From Rotaria magnacalcarata (taxonomy: Eukaryota): a stretch of DNA of 57,502 nucleotides. The notes under the pieces were generated by a model. That model worked only from the letters and a program-made list of their open reading frames with translations, ran no database searches and had not been told where the DNA came from. Numbering within the stretch: the first letter of the stretch is position 1; each line of letters starts with the position of its first letter. Shown here one piece after another: positions 1 to 57,502 of the stretch. The stretch covers positions 87,492 to 144,993 of the forward strand of contig CBCSLL010000171.1 of assembly GCA_965140935.1 (NCBI GenBank), in the 5' to 3' direction. The position numbers and the translations under genes were made by a program.

Positions 1-610
1 TTTTCTCGTTTTACTTTAGATTTCTTTGTCAAACCAGACTCAACACAGAATTGAATCGACCTACCCAGAAGTAAGAAAGAATTCTTATCAATATTGAAAG
101 GCTTCTTCGAAAGCATGAGCTGTAACTGTTTATAGAGTATTTCTATTGGACCAAGAGCTTTAGATAAACAATGTTCTTGTCTCATAACTATGAGATATCG
201 ATCGGATCCAACTTTAACTTCTATAGCGCATAATTCAAGACGTGATGAAGTGACGATTTTTCAAGTAGCTGATAATGGTTCTACTTGGATTGTGTTCAAA
301 GGTTTTGTTAAGATGCATGGTAAATTTTTTGTTTGTTTCATTTTCTTCTGAACATTCAATTTCTTGTTCTAGATCCCTTCACCTTTCAATCACAACGCTC
401 AATAGATGATCGTTTTTGTTTAAAACTTGAAATTAATGGTTATCTTGATACGACGATTTCAGCGTGTTGTGAACGTCTCTATCGGGGCGGCGGTCGAATT
501 GACGATGGCGATAGTTCATTTTGGATAGAAACTGTTGAGCAATATACATCATGTGCGAAGTAGGTGGGAAAGAAAACAAGTATCAAAAGAATATTCATAT
601 AAAATTTCAG

Positions 611-1549
611 ATGTAATGACAGCATTGATTTGTCACAAGCACCTGATGATGAGAAAATGATCCATACTACGGTAAGATTCTCAAGAAAACGCGAGCCAAC
701 AGAGTAGGCCCTACTGTTTTAACTATCTGAGATGTCGAGTAAACCAACGCTGTTCATTACTCATAATTCTAAACTAGGTAAAGATTTTTTTATGAGATGC
801 TAGCTTTTGACTCAGTTTCGTAGTTCGAGCTCCAGTTGAAAATCTCTTAGATGAACTAGAATGAAAGGTGGAATACCGCAAATTGTTAACGACTAGAAAT
901 GTTATTTGTTCAGAGTGCAACTAGTGAAGAAAGTGAAGCAGACGAGGATCAATCTGTAGGTAAGTACTCGAATCCGAGGGAATGACTGAACAACAATTTG
1001 TTTGCTGTCTTCTATTGAAGCATCGGAAAAGTCGACTGAAAAGAGTAAGCCGTCCGAAGTGAAATATGCATCGCCATCAAAGGTAATAAGAACCCCTGAA
1101 AAATTAGAATTTGAAGTTTATTTCGATAAATTTTAGCCCTCAATGGACCTCCCATCATCATCCTCATCCACAGGTAATTCGTAATGATAATAACACTAGT
1201 CGATAACTTCTCCTTATAGACACGAAAAAAGTTCCTGGCACGCCTGTCATAGCTCCGACAATTCAATCACCCCTGCTTCAGCCACCTACTTCGCATCAAC
1301 CTCAAGCTGTAGCTGTTCCTTCTCCTCCGCCACCATCGCTATCGACTGTTCATAAATCCGCTACTCAAAAAGGTAACTATGATCGTGTTTCTTTCAAAAT
1401 GTTTTGATCTAAGAAAATAGCGGACAGAAAAGATATTCATCTATTGTGATAGACCCATCGGTCTCTGTTTCCAAAATACAAGTCGAACCAGCCATTAATG
1501 AATCTACTCTGTTTAAATACGTCAGCGATGTTATGCAACAAGGTATACT
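611..1549 (+). CDS. 5' small exons of gene A (approx. 611-672, 912-958, 1020-1082, 1137-1176, 1219-1375, 1449-1549), encoding a Ser/Pro/Gln-rich N-terminal region. The first exon may be 333-565 or lie upstream of the window.
   Basis: Short open frames bounded by AG acceptors and GTAAG/GTAAT/GTATA donors, with phases that chain consistently into the large exon at 1601. The peptide is low-complexity and P/S-rich (e.g. TIQSPLLQPPTSHQPQAVAVPSPPPPSLSTVHKSATQK). Confidence 0.35.
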
Positions 1550-1600
1550 TATATAGTGATTACGAATGATTTCTCTATGATATCAATTTCATTATTGCAG

Positions 1601-3561
1601 CTTTATCCAAACCTAAACCTAGACAAACAATTTCACCGCGACGCATTGGCAATGTTGAGGATTTTACCATTCTATACATCAATCAAGATGAAGACAAAGA
1701 TCTGAGTCTTCTTCATTCTACAGTAAATTCTATACGTACAATTAGTGATTCAAGCACATTAGGAACATTGTTATCAGCATGCACAGAAGAAAAGTTCATT
1801 GTTGTGATGTCAATCAATCAAGCCGAAGTAGTTCTTTCCGAACTTCAACAGTACAAATGTATCCAATCAATTTATTTATTATCCAAACAGCCGCATCCAC
1901 CTGAATCGATCAATGGTTATGGTAATGCCATTGAGATTTATCGAAATATTGAATCAGTTTGTGATCATTTAATCAAAACATTGCGTCATATTCCTGCTCG
2001 AGTAATCCCAATGGAAATCACATCGAAAGATAGCGTTTCTGATTTACCATTTACTTACTGTCAACTTTTGAAAGAAACGATTCTTTGTCACGATGATGAA
2101 AGTGATTTAAGAAAAGATATGCTGACATTTTGTCGTACTCATTATGCCCATAATCAAGACGAAGTCCATGAAATCGATGAATATGAAAAATCCTTTATCG
2201 ACACGCATAGTATTCAATGGTATACACGCTATTGTTTCTTGACAAAAATATTATCACGCGCATTTCGCACGCAAGAAATTGATCTTTTATTTAAAATGCG
2301 TTATTTTATTCAATGTCTTCATAAACAAATTCAATCAATTGCTATCAAAGAACCGATCACTACTTATGCTATTTTATATGTTGAACAAGAAATCATTCGA
2401 AACTTTCAAGGAAATATTAATGGATTAGTTTTATTTCGTTCATTCCTTCCGGCAACATTCGAACGGCCCACATTGATGGAATATCAAAATAAAGACACAC
2501 AACGATATCTAATCTTTTCAATTCGACTTGGACCCGACTGTGCAGCTAATATTGAACAGTTGCGTAGCTCTGATTGCAAAATCGATGTTCTGATTAATAT
2601 TGATACTGTTTTTCGTGTAGTTTCCATTGATGAAGGCGAGAATGAAGTTCATACAGTCAACTTAGAGTCTGTTTCGCTCGATGATTCTCATTTTCAACAA
2701 CTAACTGAATCCTTACGAAAACAAATAAAAGCATCAGTGGTCATTTTACAATTAACAAAGCTTCTCGCAGAGACTGATCACTATTGGGAAGGTGATTATC
2801 TTACTGAATCAATTTATCAAGATAAATCTTTTGAGGGCGATGGGACATTGTTGGCTGGTTTAGCGGCTGCGCATCATCTTCTAGGCAATGTCGATGATGC
2901 CAAAAGAGATTTTGAAGCAGCACGTTATCAATTCTTTAAATCGTTACGCGCATTTCAATTATTTTTACCGTATAATCATTCACTGTTATCATCTAGTTAT
3001 AACAATATCGGTAGTATGTTCTATCAAGATGATCATCATGAATGTGCAGTTAAATTTCATGAAATGGCTCTTGAATGTCAATTAAAAGCATCAAGTCCTG
3101 ACATGGATGCTGTAGCAACATATTCGGCAAATATTGGCGCAGTTTATGTAGATCAAAAGAGCTATGCTGCAGCAACGAAACATCTAGAACGAGCAGCGAT
3201 GATCCTAGAGAAGATGTCAATGAAAGACAATCCAAAACGTTTGATTTCCATTTTTCAGAAAATTTCCAACTGCTTTTGGCGCACAGACGAACCCAAGCAA
3301 GCATTGGAATACTATAAGAAAACATTGGATCTTCAACTTAAATTAATAAATCCATTGCCACATCCATTGTCTGTCACTTATTATAATCTTTCAACTGCTT
3401 ATGTACGTATCGGTGACTACGATGAAGCTGTGACATGTGCAGAAAAATCAGTCGAATATTTGCGGATGATCTCAGAGAATCATCCAGAGTTGAAAGAAAA
3501 TCAAGCTCAATTGGAGATTGTTCGTCAAAAGCAATGGCTCAAACAAGTTCTCTCGACATAG
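1601..3561 (+). CDS. Terminal exon of gene A: shared N-terminal alpha/beta domain, then a degenerate (predicted catalytically dead) R-S-E ADP-ribosyltransferase-like domain, then C-terminal TPR repeats.
   Basis: A 653-codon open frame starts after acceptor ttattgcag at 1599-1600 and ends at TAG 3559-3561. It is paralogous to genes B and C in this window (IQSIYLLS~SIYIFCG; WYTRYCFLTKILSRA~WYTRETFIYRMLNAA). At the aligned ART motif positions it reads YVE / PAT / KID where B and C have YRG / STS / E-x-E. Classic TPR-like helices are present (SMFYQDDHHECAVKFHEMALECQLK; AYVRIGDYDEAVTCAEKSVEYL). Confidence 0.75.
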
Positions 3562-5590
3562 GATTGAATACATGTCGATTGATTGACTGAAATTGATTTT
3601 CAACACTATTCACATATTCTTTTTTTTTCTACCATTCATATTATTTTAGATAAATCACGAACTGATGACTACGATAGATAATAGACAGTAAGTGTAAAAG
3701 ATGCGGCAAACAAAGGTTTATCTTAGCAAAACATTTTTCTAGAATTTTAGCGGTTGATCGATCTGCAAAAAAATCTTCTATGAACAAGTCGAAACAACGG
3801 ACAGCATCGAGCGACGTAAGATAAAATAAATGAAAACATTTTCTCGTCATAGATCGCTGACTGCTCTAGAATACATCTGTAAGTATTCCTGAGAATTCTT
3901 GTGCGGTAACAATGATGTATCTTGGACCACAAATGGTAAAATCCAATGGTCCTTACAAGTTTAAAATTCATGCTGATGAAATTTTAATCCTACAATCTCA
4001 CACTACGACTGGCACTAAATCGATTTTCAAAGGATGTCTAAAGCCCAATGGTAGAAACGCATTTATCGATATTCGTTAGCGATGATTATCAACCGTTTTC
4101 TAGATGAATTCACTTTCAAATCATATCGTTTGATTGATCGTCATCTTGCTATTACTATCTATATCAATGGGATCATTGATCAGCACATTTTTGTTTGCTG
4201 TGAAAAAGGCTTCGTTAACCAATCTCATTTTCAAACAAGAAAAAGTTCATGTCAACTTATATCGATTACCGGAGGAATACCATGCGAGACGTAAGACATT
4301 ATCGATCGACTCAATTTTTGTTCTCTGATACTTATGAATTTACATTAGTTGTCAGTCGCATGAATTGATAAAATTTTTCCCAAATGAACTGGAACAGAAT
4401 GATGCCAATCATATCAGACTTCCCAGTGCTCAATCAGTTTCTCGATCGGTGAGTTTCAAAGAGGAATTTTAATCAATAATAGCTGACTCATTCAAGTCAT
4501 CTACGATATCCACCAAAGATACGGCGAAAGAGCTAACGCTTACCGAGTTAGCTTCAAGCCCATTAACAAAGTCTAAACCAGTTAAAGTTAAAACGAAAGA
4601 TAATATCGAACAGACGCCATTACCAGATGCTACTTCGGCTAAATACAATCCGATCAAAGACTCAAGCAACACTGGAGTAATCACACCAACATTGAATACT
4701 ACCATATGACCATCATCATTTACTTAATTTAGGCATCGATAGACAATCAAGGACAGAAAAATGTCAACAAAGAAGTTCATCAACAAGTGAAAAACATAAT
4801 TTGATGAATAAAACGTGTTAATTGATCGATTGTTTCTAGGATAATCAATCGATTGGCAAAACGGAAGTATAGTCAATTTGTAATTCTTGATTTTGTTTGT
4901 CATATGCAGAGTCTCTTCAACTAGACATCTAAAGACGCAGCAACAGGCTCGAAGGAATCCGATCAAATTGTTAGCAAAATTATGAATGAAGACAGAAAAA
5001 GCAAGCATCTCTTTCCAGAGGAATTTTTAATATCGACTGATCAAAGATACGTTCGTTTGTTTTATTTTAGCAAATATTTCATTAGCAGCCAGTCGTAGAA
5101 TGGAGCAATTACTGAACAGCTATTTAAAATTGTTACTTCCACAGACGAAGTCGAATGGAACTGCGGAAAAGGATACAATGAAATCATCGACAAATAATTC
5201 AGACCCAAACAATACGACTGAATCGTTCACTTACTCCAACCCGACAGGTTGGTAGTCGTGTTATCAATCGATTGAAAAGAAATGGTTGTGCAACTATGAG
5301 AAAAAAGGAGTAATGCTGAATTAACGAGGTTCTATACAATAATACTGAACTATAAAAAAAGGTGCTCGATCCAACGGTACTGAGAGCAGAAAAAAATATT
5401 GTTTACCATATGATTATTATGAAATATTTTTTTTCAAGATTAGCACAAGACATACCCTTTTAAAATATACGTAGTTTAGTGCGCATTCGACAAAACTATC
5501 TCATCGCGTATTTATTTTCTTTTAAGTTGAGATACAATATCAAGATATAATAAATATGATAAATTACTATAAAATCATATTACTGAGCCT

Positions 5591-5671
5591 GGGTGTGGCT
5601 GTGACTGTTTGGGTGAGTACATTTTGGTTTCTATTGCCATATCAACCCATCCCCACACCCACACCACACCC
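5591..5671. repeat. Telomeric-repeat-like hairpin H1 (degenerate): G-rich arm gggtgtggctgtgactgtttgggtgag and C-rich arm caacccatccccacacccacaccacaccc.
   Basis: Inverted G/T-rich then C/A-rich arms read directly; complementarity is imperfect. Confidence 0.5.
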
Positions 5672-6125
5672 TATATTATTTGAATTAAGTCAATGTTCAA
5701 TAGGCTCACTTTATTCGTCTCAGTGAGAGCTGCAAAGGCGGCAGTATGTGCTTATAATTTTAAGCACTATTTGCTATTTTTTCCGCTGTTTATCAACAAA
5801 TTGAAAGGACTGACTTATATCATTTTGTATGCCGGAAGACCACCAGTAAAATGACCCTGTTAGATTTATGTTCTATACAAGACCTAAAGATATTATTACG
5901 AACGCACACTAAATACAATACAAATACCAATCTGAGCTCTGATAAGGGTAGATTCATTGTGAGGATTGTGTGTTTTACCTAACCACAGAACTCACGGAAA
6001 CGTTCTGCAATACTCCTTTTTTCTCACAGAAGTTCTCATTGAAAATCACACTGGCGAGTTTCTTCTCATCAGTAGAGCTCAATAGAGAGACGAAAGCTAA
6101 AATTCAATATACAAACTCAACGTCA

Positions 6126-6748
6126 ATGTCAGTCATCGAGAGTAAGGCAGAAAGTTTCGTTCTAATCTGGCTGGATCAAACTATCAAGAAGAACAAAGAT
6201 ACTGTTGATTCTGAACAAAAACTTCGTGCTATTGTCAATTCACTAGTTACTTGCCATACAATTAATGAAGCCATGGATTTGATCGAACAAGTTCAGGATC
6301 AGCAAATTTATTTGATCGTATCTGGCAAACTTGGAAAGCAAATTCTTTCAATGAATCAAATCGTCGACTCTTCTAAATTGAATTCTATCTATATCTTTTG
6401 TGGTGATCAAAACGAAAACAAAGAATTACTTCAACTCTCCAATAAAGTACGCGCCATCTTCGTTGAAATCGATCCATTATGTGCTCGTTTGAAAGACGAT
6501 ACAGAACAAGCGTTGAAAAATCTTCTACCTATGTCTACTACATCAGGAACTTCAGCGGACGAAAAAAATCAAGTGAAATTTCTCTGTTCACAACTTCATC
6601 GTGATCTACTTTTCACTATGGAGTACAGTAATAATGCAAGACTGGAACTCGCTGACTTTTGCTCCAGTGTATACAAATTGAGTCCGACTCAACTCAAGTG
6701 CATCCAGGAATTGAAAACTGAATATCATGCTGGCAAAGCAATCTGGTG
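6126..6748 (+). CDS. Gene B exon 1: shared N-terminal alpha/beta domain (FVLIWLD...IYLIVSG...SIYIFCG), ending ...KAIWW.
   Basis: ATG at 6126 within ORF 5970..6752. The donor tg|GTAAGA at 6749 splits the second Trp codon. This exon is homologous to exon 1 of gene C and to genes A and D. Confidence 0.6.
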
Positions 6749-7073
6749 GTAAGATAAACTTTTGAATGCTTTCATCAAATACTATTCATGATAAGACCTC
6801 ATTGATGAACTGTGTATTTCCTTATTTTAATCCTAACATCCATTTTGTGAAAGGTCAACACTTAGAGACGAAATCCGATCACATAAAAACACTCGCAGCT
6901 TCCGCTTATTAGGACGTATCAAACAGAATTTAAGCATCGCAATGGTTAGAAACGTCCACATATGATGGGTATTGACCTGTTTGAATCTTAATAATTCAGT
7001 TTCATGATAAATGGCAGAGTTGATCTGTATTGAATTACCGGAAATAGATAGGCAAAGATTCTTTGTCTTTTAG

Positions 7074-8523
7074 GTACACTCGACAAACATTTCTATTCAA
7101 AATGCTCAACACAGCTCTTTTGACTCAAGATATATCAATCTTATACAAGTTTCATTTTTTTATCAAAGATTTGCATATGCAACTGGAACAAATGCATAGT
7201 TTATACAAACCATCGTTGGAATCGCGTGTTTTTACTGTTTATCGTGGATTAAATATGTCCTCGGAAGATTTCGAGAAAACAATACGGGGCGAAATCAAGA
7301 ATTTAATTGCATTTGATAGTTTTCTTTCGACTAGTTTAGACGAAAATGTAGCCAAAGAATTTGCTTTGGATAAACAGGATCCTAAAAATGAGTCGGTTGT
7401 TTTTCATATGGAAATCGATGCTGATCAAACGGAACGGCCATTCGCGGATATATCTCGTTGGAGTAACTTTAAAAATGAACGTGAAGTTCTTTTCTCAATC
7501 GGAACTGTTTTTCGAATTGATGATGTAGCAAAGGAAAAAACAATTGATGGCATTTGGACAGTTCACTTAAGTACTGTCAGTGAAAAAGACGAACAATTAC
7601 AAAAGGAAACGCAACAAATACAAAGCACTCTATTAGAATTTTTCCAAGGTGTCCTTCATGCTCAACGCGAGGCTAAAGCTAAGTATGACGAGAAAATTCC
7701 CGGCAGCAATGCTAATGTAGCAAGTATGCATTACAAACAAGGCGAATACGAGGATAGCTTAATTTTCTATGAAAAAGCTTTGGAGGCTTTCAACAACTTA
7801 AAATCACCCGATCCATTGACAAAGGCAGCATATATCAGCAATGTTGCCAAGACACACATGTCATTGGGACACGATGATGCAGCTTTAAATTTATACAAAG
7901 ACGCTTTATATATTCGTCGTCGTTTGTGTGAGCCCAATGATCCGTCATTAATTCATACATTGCATACCATCGGTCATATTTATCGTGGGAAAAAAAATTG
8001 GAATGAAGCTTTTGAACAATATAACGAAGCATTAAAGCTACAACTGTTATCTATTGAGTCTTCTGGTTTATCGGATCCCTCGTCCATCGCTGTTACTTAC
8101 ATTTGTATTGGTAATATTTTTCATCATCAAGAGAGGTATCAAGAGGCGCTAGAATCATTTTTAGAAGCGCTCCAACAGCAACACAAGCATTTGTCGGAAC
8201 AGCATCCTTTTTTAGCATTTCTCTATAATAATATCGGTGCGATGTATTATAAAATTAAAAAATATGATTTAGCTTTGGAAAATCAACTCAAATGTTTGGA
8301 AATCGAATCAAAAGCACTACCAAAAGAGCACAAAACATTTGCTGAAACATATAAAAACATTGCCACAACATATGAAAAACGTCGACAATTCGATGAAGCA
8401 ATTGAATTCACCCAAAAATACATCGATCAATTAAAACTTCACGACTCAAAAGGTAGCAAAGAGCTCAATGATGCGATGCAATTGCTCAAAACAATTCAAA
8501 TAAGTCGAGACAATAGGAAGTAA
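7074..8523 (+). CDS. Gene B exon 2: arginine-type mono-ADP-ribosyltransferase domain with an intact R / S-T-S / E-x-E triad, followed by TPR repeats.
   Basis: Acceptor cttttAG at 7072-73 restores ...AIWW|YTRQTFLFKMLN, matching gene C where the same region is continuous. Motifs read FTVYRG, FLSTSLDE, RPFADIS and NEREVLF. The TPR block runs from about AKYDEKIPGSNANVASMHYKQGEYEDSLIFYEKALEAF to the end. Stop TAA at 8521-8523. Confidence 0.8.
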
Positions 8524-9071
8524 TGACATTCATTGTTGCTGTTCTTCTCGCTCTTATTTTGAAAAATATCAGTGAAAAAGACATTTTTTGAAGAATTGTT
8601 TTCAGCTATCACAACACGTTTTGATCTTGCTCAAAGATCTCATGAGGTGGTTTAAAATAACTTTGTCCTAAATTACGTATGTTTAATATCTCAAAGGAAT
8701 AAATCTTTCAAAAAATTAAAATCTAATTGATTAATCAAAGTGTACGTGTATCTACTGTAAATCGTTTGGTTTGTTTCACTGTCACAGTTAATCCACCCAA
8801 CGGTACTCATATTGATCGGTGATTGCCTAGAATAATCAATTCACAAACAGATCGATATATCTCTTGGCGAGGCAGACAAATTAATCTGCTACTCTCAACT
8901 CTTACTTTTCAGTATAGAATATTAGGACCAGGAATCCATCGATTTACATGTCGTTCGAAACAGAATTGAATTTTGCACAAAGCTTTATGAACCCTTTTGA
9001 AAGCAGACCAAGAAGTCTTGTTGGAAATATGAAACACACTGTCAGTCATAAGTCTTGTAGCTTCCTTCTTC

Positions 9072-9118
9072 AGGGTGTGGGTGTAGGTATTGCAATGACC
9101 CTGCACACCCACACCCTC
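9072..9118. repeat. Telomeric-repeat hairpin H2: agggtgtgggtgtagg - tattgcaatgac - cctgcacacccacaccctc.
   Basis: Near-perfect 17-19 nt inverted arms of (GGGTGT)n-type repeat with a 12-nt loop. Lies between the convergent 3' ends of genes B and D. Confidence 0.75.
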
Positions 9119-9517
9119 ATTTCTGACTGGTCATGTCGGCAGTCTCCCTTCATTTTTTGCTTACTTGGGTCGTCTATTCATTTTATCGGCCATATAGATT
9201 AACCTGATCGAAGACAACTCATATGACTTTAAGCATTTCTAGCTTCATCAGCAGCTGCAATCTCAAGCTTTGCAGCGCTAGGCCAGTAAAAGAGGAATTA
9301 ATTGCCACGTCTTGATAATCTTGTTATATCAGGTCACATTATCGACGAACGTCTGATTCTCTTGGCTTGAATTCAAAATTTTTATTATAATGGTACCTCA
9401 CAAGTCTTCTATTTCAACCGATAATGATGGATAGTTAATTTCAGAAGAACAGAAAACAACAAAAAAAACAAATTTCTATTTCTATATTTTGTCTATGTCT
9501 GCTGTTTTAAATATTTT

Positions 9518-11292
9518 TTATCTATTAGCTTCCCACCAGAAATAATTCGCTAAAGCATGACAAACTCTTTTGTAATCCAAAACCAATTGTTGCAATTCTG
9601 GTGAATCAGGTTGAAAATCTGAATGCAGTTGTTTTAGATGATCGATGCCAAATAATAATAATCTGTAGTTCAGTTCCTCAAAATTGATTATATCAAAAGT
9701 AATATTTTCAAATCTTTTCCTATAACGTCTAGTCCAACTAGTTGCAAATAAGCGATCTTCAGCAGGACAAAAAATTTTTATTTCTTCAAGATTAGGTGGT
9801 ATATTATCAACACTAGACAACCAGTGTTGGATGTTATCGTCATAACCAAATAGTGTAACCAGTTTTTGAAGATTTGTCTCTATATGATTTCGACATTGTA
9901 CTGTATCGTTGAAAACTCGAACAAAAGACATCAAATCAGAATTAGGTAATGGAATAGCTACAGCTACTCCATTCTGTTCGTAAAGTAGAAGAGTGAAATG
10001 GCTACCATTGTGGTAAACGTTATTGTTAAATTTAATAGTGTGAATACTTTGCATCTAAAATGAAGCATGGATAAAAATCTGGTTATGTGTACAAATTAAG
10101 CAAGAATATGCATATTGAATTTCTTTTGATGTAAAAATAAATGTTAAAAAACTTTAAAATAAGTTTATCAATGTATTTTCAGTTGTTTTGCATTGTTTTG
10201 GCATGACAATCAGGCTAATTTTGATATGACGGAGACGAGTATTGTTGTGCCATTAAGTGGTACGGTTTCATTTGTAGACACTGATTTGTATGCTTTTTTC
10301 AATTCGACATGGATTTGATTAGCTACTGCATTCTTTTCTTCCGCTAATGATGATTGATCGGATTCTAACAATTCCATTGATTCCTTTTTACAACATCGAT
10401 ATATTTCATCGGCCAATTGGAAGATGAGGTCTTCATCATTATCGAATCGTTTTCGATAATCGACTTTGTTTTTATCATTTTCTAATATGAAAATTGCTTC
10501 ACCATGTTCTAGTTCGCCTGCCATTCCAGCAGCACACTCACTACTTACAAAGAATAGCGTGGTCTTATTAGGCAGATGCTTTAAATCGAGAATTGAAGCA
10601 TGGGTTTTAATGATTATTGAATCTTTCATCAATAAACACAAACAATTTAACATGGCCGAGGCTCGTTTATTTAACCGTGTCAACAAGTCAATAAGAACAA
10701 ATTGAAAAGTAGTGAGACAAGCTAAACCAGAAATCATAATGTTTCATGTTGTTTATTTAACATGCAAGCGCATACCTGGCTCAATTTGTGTACGCTTCTT
10801 CCACGGATTCTCTATTTCAGATATGTAAGTACAATCATGTGATCGTTTTATAGCCACCTTATCAGATTTTGGTCTGCCCATCATTGCCGGATCCGTCAAA
10901 TTTCTCGATATTTGTTTTATGAGTTCGTTTTTGTCAGAACTGACAATGCGCACTTTTGGATACTTTTGTGCCCATCGATTCGAAGTTTTACGACCCCAAG
11001 AACATAAATAAATAGCAATGATGGATTGTGACTCGTGAAATTTTGGTATAATTTTATTTTGAAACTTATTAGACAGAATAAGAATAATCTGTTTCTGTGA
11101 CTTGTACGATTCGAACCACTGTTGAAATTGAACGCAATCAACGATTGAGGTAATATCGATATGATTTTGCTCTAAGTTTTGTATAACTGTTTGAATCCGA
11201 TCGCTTTGTTTAGCATTTGAATCGAGCCAAACAAATGCAAAATGTTTCAAAGTCTGTATTTCTTTCGTTGATATAGATGCAATGTCATCCAT
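9518..11292 (-). CDS. Gene D: truncated paralogue carrying only the N-terminal region of the ART-TPR family. Exons approx. 11292-10776, 10721-~10213, 10054-9518. It ends ...ANYFWWEANR* exactly where the ART domain begins in genes B and C.
   Basis: Three minus-strand ORFs. A 54-nt intron runs from donor cag|GTATGC to acceptor tggtttAG. The third exon begins at cattttAG|ATG. Sequence is homologous to the family (FAFVWLD...IILILS...IIAIYLCS; DYKRVCHALANYFWW~TEYHAGKAIWW). The exon 2/3 junction is not resolved. Confidence 0.5.
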
Positions 11293-14055
11293 TGATTTTG
11301 CTGGACATAATCAAATTAAATAAATTAGTCGCAGTGTTTGACGAACAACAGAAATGACTACTTTTGAAGATTTTATTTCGATTGGTTCTTAGGCACTCTA
11401 ACACTTCTCATTGGCTTATCATGAGCAAAGTATGGCATATGAGGGTGTATGGATGTGAAAAGAAGAAAGGCATGGGTGGTAATGACTCCCTACGTCTGAA
11501 ATATTCTATGCCAGTGCCACCCTCGTATTTTTAACACTCATGCATTTAGTCGCCGAATTATAACGCGTACCGATGCTACATTCACTGGGTGAGAACATAG
11601 GCACCTGTGAAAAGCATACTGAAACTCACACTATGTGAAACATGTGATGATAACTATTTTGAAATACCAATACTATATGTTGAATGACGCGCATCAAAAG
11701 CCGCTAGATTTTACGAATATTTTCGTATGATGTAAATATTTTCATTCTAATAAGTTCAGTTCTATGTATTGATACAGATCTCTTATGAAACACGATCTCG
11801 AATCGATATTGAGGAGAAAATCAGTAATATGGGTTCTACTTCTTTGCATATGCTGTCTCTTTGATAAACAATCCTTCTACAATTTAGAACTATTCTCATT
11901 TATTCTGTCTTCTGATGAAATAACGAAATGAATTTGTTCAGCAGATAATGACTTACGTAACCAATATAGTCTCTGCGTCTTACTAAACTATTCTTTTCTA
12001 TCCTACTGTATTTGATGCACGCATTATGCATGGCATTCTCTCTTATCTATTTTTTTCATTTGAGAAAATTCTCATTAGTCAACATTGCTTTGTAGTCAAC
12101 ATTTGGGTTTTTCGTACTCCATATCGCGTATACATTGCGTACACAAATTGGATCCAATCAATATAGAAATCAACAGCAAATCATAATCTGCTTATATTTC
12201 ATTGAATAACTGTTTATTCATGAAAACAGAATACGCTCATCGCTAGTGCAGCAGTGACGTTTTTGAGAAAATATACAATATTTTAGCAGTTAGTTTTCAC
12301 TAAATAAGGAAAATTCAAATGTATACGCTACTTGATTTATGACTTGTAAGTTGAACTGGATTAGTGTATAATGATTGTTTTAATTAAGGTTCACGGTATG
12401 CTCTTTATAATAAATCTGAAACAAAAGTATTATGTTGCTAACATTTATTAGACAGTCACACGAAGTTGTGTAAACCGTCTGGTATATATGCACGTTTTTT
12501 TTTTGTTTTCTATTAATGAACCTTACTACCATTACGGGCCTCAAGCTATATTTACCGATTCATCCTTTTAAATGCAAGTATTTCACTAAAGCTGATAAAA
12601 ATTAAAAAAGAACAATAGCAGATATAAGAACATGATACAAAAAGAAGAGGATGTATGTGATACACACTAAAGAAAAATTTGTCGCAAGATATAATGTCGC
12701 AGGCTCAATGACAAGAAATGTGTCATATTTAGAATGTATCGTACAGAAACGGAGAACTCACCCGATTACACTGCGTCACCTGGCCCCGGATGTGACGATT
12801 TTAGATAGAAGAGATGCCTGTGCTGATGGTATTACACTTTATTTAACTCTTCAAATCATAGATCGCATCGATTACATATAAAGCACACGCTTAAATACTC
12901 AACCATTTGAGAGAACGAAGAAGAAGGATAGATAAAGACAAATATAAAGGACAGAAAGATAGAGGCAATAGGTGTGATGAGAATAAATGGCACCATAAGA
13001 CCAAATATTATGTATAGGTTACACTCGAACGAGAGTATTACACTTCCGGATGGAATTTGGACGCTCTCCGCATATAACGTTACACCGGAGCACGACGAAA
13101 TGGTTTTAGATTGGACGAGCTGCTCACCACGGTCAGATCCTGGTTAAGATTTTCGGGTCGGCTCTAACAGAAAAACTGGAAATTTCCCACGTAAGTAATT
13201 TTAGCATCAGATTCGAGTATTTCCTGTCCGGATTCACCTGTAGAAACGTCAAGTAAATAGAGGGGTCTGTGCCAAAAATACCGATTTTAATTCTATGTAA
13301 ATATTTTGTAAAAACAATATATCTTGTGCGAATTCGCTTTTAGATCTGTGCTGATTCACTTCTTGGTTTTGCTGGATGCATAATTTTATTCTCTATCGAA
13401 TGATATGATATTTTGAATGGGGTCGTCGAGCAAAAATTGGGTGTTTCGGACGAAATATTGCCTGAGACCCATGTTTTTGGGTGGGAATCTGACTGTGGGT
13501 GTAAACGTAATTCGAGAGAAAAACATGTCGAAAATAAAGCTACCAGTCTATTACGGAGTGAAAATAGATTCAAATTGTTTCCGGGATCATCTATAATGAG
13601 TTGACATCCTCAGGTATAGTCGCACCCAGAATTACACCCCTGCCCTCACTGATATTGGCTCTAGTACTGAGGCTCCTATTATTCATTGATGTAGCGGAGA
13701 TGCGACATCATTTCGATGAAGAGACATGCAACAAAGTTTTATATAGTATGACGGCATCGAAATAAGCCAGCTGACAATTCAATAATCACAAGATATTTTT
13801 TCACATAGTGTTTCACGGGTTCTCTTAAGAAAATTTAGTATGTCGCTGTTTTTATTCTATCATCCCATCATGCCGTCACCTAGTGATTGAAAATAAATAA
13901 TCAAAGCAGTTCTTTAAAAAATACCTACTTTTCGAAGTAGGATGAAGAACGCCTACGCAAAACGAAATTCACAACTTTTTCTATAGAATTTCTGACGAAG
14001 TGAAGCATACATTGGTTTAGACTTTAGGGGTGGTCATTTAGTGTTACTTTACTAA

Positions 14056-14180
14056 ATAAAGATAAATGAATCGTTTATCTTTAGAAAATAAACATAAATG
14101 AATCGTTTATCTTTAGAAAATAAAGATAAATGATTCATTTATCTTTAAAAACTAGAGATAAAGGAATTATTTATCTTTAG
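14056..14180. repeat. Tandem repeat, ~3.5 copies of a ~36-bp unit that is itself palindromic (aaagataaatgaatcgtttatctttagaaaataaac).
   Basis: Read directly. Confidence 0.75.
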
Positions 14181-14439
14181 TTTTTAAAGCAAAAAACAAA
14201 GGAATAAATGATTTCTGTTTTCAAGCGATAATCGAGTCGAAATTATTCTAGAATTGTAGAACTCGTGTTCGGGAATATTCTTATCATTGGATCGATGTCC
14301 TTTGACTGAAAACAGGGACCTCTGAAGTGAAATCAACTTGTGCTGTTTTACTGGTATTTATGAGATTTTAGTTGGAAAAATGGAGATTAAATTAAAACTA
14401 ATAGCATATTCTGAATCAGCAATAAAAACGAAGCAAACC

Positions 14440-14730
14440 TATGTGACTTTCAAATATATTTTAGATAGTTATGATTTTATAAAAAAAAAATTCACCGCTA
14501 CTCCCCTTCAGCGTTTCTCAACCAAAACGCAGATCTTACGAAAACCACCATTTTAGTAGGTTAAACAGACTCCATTTTGCGCTCTACTAGCATTTTACGA
14601 GTGTAGTGCTTGTTGGTGCTCATCAAATTCAATTTTCCCTGAGATTCGCGTTTTGCAACCCCGAGGGGAGTAGGGGTGAATTTTTTGATAAAATCATAAC
14701 TATCTAAAATATATTCGAAAGTCACATAGG
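14440..14730. mobile_element. Small foldback: ~52-bp inverted arms (14440-14492 and 14678-14730) plus weaker internal symmetry. It is immediately followed by hairpin H3.
   Basis: tatgtgactttcaaatatattttagatagttatgattttat... matches the reverse complement of ...ataaaatcataactatctaaaatatattcgaaagtcacatagg. The mirror-image spurious ORFs 14338..14556(+) and 14561..14782(-) reflect the same symmetry. Confidence 0.7.
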
Positions 14731-14733
14731 TTT

Positions 14734-14813
14734 GGGTGTGGGTGTGGGTGTGAACTCTGCATATGGATGTTCGTTTATCCAACCGTCACAACCATACTGA
14801 CACCCACACCCGC
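14734..14813. repeat. Telomeric-repeat hairpin H3: (gggtgt)3g ... cacccacacccgc. It abuts the right end of a foldback element.
   Basis: tttgggtgtgggtgtgggtgtg at 14731-14752 is complementary to cacccacacccgc at 14801-14813. Confidence 0.65.
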
Positions 14814-15946
14814 AGGCTAATTAATAAGAAAATAAATGCGAGTCCTCAGTTTCATATTTTGTTTCCTTTTACTTCTTAAGAGGTGGCATTTTGTTTATTT
14901 AAAACTGTAGGATCAGCTAGAGTGTTGCTTAGGACTAAGTAACATAGTATCGCTTTGCCAGAAAAATGAGACCTACTCAAATACAAAGGTACGAATAAAT
15001 TTAAGCGTCATTGATGAAATCAGGATTATACATAGTAGGAAGGGAATTGACCCCTCTCACTTATGAAATACATGTTTGAAGAATCACACCAAGGGATGTT
15101 CACACGTCTTTGAGAAGAAGTGTCTTCCTGAACATCAAAATACTTGGTTCAAAAATTTTTCAAGGAGGGCTAGTATACATGCTATCCACTGGGACCGCTA
15201 CTGGTAGTTGTCCTCTTAACTTATATTTATCCATTTTGATAACGTCATGAATGAAAAACATTAAGGTCTACCAATTTCGTTTTTTTATAGGCAATTTGAG
15301 CAAAATAACAGAAATATCCTCGAATTCTAAGGAACTCCGTGGGACTCCAAGATGTTGGAGTCTGCCGTGTTTCTCTTTGTCGAACGGACAGAGCTGTCTC
15401 AATTTTTCAGAATTTCTACCTTAGCACTGTCACTTATTTATCAAATTAAAAACTCTTTTCGTCAAAGTGATCAGCAAAGAGAGCTTTACAAAGTCTGAAA
15501 GAAAAAACGAATTTCTGAAAACCTTTTATTTTCATGGCCACCTATAAACTATACAGTATAGTGAACACTTAAATGGGTCCTATCGTAGTGAATGTCTTAA
15601 ATATATCTTTATAGTTGTTCAAGCGCTACATTAAGATTCACATTCTTATGATTTTCATGATATTGGACAATTAGCGACGACGCTCATAATAAAATGCATT
15701 AACGTAGAGCTTCATGAAGTGTGAAAATTTCCATGGTATACCGACTATGTCATCAGCTTGTGCAATAACTCAACGTGCAGAACTGAAAAGAAATATATGA
15801 ACAACATTTGTCTACTCCTCATTTTTTCTCTTTTCCTTTGCATGGAGTAACGCTTAAACACATTAGTTATCACACGATTCTATGGAAAATAGATCATAAA
15901 ATGGATACTTTCGTAGATTGATTCATAAATCATTGATTATTTTAAG

Positions 15947-18900
15947 ATGAAACCAGCTACCACCTCTACTTCATTATTATCACCATTCAATGGCAAAACG
16001 ATTGTACTCGAACTTGGCCATGAAATAGGTTTCAAAGCTAAGCAGGAATTGATGAATTATTTACGAGAACAGCAAGCACATATTTCGTATATTTTGACAG
16101 CTAGTGTATGTTTACGTTTTATTTCATCGAACATGTGGTTGGAGTTAACTTTGTTTTAGACTGATTATGTTTTAGCTATGACTAATGTAGATAGCTACAA
16201 GATACGTCGTGCCAAACGGCTTGGCTTACCAGTGGTGAATGTTGAATATGTACACAAATGTCGTTGTTTGCTACCTGGTCAAACACCTATTGATATTAGC
16301 AAATTTATTATCAAGTCAGCAGAAGACCAAGAAAATTTTATAAAAACCGGCACTATTTCCATGGGAGGTATTAGAAGTTCTTATAAAAATCATGTCAGAC
16401 ATCCTTGTTCATTAGAAACTCGAGCAAACGTGACTAAAACAAATAAATTCGATTTGACTAAAATCAAACTGTGGAATTCGGACGACGTCAATTTGCCTCG
16501 TTTCGATGAGCTGACACATTGTGAGATTGGCAGATGGGCGATTTTCAAAGTAGATTTGTATTAATTTCTAGATATTATTCTCTTATATTTCTACTGTTCA
16601 TAACAGGAAACCAATGATAATTTAAGTGTGTTTTTTGTTCTTGAACTTCAAGTTATTCCCGAAGAGTACTACGATCGAACAACGAGTGATTATCAACTAC
16701 GATTTAGATATGAAAAACAGACTATTATTGGCGAAGTTTCACAGCACGATAAAAGAGTATTGGTACAATACGCATTCAGTGATGATCCAAACGAGCAACA
16801 ACAATTGTTTGCGTCGTTCTATTATCGTGTGGCTGCAATGCCACGTATAACACGAATTAATGAGATGTTACCTAACAAATTAGGGTCAAAATTATTATTA
16901 CGCGTATGTAAATGACATTGATAAAAAAGATAATTTATTTTTAAGCAAAGAAGAAATTGTTTTTAGTCTTTATTTACACAACGTATCGACACACAAATAC
17001 TCGATGAAAATGTATGTCAATTGATTGAATCGATTTGGTTAGAATCGATTGGTGATCTCAATAAAATTTTGAGCATATCACCTGAATCGATTACTCTCAG
17101 AACAGTATGTATACACATTCATCTGGCTACATTCATATTAGTTTGTGTTCTAAACAACCAAATAGATCATTGAGGCCGAAGCTGCACTGCTTGAAGTCAA
17201 ATCGACCAACAATCCTGCTGCTGCACTTCGTTTCTATTCATTTATACCACATCGACCAGAGTACAATATTGATCTGATCAAGAATCGCCGAGCGTTGATC
17301 GAAAAAATAGATCTATGTCAAGTATGTGTATTTCTTTTTGAATTGTTTTACTTGATCCGTTACGTGTTCAGATGCTTCGAGATATGCTTACAGTCAACGA
17401 ACTGACCAATTGGAATGTTAAAGCACCAATCGAAGCTAAATATCGAGCATTGAAATGTCATATTGAAACAGTAGCTAGTTCAACAATCGACTTTAGGAAT
17501 ATTGCTAAGCTCATTCAGTCGTCGACTAATAGGTGAGAAAATTTAACATTCTATTTCATAATGATAGCTTATTTGCTTTTTATTTATTAGTGGCGAAGAA
17601 ATTTTAATTCACAACATATTCAGTGTGACTAAACAGACAGATGCACTCAATTTTCGTAGAACACTATCCCACCAATGGCAGCTATTTCATGGATCGAAAT
17701 ACGTCAATATCCTTGGAATTCTTTCACGGTAAAATACTCATTTCGTTCTCTAGACAACATTTATATGGCGGTGGTGTGTGCATTCAGTGGTTTAGTCATG
17801 CCTAAAATTGTAGTGGAACAATTGGGTGTTGAACGTACTGATGTGGGTTGTCTTGGTTATGGGATCTATTTTTCTGATTCTGCGTCGACGTCTTTGAAAT
17901 ATACGACAGCAAGTGCAATACGATCAGGTCGTCGTTTGTTATGCATTTGTCAAGTAGCACTTGGTGAATCAGCCAATTACTATTCATTTTCGCCGACTCT
18001 CACCAAACCTCCTGATGGTTTTCATAGTACACATGGAGTCAAACGAACAGAAGAAAATCAATCAAAGTTCACTGTAACTGAAATTTTTACAAGGACTTAT
18101 TAACTATGATAATATTTCACAAATCTACTTTTTGTTCTATCGAAATAGGATAATGAATATGCAATCTATCAAGTTGAACAACAACGTTTACTTTATATTG
18201 TGGAAGTTTCATGGTCGCCGATTGATGCACCCAATATCACTTTAGAACGATTACCTATTGTTCACCATCAAGAACATGCATTGAAATTAAGTGAGCACGG
18301 TAATGATAAGCTATGCTTTCTTGCTGGAATAAAAAATTGACTAAATTTTTCTCAAAATATTCTAGCTGAAGTTCCATTAACGATGGAGGATGAAATCATT
18401 GAAGTAGCCGAAAGAGACTATGGTTTGATATGTTCATCATCGAGAGACCTGGTACCACTTAAATCATTTCATATTCGTGCTCAAATTGTTGATGTTACAG
18501 TTGAAGTAATTATATCTATGTTTCGATTGAAGTGAAACACTAATTCATCATGTTTCTATCTGATGAAAAGGTTGTTCTCTATCAAGTCTATCATAATACG
18601 AGTTCGATACCGATTGAAGCTAAGTATGTGTTTCCTCTTGATGAAAATTCAACTGTATGTGGTTTTGAAGCACATATTAACAATAAAGTTATCAAAGGTG
18701 TTGTTAAAGAGAAAGAACAAGCTAAATGAGAGTATAGAGAAGCAATTGAAAAGGGTCATGGCGCCTATTTAATGCATCAAGAAGAGGCTCAAGTGTTCAG
18801 CGTTGCGGTTGGTAATTTGCCAGCGCATACTGAAGTTATCATCAAAATAATCTATGTTGCCGAATTAGAAATTGAAAATGGTGACATTATTTTCCGCCTT

Positions 18901-21337
18901 CCAGCTAAAATGACTTCATGGCAATCGAAAAAAGCTGTCGAAACCAAAGATCAATCGATTTTACGATCGATTGGTATTGCCGATGAAAAAGTTGAATTCA
19001 GTTTCAAAGCATCGATTCGAATGCCCTATAAAATAACAAAATTATTTTCACCAACACATCGTCTACGTCGGAAAGTAACCGACTGTATAGCTATGATTGA
19101 ACTTGTTGATAATGTCTTAATTGACCAAGATTTTATTCTTTCGATCACACTCAATAGTCCTAACTTACCTCGAATATCAAATGAAACTTTGTCATTGGAT
19201 GACAACAGTGGAACAACTGACACATCGAACAGCCATCATTCTCAAGCATGCATGCTTACCTTCTATCCACGATTCGAAACATTGACGAATTCGAAAGAAC
19301 AAATTGAAATTATTTTCATTGTTGACGTATCAAATTCAATGGACGGCAGTCATGTACAGCAAGCTAAACAGTTAGCTCATTTGTTTCTTACGAATTTGAA
19401 AGTTGGCGATGAAAATACATATTTCAATGTAATTACTTTTGGATCAGGTAATAAGATGATATTCTACAGCGTTATTGCGCACTTTAAATACTATAACACT
19501 TTGAAAATATCATTTGATTCTGATGAAAGTTCGCACACAAAATCGCCTCATCAATATTTCCTGCATTTTTCTATGCGAACATTGACCTATACCGGTTACG
19601 TGGAGGCACTTTCCGGTCCTCTAGTGCTATATTATGGAAATCAATTGAAATATTATAGTGAAGTAATATTAAGGCATACACAATGGTAAGTTGCCTCAAC
19701 TTAGTTTCTGGTGTTTAGAAACAGGCACCTAAATGTTACAAGATTTTGCACAGTCAAGGAGATCTAATGGATGGTCTTGATCCATGCTAAGTGATATATA
19801 CCATTCGATAGAAAATTTTACGGGGTACAAAATGGCCAGTCTAGATAGGATGGGTCATCATAACCAGTCTAGTTACTTTTTGAAGTACATATAATATTCG
19901 GATCTAAATCGAATGTCTCTACTTTTATTTTACTATTGAAATTGCGACTATTTAGATAACGATGAATGTTTTCCTATGTCAGCACCGACTACAAAAGAAA
20001 ATCTGGATAAAGCCAAACACTATGTTCTAGTTAGTAGTTAATTTTTTGAATCTGATTTTTCTATTGAAATATCCGTTTTCATAAATTCTAGCATGCACGT
20101 GTCCATCGTGGTAATACGGATCTATTTGCTGTTCTTCAACGTTTTTCATTATTACGATCGTCGTTATCGTCGAAATTTGGCCGTCAAATCATTCTCTTAT
20201 CCGATGGACATATTCACGACCTGAATTCAATTCTGGCTCTACTCAAACATCGACCAACTATGCGTCGTGATCGTTTGTTTACATGCTCAATTGGTAATGT
20301 TGCAAACAAACATGTTTTGAAACAGTTAGCTAATGGAGCAAATGGAGGTGGTCTAACAATAGTATTCGATTCAAACTATCGATCGAAGTGGAAAACAAAA
20401 ATATTTAACATCCTCGAACAGGTTCGACAACCGTGTGTTACAAATATATCAATAGATTGGCATGGTTGTTTGAATAAAGAGCAAAAATTCAATACGCAAT
20501 CACCGAAAATGATTCGATCTTTGTTCAATGGAATGCGACTTACTGTTTATCGATTCATAGAAAATTGTCACAAGGCAACATTGGCGGCTACTATTGACGA
20601 ACAAGAATTTGTTACGACTGTATTTAGTAGTGCAATGACAACGACCAGAGGACGTATTTTACACTGTCTAACCACTCGAGCGATTATTGATGATTATGAC
20701 AACGGGCTATTGGATGTCGACGAGAGCGAAAACGAATTGATCAAAGTTCAATACAAACGAGATCTCATCGATCTCAGCATCAAGCATTCTGTTGTCAGTA
20801 CATACACTAGTTTTGTTGCCATCGAAGAACGTGATGTCAACACGGATATAAAAATCCTTCCACCAGGTCAGTAATATAATAGCAGAAAAGTAAAAATGTA
20901 TCTATATGTTTCTTACACTATGGATCCAGAATCTTACTAGCATCAAAATTGAAGTATCTACATCACTATTGAAACATGTACTTTATGTTATAGGTGTTCG
21001 TTTGCTTGAAGTTATGGTGGAACGCGATGTTGACTTACTGCCATACATGGAATGGGATGGTGATGTTTCAAATTTGACTATAATCAAACAGAAATTGGTC
21101 GATGCGCGTATTTCACTCGAATGTGCATCGATTCAGGGAAAAAAAGAAACAATTACTGATATTGAAAAATTTTGTCAAAAAGTTTCCTATCGAGCAGGTG
21201 GTGATGCAAAATTTGCTATCATGATGGCTATCATACGCACATATCGATATTCATTGAACGATTACGATAAAGCAGTTGAATTAAAAGACAAAATGCGAAA
21301 GGGTACGCTAATTAATCTAGGACCAAAATCTGAATAA
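15947..21337 (+). CDS. PARP4: PARP4 / vault poly(ADP-ribose) polymerase orthologue with BRCT, PARP helical and catalytic, VIT and VWA domains plus a C-terminal region. Approximate exons: 15947-16103, 16191-~16372, ~16628-16898, 16967-17104, 17166-17321, 17372-17532, 17591-17728, 17788-18073, 18149-18299, 18366-18515, 18571-19447, 19956-20032, 20092-20866, 20994-21337.
   Basis: An N-terminal BRCT-like segment (KTIVLELGHEIGFKAKQELMNYL...SYKIRRAKRLGLPVVNVEYVHKC) is followed by the PARP signature LFHGSKYVNILGILSR|GLVMPKIVVEQLGVERTDVGCLGYGIYFSDSASTS...ICQVALGE and DNEYAIYQVEQ. The VIT domain reads VVLYQVYHNTSSIPIEAKYVFPLDENSTVCGFEAHINNKV...GHGAYLMHQEEAQVFSVAVGNLP. The VWA domain reads IEIIFIVDVSNSMDG...NVITFGSG...GNTDLFAVL...ILLSDGH. 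The C-terminal parts FVAIEERDVNTDIKILPPG and DVDLLPYMEWDGD match my memory of human PARP4 (FVAVEKRDENESPFPDIP; DVDFLPYMSWQGE). Introns of 50-90 nt were chained by phase. The exon 2-3 region is uncertain. Confidence 0.8.
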
Positions 21338-21365
21338 ATCGAATTTAAAAAATGAATAGATATAA

Positions 21366-21775
21366 TGACCGAAATGATTAGTGCAACCGTAGAAGAACGA
21401 CAAGCATTACAGCAACAATGTCTAGAGAACAATTTAATAATCACAGATGGCGAGTTGTAAGTGAAAGAAAGGAAAGAAACATTTAACAATTATTTTGTGT
21501 ATTTTTTCTCTTGCAGTGAATCATTGGTTAAATACGATGGTAAGCAGGAAACTTAATCATTCTACTTCGGAAATCTTAAACAAGAGAAAGAAAGTGATTC
21601 TATAATTTAGACGAAAATTAAAAACTAAGAGCACGCTATTCTTCATCAAGGCAATTGACAAAAATAATTTCATGATTATTTTGGTTTCTGTATATCATAG
21701 CCTCTGAGCAATTTGATTAAGATATGACAGAGTAAAATATAGCTTTTCTATCCAACTTTTAATCTTAGACCTGTG

Positions 21776-21812
<37 letters not shown>

Positions 21813-22320
21813 ACGTAGTACAATTTCAAAAAAAGGATTTGAGTAAAACGATAAAATAAAGTATTGTTTTAATCGTGATGGATCCAAGAAAAATCTTGAT
21901 AATTGCATAACATGTCCACATTGCGTATATTGATCTTCGACAGACTTATGAGGGAAGACCGCTAGTGATAAGTAGCTTTTTAAATTTTAGTCATGCCAAT
22001 TTGTAGAGTTTGTTGAGCTATTAACTGATATGATAATCATTCGAACCAACAATGTGACTGTAGAGTAATCATATTGCATTTTTGAAGTTCTAACGGTGGT
22101 AGAAAATCATTTTAGAACGCTTTGCTAAAAAGACATTAAATGGAATCACTTGGATGTTTTGAAAGAATTATGATCTAAATTTAAACCCCGACCTGTAGTA
22201 AATAGAACATTTAAAGTTCATCACAATGAATATCGCGCTGAAAAAGTGAAGATGGTTTTCAAAGCAATATTTATATTTCATTTTCATAGATTTGATTCGT
22301 ATGCTTGGAGCTGATTTCAA
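21366..22320 (+). CDS. Possible small multi-exon gene (exons ~21366-21455, 21516-21538, 22258-22320, ...) encoding MTEMISATVEERQALQQQCLENNLIITDGEF|ESLVKYD|DLIRMLGADFKDLTTVEQMEK. Product unknown; it may instead be a 3' extension of PARP4.
   Basis: ATG at 21366 is followed by a strong donor tt|GTAAGTG at 21456. Acceptor tcttgcAG at 21514-15 and donor g|GTAAGC at 21539 are phase-compatible with the acceptor at ttcatAG (22256-57) and donor AAG|GTAAGA at 22321. Confidence 0.25.
21776..21812. repeat. (TC)n microsatellite, about 18 units.
   Basis: Read directly. Confidence 0.9.
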
Positions 22321-24189
22321 GGATTTAACAACAGTTGAACAAATGGAGAAGGTAAGAAAGTTATGCACTATGGTGTGTCAAATCAATATTGCCTATAAGA
22401 ATAATGTCGAAAATTGAATATTTCTTTGTCAGTTACGTGAAGTACCCGATTTTATTTGATGAATTATTTATACCAACAGCAGCACCAGACCCATCAACAA
22501 TACCTAAAAACCAATTTCCAACTACAGATAACATGAGGATAAAGGTGCGCGAATGAAAGAGGGATCATCACCACAGCTACACCCTGACTGAGAAACAAAT
22601 TTTCCTATCATGATCTGTCGTTTGCAGTAAAATTAACTCCAAAATACTTTATGCAGTCGAGTTGACATTGATACCGATGCTAAACTGTTGTGTATAAAGA
22701 GTGTAGTAAACAATAGAGCACAAAACATCAAGCTGTGGGCGAGTCGTAGGTGGTGCCAAAATCCATAAAGAATCTATACCAAAGTCGGATAAATCTTTTG
22801 CTACAACATACGCATGTTTCAGGATAATATTAAATTAAAGGCGGCATTGATAGTACTTAGATGTAATTATTCATCTGTTAAGTAACATGATTTAGTGATT
22901 AAAAACAAAATTGAGCTTTATTCAGGGTAATCGTATGTGAAAATCTGATAGTTTTTCTAAAAACTTTTGTAAATATCTGAAAGGAAAAGAAGAACAATTT
23001 ATTAAGAAAACGACGGCTTCGATTGATATAAATACAAGATATATGCATTTCGAAAGAAAAGACTTCACCGCATATCTCTTTAGGGAACAACTCATTTTTG
23101 CTTTAGAAGAAAACAATCAACTTCTTTTAAGAGATCTATTGATTTTTTGTTTATACAAGGTCTTCAGGACTATTAGCATAATAAATCAAATAGGAAAATC
23201 TTATTTTGATATTTTTCACATTAAATTGAGTTGAAAATATATTTACAGCACGAGAAGCATGCCATGCGCAATGAAGTTTAGCCTTTTACGTTAAGAAGCG
23301 TGATCTTTAGTTACTTATTTTCTCAATCTCTAAGCTTCTGTCATCAAGATTTTTTTCAAGTTAAGAAAATACACGAGTATTAGAAATGATTTCTCTAAAA
23401 AAATTATGTAAAGTGTCATGTACTACAGAAAGCATACTTGAAAACAAAAGCAAACATTTAACTAGAATATCAGTTGAATTTCATCGTTAAGATATTTCTG
23501 ATAGAATCTACATATTACTTCATGTTTTAGTTCTATGTTGAGTTTAAATATTGTATTCGTTTTATTTTGCAATAAATCTTCCAAGCAGAAATTCTAAAAA
23601 GATGAAGGTTCTCGAAGTTTTGAATTGAAAGTGCCATAGTTATATTTCTAAAACAAGATTCTTTTCGCATAAGCAGCACTTAAAAACAACTGTAGCATCG
23701 CTTTCACTCAGAAACTTGTAACAATAGTACTAAAAAATATTTGTTTGAATGTTTAATTCAGGTACAAGAGCCTTTTATTGTCATTGTAGAGAAATACTCA
23801 AGAAGTAATGAATGAGTATTTTGTTGTTCTACTTTTAGTCGATATCTTCTGTACTTGAAGACCGTGTTTGCTTTTAGAGGAGAAATCTGAGTTAGAAGAG
23901 GGTTCATGACAAAAATTGTTACAATTGATAGAATTAGGAGACGATTGGAATAATATTGATTTGAGCTTTTTGGAACGTATGGACGAGACAGCCCATTGAG
24001 AATATAGTAGAGGTACGACAATTGTATATCAGTTTCGCTATTGAAAGCTGTTTGACAGTTCTTTTGATCGAAACTGATCTTGTCCCACAGTTCTTTGATA
24101 GGAACTGATCTATGTCACAATCGATTTGTTGCAACCTGATTGACCCTAGTTAATCAGACTTCTTCAACTTGAAATTCCAGCGAATCACA

Positions 24190-24640
24190 CATTTTCGATA
24201 TTGGACTTTCGACCAAATAGATTCTTTCAGCTTGGAGGCGCAGTCTACGAAGAGTTTTCAATATTGAACTTTGGAGCAATCTGTCGTGCAATCGAGCTGT
24301 GCCAATATTTTCTAGGTGAATACCTCGTTCCACTAGATTTTGAGGAGATCATGCATTTTAATAAACGTTATTTGTAGAGAACATCGAAAATTTTACAGTG
24401 ACGTTCCAGTAACATCGATATATGCGCCTTTGTCTCCTTATTTTGAGTTAGTGAAACACCATTGGGTTTAGTTGTGAATACAGGAGAATGAACTATTGTG
24501 GAAGTAGATTTCAATATGAGTGAGGATAGTCGCAGGTGGCGCCTTGGGAGCGGCGACGAACGACTAGCCGCGCATTTCCGGAGTGAATTGCAAGTAGAAA
24601 GATCTAGAAAAGAAAGGTGTAAAGTGTGGTTCACAATAAA
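24190..24640. repeat. Dispersed repeat copy 1 (diverged, ~70-75% similar to copy 2 at 27665-28100). It contains the orphan EF-hand exon fragment and is preceded by internal ~75-bp tandem-like units at 24010-24140.
   Basis: Shared strings include cagtgacgttccagtaacatcg...gcctttgtctccttattttgagttagtgaaacacc...ttgtgaatacaggagaatgaactattgtggaag versus cagcgacgtttcactagcg...gcctttgcctgcttattgtcag...gttgtgaatacgggagaataagttattgtgaaag. Confidence 0.55.
24235..24345 (+). pseudogene. Orphan calmodulin-like terminal EF-hand exon fragment (reads GGAVYEEFSILNF...). It lies inside a dispersed repeat that recurs downstream of the calmodulin-like gene.
   Basis: The frame ctt gga ggc gca gtc tac gaa gag ttt translates to a degenerate EF-hand 4 tail (compare the calmodulin tail DGDGQVNYEEFVTMM). 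The homologous position in repeat copy 2 (27700-27760) is decayed to NYGFSVLEFL*. Confidence 0.3.
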
Positions 24641-25127
24641 ATCTGCTGTTTTCGGAAATTTGTATCGAGATTTCTTCTATTTTTTCTCTACAAGAAATGC
24701 GCCTATTATGTAATGCTTTACCTATTCATTGCCACAATGAACATTGGCTATCGGAAAGGAAGTAGTAGAGGCTTTTACATTCCGACTTTAGGCCATCACA
24801 TGGTTTTCTTTGAAAATTCTTCGAGTGAGAAATCAAACGTCAACATGGAAGTGACTAGCCGTGAATGGTGCTCCGAAAGAGCTCTGACAAAAAACTAGAT
24901 GCTTATCTATATAAATCATCACAGTTATGTTTCACATTGTGCAGTACCCTATAGAAAACTTACATCAGGGATACCCGAAAGTGATGGTGACACAGTAGAA
25001 CACTCTTATAGAAGGTTTTAAGAAATATTCTTCTTTCATTTGATGATAGAGAAAATGAAACTCTATTTTTCTATGCTGCTTTGTTCCTATTCGACTGGTG
25101 CCATAATAAAAAGATTTCGATAGAAAT

Positions 25128-25668
25128 TGTTGTTGTTGAAAATTTAACTAACAATTGAAGCAGATTAAATTAGCTACGCTTCCATTTCAATTTTCAATCA
25201 GTTAGATGTTCGCTTGCCTATCTCCTATCTCTCCTTTATTTCCCAGAAAACATTGACTATATGAGATAAAAAAGAGGAATTTCCCTTCGTATGAAAAACA
25301 ATGATTTTTCGAGGTAGTCGCTGAGAATTTTACGCTTTTTTAAAAAGAATAAGTATGCAATTAGACTATGTGGTCTCATATAGATGGTAGGATTTTTCAT
25401 GCGGCATCATGTGATGTACTTTGCTTCTTTTAAATAGAAGATATCAGGTGATAAACATATGTAATGAAAACACATGAATTTATCTTGTACGAAAAAGATA
25501 TCGTTTTCAGACGGTCAAAAATTGGTTGCTGAAACTTCTAGAGCTTTTCACGTTGCACCTTACGGTACATTTTCATTTTTTAAATACAATATATTAGGCG
25601 ATTGACAGTTGAAACAGAAAACGAAGCAATTTAATCTGCTTCAAGTGTTAGTTAAATTTTCAACAACA
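25128..25668. repeat. Inverted repeat with ~45-bp arms (25128-25172 and 25618-25668) separated by ~445 bp. It lies just upstream of calmodulin-like exon 2, in the putative first intron or promoter region.
   Basis: gttgttgttgaaaatttaactaacaattgaagcagattaaatt matches the reverse complement of aatttaatctgcttcaagtgttagttaaattttcaacaacagc. Confidence 0.7.
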
Positions 25669-25766
25669 GCGATTCCTGTTGAAATTTTATTACTATGATA
25701 TCAGTCGAATAGAGATGAAACGGCATAGAAAAACTTTTGTGTACCCCTAAGTATTATTCATTCTAG

Positions 25767-27627
<1,861 letters not shown>

Positions 27628-27664
27628 GTAAGATCAAAGGAAGATCTATTTGAAGAACAATGTA

Positions 27665-28100
27665 CAGGTTTCTTCGATAACTAGCTTTCGTCCAATCAGA
27701 GTATTCCAGCTTGGAATCAAAACCAATTACGGTTTTTCAGTATTGGAGTTCTTATGAATAAAATTGCGTCTGTTTGAAATTTCAGTTGTTGAAACGTTCT
27801 TCAGGAAAAAACAAACGACAATTTCACAGCGACGTTTCACTAGCGTAAACATAAAGCATTTTGTTTATAGATATATGTGCCTTTGCCTGCTTATTGTCAG
27901 GTACCTATAGAGGACTCTTCCATCATAAATCCTTGAATTGTTTTCAGTTAGCGAAACACGAATCTGTTTGGTTGTGAATACGGGAGAATAAGTTATTGTG
28001 AAAGTAACATTCAACATGGGGATTCCATTAATAAAAAAACTCCACTTTAACGCAGTTTTATAGCAAGATCGAGAAAAGAAAGGTTAGAACTGTGTTAGAA
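27665..28100. repeat. Dispersed repeat copy 2, immediately 3' of calmodulin-like exon 5.
   Basis: See copy 1. Confidence 0.55.
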
Positions 28101-28624
28101 AGTAGCAATAGACCGAAAAAGTTCTTGTTAAACTATCTGCGGTTTTGGCATCTTTTTCAGCTATTGCACATTTGACTGAAGCACATCGAAAATGTTGTGT
28201 ACATATTTCTTCCAGAGATGACCATGGCTTGCGTTCGTAAATTTTGAACCCAAGTGAAACTCGGAGAAATTCAACTACAGCTAAACAACTAGCTGCCTCT
28301 TTCCAGTTCAAAAATAGCTCAAAATTCAAAAAAAAGATATGCATCAAGATACAGAAAAATACAGATAGACTTCATCTGAATTATAAAACATAGCAAGTTA
28401 GCCTATTTTCCATCATTTTGATGCCTTCTAGCAGTTTTCAGAAAACTGTTTTCTCAGATGACTCCAAAGTAGTAAAAATTGAAAGTAATCCACGTAAGTA
28501 CCATTCATATCTCATTTGATAGAGTATATAGTGGTAGTAAAAATCTCAAAAGCGCTTTGGTCTATGGCTTTTGGAAAGTTATACCCGTTCTAGTGAATTT
28601 TTGACCTATTCCTAGGTGCGCACT

Positions 28625-28730
28625 AAAAAGATAAAATTAAGCAATTTCGATCTGAAACGTTGCCCACGGATTAGTCTAAGAACCCTTATAATATCCTGAA
28701 AGTTTCAGATCGAACTTACTTAATTTGATT
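28625..28730. repeat. Short inverted repeat (~30-bp arms: ttaagcaatttcgatctgaaacg / cagatcgaacttacttaatttg).
   Basis: Read directly. Confidence 0.4.
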
Positions 28731-30698
28731 TTTTAAATAAATATCTACGAATAGGTTAAAAATGCAGTGAAAGGACCATAAATTTTGAAGAAAGAGCCAT
28801 GGGTCGAAACCATTTTTGGCTTTTTACAAATATGCTTTTAGCATGGCAATATATTCAAAATATCAGCTTCAACTATTTTTCTGGGACATATATGGATCAT
28901 TCTTATATCGAATTGTTTTCCGACATATGAAATTTGTAGATTGACATGATGTAGACATTTAATTTAGCACTGGAGTATTTGTGATAATGTTTTATAGTTT
29001 ATCGCAGCTGTAGTCAGCGAGGAAGAGTAATTAATTTGACGTAAATGTTTGGTTTTTTATTAAAAATAAAGTTTATTTGGCACTTCTCTAGACAGCAGTA
29101 TTTTTTAGCATGGCAACTCTCAGAATTGTCATCGAAAATAAGTGTTTTGAAACAAGAATCATTAGATGAATATGAAAAGGCTGATTCGGATAATGGAAAG
29201 GAACGTTTACCAGAATCGACTGTTCTTAATATATTTTCAAAATTAGAAGGCCAACAAGTACCAATATCTACTGTTGATAACAAACTGAAAGGAAAGAAGA
29301 GTGCGGATATAGGTGAGGTCACCGTTATCATCAAGCTCATTACATTATTTCCGTTATAGAATCATTGTCCTTGCCACTTTTAGGACCATCACTCGAACCG
29401 CCCACAAAACAATCAAGTAAATCAACGTCAGGTTTAATATTGCCATGCCATCAGCCATCAGTAGAAATATCTGAAGCTATAGGATCCCTATCTTGTATTC
29501 ATGAGCTCACGACTACAAGTAAGATTTGAATAATATACTGTTTGTATACGATCAAGAGTTTCGAAAGTTTTACACTTATTTCCGAGAAGGAAACAGCAAT
29601 TTATGAGCTTGATGTATTTGATTAAATGTAAGTGAGTCTAGTGAGCTTGATTAAGTTTTAGTGGATTTGCCCCATATTTTAAATTCATTGTTACTGAGAC
29701 TCCTTGAAGTTCAGGAAAAGTAATTAAAAGTTAGAAATGTTATGTTTCAATTACTGTCACTGATAAGTAACATTCGTGTTCTTATTTATACTATTGCTAT
29801 AGTAAATCATTAGTTTCGAGAAATACACTTTTCCTAACGAAAGTCGGAAGTTTACAAGTTCAGAAAATCGCCTATACATGGATGTGAATAAAGGTAAATC
29901 TTCCTGTTACGTACACCTACACTTACATTCGCACTCTCTTAATTTTTTTCTGGTGTAGCAAGAACGGTGGTAAGAACTTGAGTTATTATAGTGCGACATC
30001 CTTATTAGTTCGTTGTCAACTGTGCACGTTAAGCATGCTACGTTCTAATTTGTTGCCCATTTTAGGCGTCGAATTGGCATTGGCAGAATCATTCGATTCG
30101 TACGACCATACGGCTGATACTTCTGGATGGACTTCTCTTTCTTTTTCCGAACCACTGTCACCAGACGTATCATATCGAACAATACCATCCTGCACTAATG
30201 ACAGCTGTATGCCATCTCCAATAGCATCCGAAATGACTCCAAGTGTTGGTAAGTTAGAATCATATAAATTTCTCGATTACTTTAATCAATGGATAATGAA
30301 CATAGAACCATCTTTACAAATCTCGTCATTTGGTGGTAAACATGATAGCATACAAGTTACTACGAGGGAATCAAAAAGCTCGGACGGTCGTATACTCAAT
30401 GAAATATGTTGGAACGAAGTGAATATGCCAACAAAAACATCAGTTCGATACACTAAAGTAACTACATTAAAATGCAAGTTTTCCAGATACGTCATTCAAT
30501 TTTAGGAGCACCGGTATGACGACAGTAAGAAAAAATTTACACGTGAAAGTGCACAGCCAAAATCCACGATTCGCAATCAGACAAGAAAACTAGAGATGTG
30601 AGTTTTAAAAGGTTTGATAAGGATATGCAATGATTAGTTATTAATTGTCATTTTCGATCGATGGCTCTTTTTTTAATGATAATGAAATGAAAATTTAG

Positions 30699-31199
30699 AT
30701 CTCGATCAAGAATGGCATGTAATTCAATGTCCGACACATCTGTCTGCAATTTACTTCTTCTGGATGTGTGTCCACTTGGTCTGGGCATCGAAGATATTAA
30801 GGGTGAGATGCATACATTAATACGTCGTAATACAGCTATTCCAACGCGAACTCAACTTTATCCTATATTCACAAATGCTTATGCCTATCAGACAACAGTT
30901 ACCATTCGAATATTTGAAGGTGAACATTATCTCACAAAATACAATGTATGTAGTGTTCTAACTTCATAAATTTTATTTTCTAGTCTTCTCTATTGTAGAG
31001 ATTATTGGGCGAGTTTAGTCTTTCTGGTCTAACAAGCAACTTCGCTGCTCAGACACTCGAAATAGCTATTCGTATGGATATTGATGCTAATGGGATACTT
31101 CATGTCGATGCCGAAGAAGCACGCTCGGGCGCGAAGGCTCTATTTATTTTTGGGTCCGGTCAGCAAAGTTCGACAATTACTCAGATATTTCATACCACC
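30699..31199 (+). CDS. Two exons (30699-30945, 30999-31199) encoding an Hsp70 substrate-binding-domain (SBD-beta)-like segment. The complete gene structure (about 29100-32000) is unresolved and no canonical Hsp70 ATPase domain was recognised upstream.
   Basis: LLLLDVCPLGLGIEDIKGEMHTLIRRNTAIPTRTQLYPIFTNAYAYQTTVTIRIFEGEHYLTKYN | [44 protein letters not shown] aligns with the Hsp70 segment [32 protein letters not shown]...[49 protein letters not shown]. Donor aat|GTATGT at 30946; acceptor ttgtAG at 30997-98. The frame is phase 0 throughout. Confidence 0.55.
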
Positions 31200-33469
31200 G
31201 TTAAGTGCCTTTTATATTTATCTAGGATTGAGCAAATATGATATTGAGCGACATATTACATATGTAGAAAGCGATGCAAATTTTGCAGCTAAATCTGGTT
31301 AGTCTGAAAAAAGGATAAATGATGTTCAATTATTGTTATTTTGTAGTTTATGATCATAAACCCAATGATCAATTGTATCTAGTTCGTATTATGTCATCTT
31401 TTCATAGCTTCGATTCTTCACTTTTTCTGTCTTTTCTCAGCTGGATGGTCAAATTGAATCTCTAATACGTGACTTTTCCGGTGAACTTATAACCTCATTC
31501 GGTAATTTGTCCTTTGTTGTTGTTTGAAAGATATAGTGCAATGGTGTATGAATTCAGGCCAAACAATTGGTGCTCCACTTCTCATTAAATTGAAAAATGT
31601 TCAATTTTCAAAAACGTTAACTGAAGAGCTCATCAAACTTCAATCCGAGGTAATTAATACTATTTTCAAGTCTTATTACCAAATCATTGTTTTGCATTTG
31701 ATTCGAACATAGGACGGTTCATTTACGTTGAATAAAGATTTAGCTGATATACTTCATGTTAATGTTGATATTTTCAATGGTCTAGAACAATATTTACGCG
31801 CACTAGGTTTTAACTCGCTCGGTAAAATCGTACGGTTTATTATAGAGATATGATCTTTAATTTTCTTAGCTCTGAACACACAAAATGAAATTCTTCGTTT
31901 AATTGGTACAGGTGCCATTCTGCTTTGGCTCGTTCTTCAAATGCAAGACTCACCACAAAACACGTGTCAATCTTTATTTAATATTGAACAAATCAAAGTG
32001 AATTGAATTTTTCCAATCTTTGCAATTTATATCCTACTCTCTCTATGTTGCTAAGGCTTTTCTCTGCAACTATTTACCTGTTAACACAAGTGAAAAACTT
32101 AACAAAGCGATCGGATTCTATCAACAAATAAGTCAACGTAATTGTATCTATTGTAAACAATTAGAATTGAGCGATTCATCATGGGACATGTTTATTCAAC
32201 GTATGGTTATCGGCATCGATCATGACGATAACTAAAAAGTGATTTTCAGTGGCATCTATTTATTTTTCTAATAATTTTACCTTTACACTTTTATTATTCT
32301 AATCATGAATCACATCAATATTGTTTATTCTTAAACACAAAAGAAAACAAAGCATTAAAGGGTGCTGTTAGAAGTGCGTGAGGCTAATAGTAAACATAAG
32401 GCGCACATCTTTATGTTTTTCATGAGTCATGTGTTGGAAAAAGTAGTTGCAAGAATCCTCAGTGCAAATCTTGGCGCGCTAATCATTATTCCTGGCTTAC
32501 AACTAAGAGGCATTACACGTAAGTCACGACCAATTGCCACAGAACGTTGCTCAATGAATTTCACTGATTTGAGTGATCTTTTTACTGTGGGTAGATACCA
32601 TGAAGTTATGAAGAGTCCCAAAATTTCAACTCAAACGAATAAGCCGTTCCCAAAATATGGGTTTTGAAGATATGAAAATTTCGAAAAAATTCAAAATTTT
32701 TGGGGTACGATCATTTTGAGTAAATTTCCATCTTCTTACCAACGATAAAGGTTATCGCCGAGATATTTTTACTATAGATACTATCGCTAATGGACTACCA
32801 TTGGATAGTAACAAAAGTACTTCATCGCTCTACAATAGTACCCTAGTATTCTATACCATTTTCAGAATACATGTTCGTATAAATCAGGTAAAGTGATTGG
32901 ATCAGCGCACTAGAATGAGTAGCTAGGATTCGCATCTGAAAGAGCACATAAAAGTGCATCACATGGCGTTATCAGGTGATATTGAACTTTAGTATAGAAA
33001 AGCTTTTCAATAATAGTTTAATTTAATATGAAAATTTTCTATCTAGAAAATACTCATTCTAGTCGATATTTCTCATACTTTATCGTTAGAAATTGTCTCT
33101 TTTAGAAAAGTAATTGTATATTATGATAGTGCTTGAAATTCTACACAAACATATGTACCCAGGTCGAACAATCTGACAGAAGATCTTGTCAGATTTTTCG
33201 ACTTGGCTATATAGGAATAGAAAAGAGGCTTAATTTGACAAATACATTATCGTAGTCATCATATCCATCAAATGATTCTTTAAATTTCTTTTACAAACTT
33301 ATGATGATGATGCATAGAAATTATTATAATTGTCAATATATATTAAAATAGCACATAAAATCCTCTATAATTTTCTCTATTTGAAATTTTGTTATGTATT
33401 TTATAATTTCATTGTCAAGATTTTCGATATTATGTAAAACGATAGTGTTAGGTAGTGAAGTTGTACTTG

Positions 33470-33600
33470 GTTCACTACGTTTCTTTTTCTTTGTCTTTGT
33501 CTTTTTCTTTCTTTCGTTTTTCTCATCTTTCGTTTCTTTGTTTCTTCTTTTACCTCACGTACATTTCTATATATATATATTCCTTTGTTTATATTTGAAA
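33470..33600. repeat. Pyrimidine-rich low-complexity tract of (CTTT)/(TTTC)-like repeats.
   Basis: Read directly. It underlies spurious ORFs 33394..33603 and 33401..33616. Confidence 0.7.
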
Positions 33601-34716
33601 TAAACAGTTTACACATTTTTCCACGTCTAGTCTAGATAGACTAACAGATTGATTATTGCATTCTATCAAGAAATTATAAATATTCGAAGAAAATAAATAA
33701 AAATAAAGCAATCTTCAAACTGTTTAATTTTCCGAATAATCACAAATGCTTATTCACATACTATATTTGTGTACTCTTTCTATTAAATGTCAATGAAATA
33801 AAGTGTTCTTGAATACAATTCGTAACGATCAATAATAGGAGATAATTAGTTGAGTAGAAAAACATATATGAAAATCGGAAGTTGTATAAAACTTTGGATA
33901 AAAAAGGATTTTAACAATCGTAATCAGTAATTGACTTTTTGAGTTTTCGAACTGAATTGCTACTTCTACTGCTCGTTGATCGTCTTCATCTGATTCAGTA
34001 TCGTTTGATTGATCAATGAATAAAAGTGGATGTGTATGAGTATTCTCTTTTGATTATGTTGAAGGATTCGCTATTTAAACGAGATATTACATTGACTACA
34101 TTAGAGAAATAGCTCTTCGGATGCTTACTTCTGATTAAAACATTTTTATGTGCCTGTTGTGTAGGTTTAACTGATTCCTTTCTTTAATGCTTTATTCAAC
34201 ATTTTAATTTGATTTTGTACCTAGAAGATACGAAATGCAGATGATCTAGTGCAGAATGTTTTTGATCTATTCGACTACAGGTGAAATACTGAGTGGGTTT
34301 AATTGTTTTTTGTTCCATCAATATTTCGAGCAGTACGAATACGAGTGACATACTCTTGTGCTGACATTTTGCTTTCTTAAATACGAAAAAGAATAAATAT
34401 TAGTTATACAGCGCATTTTTTATTTTTTTCTGTAAAAGTATGTTATGATAGTTTTGGAATTTGTTTTTATTTTAATTATTTCTGTCTCGAATAATTCAAG
34501 CAAGTCAGATGCTGGAAACGAACTAGTTTTCAATTGGGCCCATCTCCGTCAGACCACTTCAGAGTAGTCCACTGTCGATCATCGATTGACATCAGCATTT
34601 TCTCGAACAATCAATAGTCGAGAAACAATTTAGAAAAAAAATTATTTTCAAAATTGATGTTTTGTATGTTGAATCATATTGTTCATCTACCACCCATGGG
34701 AAAATTTTCGTCCCTT

Positions 34717-34940
34717 TTCAATGTTGCAAAACGCGTCAATGCTGACCGGTTTAATGCGTTCCGCAGCTACTGAATCGGTTTAAAATGCCGCGAGATGATA
34801 TGCCTTTTGTTTTCAACCTGAAATAGTGGCTCCCAAACGTGTTTTGAGTAAATTGGAAAATTGGTTTTACGCCTGTGTTACCATAGGAAACGCTGCGAAA
34901 CACGTTAAATCGGTCAGCATTAACGCGATTCGCAGTGAAT
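34717..34940. repeat. Locally GC-rich inverted repeat with ~45-bp imperfect arms and a ~125-bp spacer (cgcgtcaatgctgaccggtttaatgcgttccgcagc / gctgcgaaacacgttaaatcggtcagcattaacgcg).
   Basis: Read directly. Its base composition contrasts with the surrounding AT-rich DNA. Confidence 0.5.
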
Positions 34941-36217
34941 ATATCTTAATCTTTTATCCCATGAGACATCCCACGCCTATTTATTGCTTGTATTTATGAT
35001 TACAATCAATATTCTTTCTGAACTGCACAAAATCTTGCACCATCGACAGTTTCATAGGACTTCTTATGTGTATATTGATAGTACAATTTCATTATATCTA
35101 CTTCATAGAAAAGCTGATAAAACATGTTTCTAACAGAAATAGAACTAAATGAAGACAGTTATTTTTAAATTTCAACCGGTGATTTTTCGGTATTTATCAG
35201 CCCGGTTGAATATCTGAACCGGATAGTTTTCTGATTTTGAAAAAAAAAACATTCTAATTTTTAGGATTTTTAGCTGACCACTGGTGATAGTGATATCTAT
35301 AGAATTGAAACGAAACAACATGGATGGATGATTGTAACGCATGAACATATCTCATTGGTTAATAAATTTTGTATGAAATATGAAATGAGGTAGATATTTA
35401 CACTTTGGTTCAGTTCACAGGTTTCGTTCACTACTGTGCACCATTACTATTCAGTTTTATTTTATTTGTCAGAACTTCATTTCCTATATTATGACAACCA
35501 GGTTGTTAAATCATTGCTTGTCGTTTCCAAAAGTTTTCTTGAAACGATTAAACAACATCAAATCTTATATTAATTTGGGTACCGAAATGAAATTATTGAA
35601 TGATAAAAAGCAATTTGAAAAAGCACTCGCAATATTTGATCAACACGGTATAAACAATATTACCACGTTGTCGAATTTCGCCATTGGTCACGTTTAAAAG
35701 CATACGCTAATGTGAGAGATCTTCAACGTGGCAAAATTATACATAATCTCATTGCATCCGAAACCAAAAATGGTATATATGTATCATCAACATTAATTCA
35801 TATGTATGGTAAGTTTCACCAAGAACTTTCTGTTTCTTTTCTTACTGATTTTTAAATACAGCGCAATGTGCTGATATCGCAAGTGCTCAATCATTATTTG
35901 ATTCGACCAAAAACAAGACATCCTCAATGTATCGAATCATGATGAAAGGTAATGATTCTTTCAAGGATTAGCATAAACAAGCACATGGTTCTTAAAGGCT
36001 ATAAGGTGCACACAATGCAAAATTCGAGTAAAATTTATTTTTCGTTTTTAGTACATCATTCGATAGAACAGATGACAGTGATCACGAATATTTGGTTTAA
36101 ATTTTTTTTAGATGCTGTCTTGGGTCTGAAAAACCAGAAAAACTTTCGGCTTCTGAAAAACCACTTTTTTCAGTGTTTTTCCGTAAAATGGGATTTTGAG
36201 ACTCAAGACATAGTCTA

Positions 36218-37348
36218 TTTAACTTGAAAAGGACATATTCTTGTTCAGCGTGAAATGCTGAATCAGAATATATCATCAATAACTTTTTAGACACTAACCG
36301 TCGCCTGGTAGGGCCTCTACAGTGGAGTCTTCAGAAACCCTAAGTACCCCTACTTCCAAACTTTTCACAGGTTTTATTTGTCATGCTAGAATCAATTTTT
36401 TATGCCAATCGACTCGTCAGATCATTCTGCACAAAACTATGCGAGTAGATTTTCGAAATTTTTTTTCTTGGTTGAGAAAATCGGATTTTACCAAAAACCT
36501 ATGCTAAAACGAAAATCTCACTTTTCTGCTTTTCCTTGATTTTCGAGATATGAAACCCAAAAGATTGCCAAGTAGGTAATCAAGCATGGAGAATTCAATG
36601 GACATCCTCCTGCAAGCTTTATATGGTTCTCTAGGGTTTTTGGAGGCACTTAGCAAGGTTTTTGGGTGATTTTTCGCCAAATTTTGGGGTTCATAAGACA
36701 CTGAGTATTGTGGAAGCTTACAAGCCCACCAATTTCGGTACTTAGTGCCGTTTCTTGCAGATTTTGACGTAAAACTTTTAGTTCCAGTAAATAATTTCTA
36801 TTATGCCTCGAAAGTCACAGCATTCGAAATCGATCTCCTGTGCATTTCTACACAAGAGAACCATTGAAAGTGAGAACTGCAGTGGCTCATCCGAAGCAGG
36901 TATTGATTCAGAAGCAAACGACAGAAGCTTGGAGCGGTCGACACAATTCATATAAGAAATTACAAATACTGATCTGCCTGTTTTGTTTGAACTTTGCTAG
37001 GCGAAATGCCCACTTATATATCTGACTGTTTTACCGTAGATGACTTTGCGCAATTTTTCGTTTTAGCATAGGTTTTTGGTAAAATCCGATTTTCTCAACC
37101 AAGAAAAAAAATTTCGAAAATCTACTCGCATAGTTTTGTGCAGAATGATCTGACAAGTCGATTGGCATAAAAAATTGATTCTAGCATGACAAATAAAACC
37201 TGTGAAAAGTTTGGAAGTAGGGGTACTTAGGGTTTCTGAAGACTCCACTGTAGAGGCCCTACCAGGCGACGGTTAGTGTCTAAAAAGTTATTGATGATAT
37301 ATTCTGATTCAGCATTTCACGCTGAACAAGAATATGTCCTTTTCAACT
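36218..37348. mobile_element. Second large foldback element from a different sequence family. Arms are ~36218-36515 and ~37052-37348 (~300 bp, near-identical) with a ~535-bp spacer.
   Basis: ORFs 36322..36507(+) and 37063..37248(-) encode the same 61-aa peptide, which is diagnostic of an inverted duplication. The arms were checked by eye (ttgaaaaggacatattcttgttcagcgtgaaatgctg... versus its reverse complement at 37290-37348). Confidence 0.85.
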
Positions 37349-38628
37349 TAAGAGTCATTCTCTGTAGGAATTACGGCCTTTGAGAAGTGACCCACCTCAG
37401 AATTGTCTGAAAATTTCAGGGTATAGGTAAAAAGTTGTCCTGATTCTAAAAATATAATTTTTTTAAAGTTCTCATTGGGAAAAAGAAGTTATGGCTACTG
37501 GACCATGACCAAAATGAGTATATATCGATTTTTTAAAAATTGTCTAAAAATATTTTTGATATGTCAGAAATGTAGAGCTCATCAAGCTGATCATTTTTAC
37601 ATTGGCCATATCTTTCTAAACCTTAAGCTTCAAGCGCTAATTCGTCTCTAAAGTAGACAAATATTAAGAATTTCACCTGTTTCCTCATATTTCACCATTA
37701 AAACTCAGCATAAGTACTACTTATAATACATGGATTTAATCATCTGACTTCCAACTACACGCTCATGTGTTTACCGACTCTTCAAGCCTCTCCCTTCGAA
37801 AGCTATACCGCAAAGAACATCGAAAAAGTGGAAAATAACGCACAACCTTACACTTGTTTCGGATTTTTCTAAAAAGGTATCAAATCAATGACTTTCAATC
37901 TAACAGAATCTTGTTCAGAATAGTCAACTCTACCGGAAACTGTGATTTAACAATTTAGAAAAAAGCGTCAAAAAAAAGTTCCTTTTAATATGGTTAGATC
38001 ACAATATCCAGAAATATCGCTAAAATATTTTGTAAACCGTCGCATTAATTTTTACAAGAGTGGAATAAAAAACCATGTATCACAGATTGTAGCGCGCCAT
38101 TTCTACTATTAGGATCTGTGTTTAGTTTTGTTTCCACTGTTACTTTATGTGGAAAATGTTTGGTAACTTGGAAAAAAAGTGGTACAAAAATAGACAAATG
38201 AGCAAATAATTCACCTTTTACATAGTGAATAAATATTTTCAGTCCAAAACTGATAACGGATTCAGAATCTACGTAGAAATCTACGTGCATAGCGTTAGTC
38301 TCTTACTCACCCACACGTACAACTACCTAACAACTGATAGATGAAAGTGCTTTACACAAGAATATATTTACATGTGTCAAATTTTGTTTTGTGTTCTGTA
38401 CAATGTTTCTTTGCTCCTAGAAGTGTTGTAATGTCCACTGACGGTAGAATGGTCATGTGGGAGAGGAGAAGAAAAAGAGAAAATAGCCAAGTTTCTTGTC
38501 GTTCTGCACACAATTTGACGTTAGAAAGAAAAATGTGTTTTTCTTGAAAATCGTTTGTTTTTGAGGATAATATTATTCACTTTTCAAAATCTTTACAACT
38601 TCTGTTGTTAGTATAAATTATTTATAAT

Positions 38629-39250
38629 TTGAACTCAAAGTTAAACAAAATAATGACAGGTCAAGATTCGAAATTTCAAAAGTGTTCCTTTTATGATCAT
38701 TTACACGATTTTGGTCCAAGTACAAAACCAAAAAGTTTTGACGTGGTTTCAATTGATCAATTGGAATCAAATGTACAACTGGGACTAGATTATGTCTCAG
38801 AATTTGATTTAATTGTTTCACGGTGTGGTGTATCAAATGTGGAAGTAACTGATATTCGAGAAATATGTGCAAAGCATCGATACAAATTCTGAATTTATTA
38901 CAAACTATCTCGTTGTTGTCAGCATCCCAACTGCATCAACAGATGTACTTCTTCAAAACATGCTTCGTTGAATCTGTCACGTTATGTTTCAACGAAATAT
39001 CGGTGCAAGTTTCCCATAAGTACTTTATTTTTAAATGTTAAACTGTTCATTAGTATTTCTGATTATTCGATGTTTTAGAAGGAAATATTTGTATGGTTTG
39101 TCGTGGTCAAGAAGAAAAAGTAATGAGAAGCACAAACTCTGACTCGGGCGGGCTATCTCCAATGGAAGAAGAGGCAGTGGAGGAAACTTTAACAAACTTC
39201 AAACAACGTCCAACAGATTTATACAATTTCCGGAACATTAAGAATCCACA
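38629..39250 (+). CDS. Candidate upstream exons (approx. 38629-38890?, 39076-39250) of the unknown-function gene whose large exon starts at 39734. They contain Cys/His-rich motifs (QKCSFYDHLHDFG; EGNICMVCRGQEE).
   Basis: Exon 39076-39250 ends ...NFRNIKNPHF + a (donor a|GTATGT), which is phase-compatible with acceptor catttAG at 39732-33. The exon joining 38890 to 39076 was not resolved. Confidence 0.3.
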
Positions 39251-39733
39251 TTTTAGTATGTTTATTCTTTGAAAATGCTTATATTTTTGAGTGATTGTTA
39301 CTTATTTTAATTCGGTGGATACATTTAATAATAAATAATAAAGAAAAGATTACCGAATAGATCATTTTTTATTAATGAGACGTTTCGTCAACAGGATTTA
39401 AACTTCAAACTTTCGTAAAGGAACTCGCGAAAAAGTTTGAGAAAAGGCTTTAGATGCTTTCGAAGGAAATGATCTTACGTGAGCACGACACATAGACTTA
39501 TTAAATCTAAATGTCTATTTTGCATGAACGTTTTCCAAGTTTATTTAGTAGCTCGATTTGGAGTATAATAAACTAATGGTGCAAAAATGACAGGTTCGAT
39601 CGAGGTTTTGCGCTTGATACAAAACCTTCATTTGAAGGAGTGTTCATTTGCGTTTATAGCACTGCCCATGCCAAACGGAAATGATTGTTTTCTCGCTAGA
39701 ATCGCTAATTTACTTATTCTTATTTCCATTTAG

Positions 39734-41631
39734 ATAACGATGAACTAAACAAGTCGTTTTCTGATCTCAGCACCACCACCAGTCAACAAAGTGTTGGGCA
39801 TGTATGGGAAGAAGAACTGTCTGGATCTCAAAAAGCAAACGTAAACGAAATTCGTTATCAAATAAATCCATCTTTGAATCCCATCATGTATCAAGTTAAA
39901 AATTCTCCGTTTACGACAAGCAAAAGAAAACAAAATATGTTAAAACAATCTCTTCTCTCTATTCTAAGGGAGTCCACTTCATTTTTTGCCAAAGCTTATT
40001 GTCCTGGTCATTCCAAAGAACTATTAGATTTATGTGAAGTTCCGACGTTTCTTCGTAAAGAACATGATACATTTTCGAACGATGATAAAATATTACAGTC
40101 GATAAAAGAAATTTATGGTAATAGTACGGACAGTCGATTAAAACTTCAGTTGTTATCTATCGTCGTAAAGAAAACTTACGCGCCTACCGATATTAAATCT
40201 GCATTCAACTGTAATGATTATATGATTACTCAAGCGATACAACATGGGTTAAACAACGGTTCCTGTTCTATTATACCGCGACAACATTTTCATCGTACTC
40301 GAGTCTCGTTTAACAGAATAAAACATTTTATGGATTTTCTATTCGATCATGATTTCGTACAGGACGTTGCGTACGGCACAACAAAAATTCGAACAATAAA
40401 TGAAGCGTTCACAATTCCGCTAGTCGTTAAAAAATGCATAAACTCTCATATCGTCTATGCCTATGATGAATACTGTCAACAAATTCCATTCGAACGTCTA
40501 TCAAAAAATTCATTATATCGTGTATTAAAGGAATGTAAAATGTCTCAACGAACATCGCTTGCTGGTCTTGATGATTACACTGCAGATGGACCAGAAAGCT
40601 TTGATGCACTAGAAAATCTCGTATCATCATTACCAGTTACAAAATCGAAACAGCAACGAATAATAACGCAATTACATAATGCCAAAAGATATTTAAAAAT
40701 CGGATTTTCCTTAAATTTATCGTTACAATCGAGTATTTCTTCACATTGTGTCGACTTTGCTCCTTCGGATTCTAATTCTAAAAGCGATTTTTATATTAAC
40801 TGTAATCATCACCACAGTCATCATTGTGAAAGCTGTGAAAATTTAGTCACAACACTCAGTCAAATAACAGAACTAATTCGGACGTCTAATAATTCAAAAA
40901 AAGAAGAATGGCAATATGATTGCACTGCAAGCATTAACAAAATTTATGAGTGGCAGAAACACCTTGTTCATCATTTTGCTCAATCCAAATCAAAAAATGA
41001 TATTTTGAAGAATCTTAAACCTGATGCAGCATTTTGGCTTAGAGATTGGAGCATGAAGGTATTACCTATAGAGTATCGTGAAAAGTCCAGCAATTGGTTC
41101 GGTAAACGAGGAATGTCACAAGAAGTTGACATTTTTTCTGTAACATCTGGAAGAACAACGAGTGATAATCAACAAATTCCATTAAAATATGTTTATTTGA
41201 CGATGCTTGATCAATCCAGTAAAGATATACACACCGTGGGCGCAGTGCCTGATCAGGTCCTGAAGCAATTTCATATTGATGCTCCACAAGTGAAAAATAT
41301 TTTAAGAAAGGACAATGCAACGTGTTATGCAGATGGTGCACAAATATATCTTACAAAATACATCTGTCAGCAAAACGGCTTTCAGTTGAAACGTATTGAT
41401 TTTAACGAAGCTGGTAAAGGAAAAGATCTATGCGACAGAGAAAGTGCATGCACAAAAACACATCGTGATTATTATGTATCTTCCGGACACAATGTTACTA
41501 CTGCTCTTGAAATGAAACAAGCTGCTAAGTCGAATGGAGGTGTCAAAGACACAAAAGTTGCAGTTGTCAATATCGAAGATAACGGTAAGAATAGTTCTAC
41601 TTTCGAACGCCTGGGTCTAGGCCATTGTTGA
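39734..41631 (+). CDS. Large terminal-region exon (about 630 codons) of a gene of unknown function. It has a His/Cys cluster (CNHHHSHHCESCENL) and a D...(33 aa)...E arrangement (RKDNATCYADGAQ...IDFNEAGKGKDLCD) faintly reminiscent of DDE/DD34E transposase cores.
   Basis: Long open frame. It continues in frame upstream of the annotated ORF start to acceptor AG 39732-33 (…DNDELNKSFSDLSTTTSQQSVGHVWEEEL…). Stop at 41629-41631. No confident homology was recognised. Confidence 0.55.
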
Positions 41632-42109
41632 GAAAACAACTGTTTTACTTGTTAGGATCCCTAATATAAGCGTTAAGAAAGCTATATAGCTCCAAGGATG
41701 TCTCTTCCTGACATGATAAAAAAACCAAAGCGATGAGGGTTGATTTATCCCGCTTCGAGAGCATCAAAATTAGAAACGTTTTACATTTCTGTTTGAACAT
41801 TTTAGAAAAAGCTTTAGGCTGCCAGTTGAGAAAGATACAGTGGCCAAATGGAATATTTAACGAAAAAGCACCACAAACTAATCATACAAAATCTTTTTTC
41901 TTTTAGAAAAGACACTAAAATTAGTTAAATTAAAAGACTCGACTCAATACCATAGTTATGAATTTGTTAATAACAATGTACGAGCATGGAGACAATATGC
42001 AACTGGTTCTGGTCATCTTCTAAAATTACCACTATTCGAACAATTAGAATTTAAGTCAGGACTGACGGTTATCAGTCCGTTTCCTCCAATTTTCTCTCAA
42101 GGAACCAGG

Positions 42110-42728
42110 TTGAATTCCGTAAAACAATCATCTCAACAAAGAAAACGATCATCAAAGAAATCGTCAGTTTTATTCTGCTCAGATTCACATTGTGTTTCAA
42201 CATTTGTTGATATCAAAGAACTTGAACAACATTTAAAAACCAACCAACATGGATATTTCCAAGACAATGCTGACTTGCAAAGTCTTCCAATCATAGAAAA
42301 AGCAAAGATTTATTTTATTGGTCATCTTAAAGGTGGTTCCAATATCGCTAATTCAACTCCACACTCTACTACATCGTCTTCTACCTCATCGGTAACGAAA
42401 AAGTCTCGCCCTAATTCGATTTGGATTGCTCAAGGTTGGGCACAACAAAAACGCTCACTAAGAGTTTCGTTATCGATACAACAAACCAAATTCTTAGACC
42501 AATTGTATGAACGTGGCGAAGAATCAAAAAAAAGTCTACCCAGCTGCAGCAGCAGATTTAATGCGAACAGAAATTGATAAAAAGAATAATAAACTATTTC
42601 GTCCTTATCAATACTTGAATAAAAAACGAATTACAAATTATTTTTCGTCGAAAAAAAGAAAATCACTTCAACGTTCATCAAGTGCGGTTGATGAAGTAAG
42701 TATAAGTTTCACCAGCAAGCTGCTTTAA
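42110..42728 (+). CDS. ORFs downstream of the 39734-41631 exon. They contain a C2H2-like zinc-finger-like motif (FCSDSHCVSTFVDIKELEQHLKTNQH) and a basic, Ser-rich tail. They may be separate exons or a separate gene, and there is a frame change between 42110..42577 and 42507..42728.
   Basis: Open frames only. The C-x4-C-x12-H-x5-H spacing fits a C2H2/U1-type zinc finger. The next feature downstream is a telomeric-repeat hairpin at 42790. Confidence 0.3.
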
Positions 42729-42789
42729 AAATGCTGTCTACTTTTTATTGGAGGATCATCACGATGATGAAGATGAAGAAGCTGCTCTT

Positions 42790-42878
42790 GAGGGTGTGGG
42801 TGTGGGTGTGACTAGATCGATACTCGCATTCCAGTCCCATATGCCACAAACCCACACTCATACCCACACCCACACCCC
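42790..42878. repeat. Telomeric-repeat hairpin H4: gagggtgtgggtgtgggtgtg - 48-bp core (actagatcgatactcgcattccagtcccatatgccacaaacccacac) - tcatacccacacccacacccc.
   Basis: Read directly. The internal core is shared with H6 at 48290-48366. Confidence 0.8.
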
Positions 42879-43262
42879 AAATCAAGGATTACTTTTGATT
42901 TTTTTGTTGTAGTAATCGGTTATTAGTTTTTCCCCTTACTCTTTTATTCGTTAAAAAACTTGAACAAAAATAGTCGAGCACGGCGAATCCGAATCTGACT
43001 TCAATTATATTATCACTAATTATTAACTTATTACTAGTTAGTAGTTCACAAATACTACTTCTACGAGAAAGAGCTGAGCGAGTCCTCAGACGAGCGTTAC
43101 TTGTATTTATTTGTTAAATGAAAAGAAATGAATTAAATAAAAGAATTTGTTTTATTTTCACAAAATATTTATCATTGAAATTTAAAAAAATTGTACTATT
43201 TTCGGATGATTTATTTTTTTAATTAAAATTTGTGTTATTTTTGCAAATTTTAGTAGTAAAAC

Positions 43263-43336
43263 AGGGTGTGGGTGTCAGGGTGAGGGAGTCTTAATGAGAG
43301 ATTTGCATCCACTCGACACCCACACCCACACCTCAG
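43263..43336. repeat. Telomeric-repeat hairpin H5: agggtgtgggtgtcagggtgaggg ... cgacacccacacccacacctc.
   Basis: Inverted (GGGTGT)n/(ACACCC)n arms with a ~30-nt spacer. Confidence 0.7.
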
Positions 43337-44735
43337 GAATCGAATAGTAATTGTTTTTTTATTAAAGGCATTTTTCATATCGAAATCATTATGTCTTTCC
43401 CGAAGACTCTTTACAATTTGACTTGACTGATCGAATTAAGAAAAGAGGAGAATGAAGGATCATTTTCAGTACGTCTACTCTCAACAGTTATTTCTCGTTA
43501 AAAACAAATTAGGTTGAAGTGAAAACTATATGAACAGATAGAGAAATGTTTTGCCTATCCTGGATATCAAAAACTAATTCAAACGGACGTTATAAATAAA
43601 CGCTGTGAGTTTTTTCCTAAAAGAATAAAACTCGTGGCTGAATCAGGGTCAGTCACTCTACATGTTGATGTAATATTAAGAATAATAAATTCTAATAGAT
43701 ATTTTGCTGTGATACAGATTCTCATGATAGGTCTTCTATATTATTATCTGTATCTTAAATCCAGCAGTATTAATTAAAATAGTTCATACCGATTATTTCA
43801 ATTTTATACATACATGAAAACATCTTGAAAGTTTGGTTTATCATCCTCATGAAAATTAGCTAAAAAGGCTTATCAGCGTAGCCCCTTTGGGGCTAAAATA
43901 TGGAACTCACATATACTGTAACTGCTAGTAGATGATTTAATACAGCCTTATGTAATGAAACATGTTTCGAAGTTTGGATGAATTGAAATGAAATAGTAAA
44001 AAGTTATTGGAAAGAAAGATTAATTTGCTAACTAAGAAAAGTCAAGGTTGCTAAGAAAACATCAAATTTTGTTTAAAAATCAATTTCGATGTCGTTGGAC
44101 ATTTATTTTTTCGGTTTTTTTCGATTTTTATAATCATCAATGAGTGGGTGTATGTAAGAGGAGGGAAGGAACTTGAAAACTGTGACTTAAAACTTACACT
44201 CACTACTTTCTTCAAAAACATATGAGAGTTCCACAAAATAAAAAACAAACAGCTTGATGTATTACTTTCTCTTCTGCTCATCACCATATAAATTTTATTT
44301 ATTTATTCGAATATGATTCAATGCTTCATTATAAGTCAATGTCTCTTTTTGAACGATCCCACCGACTTGGAACCATTAAGAAGCGACTATCAATCTATAC
44401 GGTCCACAAATTTCAAGTATGACTTGCTTGTTTTCTTCATGGCCATCGCTCTATCGATGAATGCTTTACTGTTGTTATGTACAGTCCTTCTCACAAGAGT
44501 GCTTGTTTAAATAAAATTAAAAAGAAACGAAAGAAAAAGGGAGGCCAAACAGACAGAAACGAAATGTAAAACGTTGCTATGCAGGAAAATATAAAAAATG
44601 ACTCCTTCAAAAAAGATGCCACGCAAACATTGTCAGTTGTAAAGAATTCTTTCCAACAGTAACAACACATCATTGGTTTCGCCTATTTTGCCTTGGTAAG
44701 TAAATCTTGTGCATGATGCGAAGTGAAACAGAAAC

Positions 44736-44770
44736 ATATATATATATATATATATATAAATGTATATATG
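44736..44770. repeat. (TA)n microsatellite.
   Basis: Read directly. Confidence 0.9.
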
Positions 44771-44893
44771 ACAGGACTTAATTTTATTCATTCTATTTCG
44801 AGTTTCGAATATAAAATGTTTTTACGGTGTGTGTTTATCACTCGAAAAGATTAAATGTATGTTCACATCGAATTGCATATGAATGTAGACTGG

Positions 44894-44973
44894 GTCTCGA
44901 TAGCTTAGTTGATTAAAACGTCTGGCTAGTTACCAGAGTGGATACTACCTGGGTTCGATTCCCAGTCGAGGTT
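44894..44973 (+). tRNA. tRNA-like pol III gene with atypical features: an 11-nt variable region, a D-stem mismatch and G18-A19 in the D-loop. The anticodon loop is CTAGTTA, so the anticodon would be AGT (Thr) by position. It may be a diverged tRNA, a pseudogene or a tRNA-derived element.
   Basis: Acceptor GTCTCGA pairs with TCGAGGT (5 Watson-Crick + 2 G-U pairs). Anticodon stem TCTGG/CCAGA. T-arm CTGGG-TTCGATT-CCCAG gives a GGTTCGATTCC box-B-like element. The gene is followed directly by the T-rich run tcgTTTTcTTTTc at 44974-44986, consistent with a pol III terminator. Confidence 0.45.
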
Positions 44974-44986
44974 CGTTTTCTTTTCT
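44974..44986 (+). terminator. Oligo-T pol III terminator after the tRNA-like gene.
   Basis: TTTT then TTTT within 13 nt immediately 3' of the acceptor stem. Confidence 0.4.
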
Positions 44987-45410
44987 TTGTGTTCGTTCTT
45001 TCGTGTGATAAACACACGCCGTAAAAAATCATCTTTTATTCGAAATTCGAAACAGAATGAAACCGAAATTATTTTCAATGTTATATACTTAACAACGAGA
45101 CCTAGCTGCTAATCTACCTCGTTATTTTTATTCCGCTTTATTTAAAATAATGTAACAACGGTTTCAATGAGACCCCATTTAGAAAGCACTTATCCACCAG
45201 AAATGGACGGGTTTCAGGGAAATGGCCTGTAAAATTTGGCGATTTCTTCGTCTTTACGAGAAACCAGCTTTTCTTTTTAAAAGCATACCTCTGTGGGACT
45301 ATGGATAAGGTTCAAAGTGAAAACATTTCCACTCACACCCTCTAGTCGTGAATGGCTTGTTTTCTTTTGAACCATTTCTAGACTTTGAATTTGGAGGATT
45401 TTTTCTCTAA

Positions 45411-45878
45411 ATGGGTTGTAACCATGGTAAGTTTGTCACAACAGCAGTCGTTGTCAACCAAAGCAGTGCATCTCCTGCCATCGATATCCAGCACAACGAA
45501 CCACCAGTCGTAACAGGTGAAACTCGTTTCACCACAACAGCTGATAGTACAATCCTTATCAACGATGAAAAGATTAACCTTGAATCGCATCAGTTAGTAT
45601 GGTTAGATGAAAAGACAAGCGAGCAGATTAGTGAAAATATAGTTACCATTGAAAGTCTACGTAAAATTGTCGATTACACGAAGTTATTTGATAATGTTGA
45701 AGAATGTCGGCAGTACCTTGAGAATTCGAAAGATCATAATGACATATTCTTAGTAACGTCTGGTCAGTCAGGAGAGAAGTTGATACCTGAAGTTCATCGT
45801 CTTCAAAATGTGTTGTTAATCTATGTTTATTGTCAAGATAAAGAATATCATGAACAATGGGCATCAAAATATCAAAAG
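45411..45878 (+). CDS. Gene C exon 1: N-terminal MGC (potential N-myristoylation/palmitoylation) motif, then the shared N-terminal alpha/beta domain (LVWLD...IFLVTSG...VLLIYVYC).
   Basis: ATG at 45411 (MGCNHGKFVTT...). Donor AAG|GTAAAAG at 45879 is phase 0. Homologous to exon 1 of gene B. Confidence 0.7.
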
Positions 45879-45943
45879 GTAAAAGAGTTGTGAGCTTTCT
45901 TACGAGAGGGTGACTAGATCTCTTATATTCTGCATGCACACAG

Positions 45944-47869
45944 GTCAAGAAAGTTCATGGGATACTTGATCAATTATTAATGGAGCTTAGAGAAGACGTT
46001 CAAAATTATTCGAAATCTGTAAGAGGTGGCGTATCTAACACCCCGATGAAATCACAAAAAAGCACAGACGACAGTTTCGCCTGGTGCACAAGATTTTGTA
46101 ATATTTTGGTTCATCTGCCCTTTCCTCAAACTTGTCACGATAGACTTGTAAATTTCTTGAAAAACTATTATAAGAACAACGAAGTAGAATTGAAATATGT
46201 AGAAGAATTTCACCGTGACTACACACCAAAGCAAGCAATCTGGTGGTATACACGTGAAACATTTATTTATCGCATGCTTAACGCTGCCCTACGTCAATGC
46301 GACATTAAAACCATCGTTCTATTTGGGTTTTTCATTCAAGATGTATATCATCAATTGAAAGAAGAACATAAAAAGTTCCTACTTTTATACCCAAAAGATT
46401 CGATCATAAAATGTTATCGTGGGCAAGTAATGTCGTATCAAGAACTCCGCCAACTAGACTTCCAAGATGGAGGACCAAAAACAATCGTGAACACCAGTTT
46501 ATTTTCAACATCAATAAATCGCGATGTACCGTTCCGTTTTCTGTCTAATGTAATCAATCTACAACAGTTGGAATATGTCATTTTTGAAATTGAAGTCGAT
46601 ACTCGTTTGCAAACTCGACCCTTTGCTGATATTTCACATTTGAGTGCTTGCTCAGACGAATCTGAAATATTATTTATGATCGGCGCATGGCTTCTTATCG
46701 AAAGAAATGGTGTTTCGTACTCGTATGAAGACAATAAGAAAATTTGGACTATTAAGTCCACCCTAACCAACGACTGGCAACTGAAATACGAGCAATATCT
46801 CGAAATGACGACACAAAAGGAACATTTACAAAAGTGTCTCCGTAGAATATCTTTGCACATTTATCATGCGACACCCAATGACGTAGAGGTGGCTTTCAAC
46901 GAACTACTTGATTTATATCCGTCTGAAAGATGGATTTTAGCACTGAAGAAAGAAAGTCTTGGTGATAATCAAAGCGAAATAAGCCATAACCGTTCAGCCG
47001 CTTTAGAATATTATCAAAAAGCATTAGAAATCTGGTCTGAATACGTTAACGATGATGAATTGAATGCCGATTATGATATTGTTCGTATCTATTGGAAAAT
47101 TGCCACAAATAATGCAGATTCCATAATGGCTATGAAGTACAGTGATTTAGCCATTGTGCATAGCCAACCGGCGTTCGCAAAAGTTAGCACGAATTACGAA
47201 CGATATAGGTTACATGGATGGATGGCTGTTATATATAAAGAAAAAGCAAACATTAGCACTGGGGACAGCGAGAAATCAGAAAATTTGCTAGCGACCATCA
47301 AATACACCGAATTACAACTAAACAATCTGATCGAGTTGCAATGTACCACAGCGGTTGGCAACTATGACAATCTCACTGCTCTTTGTTACATAGAGTTAGG
47401 TGCCCTTTATCAATCCGTATTGAAATATAACGAAGCAATAACAAACTATGGAAAGGCTCTGGAATTTGAGCTGGCGAAGCTAGACCCTGATTATGAGAGA
47501 ATCGATCAACTTACTAGGGAATTAGTTGAAATTTACAGTGAAAAGAAAAATGATTATAATGCCGCATTTAAGTATGAATCATTAAACCATGAGTATTTAT
47601 TAAAACAATACATGGCAAATCCAACAAAGGATTATCTTCGCGAAGCCAATAGGAACTATACACTAGCCTGTAGTTACGCTGCCTTAGCTACGATTTGTCG
47701 GAAAATGCAGCGATATGATTTAGCGGCTGAAAATTTAACCAAAACAATCGAATCATATGGGAACAGTTTGCACTATGATAGGTACGCATTAATGTCAGCC
47801 CACGAAGATGATTTGATGGAAATAAACAAATTGTTAGCATCATCGAAGTCTGCAGAACCAACATCATAA
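45944..47869 (+). CDS. Gene C exon 2: arginine-type ADP-ribosyltransferase domain with an intact R/STS/ExE triad, followed by TPR repeats.
   Basis: Acceptor cacacAG at 45942-43. Motifs read AIWWYTRETFIYRMLNAAL, CYRGQ, SLFSTSINRD, RPFADISHLS and SDESEILF. TPR-like helices run across the C-terminal 330 aa (…SAALEYYQKALEIWSEY…LGALYQSVLKYNEAITNYGKALEFE…). Stop at 47867-47869. Confidence 0.8.
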   Translation, partial: VKKVHGILDQLLMELREDVQNYSKSVRGGVSNTPMKSQKSTDDSFAWCTRFCNILVHLPFPQTCHDRLVNFLKNYYKNNEVELKYVEEFHRDYTPKQAIWWYTRETFIYRMLNAALRQCDIKTIVLFGFFIQDVYHQLKEEHKKFLLLYPKDSIIKCYRGQVMSYQELRQLDFQDGGPKTIVNTSLFSTSINRDVPFRFLSNVINLQQLEYVIFEIEVDTRLQTRPFADISHLSACSDESEILFMIGAWLLIERNGVSYSYEDNKKIWTIKSTLTNDWQLKYEQYLEMTTQKEHLQKCLRRISLHIYHATPNDVEVAFNELLDLYPSERWILALKKESLGDNQSEISHNRSAALEYYQKALEIWSEYVNDDELNADYDIVRIYWKIATNNADSIMAMKYSDLAIVHSQPAFAKVSTNYERYRLHGWMAVIYKEKANISTGDSEKSENLLATIKYTELQLNNLIELQCTTAVGNYDNLTALCYIELGALYQSVLKYNEAITNYGKALEFELAKLDPDYERIDQLTRELVEIYSEKKNDYNAAFKYESLNHEYLLKQYMANPTKDYLREANRNYTLACSYAALATICRKMQRYDLAAENLTKTIESYGNSLHYDRYALMSAHEDDLMEINKLLASSKSAEPTS

Positions 47870-48289
47870 ACGACGAAGACGGGGTCAATCTAAAACAGAC
47901 TAAGCCTCCCAGGTGAATGAATCCGACAACGGATCTTATCGAATTCTATTCCACGTCGTCTATAACGATTGAATAACGGCGTTATTGCGCCGCTATTGCG
48001 ATCGCACTGTTACCCCTTTTAGCGTTTATAAGTTCCAGTTCCAGCTAAAAGGGCTTCCAGAAATAGTTTTTTTCAAATTCCAATTTATTTCGAAAAAAGA
48101 ATTCGAATTAATCGAAAGCAAAACTATATTAGAATTTATTTTCCGAATTATTATTTTTACAGCAACATCGTTAATAAAATATTTATCTCATAAATGGGAC
48201 TAATTTGAGATTTGTGGCTGCTACAGGCGGCTCAGGCACATCGATATTATCAGAGTGCATCGAATTCAAAACGATTCTGCCGATTTTAA

Positions 48290-48366
48290 GGGTGTGGGTG
48301 TGACTAGATCGATACTCGCATTCCAGTCCCATATGCCACAAACCCACACCCACACCCACACCCATG
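48290..48366. repeat. Telomeric-repeat hairpin H6: a near-identical copy of H4 (same 48-bp core) with a different repeat number in the arms.
   Basis: agggtgtgggtgtg-actagatcgatactcgcattccagtcccatatgccacaaacccacac-ccacacccacacccatg. Confidence 0.8.
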
Positions 48367-48549
48367 TTTAGGATATATTTTATTTCCTATTAAGAACTTT
48401 TCTTGGTTCATAGGAAAATAAAATACGTTGGTCAGCGAATTACCAATCCAAACGAAATTACTGGAATTTTTCTATACTACCATCTTCTATACTAACCAAT
48501 ATTTTTCTTTTTTCTATAAACTTCTCTTTTGCTTTTTGCCAATCATGTT

Positions 48550-48677
48550 TTCGACATTTTCCTTTTCGCTATTTTCCTCTTCGCTATTTTCCTCTTTCAT
48601 TTTTTTCTTTCGACATTTTCCTCTTTCATTTTTTTCTTTCGACATTTTCCTCTTTAAAATTTTTTCGACATTTTCCA
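48550..48677. repeat. Tandem repeat, ~4 copies of a ~27-bp T/C-rich unit (tttcgacattttcctctttcattttttc).
   Basis: Read directly. It generates the spurious low-complexity ORF 48428..48832. Confidence 0.75.
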
Positions 48678-49127
48678 CCAAGATCTATGTAAGTATGAGT
48701 CCAACGACATTTGTTCATGGTCAAACTCTTGATGAGTTTCGAGAAAAACGAAAACAAATGCTAGAAAATAGGTGTACTACGACACATTGGAGTACAGAAT
48801 TGGTTTTATCACGTAAGGGGTTCTTTTTTTGATGAAACATAATCTTGATATAACTTTTATCTCAAATTCTTTTCAGTTGGCAATCATACTGACCTACCTA
48901 AATTATCATTGGATAAGTTCGATGTCTATCAAAAAGCTTTAATTTTTGGTACCAACGACGAGAATGATTTTTGTCTTCCATAATTATAAACTATATCTAA
49001 TAAAAATTCGGAATTTTTCAATATAAATTTTATAGCTCGTCAATAATTTTGATCGATTAATGATTTCAAACTCAAACTAGAATTGATTTAGTAGAAATGA
49101 AAGCACTAAGACCAATCATAGATCTTG

Positions 49128-49186
49128 ACGGTGTGGGTGTCGGATAGTGTGCCAACTGCTATTATTGTCCATCCCCACACCCGTCA
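49128..49186. repeat. Telomeric-repeat hairpin H7: gacggtgtgggtgtcgg ... ccatccccacacccgtc. It directly abuts a 150-bp direct repeat.
   Basis: The inverted arms include the gacgg/ccgtc termini. Confidence 0.65.
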
Positions 49187-49335
49187 AATAATAGCTTCAC
49201 TAATCGATTTATTTAATTCAAATTCCTGGAAAGGTTTACCTGAATTAACAAATGCAAATAGAAAATTTTGTCCTTATTCATGTTTTATTCATTGTTGTTC
49301 TTGCGCAACTATTTTAAAAGCTTTTATATTCTATT
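49186..49335. repeat. Direct repeat copy 1 (~150 bp, ~90% identical to 51718-51865). It begins right at the end of hairpin H7.
   Basis: gtcaaataatagcttcactaatcgatttattta...aaattttgtccttattcatgtt...tgcgcaactattttaaaagc versus caaataatagcttcactaatcgatttatttattta...aaattttgtccttattcatgtt...tgtgcaactgttttagaagc. Confidence 0.75.
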
Positions 49336-50070
49336 TAGAATGTAATAATGGGTTGCTTATAACATCAGCATTTTTACACTAAATGTTAAAGTCTTTTCTA
49401 CTTGTTTAGAAGAATTAAATCTAATGTATCATCTAGCTGTATCTGAATTTTCAGTACTGGTATGTGATTTATATTAACACTATAATAATAGTGACATTGT
49501 ACTGCGACGTATATCACCAACTCATTCCGAATATGAAATGGTTGATGAACATACAATTCTCAAAGCACCACAGTAAATAAAGTTTCGATTCATTTTGCTG
49601 GTGCGCCTTTTAATTTAAATATAAAAATAATATCTATTTCGAAGTAGTTTTTCAAAAGTATCTGGTTTGTTGGTTTAGTATCTCTAATATTTTTCTCGAA
49701 CAATATTCGTTTGAGAACTCCAGTAAGTAATTTAAAATGATAGAAAAATTGACTGTTCTCCTTATACAACATCTGACAGCTACCGTTATCTATCGCATGA
49801 AACTTACGCTTTTTAGAAAAAAGTAATATAATTTAAAAATGTGTTGGCCTACTATAATTCCCGTCAGTTCTTTTTCGCGAGAAAAACATTGAAAAAAAAA
49901 GAAAATACTTTCATTAGTGGATTTCGACACCGATTGGAATTTGCTATGGCTTTTATCACTAGCTCGCACACACACTACTAGTAGTACCATATTAAAAATA
50001 CAAAACGTTGTTTGTGAGTGTCGTGTACTCGCGGTCTCATTTCTTTCTTTTGCAGTTGAACCATCATAGT

Positions 50071-51465
50071 ATGGAGGAAGATCTCAAGAATGATTTACCA
50101 AGTTCTCCGACTTTACTTTATTCAAGTACGACTTCAGTAAGTTCTTTTAGTGATACCATCACATTTTTCTTGTTAAGCGCATTTTCATTTTGGTTCCTTC
50201 AGTCTGAAGAAGAAATACCAATTCCGCGTCCTCGAAATTCATCTTTAGATATAACAACAACGTCTCCAACAACACTATCATCATATGCAATGTCGTTTTC
50301 TGAAACTAAAGAATTAAACAGTAAGAATATTTTCATCTTAATGTTTACTTTTTTTTGCATATAACTTGACGATTGCTGTTTGCTATTCATCTTATTTCAG
50401 AGGTAATATTACCGTATCCATTACGGCTGGATTCAAACTATATCTATCGAATCGGACTAAAACCTAATGAATTTATTCATTATTGTCAAACTGATCAAAT
50501 AGAATCAATGTTTGATGATCCGATGGACCTTATCGATAATTTTCTACAAGATCGTTTGAGAAAAGGTTTGGATATAGGCGTTCATCAAGAATGTTTAGAT
50601 CATTTAAATTATGTCAAACAAATCTACGATGATAATGAATCATTACTAGATTACGTTTATGATTATATTGAAGCACAAATTATGAAGCTGATCAATGCTC
50701 CTGGTTTTGAATCAGTACCTGATAATCAATGGTCTACAATTTTGTATCCTACATTTGACACATCAACATTAGCATCAATTGATTATTCCCTAAATGTTTA
50801 TATGAATCGGTCTGCTTTTAATCGGCGTACAACTAAAAATCTGAACGTGTTCGATTTATTAGCATCAATGCAAACAGAGGATGTTCGTAACATCCGTTTG
50901 TATCACGGTACAGATGTTGAAGCACTTAAGAAAATTTGTCAATATGGTATAAGTTTATACTCATCTCATCGTCTTGGAACTGATTTTGGCGCAGGATTCT
51001 ACGTAACAGATAATTTTGAAGGTGAGAGTCTGATTGTTGCTAATGGAGAAGTTCAAATTATTGTTCTTTTTAGACGCTGCACATATTGCAGCTTCAAAAG
51101 GAGCTCGTAATAAATTATTAGCGGGTATTATTTGTTTTCAACTTGCTGAATCTGAACTTAGTCAATTGAATATTCGAGATTTACCTGATACAATCGACAA
51201 TTCTGGTGATCCATTGTCATGGTCGAATTTTGTGAAGTTATGTCGAAGTCGCTACAATGAATGTCCACATAAATTTCGTTGTGACGCTTTACGTGGTCCA
51301 ATGTGCAACAATGCTGAAAAAGTTCGTTTATTTGAGAATGAACGACCACGGGCAAAGATTATCAACAATAGAAAAGTTACTCAAATATGCATTAAAAGTA
51401 CGCTTCTCTCATCAAAATTAGAAGCTGCAATTTTTGGATTATATATTTTTAATGCTGAATCATAA
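50071..51465 (+). CDS. Four-exon gene (50071-50136, 50203-50320, 50401-51021, 51074-51465). The protein is of unknown function and carries a candidate H-Y-E (diphtheria-toxin/PARP-type) ART-like motif set: RLYHGT ... GAGFYVTDNF ... (FQLAESE?).
   Basis: ATG at 50071; donors GTAAGT at 50137, GTAAGA at 50321 and GTGAGA at 51022; acceptors at 50201-02, 50399-400 and 51072-73; phases consistent (0/1/1). The H-G-T and G-x-G-F-Y spacing (~30 aa) resembles the H-G-S ... Y motifs of PARP/DT-type ARTs. The assignment is tentative. Confidence 0.55.
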
Positions 51466-51717
51466 TGTTTTTTTTTGTAAGTTTTTCCTAAAAAGTCATC
51501 TTGTATTTACTTCATTAGATGAGATATTTCAATAAAGTCATATTTAAAGGTTATACATTCTTGACTATATATTCTCTTTTTAAGTATTTTCTCATTATCT
51601 ATTATCATAATGGTTCTAAATGGATATGGTTAACTGGTCATTATTCAAGAGCAAAACTTTATTGGTAAAAAAAGCAAGATGATTGAATTATTCAAAACAA
51701 ACAATAAAACATGTTCG

Positions 51718-51865
51718 TCAAATAATAGCTTCACTAATCGATTTATTTATTTATTTCAAATTCCTGGAAATGTTTACCCGTATTAACAAATGCAGATAGA
51801 AAATTTTGTCCTTATTCATGTTTCATTCATTGTTGCTCTTGTGCAACTGTTTTAGAAGCTTTGTA
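51718..51865. repeat. Direct repeat copy 2. The pair brackets the 4-exon gene at 50071-51465.
   Basis: See copy 1. Confidence 0.75.
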
Positions 51866-53683
51866 TGATCTTATAAAAGCGTAAAACTTTATATTTTGAT
51901 TTTATTTAATAAAAACAAATTCTTATTGCAATTTTAATGTTAATTCCATTTTTTTCTTATTAAGTAAAAATTCGAAGTTATAGTAAAAAACAAATAAGTT
52001 CTAAGTTGTGATTAAATATTTATAAAGAAAAATATTTTTTGCTAAGTTGCCTTATTTATTTATGCTTATAATTGATTTTGTTAATAATACTACTTTTAAG
52101 TTTGTCTCTTTTGTTCGAAAATTTCCATTGTTTTATAGTTTCAGTTTTTTTTTTGTTCGAAAAGTCGTGCTAAGATATAAAAAAAACATTGACTTTTTGC
52201 AGCCTGTTCTGTTCTACTTGGTCAATAGAGCAACACAGAGCATAGTATGCTGTTCAATTAAACCTTATCTTTATCGTAATTTTCAATCTTTTTCAAAACA
52301 ATCTTTTATGAAATTCACGTACATTTTTAAAGAAAGATATAGTGCACAACTTTGAAAGTTCGATTTTCGACTCTCTTTCTCTTTTCTGTTACAGAAAGTA
52401 ACCAATTATTACTTGGAAACTATTAACTCATGAAAAGAAAGATTTTGAAAACAAAAGGAGACCCTAGTAAATATGGGGAAAAGTTTTTTAGCAGTGTAGA
52501 AATAAATTAGAAGGATTTTTTCTCTGGTGATCAATTAATTTAGCTTTGCTTCGAGGAAATGTTTTTTCATCTTACGCATTTTTTTCTATCTATCGAGGTT
52601 AAAAATATATTAGTGAAGTCCACATTTTTGCTCCAAACGGGCTGCGCTAAAATTTCTTTTTCATTCTATGATAGCAGATTGGTTTATTTGAGTTTCATTT
52701 TAGATGATATTAAATGAAATAGAGTGCTGCAAATATCAGCTTTACTGGAGAGTTTCAATTGAGAAAGAGTATTTTTGAAAATTTATATGAAGTTGATTTT
52801 ATATGACATAAATCATCTACAATGTGATCCAAAACAAATTAAAAGAAAGTATCTATTAAGTTTTGATAATATTGGAAGTAACTTGTAATATTCAAAAGAA
52901 CATCAACAGATCACCGATAATTGTTTTTGAGTTATTATTTTCACAATAAATTTTGAAGTTCTCTCGTAATAAAATATTTAATAATTAATCAACAACAGAT
53001 AAATTTAAAGGATTTGAAGCCAAATGGCTGTTGGAATACCATGAATTTGATCATAATAAAATACAAAAGCACACATTTTATTTTGTTGATGTATCTTCAA
53101 CTTTTTTGACATTTTCTTATGAAGCTGAATTTTGAAAGACATGAAAATTAATATTGATAAGATAAACGTGAGGTGTTGTTTACGAGCACATTGTTTTAAT
53201 ACATAGAATCGATTTCGATGTAATAAAAGTAAATATTAGATGGTGTTAAGTCACTAGTAAATTACAGCTATTGGAAAACTAGTCAAATTCGATGTGAGTT
53301 TTATTTCGTATGTATATGAAAGTTTGGGACAGTGGATTATTTTATTTGTAATTGTGATAGATAACAAATATAAGGTAATGAAAAGAAGAAAGACAAATAT
53401 AATCTCAGTATGTTGAAAAACGAAGCAGAAAATGGAGAAGAATCATCTATCGGTGCCATTAGTTTTCACGGGTTGATTTTCTATGAATCGAGTTAAGTTG
53501 ATAATAAATGAGTTTCTACTCTATTCACTTCAACACTAATTTTAGATTGTGTTCTATTAAAAAATCTATACGCCACTGGTTTTCACAGAACTCGATCTAT
53601 GAACTCAGTACTTTTTTCGTGAGCTGACCCCAGTAAACAGTATTTTTTCAGATGGACTTAGTCTTCTCATTGAAGATGTGGGT

Positions 53684-53722
53684 GTCCATCTAATCCCTCT
53701 TCATACCCACACCCACACCCTG
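53684..53722. repeat. Telomeric-repeat hairpin H8: gatgtgggtgtccatc ... catacccacacccacaccctg.
   Basis: Short inverted GGGTGT/ACACCC arms. Confidence 0.55.
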
Positions 53723-54688
53723 TTTTTATTTTAAGATTAGTTAAATTTAATTCTAAATGATTAATAAATTTTTGTAATAGATCATTTGAAAGTTTTGTTT
53801 TAACATCAAAATACTTTTGTTGATGACGAACAACAAATAAACTGACAATATTCAATAGATAAATTTGAATGAAAATTATTATTTATTGGTGATTCACATT
53901 CAATTCAACGTTTTATTAATAGATATTGTTTATCGAAAAAAATTATATTGACTTATAGAATTTAAATTAATTAAATAATTTCTCGTCGTATCTCATCCTC
54001 GTCAGTACATAATTTTTGTTGTAGAAAACATATTTTTGAATTCAAAATGAAATGACTGATCTGTCTTATTTACTCGCTAGTTTTGAATTGACGATCACAC
54101 GAGAATATATATCTTTGAAAAATATGTCATAAAATAGATCAACCAGTATATTTATAGATAAATTTATGTTTATAATTTTACAGGAGAACAATATGCAGCA
54201 ATTCTACAAAGGATAAAACTAATGTGGTTTAATGGCTATTCATTGTATATCTCATACAGACAATGAAACAAAGAATATAAAGGTCTATTGGTAGATACGT
54301 TGACTAACAAAAATAGACAAATGTTTCATTTCATCTCATGAGCCATATGTGTATTCGTTCTATTTCAACAATCGATTCGATGCATTACTAAATACTGTTT
54401 CTAACTGAATAAAAATAGTTTATGTTTTCTCATGAATACACAATGCTTCGTAATTTTCTTTATACCAACTAGTAAAAAGACTAAGAAAATTCAAGCCTCA
54501 TAAGGTATCGGAAATTCAAAAGCACAGTAAGAAAATAGATTTCGTTGAATTATATACGATTCGATAGAGCTCGCGAAAGCACTGTCCGATCGGAATCTCA
54601 AATATTTGCACATTTACTGTGGCTATTTCTTCGTCATAATATTCTACCTTGATTCAGCATCAAATATTTGCTTGGCTGGCCAGCTCTT

Positions 54689-54755
54689 GAGGGTGTGGGT
54701 GTGTGGCTGTTGATGGTGCTGCAGCTCTGAATGACCACCCACACCCACACCCTCA
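54689..54755. repeat. Telomeric-repeat hairpin H9: cttgagggtgtgggtgtgtggctg ... ccacccacacccacaccctcaag.
   Basis: The 20+ nt inverted arms include the cttgaggg terminus, which is also present at H4. Confidence 0.75.
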
Positions 54756-55354
54756 AGATGACAATCAAATGTACAATTCGAATCAAAAATAAGATATAAA
54801 TTTTAAAAGACCATTCTATGTCGAATAGGTTTGCAGTTTTCAAATAATCATTATAGTACATTTCATTTTCTTCGGCATTATCTCAACAATCAATTTAAAC
54901 AGTTTTTAGGTATTTTTTCCATAAAACAAATTTTTTCATGTCTGACAATATATCATTCAATCGAATATAAAATAAATGAATTTTTTTGTCAAAAATACTT
55001 ATGAAGATAATAAGAATGAGCTCAATGATAAAGAGGTTTTTTATCGAATGATCGACTTCGTTTAGAATATAATTATTGTTTACCAGAAATATTTCACGCC
55101 TCTTTTATTAAATTAAAATCATCTAAAAATTTCATTTGAGTTCTAATATTTGAGTAATGAACCAGTCACGATCATTATCTTTTATCTTTAATTAAGATAT
55201 TTATTAGAATTATTATGTTCATTTAATACATATGAATAAATTATCTCTTATGTTTAGAATTTTTTTTACATTAAATATCTAGTCAAGTAAACAATATTAT
55301 ATCATTAATTATATTTGACTTCCATTTACAATTTTAGATAAATAAATAAAATGT

Positions 55355-55372
55355 TCTCTCTCTCTCTCTCTG
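55355..55372. repeat. (TC)n microsatellite, about 8 units.
   Basis: Read directly. Confidence 0.85.
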
Positions 55373-57502
55373 TCTTCTTATGTAAGTGAAATATCGAAAC
55401 GATTCAAATAAGAATATTGCTTTTAGACATCTATTACTCTGTGATTCTGGTAGGTCCTATAGGGACGCCATCATAATATAATACTAACACAGGAGAACGA
55501 TGAGAACAATAAAGTGGGAAAAGAAGGAAGCATAGAAAATAAAAGAGTGAGAGAAAAAATCCAACAATAAAATGATAATAAGTAAGAAAAAGAGAGTAGT
55601 TTCAAGGTATCAAACATCAACTTCTACTATCACATATACTACTTCACTGCACATCACCCAGCTGAAAATCAGAAAAGAGAAGTGATAGAATACATATTAC
55701 CATGTCGTATCTCGACATCATCTTATTATGTTCACTGAATGAATGTTGCTGATGAGCGCATAGTTTTACTTGTTCGAATAGCAATTGTTCATCTTCTGAC
55801 TTACTTATTATATGCCACATATACACATGGTTATATTCAAAGAATCGAATTATTTTCTGCTTTCGATTGTTAAAAGTGATAATAGGGTTAGATTTATTTT
55901 GTTTAAACAAAAAAAAAGCGTAGTTACAAACATTACAGATAGTTAAGTATGCAATTAAGATGATTCAATGAATGGAATTGAACAGAAATGACATCGACCA
56001 ACACCATTCTTAAAAATATCAATACGACATTGAAAATAAGGAAGGTCATCATTGAAAATTCTTGTCTCTTCAATATCATCTTTCTTAAGCCAGTAGTCGA
56101 TTTCGACAACATCGTCAATTGTTGTGATATTAAAAATAAAATTTTCCAGTCGTGGCATATGAATAAGTATCTCTTCACTAAGATGAACATCATCAATAAA
56201 TTCTGGTCGATTTCCAACAAGAAGAAATAGCATGAGTGTTTCTAAATTCTCCATTCGTCGAAGTAATGGGACTATAACATTATCATATTCTTGTGTAGGA
56301 TTACGTGCAGTCAAGCAGAATGCTGTTAAATTAGGTAGAATATACTAGAAATAAAAACGAAATCCATTAACTAACAGTTTCAGACGAAAAACCAAATTCA
56401 CTACCTGACTACCAATGTTCAACAGGGGAGTATCAATAGACTCAATAATAACATTTAAAATTTTCATTTGATTGAAACGTCCATCAAGCAGACGCAAACA
56501 ATCATCTATTGTACGTACATTAACTTCTAATTTAATTATAGTCGATGACGAACACATGGTTAATGGTAAAGCATATTCTGGTAACAACGAATAGGATCTA
56601 AGATGTTTTCCGTTAACTTTCAAATGAGTTAAACGCTGACAGACAGAAAAAAGACGTGTATAAATTTTCGTATTCAAGTGTATCTGTGATCGACTGTTGT
56701 AATATTCAATGGTAGAGATTTCAAGATGTGTAATTTGTTTAAAGATATGTAAGACAGGTGAATTATCTAAACACAAAATCATTTATAAAAATTGAATTTT
56801 GTTCTCAAGAAAATTTCATACCTGATAAATACTTTATAAAATCTTTAGATTCGATTGAACTCAAAGTTAATCGCTGAAGATTAGGATAAGCACACGCACG
56901 AAGAATCTGTAGCATTGATGAGGGTTCAACAAAAAGAGATTTGATTTTGTCATGAATTTGAGGTAATATGTGTGAACATAATCGATCTAGTGTAACATCC
57001 GACATGGAACATCGTTCATCATAGGATTGTTCCGCTGTTAAATCAAGAGAATGCGTGAGTCTGGCATCACGTGCTAGTCGATCGAACCGTTGATTAACAC
57101 CCCAAATTGAATTGAGTACATCGACAGTTGAAAGTTTATTGAAAATTTCAATAAGCATTTCATCAGGTAAATCAAGAAGATGAACAGTTGAAGAATTCAT
57201 GATTGAATGTGATAAGAGACTGTGTGTTTGACATATTTATATTGAATGAGCAACCGTTTCGTCTTGATTAATTATGCTTTGTTTCTTTGTTGTTGTTAGT
57301 GCTATGCATATCGTCCATTTTGTAATAGACTATCGCGATGACTATAGGAATACTTAAAATGATTTTAACTCTCATCCATGATTCTTTTTTTAGTTATAAA
57401 ATAGTGTGACAAATTTCATTTGAAGGATACATTGTAGTAAAGTATCGTTATCATTATATTTCTTATTGTATTAGTCAGAACTGTTTATGAAATAACACAA
57501 GC

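Follow-up and report, generated by a model that had tools for sequence, protein, structure and literature searches.

The closest described relatives of the proteins reported here are the bacterial R-S-E toxins (Vis, C3bot, iota Ia, CDTa, Vip2, ExoS and HopU1), which share with them the ADP-ribosyltransferase (ART) fold and the Arg, S-T-S and E-x-E motifs, and which are the best sequence and structure matches of the rotifer ART domain. The Vip2, iota and CDTa toxins contain a duplicated ART in which the inactive copy, lying next to the active one, functions as an adaptor. The vertebrate ecto-ARTs (ARTC1-5, PF01129) belong to the same R-S-E clade; these are extracellular enzymes of a single domain, either secreted or held by a GPI anchor, and to our knowledge animal R-S-E ARTs are known almost solely as a few such ecto-enzymes. 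Looser parallels are found in the NLR/STAND-TPR and bacterial TPR-effector systems, which have in common with the rotifer family an enzymatic effector, a C-terminal TPR array and lineage-specific expansion.

We analysed a stretch of 57,502 nucleotides of Rotaria magnacalcarata DNA (hereafter the window), which holds three members of an ART-TPR family, genes A, B and C, together with two N-domain-only genes, D1 and D2. A, B and C are distant paralogs (22-25% identity) built from an alpha/beta N-domain, an R-S-E ART and a TPR array. The preliminary description had proposed one such paralogous family over positions 1601-47869, and full-length tblastn matches (E 1e-13 to 1e-31, 20-25% identity) confirm the kinship of A, B and C. 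A profile search of the window found no family member in the ~34 kb of that span between 11.3 and 45.4 kb, where weak N-domain-like fragments at 37946-38020 and 38621-38935 were treated as chance (E 0.036 and 0.26). The features are as follows:

1..3561, plus strand: gene A (P0121, 1054 aa), 5' end outside the window, ~100% identity to P0121
1601..3561, plus strand: gene A last exon, acceptor AG at 1599-1600
~1642-2007, plus strand: gene A REC-like domain, N-domain HMM 1.1e-64 (this HMM includes A)
~2212-2718, plus strand: gene A predicted pseudo-ART, ART HMM built without window sequences, 1.3e-24
~2719-3558, plus strand: gene A TPR array, TPR_12 1.3e-20, 73.8 bits, 3 stretches
3912-4050 and 4104-4290, plus strand: predicted upstream exons of gene B (DUF4590), with a 53-nt GT-AG intron between them
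6126-6748 and 7074-8523, plus strand: gene B exons as annotated (P0001, 690 aa, 100% identity), intron 6749-7073
6147-6500, plus strand: gene B REC-like domain
~6738-7605, plus strand: gene B ART, spanning the intron, from Pfam, motifs and AF2 models
~7606-8520, plus strand: gene B TPR array, TPR_12 4.6e-39, 132.9 bits, 4 stretches
9518..10054, minus strand: D2 (178 aa, UniProt A0A816PV04), exact sequence annotated in R. magnacalcarata
11292-10776 and 10721-10210, minus strand: D1 exons (P0196, 342 aa, 100% identity), intron 10775-10722 (54 nt)
45411-45878 and 45944-47869, plus strand: gene C exons (797 aa), intron 45879-45943, uninterrupted spliced translation
~45579-45900, plus strand: gene C REC-like domain, N-domain HMM match continuous over the intron
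~46235-46777, plus strand: gene C ART, ART HMM built without window sequences 1.5e-39, YRG / STS / ESE
~46778-47866, plus strand: gene C degenerate TPR region, weak (TPR_12 5.4e-9, 36.6 bits, 1 stretch)

The central domain had been read as an R-S-E ART fold, and the profile and structure searches that could have overturned this reading all agree with it. An ART HMM built without window sequences matched B at 2.3e-78, C at 1.5e-39 and A at 1.3e-24. Gene B exceeded the Pfam cut-offs of both PF01129 (ART; 32.9 bits, cut-off 22.3) and PF03496 (ADPrib_exo_Tox; 27.1 bits, cut-off 23.4). Against the PDB, the family profile retrieved Vis (3.2e-10), then Lmo0066, SpvB, CdtA, iota Ia, VsdC, XopAI, HopU1 and Vip2, and the AF2 model of the ART domain of B (pLDDT 90, pTM 0.85) had Vis, ExoS/T, Certhrax, HopU1, Plx2a, C3bot, CDTa and Vip2 as its best Foldseek matches (E 3e-9 to 3e-6). 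The sequence and the model thus identify a C3/Vis-type R-S-E mono-ADP-ribosyltransferase domain with the ART fold, made up of a helical N-subdomain and a split beta-sandwich core. When aligned to Vis and the family profile, B (VYRGL / FLSTS / EREVLF) and C (CYRGQ / LFSTS / ESEILF) keep the complete catalytic signature (Arg on beta1, S-T-S on beta2, E/Q-x-E in the ARTT loop), YRG / STS / ERE and YRG / STS / ESE respectively, and both contain RPFADIS, as had been noted; the motifs are also intact in the orthologs of B. The E-x-E motif, as in iota, C2, Vis and the ecto-ARTs, suggests that B and C are specific for arginine, and by the same analogy they are predicted to be transferases rather than NAD+ glycohydrolases. 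The C-terminal part is indeed a TPR array, with TPR_12 scores of 132.9 bits in B, 73.8 in A and 36.6 in C, where the region is called degenerate because a single Pfam stretch is recognised.

The N-domain, previously described only as alpha/beta, has more exactly a (beta/alpha)5 receiver (CheY) fold that lacks the phospho-acceptor Asp. We call it REC-like at the level of the fold only, identities to two-component REC and pseudo-receiver domains being 6-17%. Most members have S-G where the Asp would follow beta3 (consensus I-x-S-G-x-L-G); an Asp occurs in 5 of 31 N-domain sequences, at the Gly position. At E<=1 the domain matched no Pfam family, Response_reg included, and it is a previously undescribed receiver-fold domain. 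We know of no histidine kinase context in animals.

The annotated 690-aa translation of gene B is 100% identical to the NCBI Rotaria magnacalcarata protein. This NCBI model starts at 6126, but its reading frame stays open upstream to ~6066, as in the orthologs, and it omits two exons that form an intact spliced ORF without stops, match Pfam DUF4590 (54.6 bits, cut-off 27) and are 63-79% identical to the N-termini of the Adineta orthologs P0002, P0004 and P0005. Collinear low-complexity matches to the Adineta orthologs (~4925-5243) lie between these exons and 6126, and three Adineta B orthologs have the same DUF4590-first arrangement. From the Adineta gene models and the collinearity, gene B is predicted to start further upstream with DUF4590; its protein would begin with MMYLGPQ... 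in this form, or with MSVIESK....

Gene A had been placed at 1601-3561. It is a family member, but position 1601 is merely the start of its last exon: a DUF4590 part lies at ~190-473 (tblastn with Adineta orthologs), and further exons extend beyond the 5' end of the window. Its protein, P0121, begins MTSVRLSRRREP, carries the UniRef name 'DUF4590 domain-containing protein' (Pfam 52.9 bits) and consists of DUF4590, a low-complexity linker, the REC-like domain, a helical linker, the pseudo-ART and the TPRs. The motif columns read TYAIL / FLPAT / KIDVLI, so that Arg, S-T-S and E-x-E are all replaced (YAI / PAT / KID). The loss of all three motifs had been correctly recognised, as had the absence of the Arg, although the site is not YVE but YAI, four residues earlier. 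With its motifs gone and its TPRs kept (73.8 bits), A is a predicted pseudoenzyme, as first proposed. The catalytic residues are also gone in its orthologs and close relatives P0122, P0125, P0130, P0135, P0138, P0140, P0143 and P0157, and full-length orthologs of this long open exon, all without catalytic residues, exist in at least six species. The pseudo-ART of A is 66-87% identical to its orthologs, compared with 66-74% for the ART of B; by these figures it is as conserved as the active domain, and A is under constraint. Dead orthologs in both Rotaria and Adineta, together with this identity, rule out a decaying copy.

The arrangement of the two genes is conserved as well. In A. vaga, the locus tags of the A and B orthologs are neighbours (I4U23_003986 and I4U23_003985), and an independent contig (L002, ~60% identical at the protein level) has a dead A ortholog followed by an active-type B ortholog on the same strand. 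The A-then-B tandem order itself is thus conserved. Between Rotaria and Adineta, A and B orthologs are 59-89% identical with conserved synteny, and the TPRs fall at most modestly short of the ART domain in conservation. Judged by these comparisons, the loci evolve conservatively, without rapid turnover, and A is best described as an anciently conserved, predicted catalytically dead paralog that adjoins its active-type partner B. The birth-and-death pattern with dead and truncated members that had been proposed does not hold here: A represents a conserved, constrained dead lineage in a conserved tandem with B, and D consists of separate conserved N-domain-only genes.

Gene C, whose exact protein is absent from the protein collection searched, is interrupted by one 65-nt GT-AG intron. 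Its start, MGCNHGK, combines Met-Gly with Cys3 and a small residue at position 6. The reading of MGC as a myristoylation and palmitoylation start gains support from its retention in P0213 (MGCKHSK, Didymodactylos), P0214 (MGCNQTK, Rotaria) and P0245 (MGCKHSN), so that starts of the MGC or MGxxxS/T kind reach relatives as distant as Didymodactylos; MG starts were seen in 16 of the 97 relatives with a complete N-terminus. C is probably membrane-anchored through N-myristoylation of Gly2 and palmitoylation of Cys3.

The minus-strand 'gene D' (9518-11292) had been taken for a truncated ART gene. It does encode only N-domains, but it comprises two annotated genes, and domain profile searches found neither ART nor TPR in D1 or D2. 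D1 has one clear REC-like N-domain (HMM 7.4e-17, residues 11-133) followed by a second degenerate copy, which is significant in the ortholog P0198 (2.9e-6); its orthologs are 89% identical in R. socialis and 34% in A. ricciae. D2 has a single weak REC-like N-domain (HMM 2.9e-5 / 6.5e-4, HMM positions 35-104 only) and a cluster-mate at >=90% identity in R. socialis. Its C-terminus, ...YFWWEANR, had suggested a stop exactly at the WW|YTR boundary of the ART domain. This idea was rejected: the family-HMM alignment of D2 ends ~60 residues before the WW, and homologs in the D family finish in '...HILANLGEYQ' and have no WW. Nor do we claim D2 as the missing third domain of D1, because a BLASTP comparison of D2 with the C-terminal domains of D-family homologs gave no significant match (E 0.35-1.2). 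Joining D1 to D2 would be possible through an in-frame GTCTCC donor, albeit a weak one. By their sequences and their own orthologs, D1 and D2 are predicted to be separate N-domain-only genes.

The family is large. Searches returned 4,722, 2,961 and 692 representatives at E<=1e-3, 1e-10 and 1e-30, respectively, a lower bound of at least 4,700 clusters at 50% identity, and the named matches are all bdelloid (Rotaria, Adineta or Didymodactylos). Many members have long, near-perfect TPR_12 arrays, and many bear the automatic UniProt name "NAD(P)(+)--arginine ADP-ribosyltransferase", because B and numerous relatives score above the PF01129 cut-off. In the literature on rotifer, bdelloid and Adineta ART or TPR proteins, including full-text term checks, we found no publication describing the family, in line with the initial view that it is not a well-described metazoan one. 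Unlike the toxins, the rotifer proteins are endogenous, intron-bearing animal genes without a secretion or translocation apparatus, and in them the ART is joined to a receiver-fold domain and to TPRs. In contrast to the ecto-ARTs, they are multidomain and TPR-bearing, and their N-termini consist of DUF4590/REC-like domains or carry a myristoylation motif; by inspection, A, B and C have neither an ecto-ART-type signal peptide nor a single-domain secreted form, and family proteins likewise appear by eye to lack a signal peptide. The missing signal peptide, these N-termini and the TPRs together predict a cytosolic or inner-membrane-face location. DUF4590, the only recognised domain of ERICH3 (PMC6848114), a ciliary protein (C1orf173), is N-terminal in A, B and their orthologs; the remaining protein is unrelated, and by this analogy a ciliary role of A and B is only a lead.

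The explanation that we favour as a whole, and hold to be slightly on the probable side, is that B and C are intracellular arginine ARTs guided by their TPRs and regulated by the REC-like domain, with dead A as a non-catalytic partner. B and C would act inside the cell as NAD+-dependent, arginine-directed mono-ADP-ribosyltransferases. The kinesin-light-chain-type TPR array would recruit or sense a partner or substrate protein, and the REC-like domain, separated from the ART by a helical linker in family members, would be a regulatory or oligomerisation module. Subfamily features may set the location: the lipid anchor in C, the ERICH3-type DUF4590 N-terminus in A and B. Gene A would most likely serve B, or the pathway to which B belongs, without catalysis, as a partner, adaptor or regulator, an idea that draws on the dead N-terminal ART domain of the Vip2, iota and CDTa toxins; the dead-A/active-B pair follows the same logic, except that the rotifer copies are separate tandem genes and not parts of a single chain. 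D1 and D2 may, as free proteins, regulate this REC-like/ART module or interact with it.

The preliminary description had been reminded of conflict or immune systems. Spelled out, this would make the family an innate-immune or conflict repertoire, a bdelloid-specific sensor-effector arsenal comparable to NLR/STAND or TPR-effector systems: its TPR arrays would respond to non-self or perturbation by setting free the ART as a toxic or signalling effector, and the window would show birth-and-death. The very large, lineage-restricted expansion, the effector-plus-repeat architecture with an ART closest to bacterial toxins, and the long, near-perfect TPR_12 arrays of many members fit this idea, and the size of the family leaves room for it in the wider expansion. 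The GO term 'protein ADP-ribosylation' is moreover enriched among under-expressed genes of spaceflight-stressed A. vaga, but the authors ascribe this signal to PARPs (PMC12220480). Against it, Pfam matches of A, B, C and their orthologs include no NTPase family (NACHT or NB-ARC switch), which sets the proteins apart from NLR/STAND systems, and these loci give no sign of diversifying selection: orthologs of A, B and D1 in both Rotaria and Adineta (59-89% for A and B with synteny; 89% and 34% for D1), as well as TPRs at most modestly less conserved than the ART, argue against an arms race here. The family is also unmentioned in a paper on fungal infection of bdelloids. We regard such a repertoire as unlikely. 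A bdelloid-specific intracellular surveillance system, an NTPase-less functional analogue of NLRs formed by the REC-like, ART and TPR family, is an improbable and speculative version. In it, pathogen or stress cues would be picked up by the TPR arrays, control of assembly would lie with the pseudo-receiver domain, and the response would consist of arginine ADP-ribosylation; conserved dead/active tandem pairs, A-B for one, would form sensor/executor heteromers, with REC-only proteins such as D1/D2 as regulators. If true, it could help to account for the handling of pathogens by an anciently asexual animal.

As to origin, the ART-TPR core might be a horizontally acquired bacterial toxin cassette, ancestrally an interbacterial or host-targeting toxin, that was domesticated and amplified. 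Bacterial conflict proteins often carry KLC-type TPR_10/TPR_12 arrays, every one of the nearest solved structures and sequences belongs to a bacterial R-S-E toxin, and the weak tail matches of the A search were bacterial CHAT-, ATPase- and kinase-TPR proteins; horizontal gene transfer is extensive in bdelloids (PMC11258130). However, family genes have spliceosomal introns, the Pfam animal ecto-ART model slightly outscores the exotoxin model (32.9 vs 27.1 bits for B), and a scan of bacterial and archaeal genomes with one peptide pattern, a weak negative, gave a single locus: an AT-rich contig of 1.9 kb that bears a gene of typical rotifer kind, is assigned to a Chitinophaga MAG and most likely represents contamination. 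We consider such an acquisition doubtful. An annotation or assembly artefact, with A and D as broken or mis-assembled pieces of intact ART-TPR genes, is very improbable; the preliminary description itself had named mis-assembly of this kind as fatal to its reading. The NCBI models are imperfect here, B lacking its DUF4590 exons, and the D1/D2 boundary is ambiguous between one gene and two; yet D1 and D2 are found again, letter for letter, in several assemblies and contigs and have orthologs of equal length, a profile search found no ART-like remnant in the ~1 kb between the D2 end and the B stop, and the full-length, uniformly dead orthologs of A contradict breakage.

All together, ART chemistry otherwise associated with a few ecto-enzymes occurs here in thousands of predicted intracellular multidomain proteins, confined to bdelloids as far as sampled. 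The locus offers testable entry points: a predicted, evolutionarily stable enzyme/pseudoenzyme gene pair for active/dead comparison (B versus A), a predicted lipid-anchored form (C) and free REC-like modules (D1 and D2). These could open intracellular arginine ADP-ribosylation signalling in animals to study, and they bear on the purpose of one of the largest bdelloid gene expansions and on its possible bacterial-toxin origin.

The window is AT-rich (GC about 34%), and its genes are eukaryotic, interrupted by short GT-AG introns. When the B and C proteins were used as tblastn queries against it, genes A, B and C were matched over their full length at 20-25% identity (E 1e-13 to 1e-31), which indicates that their paralogy is real, far beyond chance, but old. 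The queries also matched the N-terminal part of 'gene D'. No ART-like copies beyond A, B and C were found in the window.

Features of the window, and of the related contig L002
1601-3561, plus strand: last exon of gene A; its product and the final 652 residues of P0121 (R. magnacalcarata, 1054 aa, UniRef name 'DUF4590 domain-containing protein') are essentially identical
3912-4050 and 4104-4290, plus strand: intact DUF4590 exons upstream of B, identified by Pfam and by collinearity with Adineta orthologs, absent from the public 690-aa model
6126-6748 spliced to 7074-8523, plus strand: gene B, 690 aa, 100% identical to the NCBI R. magnacalcarata protein P0001
10054-9518, minus strand: D2 (A0A816PV04), annotated gene, 178 aa
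11292-10776 and 10721-10210, minus strand: D1 (P0196), annotated gene, 342 aa, 54-nt intron
18772-19689, plus strand: ORF encoding a von Willebrand factor A domain (PF00092 at 31.6 bits)
39874-41631 and 42110-42577, plus strand: Cys/His-rich ORF (585 aa) and C2H2-like ORF (155 aa)
45411-45878 and 45944-47869, plus strand: gene C, spliced translation of 797 aa, read through a 65-nt intron
50373-51465, plus strand: PARP-like ORF, Pfam PARP catalytic domain at 23.4 bits, sub-threshold
335-10303 of L002, a metagenomic rotifer contig: three paralogs on the same strand, g1, g2 (dead A ortholog) and g3+g4 (active B ortholog)

Several approaches identify the central domain of A, B and C as an R-S-E ADP-ribosyltransferase (ART), as judged from sequence and predicted structure. 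The second exon of gene B matched the Pfam families ART (PF01129, 32.9 bits, curated cut-off 22.3) and ADPrib_exo_Tox (27.1 bits, cut-off 23.4). A profile of twelve family ART domains matched the Vibrio Vis toxin at 3.2e-10, followed by Lmo0066, SpvB, CdtA, iota Ia, VsdC, XopAI, HopU1 and Vip2. The AlphaFold model of the B domain (pLDDT 90, pTM 0.85) retrieved Vis, ExoS/T, Certhrax, HopU1, Plx2a, C3bot, CDTa, iota and Vip2 in Foldseek (E 3e-9 to 3e-6), and an HMM trained on homologs from outside the window scored B, C and A at 2.3e-78, 1.5e-39 and 1.3e-24, respectively. In the alignments, the catalytic signature is complete in B (VYRGL / FLSTS / EREVLF) and C (CYRGQ / LFSTS / ESEILF), both with RPFADIS directly upstream of the E-x-E loop, whereas all three motifs are lost in A (TYAIL / FLPAT / KIDVLI) and the RPFADIS site is deleted. 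The preliminary description of B and C as keeping the catalytic signature and of A as having lost it was thus correct, and the condition named in advance as fatal to it, a central domain without the ART fold, did not apply.

Gene A is nevertheless conserved. Its orthologs in Rotaria sp. Silwood1 (84%), Rotaria sp. Silwood2 (75%), Adineta steineri (70%), A. vaga (64%) and A. ricciae (61%), and on several metagenomic rotifer contigs, all lack the Arg, S-T-S and E-x-E. Across these orthologs the pseudo-ART is 66-87% identical, as conserved as the TPR array of A itself and to a degree like that of the active ART of B among B orthologs (66-74%). A is thus a predicted, conserved pseudoenzyme with dead orthologs in both genera, and not a decaying copy. 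Moreover, in A. vaga the orthologs of A and B bear adjoining locus tags (I4U23_003986 and I4U23_003985), and the independent contig L002 (10.9 kb) has a dead A ortholog (61%) followed immediately, in the same orientation, by an active B ortholog (60%). The dead/active tandem is thus older than the Rotaria-Adineta split and has been retained, which points to a non-catalytic function of A linked to B. In Vip2, iota and CDTa, binary toxins of the R-S-E clade, a dead duplicated ART domain serves as an adaptor, a useful precedent for a dead A beside an active B. The order of the three paralogs on L002 further suggests that the A-B pair may belong to a conserved three-gene cluster, the first member of which would then lie upstream of the window. 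That member on L002, g1, has kept the Arg, and its S-T-S and E-x-E are degenerate; a DUF4590 exon is found upstream of it.

Adineta orthologs of B are 940-1010 aa long and start with a DUF4590 domain, and their N-termini gave collinear tblastn matches at 3870-5243. Joining the two exons found there across a 53-nt GT-AG intron yields an uninterrupted peptide that matches Pfam DUF4590 at 54.6 bits (cut-off 27). The NCBI model therefore probably lacks the N-terminal part of B, the full protein probably reaching about 950-1000 aa as in Adineta. The DUF4590 exons of gene A lie at about 190-473 and its start is beyond the 5' end of the window. In ERICH3, a ciliary protein, DUF4590 is the only domain recognised (PMC6848114); in A and B we take it as a lead on localisation, nothing more.

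No Pfam family matched the N-domain. AlphaFold, supplied with a 31-sequence family alignment, predicted a beta/alpha domain with five strands and, after it, a helical bundle extending into the WWYT motif (pLDDT 84). Conserved positions are W-L-D at the end of beta1, S-I-Y-I-F-C in beta4 and K-[IV]-[KR]-G-[VI] in beta5, and S-G-x-L-G follows beta3 in place of the phospho-acceptor Asp. From the model and this replacement, we describe the domain as receiver-fold and pseudo-receiver-like (REC-like), not as a member of the REC family. Very weak N-domain-like matches at 37946-38020 (plus strand, E 0.036) and 38621-38935 (minus strand, E 0.26) are probably due to chance, less probably eroded fragments. 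In the metagenomic family member P0176 (649 aa), a single REC-like domain precedes two complete ART modules and TPRs are absent, so ART duplication also occurs within a single chain.

'Gene D' had been read as an ART-TPR gene truncated exactly at the WW boundary preceding the ART domain, which did not hold: minus-strand 11292-9518 contains two separately annotated genes, D1 and D2, with N-domains only. D1 has orthologs of equal length in R. socialis (89%) and A. ricciae (34%), and D2 is annotated as a gene of its own in R. socialis as well as in R. magnacalcarata. The N-domain HMM scored D1 at 7e-17 and D2 weakly (3e-5 to 6e-4); D1 also holds a degenerate second copy, which reaches significance in the ortholog from A. 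ricciae. Relatives (P0199-P0203) carry two or three REC-like domains and end in '...HILANLGEYQ'. With its own orthologs and multi-domain relatives, D is a separate, conserved family whose proteins consist of REC-like domains alone. The 'WW' found four residues ahead of the D2 stop is outside the profile alignment and missing in homologs; it is probably a coincidence, much less probably a sign of a remote relation. In P0202 (Rotaria sp. Silwood2), the REC-like domains are apparently fused to a ubiquitin-conjugating E2 (PF00179), which could reflect either a genuine fusion or the merging of gene models.

The lipidation-type MGC start proposed for C recurs in its closest relatives whose sequence begins at residue 1: MGCKHSK in P0213 (Didymodactylos carnosus, 39% identity), MGCNQTK in P0214 (Rotaria sp. 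Silwood1, 46%) and MGCKHSN in P0245 (49%). Among the 97 top relatives whose N-domain is complete, 16 have an MG start, in many cases MGxxxS/T. A predicted SH4-like myristoylation/palmitoylation signal is thus a conserved feature of the gene C clade. The TPR region of C is degenerate, with one Pfam stretch only.

The ORF 2.5 kb downstream of C ('RLYHGTDVEALKKICQYGI...GTDFGAGFYVTD') scored below the PARP catalytic cut-off of 26.7 bits and matched DUF3990 weakly; it is a putative second ART-like gene or fragment, of the H-Y-E type. Between family members, the Cys/His-rich ORF, which has no Pfam match, and the C2H2-like ORF after it are possibly a transposon-derived gene. The von Willebrand factor A ORF is unrelated to the ART-TPR family.

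For gene C, phmmer was run exhaustively against 1.84 billion cluster representatives and gave 4,722 matches at E<=1e-3, of which 2,961 passed E<=1e-10 and 692 passed E<=1e-30. All named matches sampled were bdelloid (Rotaria, Adineta, Didymodactylos), and the unnamed ones came from metagenomes and from assemblies of sequencing runs. A pattern-limited scan of bacteria and archaea, with one genome per species, found a single locus: positions 1-1953 of L001, a 1.9-kb AT-rich contig in an 'uncultured Chitinophaga sp.' MAG (GTDB-based), with a typical rotifer REC-like and ART gene, most likely rotifer contamination of the MAG. Many members already bear a rule-based UniProt name, either 'NAD(P)(+)--arginine ADP-ribosyltransferase' or 'ADP ribosyltransferase domain-containing protein'; a description of the family was not found in the full-text literature covered, which included comparative-genomics and bdelloid papers and few subscription journals.

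Domain identities, motif states, conservation, synteny and the conserved MGC start being established, a mechanism may be suggested. Because they carry the E-x-E motif and no signal peptide, B and C would be intracellular arginine-directed mono-ARTs. The TPRs would recruit or sense partners and the REC-like domain would serve in regulation or oligomerisation; A would be a non-catalytic partner of B, C would be located on membranes, and D1 and D2 would act as free REC-like modules. An immune or conflict role for the family at large, a reading drawn entirely from architecture and family size, seems unlikely to us: the orthologs of A and B found in both Rotaria and Adineta are 59-89% identical and in conserved synteny, and D1 has equal-length orthologs in both genera (89% and 34%), unlike an arms-race locus. 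We therefore rank it as a rival only. As to origin, horizontal transfer from a bacterial toxin is a plausible candidate, since the nearest structures are all bacterial. All together, the preliminary observation stands for the motif states, the ART fold and the MGC start but not for the truncation of D, and its interpretation is partly supported. What is new here is an R-S-E ART in a new, massively expanded and presumably intracellular architecture, together with a receiver-fold domain that had not been described and a conserved pair of enzyme and pseudoenzyme.

Follow-up and report, generated by a model that had tools for sequence, protein, structure and literature searches.

Nine short hairpins in the window, by which we mean the whole 57,502-nt stretch of Rotaria magnacalcarata DNA analysed here, are most likely repair scars that mark old breaks and rearrangements. 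They share a single architecture, in which a G-rich arm of GGGTGT units, a spacer and a C-rich arm of ACACCC units follow one another, their arms have a fixed polarity, and wherever a junction could be polarised (about five junctions only) a hairpin sits at the break. From these features we infer that a reverse transcriptase (telomerase or that of Athena/Terminon elements) extended both ends of a double-strand break, copying about 20 nt of an RNA template before the ends were joined; this account of enzyme, template and joining step we favour by a small measure. Bdelloid rotifers are textbook survivors of massive chromosome breakage, genome reshuffling and foreign gene uptake.

The preliminary description had proposed nine elements of the form (GGGTGT)n–spacer–(ACACCC)n, all of which were recovered at the same positions or within a few bases of them (Table 1); the G-arm of e8 spans positions 53675-53686, and the start of 53684 given earlier truncates it. 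The identification of TGTGGG as the bdelloid telomere repeat holds, and the interstitial runs of TGTGGG in the window match the telomeric hexamer of the species. With at most one mismatch, GGGTGTGGGTGT occurs 24 times on the two strands of the window, compared to 0.02 occurrences expected from shuffles. Each strong telomere-like tract in the window is a G-arm with a C-arm 14-47 nt further on; isolated telomere-like matches of 10-12 nt are weak and near chance level. Re-alignment confirmed the complementarity of the arms, which extends over 19 of 19 nt in e9, 20 nt at 95% in e4 and 19 nt at 84% in e3, and folding z-scores between -3.1 and -5.5 were obtained for seven of the nine elements, with weaker values for e1 and e8. 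In e4, e7 and e9, the palindrome runs 5-6 nt past the telomeric repeats (TCTTGA/TCAAGA). Repeat numbers of the two arms can be unequal within one element (two versus four in e6), and the four G-runs that an intramolecular quadruplex would require are present in only some of the G-arms, e.g., that of e5. The hexamer register of e1 is still discernible, which would be consistent with an older copy.

Table 1. Hairpin elements and associated features of the window.
Feature	Position	Strand	Description	Folding z-score
e1, decayed hairpin	5589..5671	.	G-arm GGGTGT GGCTGT GACTGT...; spacer ~47 nt; C-arm CCCCACACCCACACCACACCC	-1.7
e2	9072..9119	.	two GGGTGT units; 14-20-nt spacer; CACACCCACACCC + TCA	-3.9
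TIR element, 300 bp	14434..14733	.	74-nt terminal inverted repeats, 92% identity (CAAACCTATGTGAC...); right terminus is the last base preceding e3	
e3	14733..14814	.	three GGGTGT units, GAACT..., 45-nt spacer, GACACCCACACCC; left end adjoins TIR element terminus	
e4	42786..42878	.	TCTTGA + three GGGTGT units; 43-nt spacer; C-arm with two C>T changes	-4.8
e5	43263..43336	.	two GGGTGT units + CAGGGTGAGGGAG; spacer; three ACACCC units	
e6	48289..48365	.	two GGGTGT units; 43-nt spacer; four ACACCC units (five in two other assemblies)	
e7	49122..49187	.	ATCTTGAC + GGTGTGGGTGT; spacer; CCCCACACC + CGTCAA	
Duplication copy A (150-bp duplication)	49182..49327	+	copy B at 51716-51866	
812-bp stretch	51814..52625	.	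in R. socialis a 47-nt hairpin GAGGGTGTGGGTGTTCATCTTCCGACACCCCCACACCCTCAAGATAG instead (L076 11717-11765)	
e8	53675..53722	.	short G-arm (GATGTGGGTGT); 16-nt spacer; three ACACCC units	-1.9
e9, cleanest copy	54685..54758	.	perfect 19-nt arms TCTTGAGGGTGTGGGTGTG / CACACCCACACCCTCAAGA; 36-nt spacer	-5.5

Beyond the window, R. socialis has similar elements, and so do about 45 low-GC metagenome contigs, whose bdelloid origin is assumed and of which only one shows protein similarity to reference loci. An assembly artefact can be ruled out, as e4-e8 are identical across seven R. magnacalcarata assemblies from different individuals, the C-arm of e6 differing in length by one hexamer. The intergenic location originally given for all nine elements was confirmed for e4-e9 by the gene calls of four NCBI assemblies, while e1-e3 were judged by long ORFs only and lie outside them. 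The element e2 is sited between two convergent ART/TPR genes and e4 lies 213 nt 3' of the stop codon of a gene. Introner-type introns with GT..AG-like ends (GAGG/GTGTGG ... TCAAG/) were considered and rejected: the elements lie outside called genes, the flanking frames are stop-rich, and the “AG” is part of the constant TCAAGAT motif.

As had been noted before, all nine elements of the window are G-first. Among pairs that were not selected by the search pattern, the ratio of G-first to C-first is 14:1, and the sole C-first case is the gap between two neighboring hairpins; viral contigs, used as an orientation control, gave zero matches in either orientation. Extension of 3' ends yields only the G-first orientation, which therefore fits the capping of each end of a break. 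Inverted telomeric repeats at interstitial positions are also a feature of the telomere-bearing transposons of ciliates (TBE1 of Oxytricha and Tel-1 of Tetrahymena). There, however, the repeats form the outer ends of a kilobase-sized transposon and are C-first on the top strand, as they would be in a free linear molecule; this orientation is opposite to that of the hairpins described here.

Comparison with R. socialis links the hairpins to breaks. A hairpin of this species (contig L076) stands in place of 812 bp of R. magnacalcarata sequence and is not accompanied by a target-site duplication. The 812-bp state is ancestral, because the match between copies A and B of the 150-bp duplication extends 53 nt beyond the junction. 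The left edge of copy A, in turn, is cut exactly by e7, and e7 also marks a synteny break at which R. socialis has uninterrupted sequence with different DNA upstream. A second, partial hairpin is found where R. socialis homology stops (L076 12015-12056). Furthermore, e3 begins at the first base past the terminus of the TIR element, so that the suggested marking of TE-insertion junctions applies to this one element. In three of the seven assemblies, the sequence switches to unrelated DNA at most 10 nt from the right end of e8; this polymorphism, a haplotype rearrangement, starts as far as 10 nt from the arm and may thus have arisen later. Candidate microhomology to the presumed template is seen at the only three informative junctions, namely CTT (3 nt) at the left junction of the L076 hairpin, TTGA at the right junction of e7 and TTG at the junction of e3 with the TIR element. 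The CGTCAA at the right junction of e7 is ancestral flank, and its similarity to the constant motif is read as microhomology. No clean empty sites were found, the polarised cases being replacements or rearrangements, and intergenic sequences of the more distant contigs L006, L081, L082, L083, and L085 are too diverged to polarise e1-e6 and e9.

The two elements that can be compared are lineage-specific: e7 is absent from R. socialis, and the L076 hairpin is absent from R. magnacalcarata. In addition, a 16.5-kb block (window 15750-32308) that is syntenic with two other bdelloid contigs contains zero hairpins, and all nine lie in its non-syntenic flanks. This distribution bears on the proposal that the hairpins are selected for a function, for example as terminators or 3'-end signals, small-RNA precursors, insulators or break-and-heal sites resembling the SFE of Oscheius tipulae. 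Their stable folding and the location of several of them a few hundred bases 3' of genes would agree with such roles, and by analogy to the SFE palindrome, cutting the spacer would produce two ends, each with a telomere seed in the correct orientation. Against this stand the positions not conserved between the sister species, the absence of hairpins from the conserved gene block and the unconstrained spacers and arm lengths. Searches against Rfam families, including hammerhead ribozymes, gave no match and only generic hairpin scores below 60% of the gathering score, and likewise, no curated microRNA precursor family was matched beyond generic hairpin scores. A selected function is therefore given very little credence.

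The arms themselves have a directional structure. Immediately outside the repeats, the motif (C)ATCTTGA is found at 12 or more independent ends, which include ends of R. magnacalcarata and R. socialis elements as well as ends from unrelated metagenome contigs, and CCCTCAAGA is carried by about 25 ends. The arms begin at GGG, and in 57 of 100 ends, compared to 33 expected, the last perfectly periodic bases are GGGTGT or GGGTGTG; past the arms, the continuations GTGA(G/C)T and GTGTCGG recur. Judged from the sequence, the arms thus read like cDNA made inward from each break, with the constant (C)ATCTTGA outermost and whole GGGTGT units following. Fold-back copying of the flank was rejected as a source of the TCTTGA/TCAAGA bases: unrelated loci, as well as other species, share this motif, which is therefore templated rather than local.

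This polarity modifies the initial interpretation of the elements as miniature head-to-head telomere junctions. Its essence stands, in view of the junction evidence and of the G-first orientation expected from 3'-end extension. Yet it is not mature telomeres that were fused, as the outside of each element is formed by perfect repeats and a constant, non-telomeric motif and its center by degenerate sequence, the polarity to be expected of de novo addition from each break end. End-to-end fusion of chromosome ends or of telomere-capped linear fragments, followed by shrinkage of the arrays, would also produce G-first pairs, and it would match the gene-sized cassettes separated by hairpins, the few metagenome elements that have long arms (up to 8 units) and almost no spacer, and the abundance of telomeric repeats in rearranged, gene-family-rich bdelloid regions. 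A natural array, however, is most degenerate at its base and regular at the point of fusion, the reverse of what is seen here, and most arms consist of two units, the length of one template pass. Mature fusion is accordingly considered very unlikely.

The spacers of the approximately 46 distinct elements are unrelated to one another, which speaks for independent origins. They showed no matches to nearby DNA, hence copying from neighboring DNA is not indicated. In the window, all spacers are unique with the exception of those of e4 and e6, which are identical over 43 nt at two sites with unrelated flanks. To explain this identity, a further round of copying is needed; for example, an existing hairpin may have served as the template of a repair, or a hairpin may have been duplicated when the 5.4-kb segment between the two was inserted. 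The identity is also one of the arguments for a family of miniature inverted-repeat or foldback transposons with the terminal inverted repeat ATCTTGAGGGTGTGGGTGT that moves as units, as e4 and e6 would represent the same element at two sites. Terminal inverted repeats are indeed present, with constant termini extending 7 nt beyond the telomeric repeats, and the elements are dense, several of them lying near each other in one contig (L037). On the other hand, nine window copies carry eight different spacers and the full set about 46, no target-site duplication was found at any copy with complete termini, and the single hairpin whose ancestral site is known took the place of 812 bp rather than inserting. 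Arm lengths are unequal, termini are variably truncated, and no transposase-bearing partner was seen. The MITE-like or foldback family envisaged in the preliminary description is thus not supported, and we regard it as rather improbable.

The repair model that we prefer would begin with a chromosomal double-strand break that leaves two 3' ends, sometimes with the loss of hundreds of bases or at a cut transposon end. A reverse transcriptase would then extend each 3' end on a short RNA template of the approximate sequence ~5'-..(A[C/G]UC)ACACCCACACCCUCAAGAU(G/A)..-3', priming being achieved where the break end shares a few bases of microhomology with the UCAAGAU region. From the break inward, the predicted product would consist of a partial or complete (C)ATCTTGA followed by two to four whole GGGTGT units. 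Two ends capped in this way could not anneal, because both tails are G/T-rich; they would instead be end-joined, and filler, degenerate repeats or a copied spacer would make up the middle. The top strand would always read G-arm, spacer, C-arm. The ability to form a hairpin is, in this model, a by-product, and the elements may secondarily be fragile sites.

Besides the shared spacer of e4 and e6, other observations weigh against this model. The constant terminal motif equally resembles the terminal inverted repeat of a transposon, and independent capping of ends predicts that one-sided scars should be common, as they are in mammals, whereas the strong tracts of the window are nearly all paired. 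The near-universal pairing hints at a concerted process. It is conceivable, though we would put it no higher than a tentative suggestion, that bdelloids routinely “cap and join” their free ends, each of which would be capped with about 20 nt, reverse-transcribed in a single pass, before being ligated head-to-head. No bdelloid telomerase RNA was found in the literature that could be searched. One candidate in a metagenome contig (L071, 1310-1490), which carries CACACCCTCAAGATAGT and a terminal T-run, gained no support: it contains a single repeat, its fold is unremarkable and Rfam gave no match.

The template could alternatively be Athena/Terminon RNA, with both ends priming on its C-rich 3' tail (twin priming) and the two cDNAs being joined head-to-head. 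This would be the usual inverted arrangement of Penelope-like elements at extreme 5' truncation. Terminon tails consist of (ACACCC)n or (TCACCC)n, and reverse transcription is primed by their pairing with G-rich 3' ends (PMC6431247), and GGGTGA/TCACCC variant units are frequent within and beside the arms. Penelope-like reverse transcriptases often yield inverted, palindrome-centered structures, a study of Adineta vaga reported Athena fragments at deletion breakpoints (PMC13564844), and different element families could account for the two recurring inner motifs, GA(G/C)T and CGG. However, in Terminons the C-rich tail directly follows the hammerhead motif, and spacers should therefore start with the complement of this motif; searches with Rfam detected no hammerhead, the thresholds being E<=10 for the window and E<=1 for 20 other loci. 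Nor are the spacer halves mutual reverse complements, e.g., in e9. While Terminon insertions have direct repeats around kilobases of element, the repeats described here are inverted and enclose neither a hammerhead nor an element body. This origin of the arms, which would predict a ..ACACCCTCAAGAT tail at the 3' ends of Rotaria Athena/Terminon elements, appears unlikely, if still deserving of attention. A hammerhead with the arms as helix I was likewise dismissed after no Rfam matches were obtained and no CUGANGA/GAAA core was recognized by eye.

The closest counterparts of the proposed scars are telomerase-made insertions at mammalian break sites, which show microhomology and copied template-adjacent bases (Nergadze et al. 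2007, PMC2246262). Like the short ITS and TERC-ITS of primates and rodents, the hairpins comprise a few telomeric hexamers at what would be a double-strand-break repair site, are lineage-specific with respect to an orthologous “empty” locus, and are associated with a modified break site (PMC2246262), in this case without target-site duplication and with 812 bp replaced in R. socialis. The mammalian loci carry copied template-adjacent bases just outside the repeats, and the constant (C)ATCTTGA of the hairpins may have a like origin. In contrast to the single tract in one orientation of mammalian ITS, two inverted tracts with a non-telomeric spacer are found here, so that both ends were extended, and one-sided tracts, present in mammals, are nearly absent. 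Because the tracts always form an inverted pair, we class the elements as a variant and not as a member of this group; with slightly more confidence than doubt, they can be regarded by analogy as a paired-inverted variant of the mammalian telomerase-made interstitial insertions.

In bdelloids, telomeric repeats, Athena fragments and neotelomere signatures have been reported at deletion breakpoints of A. vaga (PMC13564844), and short telomeric stretches in subtelomeres (PMC2861651; PMC8494291). As far as the accessible parts of these reports go, they concern the same repeat in the same animal class and tie it to breaks and to rearranged, gene-family-rich regions, but their subject is repeat density and the occurrence of repeats at ends that are unrepaired or clipped; hairpins of paired, inverted repeats that have a constant outer motif and lie at healed junctions do not appear in those parts. 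The SFE of O. tipulae is also a degenerate palindrome with G-first telomere seeds in both halves, in which a central break gives two healable ends (PMC13060919). It is, however, a 29-bp protein-recognised motif at 12 fixed sites that was shown to be cut (PMC13060919). The hairpins have the geometry of the SFE; their positions turn over between sister species, which argues against programmed break sites.

A short, searchable motif that marks healed breaks would allow ancient and recent junctions to be mapped in any bdelloid assembly, and it would enable a direct test of neotelomere formation as a repair intermediate, as proposed for A. vaga in 2026. The bases that flank the repeats are constant and provide a probe for the template RNA. 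If capping and joining take place as suggested, the (C)ATCTTGA and GA(G/C)T bases would reveal the template region of the bdelloid telomerase RNA, and G-first hairpins across the genome would record past breaks, rearrangements and perhaps the capture of foreign DNA in datable form. The motif would also permit comparisons between species, chromosome regions, and desiccating and non-desiccating lineages; R. magnacalcarata is obligately aquatic.

All nine elements of the preliminary description (e1 to e9, from left to right) were recovered in the window, each composed of a GGGTGT-type G-arm, a spacer and an ACACCC-type C-arm. The 12-mer GGGTGTGGGTGT occurs 24 times with at most one mismatch, where 0.02 occurrences are expected, and every strong telomere-like tract lies in a G-arm that is followed by a C-arm 14-47 nt further on, one-sided tracts being almost absent. 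The arms are complementary, as had been claimed (19 of 19 nt in e9; 20 nt at 95% in e4), folding z-scores range from -3.1 to -5.5 in seven of the nine elements, and the palindromes of e4, e7 and e9 exceed the telomeric repeats by 5-6 nt. Element e8 is present, though its G-arm starts at 53675 and not at 53684. The reported exclusive G-first orientation, in which the G-arm precedes the C-arm on the top strand, is also seen in pairs outside the search-pattern selection (14 G-first vs. one C-first), the single C-first case being the gap that separates two adjacent hairpins.

An origin as assembly artefacts is contradicted by the identity of e4-e8 in seven assemblies from different individuals (the window and the R. 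magnacalcarata contigs L002-L005, L080, and L084), with a one-hexamer difference in the C-arm of e6. Nor are such elements unique to this stretch, as comparable ones are present in R. socialis. A scan of JGI metagenomes yielded 69 loci, about 45 of which are low-GC contigs, possibly bdelloid, sharing the architecture; the remaining loci are G+C-rich bacterial palindromes or belong to one conserved, unrelated family. The G+C-rich matches (51-69%; L007, L012, L013, L017, L026, L027, L035, L036, L053, L061, L065, and L067) are apparently bacterial, and their repeats are embedded in perfect palindromes of greater length, which resemble REP or terminator sequences and have no relation to the rotifer elements. 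The conserved family is a G-first hairpin, GGGTGTGGGTGTGTCGAGGTCAGTAATGAGTGACCGAAGGGAACGAATTGCTGTCCAAGACACACCCACACCC, found with 85-100% identical flanks in many freshwater samples; in contrast to the rotifer elements, it corresponds to one conserved locus in one organism. Tight clustering of elements is possible, since the metagenome contig L037 carries three to four such hairpins inside 520 bp (288-807).

Wherever a junction could be polarised, the hairpin was located at a break. In R. socialis (contig L076), the sequence downstream of the PARP/DUF3990 gene is ...TTTTGTCCTT / GAGGGTGTGGGTGTTCATCTTCCGACACCCCCACACCCTCAAGATAG / TTTTGCTCC..., and between the same flanks 812 bp (51814-52625) are present in R. 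magnacalcarata. Both Rotaria species carry a 150-bp sequence twice, once on either side of this gene (copy A, 49182-49327; copy B, 51716-51866). As copy B still matches copy A 53 nt past the junction, the 812-bp state is ancestral. The left edge of copy A is truncated exactly by e7, and at the e7 site the R. socialis sequence is uninterrupted, with no hairpin and with different upstream DNA. A second, partial hairpin (L076 12015-12056) forms the end point of R. socialis homology. The suggestion that elements mark transposon junctions holds for e3, whose first base follows directly on the end of a 300-bp element that has 74-nt inverted repeats. In L003, L080, and L084, unrelated sequence containing more hairpins begins at most 10 nt from the right end of e8; in one of these hairpins the outer motif is GTCTTGAAGG and the C-arm is strongly degenerate. 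Collinearity with two other bdelloid contigs extends over 15750-32308; this block lacks hairpins in all three sequences, and each of the nine elements lies outside it. Not every indel here has a hairpin, since the edges of a 344-bp indel relative to R. socialis (49414-49756) are without telomeric repeats.

Table. Additional hairpins and inverted-repeat features (window positions unless a contig is named).
Feature	Location	Remarks
73-nt conserved hairpin GGGTGTGGGTGTGTCGAGGTCAGTAATGAGTGACCGAAGGGAACGAATTGCTGTCCAAGACACACCCACACCC	L028, L039-L041, L046, L054, L056, L068, L073, L074	metagenome, 39-43% G+C
Hairpins in alternative arrangement right of e8	L080 17130-17230, 18261-18333; L003 22103-22200	two more hairpins, three assemblies
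300-bp element, 74-nt terminal inverted repeats, 92% identity	14434-14733	directly left of e3
A+T-rich palindrome nest, ~30-nt unit TTTATCTTTAGAAAATAAA...	14044-14194	250 bp left of 14434-14733 element, separate
Inverted repeat pair, 364 bp, 97.5%	26042-26405 / 26766-27129
Inverted repeat pair, 297 bp, 99.3%	36219-36515 / 37055-37351	at L002 rearrangement site

The ends of the elements are constant beyond the telomeric repeats. Many independent ends share a non-telomeric motif that adjoins the repeats directly, (C)ATCTTGA ahead of the G-arm or its equivalent TCAAGAT(G/A) after the C-arm, with the full motif at at least 12 ends, CCCTCAAGA at about 25 and truncated forms at further ones; its sources are R. 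magnacalcarata (e4, e7 and both ends of e9), R. socialis and eight unrelated metagenome contigs. In the R. socialis L076 hairpin, CTT within the left motif belongs to ancestral flank, as does TTGA at the right junction of e7, and both would represent microhomology at the join. Inward of the motif, the arms consist of whole GGGTGT units, and the two arms of an element differ in how many they contain. Perfect periodicity ends after GGGTGT or GGGTGTG at 57 of 100 ends (33 expected), with GTGA(G/C)T and GTGTCGG as recurrent continuations. Deeper inside, the left half is G/T-rich and the right half C/A-rich, both degenerate. The regular, templated part is therefore outermost and the irregular part central, which is the opposite of fused mature telomeres and would be expected for synthesis inward from each break end. 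The junctions support the earlier idea of head-to-head telomere junctions in its essence, though not as a fusion of mature telomeres, the polarity being reversed.

An ordinary MITE or foldback transposon family, as had also been suggested, does not account for the elements. When the elements, with 150 nt of flank on each side and repeats masked, were compared all against all, interiors were common only to repeatedly sampled copies of the same locus and to the e4/e6 pair, and no target-site duplication was found at any copy. Comparison of the spacers with neighboring DNA revealed no copied source. Rfam searches of the elements at gathering and permissive thresholds gave no family match and no hammerhead, the longer hairpins reaching generic microRNA-like stem scores far below threshold. 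Elements e4 and e6 have an identical 43-nt spacer in unrelated flanks and border a 5.4-kb segment with e5, a tRNA-Thr gene and an ART/TPR gene; either repair that used an existing hairpin as its template or a doubling of the hairpin at segment insertion would produce this identity.

In the favoured mechanism, a reverse transcriptase would extend both 3' ends of a break on a short RNA template segment (..ACACCCACACCCUCAAGAU..), often in one pass of copying that yields two units, and the two capped ends would then be joined. The enzyme could equally be telomerase or that of the Athena/Terminon retroelements. The tails of Terminons consist of (ACACCC)n or (TCACCC)n (PMC6431247), and variant units of the TCACCC type are frequent near the arms, but the hammerhead preceding Terminon tails was not found in the spacers. 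The non-hairpin metagenome locus L071 1310-1490 (Ga0116226_10030921) contains CACACCCTCAAGATAGT, which over 17 nt is identical to the R. socialis hairpin at its right end and is followed after about 150 nt by a run of seven T; as a candidate template RNA gene it is unsupported, with a single repeat, an unremarkable fold and no match in Rfam.

Reverse-transcriptase capping at breaks followed by joining was already proposed for mammalian interstitial telomeric insertions, which likewise show microhomology as well as bases that neighbor the template in telomerase (PMC2246262). In Adineta vaga, deletion breakpoints were recently reported to carry telomeric repeats and fragments of Athena, read there as transient neotelomeres leaving “scars” (PMC13564844), and the cap-and-join explanation fits this account. 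No description of a paired-inverted, constant-ended element was found in the searchable literature. The present elements would be a variant of break-site telomeric insertions and of bdelloid neotelomeres. TGTGGG is the accepted telomere repeat of bdelloids, and R. magnacalcarata is obligately aquatic and non-desiccating.

Several other inverted-repeat structures occur nearby. A polymorphic insertion at 50934, in the coding ORF of the PARP/DUF3990 gene, is present in L002 (15532-16111) and L003 (15593-15840) and absent from the window; with inverted termini of about 120 nt (GGAGGGGGGACACTTTGTACAC...) around a middle given as N in both contigs, it resembles a DNA transposon of the foldback/TIR type. 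The 364-bp and 297-bp inverted repeat pairs, each enclosing 360-540 bp, are probably further TIR/foldback elements. The window has a G+C content of 34%, and its genes comprise ART/TPR family members, one that is vault-PARP-like and further rotifer genes. A Rotaria magnacalcarata protein at NCBI matches the 629-aa ORF at 45980-47869 with 100% identity. The sole above-threshold Rfam match is a tRNA-Thr(AGT) gene (44894-44974), which is enclosed by a 61-bp inverted repeat of 87% identity (44787-44847 / 44999-45061).

Follow-up and report, generated by a model that had tools for sequence, protein, structure and literature searches.

The locus and its neighbourhood

The DNA analysed here (hereafter the window, meaning the whole stretch of 57.5 kb from Rotaria magnacalcarata) has a GC content of 30-38% and genes with short introns. 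Paralogous single- or few-exon genes form a cluster in it, located at 1768-3561, 5970-8523 and 45411-47869 on the plus strand and at 9518-11292 on the minus strand. A Pfam scan of the plus-strand members found TPR repeats, and the gene at 7063-8523 also carries an ADP-ribosyltransferase domain that is present in family homologues too. The TPR gene family is hugely expanded in bdelloids. Within the cluster, the 629-aa ORF at 45980-47869 matches an annotated R. magnacalcarata protein with 100% identity and has lower-scoring matches in other Rotaria, Adineta and Didymodactylos. A calmodulin-like gene occupies 25767-27626 and harbours a foldback in the intron that follows codon ~59; no last exon of this gene was recognised by a motif search up to 3 kb downstream, and the gene may be truncated or diverged. 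Besides the foldback that is the subject of this work, the following features of the window are considered:

26042-27129: calmodulin-intron foldback, 364-nt arms, 98% identity
14434-14734, 25066-25733, 28575-28785, 34725-34934 and 44787-45061: smaller inverted repeats
38650-42577: transposase-like gene (main ORF 39874-41631, second ORF 42110-42577)
5646-5663, 14731-14754, 42789-42880, 43313-43330, 48290-48366 and 54688-54755: TGTGGG stretches

At least seven interstitial TGTGGG stretches of 2-3 units each occur in the window, where shuffles predict none. Several form inverted pairs that amount to 75-nt mini-palindromes; the two at 42798-42872 and 48290-48364 are 97% identical, each lying 220-420 bp downstream of a stop codon. 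TGTGGG is the bdelloid telomeric repeat and is enriched around subtelomeric transposons (PMC7943196), and its distribution here suggests that the window is a subtelomere-like region or contains old healed breaks.

Going by published work on bdelloids (PMC7943196), a subtelomere-like window rich in transposable elements (TEs) is expected to be locally rich in inverted repeats as well, which says little about the genome as a whole. The view taken in an earlier note on this DNA, that foldbacks are unusually abundant in the genome, is thus unsupported. Two of three other R. magnacalcarata loci, L011 (22 kb) and L015 (4.5 kb), have no inverted repeat of at least 40 nt. The third, L014, has two, one of them adjoining an N gap. 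The repeat at 12978-14669 of L014 has 498-nt arms of 98% identity around a 696-nt spacer, with the right arm ending at the N gap, and it may be a scaffolding artefact.

Anatomy of the foldback

A real and discrete foldback of 1133 nt lies in an intergenic position of the window and is made up as follows:

36219-36515: left-arm repeat, 297 nt (inverted-repeat search and MAFFT arm alignment)
36219-36222, no strand: TTAA adjoining the left arm, candidate target-site duplication (arm alignment, palindrome continuation)
36223-36515, plus strand: left arm; 36223 (C) is unpaired with 37347, the core starts at 36224, and L001 matches up to its scaffold gap at 36414
36232-36274, plus strand: imperfect subterminal hairpin at the left arm tip (ATATTCTTGTTCAGC / GCTGAATCAGAATAT), from minus-strand self-alignment and a DNA fold (centroid structure)
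36516-37054, no strand: unique non-coding spacer, 539 nt, 40% GC, without a protein or Pfam match
37055-37351: right-arm repeat, 297 nt (inverted-repeat search and MAFFT arm alignment)
37055-37347, minus strand: right arm (arm alignment); at 37155 the window has A, L003 and L006 have G
37348-37351, no strand: TTAA adjoining the right arm, candidate target-site duplication; L004 and L007 have the same end

The arms are 99% identical, differing at two positions. At the first, 36223/37347, which is base 5 from each tip, C stands opposite C, and this lack of pairing is constant across all contigs covering the site. The second, 36415/37155, is polymorphic between isolates, so that in the two isolates with G at 37155 the 292-nt core (36224-36515 paired with 37055-37346) is perfect. 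As no inverted repeat of at least 40 nt arose in 10 mononucleotide shuffles of the window, the foldback is far above chance expectation. Arm identity ends abruptly on the outer and inner sides alike, and with such sharp boundaries the foldback does not belong to a larger inverted duplication.

Much of what the earlier note had described at this place is borne out: a discrete foldback shape with long near-identical arms and a unique spacer is evident from the arm alignment, the given limits of 36218-37348 are off by only 1-3 nt (with arms of ~300 bp against 297 nt and a spacer of 535 bp against the 539 nt found here), and the listed smaller inverted repeats are present. The alternative that it had raised itself, namely that the arms are a piece of a larger inverted segmental duplication, falls with the sharp end of identity. 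Its 1.13 kb foldback exists, with arms that are nearly rather than strictly identical. The lack of relation to the calmodulin-intron foldback also holds, there being no similarity between the two by blastn (word size 7, E<=1); more generally, none of the other inverted repeats of the window resembles the one at 36219-37351, and their ends differ too.

The outer 20-40 nt of the arm correspond to CTTGAAAAGGACATATTCTTGTTCAGC, and the hairpin at the left tip is mirrored in the right arm at ~37296-37338. Tandem Repeats Finder (minimum score 30) detected no tandem subrepeats in 36000-37600, no 9-mer is repeated within the arm, and there are no repeated subterminal motifs either. GC content is 36% in the arms, compared with 32-33% in the 2-kb flanks.

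Ends and candidate target-site duplication

Both ends follow the same order: the core, then one fixed non-complementary base, then TTAA, beyond which the flanks are unrelated. By our own estimate, the chance of four extra complementary bases after the mismatch is ~0.006 at the base composition of the region, for which reason TTAA is probably meaningful. Since TTAA is its own reverse complement, target duplications of TTAA, of TWA (TTA/TAA) or of TA would be equally compatible with these ends; alternatively, the flanking TTAA could simply be where the inverted repeat ends, a single base near its tip having mutated. With TTAA as the target-site duplication (TSD) the element termini read 5'-CTTG...CAAC-3', and with TA as the duplication the element starts 5'-A[C/G]TTGAAAAGG... 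The flanks, GACATAGTCTAT versus GAGTCATTCTCT, have no 9-bp direct repeat in common, with or without TTAA.

The foldback in other isolates

We retrieved the locus from 11 contigs of other R. magnacalcarata assemblies by means of the neighbouring TPR gene. None of them covers the whole foldback unbroken, and the six window-like contigs (99.9% identity) have it wherever sequence is present. L001 comprises the left flank and 196 nt of the left arm and contains one N, at 36414/36947; in L002 a run of Ns precedes 36494. Both L003 and L006 start within the left arm, of which they have the innermost 104 nt, and run on through the spacer, its orientation unchanged, and the full right arm into the right flank. 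L004 and L007 have the outermost 104 nt of the right arm and the flank. Combined, these pieces reproduce the junctions between left flank and arm, between arm, spacer and arm, and between right arm and flank. An apparent 532-bp deletion in L001 and a foreign left flank in L002 turned out to be N-filled scaffold joins. Contigs of a lineage with 99.6% identity start at 37585 (L005, L018) or at 37644 (L017, L019), their breaks (n=4) falling 234-293 bp right of the foldback and outside its arm.

A copy falsely inverted during assembly at a repeat or gap would be in keeping with the fact that every short-read contig of the locus ends in or near the arms, that two assemblies have N gaps inside the foldback and that the large inverted repeat in L014 likewise adjoins an N gap. 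However, breaks exactly 104 nt into the arms on either side are what results when a de Bruijn graph collapses an inverted repeat, and the right arm is polymorphic between isolates at 37155. Independent assemblies of different isolates repeat each junction and the spacer orientation, so we take the structure to be real and consider an artefact scarcely credible.

Coding capacity and predicted RNA

The longest stop-to-stop frame in the foldback has 97 codons. Neither the translated arm ORF nor the 13 stop-to-stop ORFs of at least 35 aa, joined as one query, had a match among 5.8 billion predicted proteins; these searches, joined and single, also served to seek other copies by way of mis-called ORFs. 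A Pfam scan of two spacer ORFs and three flank ORFs returned no match, and PPR-looking ORF fragments at 35491-35855 were dropped for want of Pfam support. Judged by these sequence comparisons, the foldback is without coding capacity. At gathering thresholds, Rfam reported only a tRNA, located elsewhere in the window; the one match of a permissive Rfam scan, a sub-threshold hit to GHRLOS in the spacer, was dismissed as chance (27.9 bits against a gathering threshold of 48, a sequence-only model, ~65% identity). As RNA, the element is predicted to fold into a single uninterrupted stem of ~297 bp (minimum free energy, -663.6 kcal/mol).

Search for further copies and for an empty site

A blastn self-comparison found no other copy of any part of the foldback within the window, and the 22-nt tip has no second occurrence there with up to 3 mismatches. 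No autonomous partner with the same ends was found in the window. Other rotifer loci amounting to ~65 kb, an amount too small to bound the copy number, contained no copy; this sample includes the three R. magnacalcarata loci L011, L014 and L015 as well as L016 (22 kb) from a related rotifer. L016 stems from ENA metagenome contig ERZ26165376 (99 kb) and has only the TPR gene in common with the window; as all its neighbour genes differ, the surroundings of the TPR gene are not syntenic between the two species. Two scans of viral contigs yielded no match to the foldback. Three metagenome matches to a 20-nt tip query are attributable to chance, being 20-24 nt long, without extension and without an inverted repeat nearby.

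Among the R. magnacalcarata contigs fetched, no empty site was recovered, the contigs of the 99.6% lineage beginning right of the foldback. Insertion into a gene or into another repeat was rejected because the joined flanks match nothing elsewhere, and two opposite insertions of a 297-bp element were ruled out because the single arms lack terminal inverted repeats (TIRs) or a duplication of their own.

A transposase-like gene nearby

Some 2.5 kb right of the foldback lies the transposase-like gene, whose annotated length is 871-1021 aa. Pfam gives no match for its main ORF of 585 aa, and 2571 representative homologues were found in a library of 1.84 billion proteins (E<=1e-3). The family alignment displays invariant D391, D480 and D521, the consensus motifs DWAMKFLP, WFGKRG.SWH, RSDNAGCYH and GKD.CDR, and CxxC/H motifs too. 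An AlphaFold model of the protein has a mean pLDDT of 84.8. Its Foldseek matches are weak, with a top E-value of 4.4e-3, none at 1e-3 and TM-scores of 0.14-0.18 relative to the query; those of high probability are RNase-H-like folds, namely the Mos1 transposase, the HIV and ASV integrase cores, SPARSA/SPARTA chains of prokaryotic Argonaute systems and the terminase nuclease of a herpesvirus. Based on the alignment and the model, the gene probably encodes a protein akin to DDD/E transposases, from a superfamily that Pfam lacks. It was rejected as the master copy of the foldback, since no TIRs flank it and no sequence like the foldback tips occurs in its surroundings; the two share no link.

Comparison with known elements

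Drosophila Foldback (FB) elements combine long fold-back inverted arms with a variable central region, a plan common to the foldback here, whose 297-nt arms are 99% identical. FB arms consist of tandem subrepeats, and FB elements make 9-bp target duplications. The arms here have no tandem subrepeats and the flanks no 9-bp direct repeat, hence the foldback is not a Drosophila-type FB element. TIRs and the absence of coding capacity are also those of a MITE, but at 1125-1133 bp the foldback exceeds the usual size of such elements (<~800 bp). MITEs also exist as many dispersed copies with target-site duplications, and no further copy turned up in the window, in ~65 kb of other rotifer loci or in the viral and metagenome scans. 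Membership in Foldback or MITE families, towards which the earlier note had leaned, is accordingly not established: a second copy was not found in the sequence searched, the target-site duplication is ambiguous and the arms lack tandem subrepeats.

Non-autonomous piggyBac and Kolobok elements are flanked by TTAA at either end, possess TIRs and lack an ORF, as is the case here; TTAA is palindromic, so that TA, TWA or an extension of the repeat would explain it equally well. The usual TIRs of these elements measure 10-20 nt, and the arms of the foldback are far longer. Termini of piggyBac elements are typically 5'-CCC...GGG-3'. Kolobok termini are 5'-RR...YY-3' with a TTAA TSD (PMC9587614). The termini of the foldback, which with TTAA as the TSD would be 5'-CT...AC-3', agree with neither: TTAA is compatible with Kolobok, but the 5' end is CT, both pyrimidines, and the 3' end AC. 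The TA inside each TTAA would be compatible with a hitch-hiker of Tc1/mariner transposases, the outer TIR of which should match the ends of an autonomous element; even when 3 mismatches are allowed, the 22-nt tip has no counterpart elsewhere in the window. A similar case is Tc7 of Caenorhabditis elegans, which Rezsohazy et al. are said to have described in 1997 and which reportedly measures 921 bp, with two 345-bp inverted repeats, a non-coding core, a palindromic target duplication and outer 38 bp that match the ends of Tc1, whose transposase moves it in trans. Its design, with long inverted repeats around a short unique non-coding core, is almost equal to that of the foldback; the difference lies in the tips, which in Tc7 match Tc1 and here are unlike Tc1 ends and were not found in a second copy.

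Within bdelloids, a passage on gene-rich contigs of Philodina roseola gives the insertion of a DNA TE resembling foldbacks as the only large indel among them (PMC2861651). Like the element described here it is a foldback-type DNA element in a bdelloid, detected in that case as an insertion polymorphism. The foldback looks ordinary and is most likely a new, unclassified member of the known long-TIR non-autonomous DNA elements.

Origin of the foldback

We consider it somewhat better than an even bet that the foldback is a non-autonomous class II transposon of the cut-and-paste type, or what is left of such a transposon, with two TIRs of ~292 nt around a unique core of 539 nt. Such an element would have inserted at a TTAA (or TA/TWA) site, its arm tips being recognised by a transposase that acts in trans, and its near-identical arms would mean that it arose recently or that gene conversion has kept them alike. 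The inverted repeat is discrete, several isolates carry it, and the symmetry of TTAA at both ends, where the core is followed by one base and then by TTAA, is how a TIR element with a palindromic target duplication would be expected to look. A GC content of 36-40%, against 32-33% in the flanks, is consistent with inserted DNA. The TE-rich context, with interstitial telomeric repeats, other inverted repeats and a transposase-like gene, also fits a transposon. Bdelloids have diverse DNA transposons, known TEs making up a few percent of their genomes, and the R. magnacalcarata assembly contains 27.6% of mostly unclassified ab initio repeat, of which MITEs are a minor part (PMC5916493, PMC7943196). 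On the other side stand the single copy in the sequence searched, the failure to recover an empty site and the absence of a superfamily signature at the ends. The main rival is an inverted duplication in situ, a one-off event in which ~300 bp would have been reverse-copied 539 bp away, either through template switching in replication or when a break was repaired by fold-back. In its favour, the foldback is single-copy in all sequence searched, a direct TSD is not unambiguous and no known superfamily signature fits the termini; the region, moreover, holds interstitial TGTGGG, which can be seen as scars of breaks healed by telomere addition. Yet a duplication in situ predicts arbitrary outer ends, and the succession of core, mismatch and TTAA at both ends has the low chance of ~0.006 given above. 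Several unrelated inverted repeats of the same design nearby point to a recurrent, transposon-like process, and the GC content of the element, spacer included, is unlike that of either flank. We therefore regard duplication in situ as possible, though on the unlikely side.

A third reading concerns function rather than mobility: the foldback, possibly transposon-derived, could be a hairpin-RNA locus whose ~297-bp dsRNA stem, if transcribed, could be processed by Dicer to siRNAs. The uninterrupted stem of the predicted RNA would suit this role, as would arms that stay nearly identical. RNAi-pathway gene families are reportedly expanded in bdelloids. These animals do possess RNAi-pathway genes (PAZ, PIWI, Dicer, RdRP), the gene-family evolution of which has been analysed (PMC7943196). 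Nevertheless, the window contains no arm-like sequence as a possible target, Rfam gave no match, and L016, the only contig recovered from a related species, has the TPR gene (81.5% nt identity) and no trace of the foldback, with synteny lost. We deem such a locus improbable, and less probable still its stricter form, a maintained hairpin locus with arms gene-converted in an asexual lineage and a transcript that would yield siRNAs through bdelloid RNAi; if true, the locus would represent a type of structured non-coding gene so far undescribed in rotifers.

By itself, the foldback matters little. Long-arm non-coding inverted-repeat elements such as this one and its neighbours may form part of the unclassified repeat fraction of R. 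magnacalcarata, and such long-arm inverted repeats break every short-read assembly of the locus. A genome-wide catalogue of them would improve the annotation of repeats and the assembly of bdelloid genomes, and could show whether DNA transposons still move in an asexual animal.

Other observations in the window

Hsp70-like ORF fragments at 30712-31241 (LGLGIEDIKGEMHTLIRRNTAIPT, DIDANGILHV), identified by eye, are split over frames and would represent either a multi-exon gene or a pseudogene. A tRNA-Thr(AGT) at 44894-44974 sits inside the 151-nt spacer of the inverted repeat at 44787-45061, whose arms measure 61-63 nt and are 87% identical.

Follow-up and report, generated by a model that had tools for sequence, protein, structure and literature searches.

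The window analyzed here, a stretch of 57.5 kb, is poor in genes but rich in ART-TPR genes, and it resembles a subtelomere. It stems from Rotaria magnacalcarata, as an ART-TPR ORF shares 100% identity with a protein of this species. Nine hairpins were detected, about one per 6 kb, compared to 0.02 expected 12-mer matches. All nine lie outside annotated genes, several of them 136-417 nt downstream of gene ends. In the following list z denotes folding against shuffled sequences, and no strand is assigned to the hairpins.

H1, 5591-5671: degenerate arms GGGTGTGGCTGTG ... CCCCACACCCACACCACACCC and unique core; z = -1.9
H2, 9073-9116: 44 nt, (GGGTGT)2, 20-nt core, (ACACCC)2; located where the ART-TPR B ORF and a minus-strand ORF converge; z = -4.5
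H3, 14734-14811: (GGGTGT)3, 48-nt core that is an imperfect palindrome of degenerate repeats, (ACACCC)2; z = -3.2
C2H2 gene (P0114), 42706-42787, plus strand: remnant of the last coding exon, based on the Silwood1/Silwood2 orthologue alignment
H4 with outer motif, 42786-42886: TCTTGA (42786-42791), G-arm (42792-42810), core (42811-42857), C-arm to 42878, followed by CAAA and TCAAG (42882-42886); z = -5.5
H5, 43264-43333: unique core, 386 bp right of H4; z = -3.3
H6, 48290-48364: G-arm (48290-48302), core (48303-48349), C-arm to 48364, TCTTGA motif absent on both sides; z = -3.6
H7, 49123-49187: TCTTGA-C-GGTGTGGGTGT ... CCCCACACCC-G-TCAA
Duplicated 147-bp segment, 49182-49324, plus strand: second copy at 51716-51862, 90.5% identity
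H8, 53670-53720: TTGA-AGATGTGGGTGT, core, (ACACCC)2
H9, 54685-54758: TCTTGA(GGGTGT)2G, core, C(ACACCC)2TCAAGA; the most symmetric copy, with perfect arms of 19 nt; z = -4.9

The hairpins share one layout: (GGGTGT)n is followed by a core of 20-55 nt and then by (ACACCC)n. Bdelloid telomeres consist of TGTGGG repeats (PMC7943196, PMC13564844, PMC8494291), and the hairpin arms are made of this repeat of the organism itself. Each arm spans 12-20 nt, lengthened by TCTTGA/TCAAGA in H9, H7, and H4, and comprises 2-3 units in the window and up to about 15 or more elsewhere. With sizes of 44-86 nt and z-scores down to -5.5, the hairpins have conserved stems and variable loops. The G-rich arm is located 5' in 9/9 window hairpins, and in DNA that was not selected for hairpins 12 G-then-C pairs face a single C-then-G pair. 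Hairpins of the same class were seen in R. socialis, Rotaria sp. Silwood1 and Silwood2, and Adineta vaga, as well as on about 35 AT-rich metagenome contigs, which were assigned to bdelloids solely by repeat type and AT-richness. In L067, a hairpin is found inside a 406-nt insertion bordered by an imperfectly duplicated stretch of ~20 nt. Left core halves contain more G than C in 24 of 36 hairpins (p = 0.002), right halves more C than G in 31 of 36 (p = 2.5e-6). Perfect repeats adjoin the flanks and degenerate ones are central, which is the opposite of a normal telomere. One core motif, CTTTACCC, is recurrent: it adjoins the C-arm in 4 of 49 hairpins, which stem from different sources.

Two of the hairpins are related to each other more closely. 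The core ACTAGATCGATACTCGCATTCCAGTCCCATATGCCACAAACCCACAC was found exactly twice, in H4 (42811-42857) and in H6 (48303-48349), both times on the plus strand with 0 mismatches and enclosed by GGGTGT...ACACCC inverted repeats, while none was expected from 100 shuffles. An earlier note on this DNA had described such an identical core; the identity holds, but the length is 47 nt and not 48 bp. The flanking DNA is unrelated, as this note had stated: Smith-Waterman alignment of the 300-nt flanks gave p = 0.07-0.85 in all four pairings. Self-BLAST detected similarity only between 42798-42872 and 48290-48364 (75 nt, 97%), and it ends within the telomeric arms. A longer shared segment, set beforehand as the refuting case, was sought by self-BLAST and flank alignment and was absent. 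The two copies differ in the number of GGGTGT units and in a short indel, again in agreement with the earlier description: H4 has one extra GGGTGT unit and a degenerate extra unit, TCATAC, in its C-arm, and the C-arm of H6 comprises 3 or 4 ACACCC units, varying by assembly. Seven independent R. magnacalcarata assemblies contain both hairpins, each time with the same core, which excludes an assembly artefact. Independent in-situ expansion of telomeric repeats, already disfavored in the note, is impossible given an identical non-telomeric core of 47 nt between unrelated flanks. The data support that one core was copied from the other or that both were derived from one source. The two cores are in direct orientation, ~5.5 kb apart. 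Their left half is not telomere-like, and a search for its source found none.

Comparators were at hand for H4, H7, and H8 (and lacking for H1-H3, H5, H6, and H9), and at 3/3 of these hairpins homology breaks. Up to position 42787 (..GCTGCTC), four orthologous contigs of Silwood1 and Silwood2 align to the window with 84-89% nucleotide identity. Thereafter the window reads TTGA-GGGTGT, so that homology ends 4 nt before the G-arm of H4. The hairpin truncates the C2H2 gene within its last exon, whereas the orthologues run on for ~250 nt with coding sequence that the window lacks. No match to the orthologous Silwood1/Silwood2 contigs was obtained to the right of H4 and homology never resumes, and at the orthologous site the hairpin itself is missing. 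At H7, the 147-bp duplicate (49182-49324 and 51716-51862) begins exactly at the end of the C-arm, and its two copies bracket a PARP-like gene. The right-hand CGTCAA of H7 is ancestral, as it is present in the paralogue at 51716. At H8, the assemblies L002 and L005 are 99.2-99.5% identical to the window up to 53729 and diverge completely after this position over at least 4 kb. Since this breakpoint is situated 9 nt to the right of the hairpin and not at an arm, hairpins might cause breaks instead of recording them.

The outer hexamer gives a further hint. TCTTGA is found directly 5' of 8 of 94 arm ends, compared to a background of 5e-4 (p = 6e-16), and TTGA at 11 of 94 (p = 5e-10). The outer motif occurs in R. 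magnacalcarata and R. socialis and on several metagenome contigs, and TCAAGA was seen in A. vaga too. According to the Silwood1/Silwood2 alignment, the TTGA at H4 is not ancestral. Together with the enrichment of TCTTGA, this suggests a templated start of synthesis. However, since no description of a bdelloid telomerase RNA was found in the literature surveyed, we offer this origin of TCTTGA as a hypothesis. In H7, the same odd C follows TTGA on both arms, which is better explained if one arm served as template for the other, or if a single hairpin-shaped template was used for both, than by two independent additions.

We consider the hairpins to be head-to-head scars of telomerase-capped break ends, with the core of H4 and H6 copied locally via the shared arms, and assign a probability of roughly 0.55 to this reading. 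As in fusion-type interstitial telomeric sequences (ITSs), the organism's own telomere repeat forms a G-block 5' of a C-block, and the hairpins mark a junction of ancestrally separate segments at H4, H7, and H8 (at H8 within 9 nt). Fusion ITSs are known to have head-to-head repeats, and breaks that were repaired by means of telomerase are a source of short ITSs (PMC6410037). Neotelomeres at break sites have been proposed for A. vaga (PMC13564844). We infer that the repeats were made by telomerase on free ends before joining. In a first step, 3' ends would be exposed by a chromosome break or on a free DNA fragment. Telomerase or a related reverse transcriptase would extend each of them, often beginning with TCTTGA or its suffix TTGA, continuing with (GGGTGT)n and becoming irregular distally; the putative enzyme would copy a putative template 5'-..(ACACCC)nUCAAGA-3'. 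Two such short caps, probably insufficient for end protection, would subsequently be joined head to head through a presumed joining pathway, giving flank-(GGGTGT)n-core-(ACACCC)m-flank. What is demonstrated here is the orientation rule, the flip from G-rich to C-rich within the cores, and that hairpins sit where unrelated segments meet. Repeated rounds may lead to a mosaic with about one gene per hairpin-delimited block. The identical arms would provide homology, and a broken hairpin could be repaired by copying the core of its neighbor 5.5 kb away, presumably by synthesis-dependent strand annealing (SDSA) or short-patch gene conversion with out-of-register priming in the repeats. Such copying would explain why the cores of H4 and H6 are identical while their arms differ in unit number. 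The central degeneracy, unlike that of a normal telomere, requires the extra assumption of either decay at the palindrome center or irregular distal synthesis. The hairpins themselves are probably without a function of their own.

Scars of this kind have counterparts in other genomes. The fusion-type ITS at human 2q13-2q14 (PMC6410037) likewise consists of the own telomere repeat head to head, a G-strand block followed by a C-strand block, with degenerate repeats at the join of formerly separate DNA ends. In contrast, the rotifer hairpins are tiny and very frequent (~one per 6 kb), contain a 20-55-nt non-repeat core and a conserved outer hexamer TCTTGA, and join gene-sized blocks instead of whole chromosomes. 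With the short ITSs at telomerase-repaired breaks of primates and rodents (PMC6410037) they share a small number of exact telomere hexamers at the repaired site, the lack of a target-site duplication, and lineage specificity compared to sister species. However, these short ITSs are single one-directional tracts in continuous sequence, whereas the rotifer hairpins are inverted repeats with ancestrally discontinuous flanks. In programmed DNA elimination of nematodes, break-and-heal motifs (PMC13060919, PMC11347171) are likewise short sequences associated with breaks that are healed by new telomere addition. There, the healed ends stay chromosome ends and the motif resides in the target DNA, whereas the rotifer ends are rejoined and the motif at H4 belongs to the added sequence. 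On this reading, the hairpins are a variant of interstitial telomeric sequences not known before.

Possible, although at well below even odds, is a dedicated cap-and-join repair of bdelloids, in which a template of approximately 5'-CUCUUUACCC(ACACCC)nUCAAGA-3' is copied onto break sides and free fragments, which are then concatenated head to head. Candidates for the enzyme are telomerase or an Athena-type reverse transcriptase with a template longer than the 6-nt repeat. If this were true, every join in the subtelomeric gene mosaic would carry a TCTTGA-flanked scar. Such scars could also point to sites at which foreign DNA entered, and they would show what flanks the template in the bdelloid telomerase RNA.

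Scars need not have been copied by local repair, as one hairpin scar might have been duplicated in a single event, when the 5.4-kb block 42878-48289 (containing H5, tRNA-Thr, and ART-TPR C) became integrated. In one version, a fragment capped with telomere repeats would have circularized head to head and recombined with a chromosomal scar via the arms, leaving the hairpin as a direct repeat at either end of the insert, much as an integrated plasmid is flanked by its duplicated site. This scenario would account for the direct orientation of H4 and H6, which bracket one block and differ only in arm unit number; the arm homology is on hand, and hairpins generally bound blocks. However, an insert-free allele with one hairpin was not seen in the seven assemblies, a circular intermediate is not known, and the block holds H5, a hairpin with a different core. 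We consider a single event unlikely.

About as improbable is a non-autonomous mobile element, with H6 (or H4) newly inserted from a common master copy. This could be a MITE with TCTTGA(GGGTGT)n terminal inverted repeats, or a hairpin RNA whose 3' (ACACCC)nUCAAGA tail would anneal to healed G-rich ends and which telomerase or an Athena-type enzyme would reverse-transcribe in trans. Terminal inverted repeats are indeed present and carry a conserved non-telomeric outer hexamer in several species, and the odd base on both arms of H7, the identity of H4 and H6 between unrelated flanks, the motif recurring next to the C-arm, and the hairpin-bearing insertion in L067 with its flanking duplication would fit as well. 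Like MITEs, the hairpins are 50-100 bp long, fold back, and are dispersed in intergenic DNA. EN-deficient Penelope-like elements are described to prime on G-overhangs with (ACACCC)n tails (PMC6431247). Yet the mobility of the hairpin family that the earlier note had considered was not borne out in the sequences compared. Among the nine window hairpins and about 36 non-redundant ones from other bdelloid DNA, H4 and H6 are the sole pair with a common core, and about 45 of 47 hairpins have unique cores, unlike any MITE or SINE family, whose internal sequence is common to many copies. The fixed-length target-site duplication of such transposons is absent: 33 of 37 hairpins show a direct repeat of 0-1 nt at the palindrome boundary, with a maximum of 3 nt. 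H4 is not a clean insertion either, as the orthologous sequence stops at 42787 without resuming, and the breaks of homology at H7 and H8 likewise speak against mobility. Furthermore, H6 lacks the TCTTGA/TCAAGA ends expected of a transposed unit, and roughly 250 kb of other bdelloid DNA contained no further copy of the core. The Athena/Terminon EN-deficient Penelope-like retroelements share host organisms and genomic compartment with the hairpins; their (ACACCC)n pairs with G-rich ends, telomere repeats cap their 5' end, and host genes are captured between repeat stretches (PMC6431247, PMC3846280). However, Athena copies have repeats of one orientation on both sides, a hammerhead ribozyme and, in longer copies, an RT ORF, and the hairpins lack all three. 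Hammerhead searches of the window (E <= 5) and of 20 hairpin-bearing loci (E <= 1) yielded nothing, and among ORFs of at least 100 aa none was found to encode an RT or transposase domain. With inverted repeats and no hammerhead directly upstream of (ACACCC)n, the hairpins do not match an Athena/Terminon 3' end.

Least probable are functional elements under stem selection, of which H4 and H6 would be recently duplicated members: putative precursors of small RNAs that could pair with telomeric or Athena-tail sequences, putative insulators with two binding sites for a protein that recognizes telomere repeats, or putative transcription terminators between genes. Conserved stems with variable loops, compatible sizes and z-scores, the intergenic position of nine/nine hairpins, several of them shortly downstream of genes, and sub-threshold matches to many miRNA precursor models would be in line with this, but the Rfam scores are far below gathering and spread over many unrelated families, as for any G/C-rich hairpin, H4 disrupts an exon and has no counterpart at the orthologous site of two other Rotaria species, arm length is unconstrained (2 to more than 15 units), and this reading would not lead one to expect hairpins at rearrangement breakpoints. 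No real match to an Rfam family was obtained at the hairpins, and microRNA precursors were rejected because of these sub-gathering hits to many unrelated miRNA models and the lack of conservation of H4 at the Silwood1/Silwood2 site. Introners were rejected as well, since all nine hairpins lie outside annotated genes and frame continuity is missing. As a side observation, GT..AG can be drawn around several hairpins.

The telomere-repeat hairpins H4 and H6 share a core of 47 nt. This string has two exact copies and no more, at 42811-42857 in H4 and at 48303-48349 in H6, each on the + strand; by chance, none would be expected. Of this string, 36 nt form the unique part (ACTAGATCGATACTCGCATTCCAGTCCCATATGCCA), and both copies are enclosed by telomeric arms, (GGGTGT)n on the left and (ACACCC)n on the right, with single-strand folding z-scores of -5.5 (H4) and -3.6 (H6). 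The earlier note had described identical cores within unrelated flanks and small differences in the arms, and this description holds. Smith-Waterman comparison of the 300-nt flanks gave no significant result in any of the four pairings, and the differences between the hairpins are limited to a single GGGTGT unit, a degenerate unit (TCATAC) in the C-arm, and the repeat number at H6, where 3 or 4 ACACCC units are found depending on the assembly. A longer shared segment, which the note had named as the finding that would speak against a copied core, did not appear, as self-BLAST similarity is confined to 42798-42872 versus 48290-48364. Exact 27-mer scans of genome-contig and viral-contig collections delivered 0 matches, and the comparison loci contained no copies beyond the H4 and H6 sites; this search covered the contig collections and the comparison loci. 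A concatenated six-frame peptide query against a 5.8-billion-protein collection returned nothing; as it missed the very ORFs that H4 and H6 contain, this result carries no information.

Both hairpins belong to a class of nine in the window. The hairpin-bounded blocks hold about one gene each:

5591: start of H1
H1-H2 block: ADP-ribosyltransferase-TPR (ART-TPR) gene B
9073: start of H2
14734: start of H3
42792: start of H4
43264: start of H5
H5-H6 block: tRNA-Thr and ART-TPR gene C
48290: start of H6
H6-H7 block: gene of 74 aa
49129: start of H7
H7-H8 block: PARP-like gene
53676: start of H8
54691: start of H9

The bdelloid telomere repeat is TGTGGG (PMC7943196, PMC13564844, PMC8494291). Nearly all telomeric blocks in the window are members of a pair in which the G-arm comes first, and in DNA not selected for hairpins 12 G-then-C pairs were counted versus 1 C-then-G pair. 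Since the structure is a palindrome, it is G-first on either strand, and the opposite, C-first class is essentially missing. Except for H4 and H6, all cores in the window are different; the 7-mers common to other cores (GGTCATT, CATATGG) are no more frequent than expected by chance. Seven R. magnacalcarata assemblies comprise the same locus at 99.2-99.9% identity and show H4-H9 with identical cores wherever their contigs reach, thus the hairpins are real and fixed. Two further Rotaria, sp. Silwood1 and sp. Silwood2, have like hairpins, R. socialis has at least 3 of them in 23 kb, and Adineta vaga has a small form; a gene-dense R. magnacalcarata locus has a single degenerate one and a Didymodactylos locus has 0. 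A metagenome scan with a generic pattern yielded 56 loci, about 35 of which are AT-rich contigs with like hairpins, each with its own core. Judged by repeat type and base composition these contigs would be bdelloid, an origin left unproven by tblastn of rotifer proteins against the metagenome loci, which gave one weak TPR match only.

At all three hairpins that could be compared with related sequence (H4, H7 and H8 only), a homology breakpoint was found. Left of H4, orthologues of the C2H2 gene from Silwood1 and Silwood2 (4 contigs, 84-89% nucleotide identity) align up to 42787 (..GAAGAAGCTGCTC). Past this position they run on with about 250 nt of acidic coding sequence, whereas the window instead continues with TTGA-GGGTGTGGGTGT..., and no window sequence right of H4 matches the four Silwood contigs. 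Consequently, H4 truncates an exon, is lineage-specific and is no clean insertion. An origin of its core from a lost ancestral exon or 3' UTR was rejected, as local alignments to Silwood gave p = 0.09-0.35 with inconsistent best-match positions; pairing of the H4 G-arm with the ancestral GATGATGA sequence by MAFFT is an aligner artefact. At H7, a 147-bp segment (49182-49324) is duplicated at 51716-51862, and the homology starts exactly with the last C-arm base. At H8, two other R. magnacalcarata assemblies (L002 and L005) follow the window to a point 9 nt past the hairpin and then lose all similarity to it, over at least 4 kb. Relatives of ART-TPR gene C (L008, L009) lack synteny outside the coding region and are thus uninformative on H6.

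We read the hairpins as head-to-head interstitial telomeric repeats, scars of telomere-capped ends joined cap to cap, with the H4/H6 core copied locally, and give this explanation a probability of about 0.55. Break ends or free fragments would be capped with few telomere repeats, and the capped ends would then be joined cap to cap, leaving a hairpin. The model accounts for hairpins that are always G-first, lie at junctions, have unique cores and lack target-site duplications, and for their enrichment in the rearranging, gene-poor compartment. Hairpins also occur in pairs 0.4-1 kb apart, namely H4/H5 (42878-43263), H6/H7 (48364-49128) and H8/H9 (53721-54690), which would place a scar on either side of short fragments, as if small capped fragments had been inserted. 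The model agrees with transient neotelomeres as proposed for A. vaga, their "scars" being themselves only inferred in a 2026 study (PMC13564844), and with the known fusion and break-repair classes of interstitial telomeric sequence (ITS; PMC6410037). However, an odd base common to both H7 arms and the offset of 9 nt at H8 speak against it, and its breakpoint test comprises three hairpins. Likely, the hairpins are also hotspots of further rearrangement and local gene conversion. One might go further and envision a dedicated bdelloid repair route that concatenates capped pieces head to head, yet this broader reading is tentative and rather doubtful.

As for the core that H4 and H6 have in common, our best explanation is that one hairpin served as repair template for the other, at a distance of 5.5 kb. 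The telomeric arms of 13-20 nt could have served as homology, and out-of-register pairing could have altered the unit numbers. In a close alternative, a single scar was doubled as the intervening 5.4-kb block integrated through the arms; it would yield the same pair of cores, and we consider it unlikely.

The suggestion of the earlier note that the family is mobile could not be maintained in the sense of a conventional mobile element. There are no target-site duplications (0-1 nt in 33 of 37 hairpins), no reverse transcriptase or transposase domain among ORFs of at least 100 aa, and the cores are unique. No hammerhead ribozyme or other Rfam family exceeded the threshold in the window or in 20 hairpin-bearing loci, where tRNAs alone reached the gathering score. 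For each of the MITE, Athena/Terminon, miRNA and introner families a defining feature was looked for and not found, so the hairpins fall outside all four, and their annotation as MITEs or miRNA genes is to be avoided. The closest known kind is fusion-type ITS, from which the rotifer hairpins differ in being miniature and frequent, in the unique core between the arms, in a conserved outer hexamer and in joining gene-sized blocks. Descriptions of such hairpins did not turn up in the searchable literature; key older bdelloid papers lie outside that scope, and prior mention is possible. An intron reading (GT...AG) was rejected, as the hairpins are intergenic and lack frame continuity.

At H4-left and on either side of H9, the arm is directly bordered by the outer hexamer, which reads TCTTGA before a G-arm and TCAAGA after a C-arm. 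H7-left shows it with an extra C, H7-right ends in GTCAA, and at H8-left TTGA lies two degenerate repeat units ahead of the G-arm. The hexamer recurs at hairpins of R. socialis, A. vaga and many metagenome contigs. Of 94 perfect arm ends, 8 have TCTTGA directly in front, where the background frequency is 5e-4 (p = 6e-16), and 11 have TTGA (p = 5e-10). At H4 the ancestral sequence provides only ..TC and TTGA is new, while CGTCAA at H7-right is ancestral. Both sites are compatible with a reverse transcriptase that would set a broken 3' end on a template 3'-AGAACU-CCCACA..-5' and then extend it, an enzyme and a template that we infer. A second recurrent motif, CTTTACCC, borders the C-arm on its core side in 4 of 49 hairpins, which stem from different sources, a hint that copying at times takes in the opposite side of this template as well. 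The searchable literature yielded no description of a rotifer telomerase RNA, toward whose template TCTTGA offers a concrete handle. In the left core half G exceeds C in 24 of 36 hairpins (p = 0.002), in the right half C exceeds G in 31 of 36 (p = 2.5e-6), as would be expected if two increasingly irregular G-strand extensions met mid-way, possibly with filler. Templating of cores from nearby flanks, a signature of polymerase theta, was rejected, since the longest shared words within +/-400 nt were no better than shuffles at 9 of 9 hairpins, except that inspection by eye showed an inverted match of 9-10 nt next to H7.

Bdelloid rotifers are the textbook example of animals that live through massive chromosome breakage, with numerous foreign genes and patchwork subtelomeres. 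If the hairpins are scars, each join of broken or foreign DNA would bear a mark in the sequence, and such marks would lend themselves to counting, dating and comparison with synteny breaks and horizontally acquired genes.

The window's ORFs encode ADP-ribosyltransferase-TPR, PARP, VWA and F-box proteins, and the 629-aa ART-TPR ORF matches a Rotaria magnacalcarata protein at 100% identity. With each of the standard genetic codes, ORFs are sparse; an alternative code as the cause was rejected, the organism being a eukaryote with introns. The sole structured RNA, tRNA-Thr(AGT) at 44894-44974, is centred in a palindrome of about 275 bp (44787-45061; arms 44787-44847 and 44999-45061, 87-93% complementary); this may be a foldback or SINE-like unit that carries the tRNA, or else a coincidence. 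Two metagenome loci likewise have tRNA genes at 0.3-0.5 kb from hairpins (L019, 640-713; L013, 399-471). Three long inverted-repeat pairs, at 26042-27129 (364 nt, 97.5%), 36219-37351 (297 nt, 99.3%) and 25066-25733 (135 nt, 81%), span about 0.7-1.1 kb each. They bear no relation to the telomeric hairpins and probably represent TIR or foldback transposons.

Direct repeats of 147 bp (49182-49324 and 51716-51862, 90.5% identity) bracket the PARP-like gene, resembling a long target duplication or recombination product at an inserted gene block. Within this gene, a TIR element (ends GGAGGGGGGACACTTTGTACACAAAACGGCCC...) is present in the R. magnacalcarata assemblies L001 (15531-16112) and L002 (15592-15841), with assembly Ns in its internal part, and missing from the window (50934/50935); it is a polymorphic transposon insertion. 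L002 is probably the other haplotype of L001's individual, judging by adjacent accessions. Distal to H8, L002 18620-22459 and L005 16150-20287 are wholly different from the window, probably a heterozygous structural variant between haplotypes, and a further, more degenerate hairpin at L002 ~22098-22215 again begins TCTTGA-AGGTGTGGGTGT.

The C2H2-domain gene P0114 (35585-42787) contains a 585-aa ORF without Pfam match. In the Silwood2 contigs (L066, L068, L069) inverted repeats of about 1 kb lie on either side of it, thus the gene itself may belong to a large transposon. The R. magnacalcarata copy lacks the last exon and the right-hand repeat beyond H4. The Silwood1 contig L067 carries a 406-nt insertion relative to Silwood2 (4727-5131) with an imperfect duplication of about 20 nt on either side. 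Within this insertion lie GGGGACTAAG repeats, another G-rich block and, at 4831-4872, a small telomeric hairpin. Finally, overlapping direct and inverted repeats (unit ~TTTATCTTTAGAAAATAAAGATAAATGA) form an AT-rich array at 14044-14194, 0.5 kb upstream of H3.

Follow-up and report, generated by a model that had tools for sequence, protein, structure and literature searches.

A tRNA-Thr(AGU)-like gene between inverted arms in Rotaria magnacalcarata, read as a degenerating nuclear gene copy

The bdelloid rotifer Rotaria magnacalcarata carries a tRNA-like gene in the loop of an inverted repeat, which raises the question of what such a locus is. A first-pass annotation of the sequence described it as an atypical tRNA-like pol III gene and offered candidate explanations: a diverged functional tRNA, a tRNA-derived SINE- or MITE-like element, or a pseudogene. 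We analysed the whole stretch of DNA in which the locus lies, 57,502 nt (57.5 kb) of contig CBCSLL010000171.1 from assembly GCA_965140935.1, hereafter the window. Our reading, held with moderate confidence, is that the element is a lineage-restricted, degenerating nuclear tRNA-Thr(AGU) gene copy that is possibly still transcribed.

ARAGORN called a single tRNA in the whole window, tRNA-Thr(agt), at 44894-44974 on the + strand. The Rfam model RF00005 matched 44894-44973 over its full length (model positions 1-71) with 39.1 bits and an E-value of 8.8e-05 for the window, exceeding the gathering score of 29 bits, while no other Rfam family came near its own threshold between 43.5 and 46.5 kb. Both programs had been proposed as checks and, since both match, the objection that tRNA predictors would give no hit does not apply. 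The matches fall between inverted arms of 61 and 63 nt, which bears out the basic description of a tRNA-like gene in an inverted-repeat loop. The parts of the gene are given below.

44894-44973, + strand: tRNA-Thr(AGU)-like gene, 80 nt including the discriminator U73 (the ARAGORN call ends one base later, at 44974)
44894-44900 / 44966-44972, + strand: acceptor stem, GUCUCGA / UCGAGGU, seven pairs closed by G1.U72 and U2.G71
44901-44902, + strand: positions 8-9, U8 and A9
44903-44906 / 44916-44919, + strand: D stem, GCUU / AAAC, with the mismatch C11.A24 at 44904/44918, flagged by Infernal
44907-44915, + strand: D loop, AGUUGAUUA, G18 kept and A instead of G19 (44911-44912)
44921-44925 / 44933-44937, + strand: anticodon stem, UCUGG / CCAGA
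44926-44932, + strand: anticodon loop, CUAGUUA, with U33, anticodon AGU at 44928-44930, and U37 (T at 44931)
44938-44948, + strand: variable region, GTGGATACTAC / GUGGAUACUAC, 11 nt, an insert relative to the Rfam model
44949-44965, + strand: T arm, CUGGG-UUCGAUU-CCCAG
44973, + strand: discriminator, U73

The structure that had been listed at first pass, namely the T arm, the anticodon arm, the acceptor stem closed by G-U pairs, and the oligo-T terminator, was recovered in full from the sequence, Rfam, and ARAGORN readings, and the anticodon AGT was confirmed by ARAGORN at 44928-44930. The oddities noted alongside it (an 11-nt variable region, C11.A24, G18-A19, and T at position 37) are likewise all present. 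In the cloverleaf, all four stems pair, with C11.A24 as the sole non-standard pair and two G.U pairs in the acceptor stem. ViennaRNA likewise gives a cloverleaf as the minimum-energy fold and pairs the variable region into a small hairpin of 4 bp (GUGG/CUAC) closed by a 3-nt loop; in the ARAGORN drawing, the variable region is unpaired.

That small predicted stem is what would suggest a variable-arm tRNA similar to the nematode nev-tRNAs, in which the extra arm would redirect charging to serine or leucine while the anticodon reads threonine codons. Under the class II and nev-tRNA criteria, the variable arm has at least 13 nt and a stable stem and the discriminator is A73 (Leu, nev) or G73 (Ser); all 115 nev-tRNAs and tRNA-Leu carry A73, and tRNA-Ser carries G73 (PMC3333845). 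The discriminator here is U73 rather than either of these, and the 11 nt of the variable region are shorter than class II variable arms, so the defining features of such tRNAs are absent. Given also the unpaired region drawn by ARAGORN and the single, non-conserved copy, we consider this reading very improbable.

The score of the gene is low. At 39.1 bits it lies below 28 of 29 comparison tRNAs (range 38.0-71.3, median 59.4), a set found on unrelated metagenome contigs and scored with the same Rfam model, in which the three lowest scorers are themselves odd. Among 65 reference tRNAs called by ARAGORN, a haphazard set, 63 have a purine at position 37 and none has a U. Among the class I core features, G18 is present; G19, a purine at position 37, and a 4-5-nt variable loop are not. 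The G19-C56 pair, which A19 removes, locks the elbow of the tRNA L shape, and A37 in ANN-decoding tRNAs, those for threonine included, carries the modification t6A. The usual class I variable loop has 4-5 nt. In those bacteria and yeast that have been examined, ThrRS identity rests on the first acceptor pairs along with G35 and U36.

Judged from sequence, the combined core changes (A19, C11.A24, U37, the two terminal G.U pairs, and the 11-nt variable loop) would normally disable a cytosolic tRNA, the yardstick for damage being what generally holds for tRNAs and the Rfam consensus rather than the true parental rotifer tRNA-Thr(AGU). Several independent functional elements are altered at the same time, with helices and pol III promoter preserved, which is the usual look of a young to middle-aged tRNA pseudogene. 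Nevertheless, such a pattern does not prove loss of function, and the four paired stems with a single mismatch, together with the cloverleaf as the predicted minimum-energy fold, count against decay. The putative changes would run mostly from G:C to A:T in a genome of 34% G+C, a direction for which the parental sequence is required.

The metagenome contigs also yielded a few unusual tRNAs of their own. One contig (L033, 46-117) encodes a 72-nt class-I-shaped tRNA with the serine anticodon AGA and no long variable arm, scoring 43.4 bits. On three low-GC contigs (L013, 98-169; L025, 2056-2127; L045, 170-241) we observed UAA-reading suppressor-type tRNAs with anticodon UUA, each followed by oligo-T, which presumably derive from a eukaryote with a reassigned stop codon. 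All four are unrelated to the Rotaria gene.

The signals for transcription by pol III lie within and directly behind the gene.

44901-44912, + strand: A-box-like element (tRNA positions 8-19), TAGCTTAGTTGA, matching the consensus except for A replacing G19 (sequence inspection)
44952-44962, + strand: B box within the T arm, GGTTCGATTCC, a perfect consensus and the sole exact match in the window
44976-44984, + strand: pol III terminator, TTTTCTTTT, two T4 runs (44976-44979 and 44981-44984), the first starting 3 nt past the discriminator

The A-box consensus is TRGCNNAGTGG. The 3' end of the gene reads ...GAGGTT-CG-TTTT, without an encoded CCA. The absence of CCA, taken with a terminator of its own, marks the sequence as a genomic gene copy, and a retro-copied mature tRNA was rejected on the missing 3' CCA. 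The tRNA-derived SINE proposed at first pass was also rejected: the terminator follows 3 nt after the discriminator, the gene has neither a SINE body nor a tail, be it A-rich or of simple repeats, and we found no target-site duplication or further copies. An origin as a NUMT, or from an organelle or a bacterium, was dropped given A34, the canonical T loop, and the pol III terminators, which indicate a nuclear gene of eukaryotic type. The predicted pol III transcript starts downstream of the left arm of the inverted repeat and ends before the right arm; as the arms lie outside it, any action of theirs would be at the level of DNA rather than RNA.

The palindrome itself spans 275 bp (44787-45061) and consists of the left arm, a 151-nt loop holding the tRNA gene, and the right arm.

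44736-44769, no strand: (AT)17 microsatellite adjoining the left arm (Tandem Repeats Finder), context outside the repeat
44787-44847, no strand: left arm of the inverted repeat, 61 nt (repeat search and alignment)
44848-44893, + strand: spacer from the left arm to the tRNA 5' end, 46 nt, putative pol III upstream region
44999-45061, no strand: right arm, 63 nt, reverse complement of the left arm

The arms are complementary at 55 of 61 aligned positions (90%), with one additional 2-nt indel, in keeping with the ~62-bp arms described before. The gene does lie between them, as had been said; its placement is symmetrical only in an approximate sense, with a spacer of 46 nt 5' of the gene and one of 25 nt 3' of it. 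Probes of 19 and 24 nt taken from the arms matched nothing in the 57.5-kb window except the two arms themselves, with 0.01 matches expected from shuffles. Folded as DNA, a 333-nt stretch reached -64.5 kcal/mol, against -27.9 +/- 3.4 for shuffled sequences (z = -10.8). An outward extension of the arms to 44765/45087 was rejected because 705 of 2000 shuffles scored equally well. The adjoining (AT)17 microsatellite differs in length among R. magnacalcarata assemblies (indel at 44735).

We read the arms as a ~10%-diverged relic without a demonstrated functional link to the tRNA. With this divergence, the age of the locus would suffice for a gene of 80 nt to have picked up a few neutral changes.

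The tRNA locus is set among mobile units that together form a mosaic. Upstream, the apparent 'gene' at ~37.3-42.8 kb is a transposon whose long ends are inverted. Positions 38291-42787 of the window match short contigs of Rotaria sp. Silwood1 and Silwood2 at 80-89% identity, and in those contigs an inverted copy of 37346-38395 comes after the position equivalent to 42787. In the window, the homology breaks off at 42787 and a run of the bdelloid telomere repeat begins five bases further on; telomere-repeat sequence takes the place of the transposon's right end. The protein annotated here as 'C2H2-type domain' is a 585-aa ORF (39874-41631) with no Pfam match; given the Silwood homology with the inverted copy at its end, it is probably a transposon gene. 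A 297-nt inverted repeat (36219-36515 / 37055-37351), with arms 99% complementary and a 539-nt spacer, adjoins the transposon.

Small hairpin-like elements built from the telomere repeat form a family of at least seven members (44-86 nt) in the window, all between ORFs. One end of each carries (GGGTGT)2-3 and the opposite end (ACACCC)2-3, the bdelloid telomere repeat in inverted runs, around a centre of 20-50 nt whose sequence varies among most copies. Matches numbered 24, against 0.02 expected from shuffles. Searched with an exact pattern, the elements occurred only in R. magnacalcarata loci, with none in the R. socialis and Silwood loci or in the two contigs (L005 and L006) that carry the nearest relatives of the gene downstream of the tRNA. 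These elements and the ORFs of the family to which that gene belongs are located as follows.

5591-5666: telomere-repeat hairpin
9073-9116: telomere-repeat hairpin
14734-14811: telomere-repeat hairpin
42792-42877: telomere-repeat hairpin
43264-43333: telomere-repeat hairpin
48290-48363: telomere-repeat hairpin
54691-54752: telomere-repeat hairpin
49129-49140: telomere-repeat half-site
53703-53720: telomere-repeat half-site
1768-3561: ART/TPR-family ORF
5970-8523: ART/TPR-family ORF
9518-11292 (minus strand): ART/TPR-family ORF
45411-47869: ART/TPR-family ORF, the ART-TPR family gene directly downstream of the tRNA locus

Two 75-nt hairpins that are 97% identical (42798-42872 and 48290-48364) bracket a 5.5-kb segment containing the tRNA, the palindrome, and the ART-TPR gene. 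The window holds a cluster of paralogous, nearly intron-free long ORFs of the ADP-ribosyltransferase/TPR family, which is expanded in bdelloids. Further downstream lies a PARP/DUF3990 gene (49182-51862) flanked by direct repeats (49207-49324 and 51745-51862) that are 92% identical. The same gene with its flanking repeats occurs in R. socialis at 93% DNA identity among different neighbours, with a caspase-family gene upstream, which suggests from sequence comparison that it is a relocatable, repeat-bounded cassette. The palindrome around the tRNA is a further sign of heavy rearrangement in this region.

The position of the tRNA gene, downstream of the transposon and 437 bp upstream of the ART-TPR start codon, brings up the idea that a pol III/TFIIIC site has been kept for a role at the DNA level, for example as a boundary between the two. 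Transfer RNA genes and isolated B boxes can serve as boundary elements in yeast and mammals, and by analogy a B box that is perfect despite a damaged tRNA core would fit such a role. However, the B box overlaps the T arm, the slowest-decaying part of young tRNA pseudogenes, and its integrity is therefore not diagnostic; comparative evidence adds nothing positive. We regard a boundary function as quite improbable.

To see how far the locus extends beyond this assembly, we turn to its relatives. The protein encoded by the downstream ART-TPR gene has a 100% identical counterpart in R. magnacalcarata, in line with the origin of the window in this bdelloid. The tRNA and the arms are present in eight other R. 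magnacalcarata assemblies at 99-100% identity. Contig CBCPNL020000224.1 of assembly GCA_965120345.2 matches the locus at 100%. Across 8 kb, the assemblies differ by only ~25 substitutions, one of which falls within the element, at 44812 in the left arm. Given the very low diversity of the whole region, identity within the species is uninformative on selection, and with one SNP in the element a polymorphism test for constraint has no power.

Outside the species, the nearest relatives of the downstream ART-TPR gene are those on L005, an ENA metagenome contig (73%), and L006, a Logan contig (70%). Their neighbours differ from those in the window, they resemble the window at the DNA level only from ~10 nt ahead of the ATG onward, and both lack an upstream tRNA. 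No orthologous intergenic region was recovered through the neighbourhoods of the ART-TPR gene, the upstream ORF, or the PARP gene. Neither the tRNA nor the arms occurred again in the rest of the window, in L005/L006, or in the loci of R. socialis and Rotaria sp. Silwood1/Silwood2.

Pattern searches gave a similar picture. The anticodon arm combined with the T arm had no matches in viral or metagenome contigs. The T arm combined with the 3' acceptor strand matched 36 metagenome contigs, all with unrelated tRNAs, which were rejected as parent genes because the acceptor-stem match was forced by the pattern. Matches to the D-arm motif in viral contigs were rejected as canonical Thr(AGU) genes, being mostly phage tRNA-Met. 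The inverted-arm pattern had no viral match, and its three matches in prokaryote genomes (bacteria) were rejected as chance. An ORF translated across the right arm had no real homologue among 1.84 billion representative proteins and no exact cluster; its two matches were spurious and of low complexity.

These searches bear on the possibility that the palindrome is a non-autonomous DNA element, either a MITE or of the foldback type; its arms would then be terminal inverted repeats recognised by a transposase, and its cargo the tRNA gene. Long and significant inverted arms (61/63 nt), a small size (275 bp), a lack of coding capacity, and transposon-rich mosaic surroundings are all as expected of such an element. 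However, no target-site duplication is present at 44787/45061, only AT-rich coincidences of 2-4 nt at shifted boundaries, and the right-arm translation has no real homologue in the protein collection. The further copies of the arms that the first-pass annotation had suggested looking for were not encountered in the window, the ~120 kb of rotifer loci, or the viral, metagenome, and prokaryote collections. Thus, of the MITE-like explanation the inverted repeat stands, and a target-site duplication and a second copy are missing from the sequences searched. As the copy search covered ~120 kb of rotifer sequence and JGI metagenomes possibly poor in Rotaria DNA, the copy-number test is weak, and for this reason a mobile palindrome is still the main rival, though in our judgement an unlikely one.

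The comparison among assemblies and relatives also bears on whether the gene might be a functional, minor tRNA-Thr(AGU) isodecoder that tolerates the enlarged variable loop and U37, the inverted repeat being incidental. A score above the Rfam gathering threshold, the ARAGORN call, the cloverleaf as minimum-energy fold, and an intact A box, B box, and terminator speak for it, as does the retention of an unchanged tRNA across nine assemblies. This last identity, however, simply mirrors the low regional diversity (~25 substitutions in 8 kb). Moreover, the score falls in the bottom tail of the comparison set, the gene combines a pyrimidine at 37 with the loss of G19, a mismatched D stem, and two G.U pairs at the acceptor end, and the nearest relatives of its neighbour lack it upstream. 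We consider a working isodecoder rather unlikely. The low score, damage to positions that are nearly universal, and the lack of a tRNA upstream of the relatives in L005/L006 weaken the diverged functional tRNA of the first-pass annotation. A pseudogene, the last of the explanations offered there, fits best among them and falls short of proof.

In the scenario that we favour, a nuclear tRNA-Thr(AGU) gene copy of genomic origin would be decaying within the R. magnacalcarata lineage. Going by the promoter and terminator sequences, binding by TFIIIC and pol III has probably persisted, and the locus probably yields a short transcript that stops at the T runs. The element would most likely be a pseudogene, or at best a marginal tRNA. 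Its arms may have arisen from a foldback or MITE-like DNA element that enclosed the gene, or from a local inverted duplication of the gene's flank. For annotation, the consequence is that this one low-scoring call of tRNA-Thr(AGU) is best marked in R. magnacalcarata as a probable pseudogene.

It is a slim prospect that the locus is something more novel: the first foldback element seen to spread a pol III gene in bdelloids, a transcribed tRNA-like RNA (with U37 and an intermediate variable arm) put to a non-canonical use, for instance in changed decoding or charging, or a boundary element bound by TFIIIC. The locus would matter more if the whole genome held a family of palindromes carrying pol III genes. 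The same holds if the RNA were mature and charged: it would then be a rare case of a natural tRNA that combines a position-37 pyrimidine with a variable arm intermediate in length.

Among known systems, the nematode nev-tRNAs resemble the gene in a variable region that exceeds that of class I and in an anticodon that is neither Leu nor Ser, and differ in having A73 rather than U73, a full class II arm rather than 11 nt, and a Leu-like backbone where that of the gene looks Thr-like (PMC3333845). They also differ in that the gene here is a single copy and not conserved. With MITEs and foldback elements, the palindrome shares its shortness, lack of coding sequence, and long inverted arms; unlike them, it shows no target-site duplication and no other copies were found, and its loop contains a complete pol III gene with a terminator of its own. 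Like tRNA-derived SINEs, it contains tRNA-related sequence with A and B boxes, whereas an unrelated body, a tail, a target-site duplication, and further copies are absent and the terminator stands next to the tRNA.

Eukaryotic nuclear tRNA-Thr(AGU) genes share with it the cloverleaf, the anticodon AGU with A34, U33, U8, A14, G18, and the T loop UUCGAUU, as well as A and B boxes inside the gene, a terminator of oligo-T, and a 3' end that does not encode CCA. In contrast to them, it has A19, C11.A24, U37, G1.U72, U2.G71, and a variable region of 11 instead of 5 nt, and it scores 39 bits where the comparison tRNAs have a median of 59. Its T arm and D-arm pattern presumably resemble those of metazoan Thr(AGU) genes, a likeness that we did not use as evidence. 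With tRNA pseudogenes, the gene has in common a low covariance-model score, a T arm and B box that outlast the nucleotides of tertiary interactions, restriction to one lineage, and a position among transposons. It departs from the usual tRNA pseudogene in its almost fully intact stems and in the long inverted repeat that flanks it.
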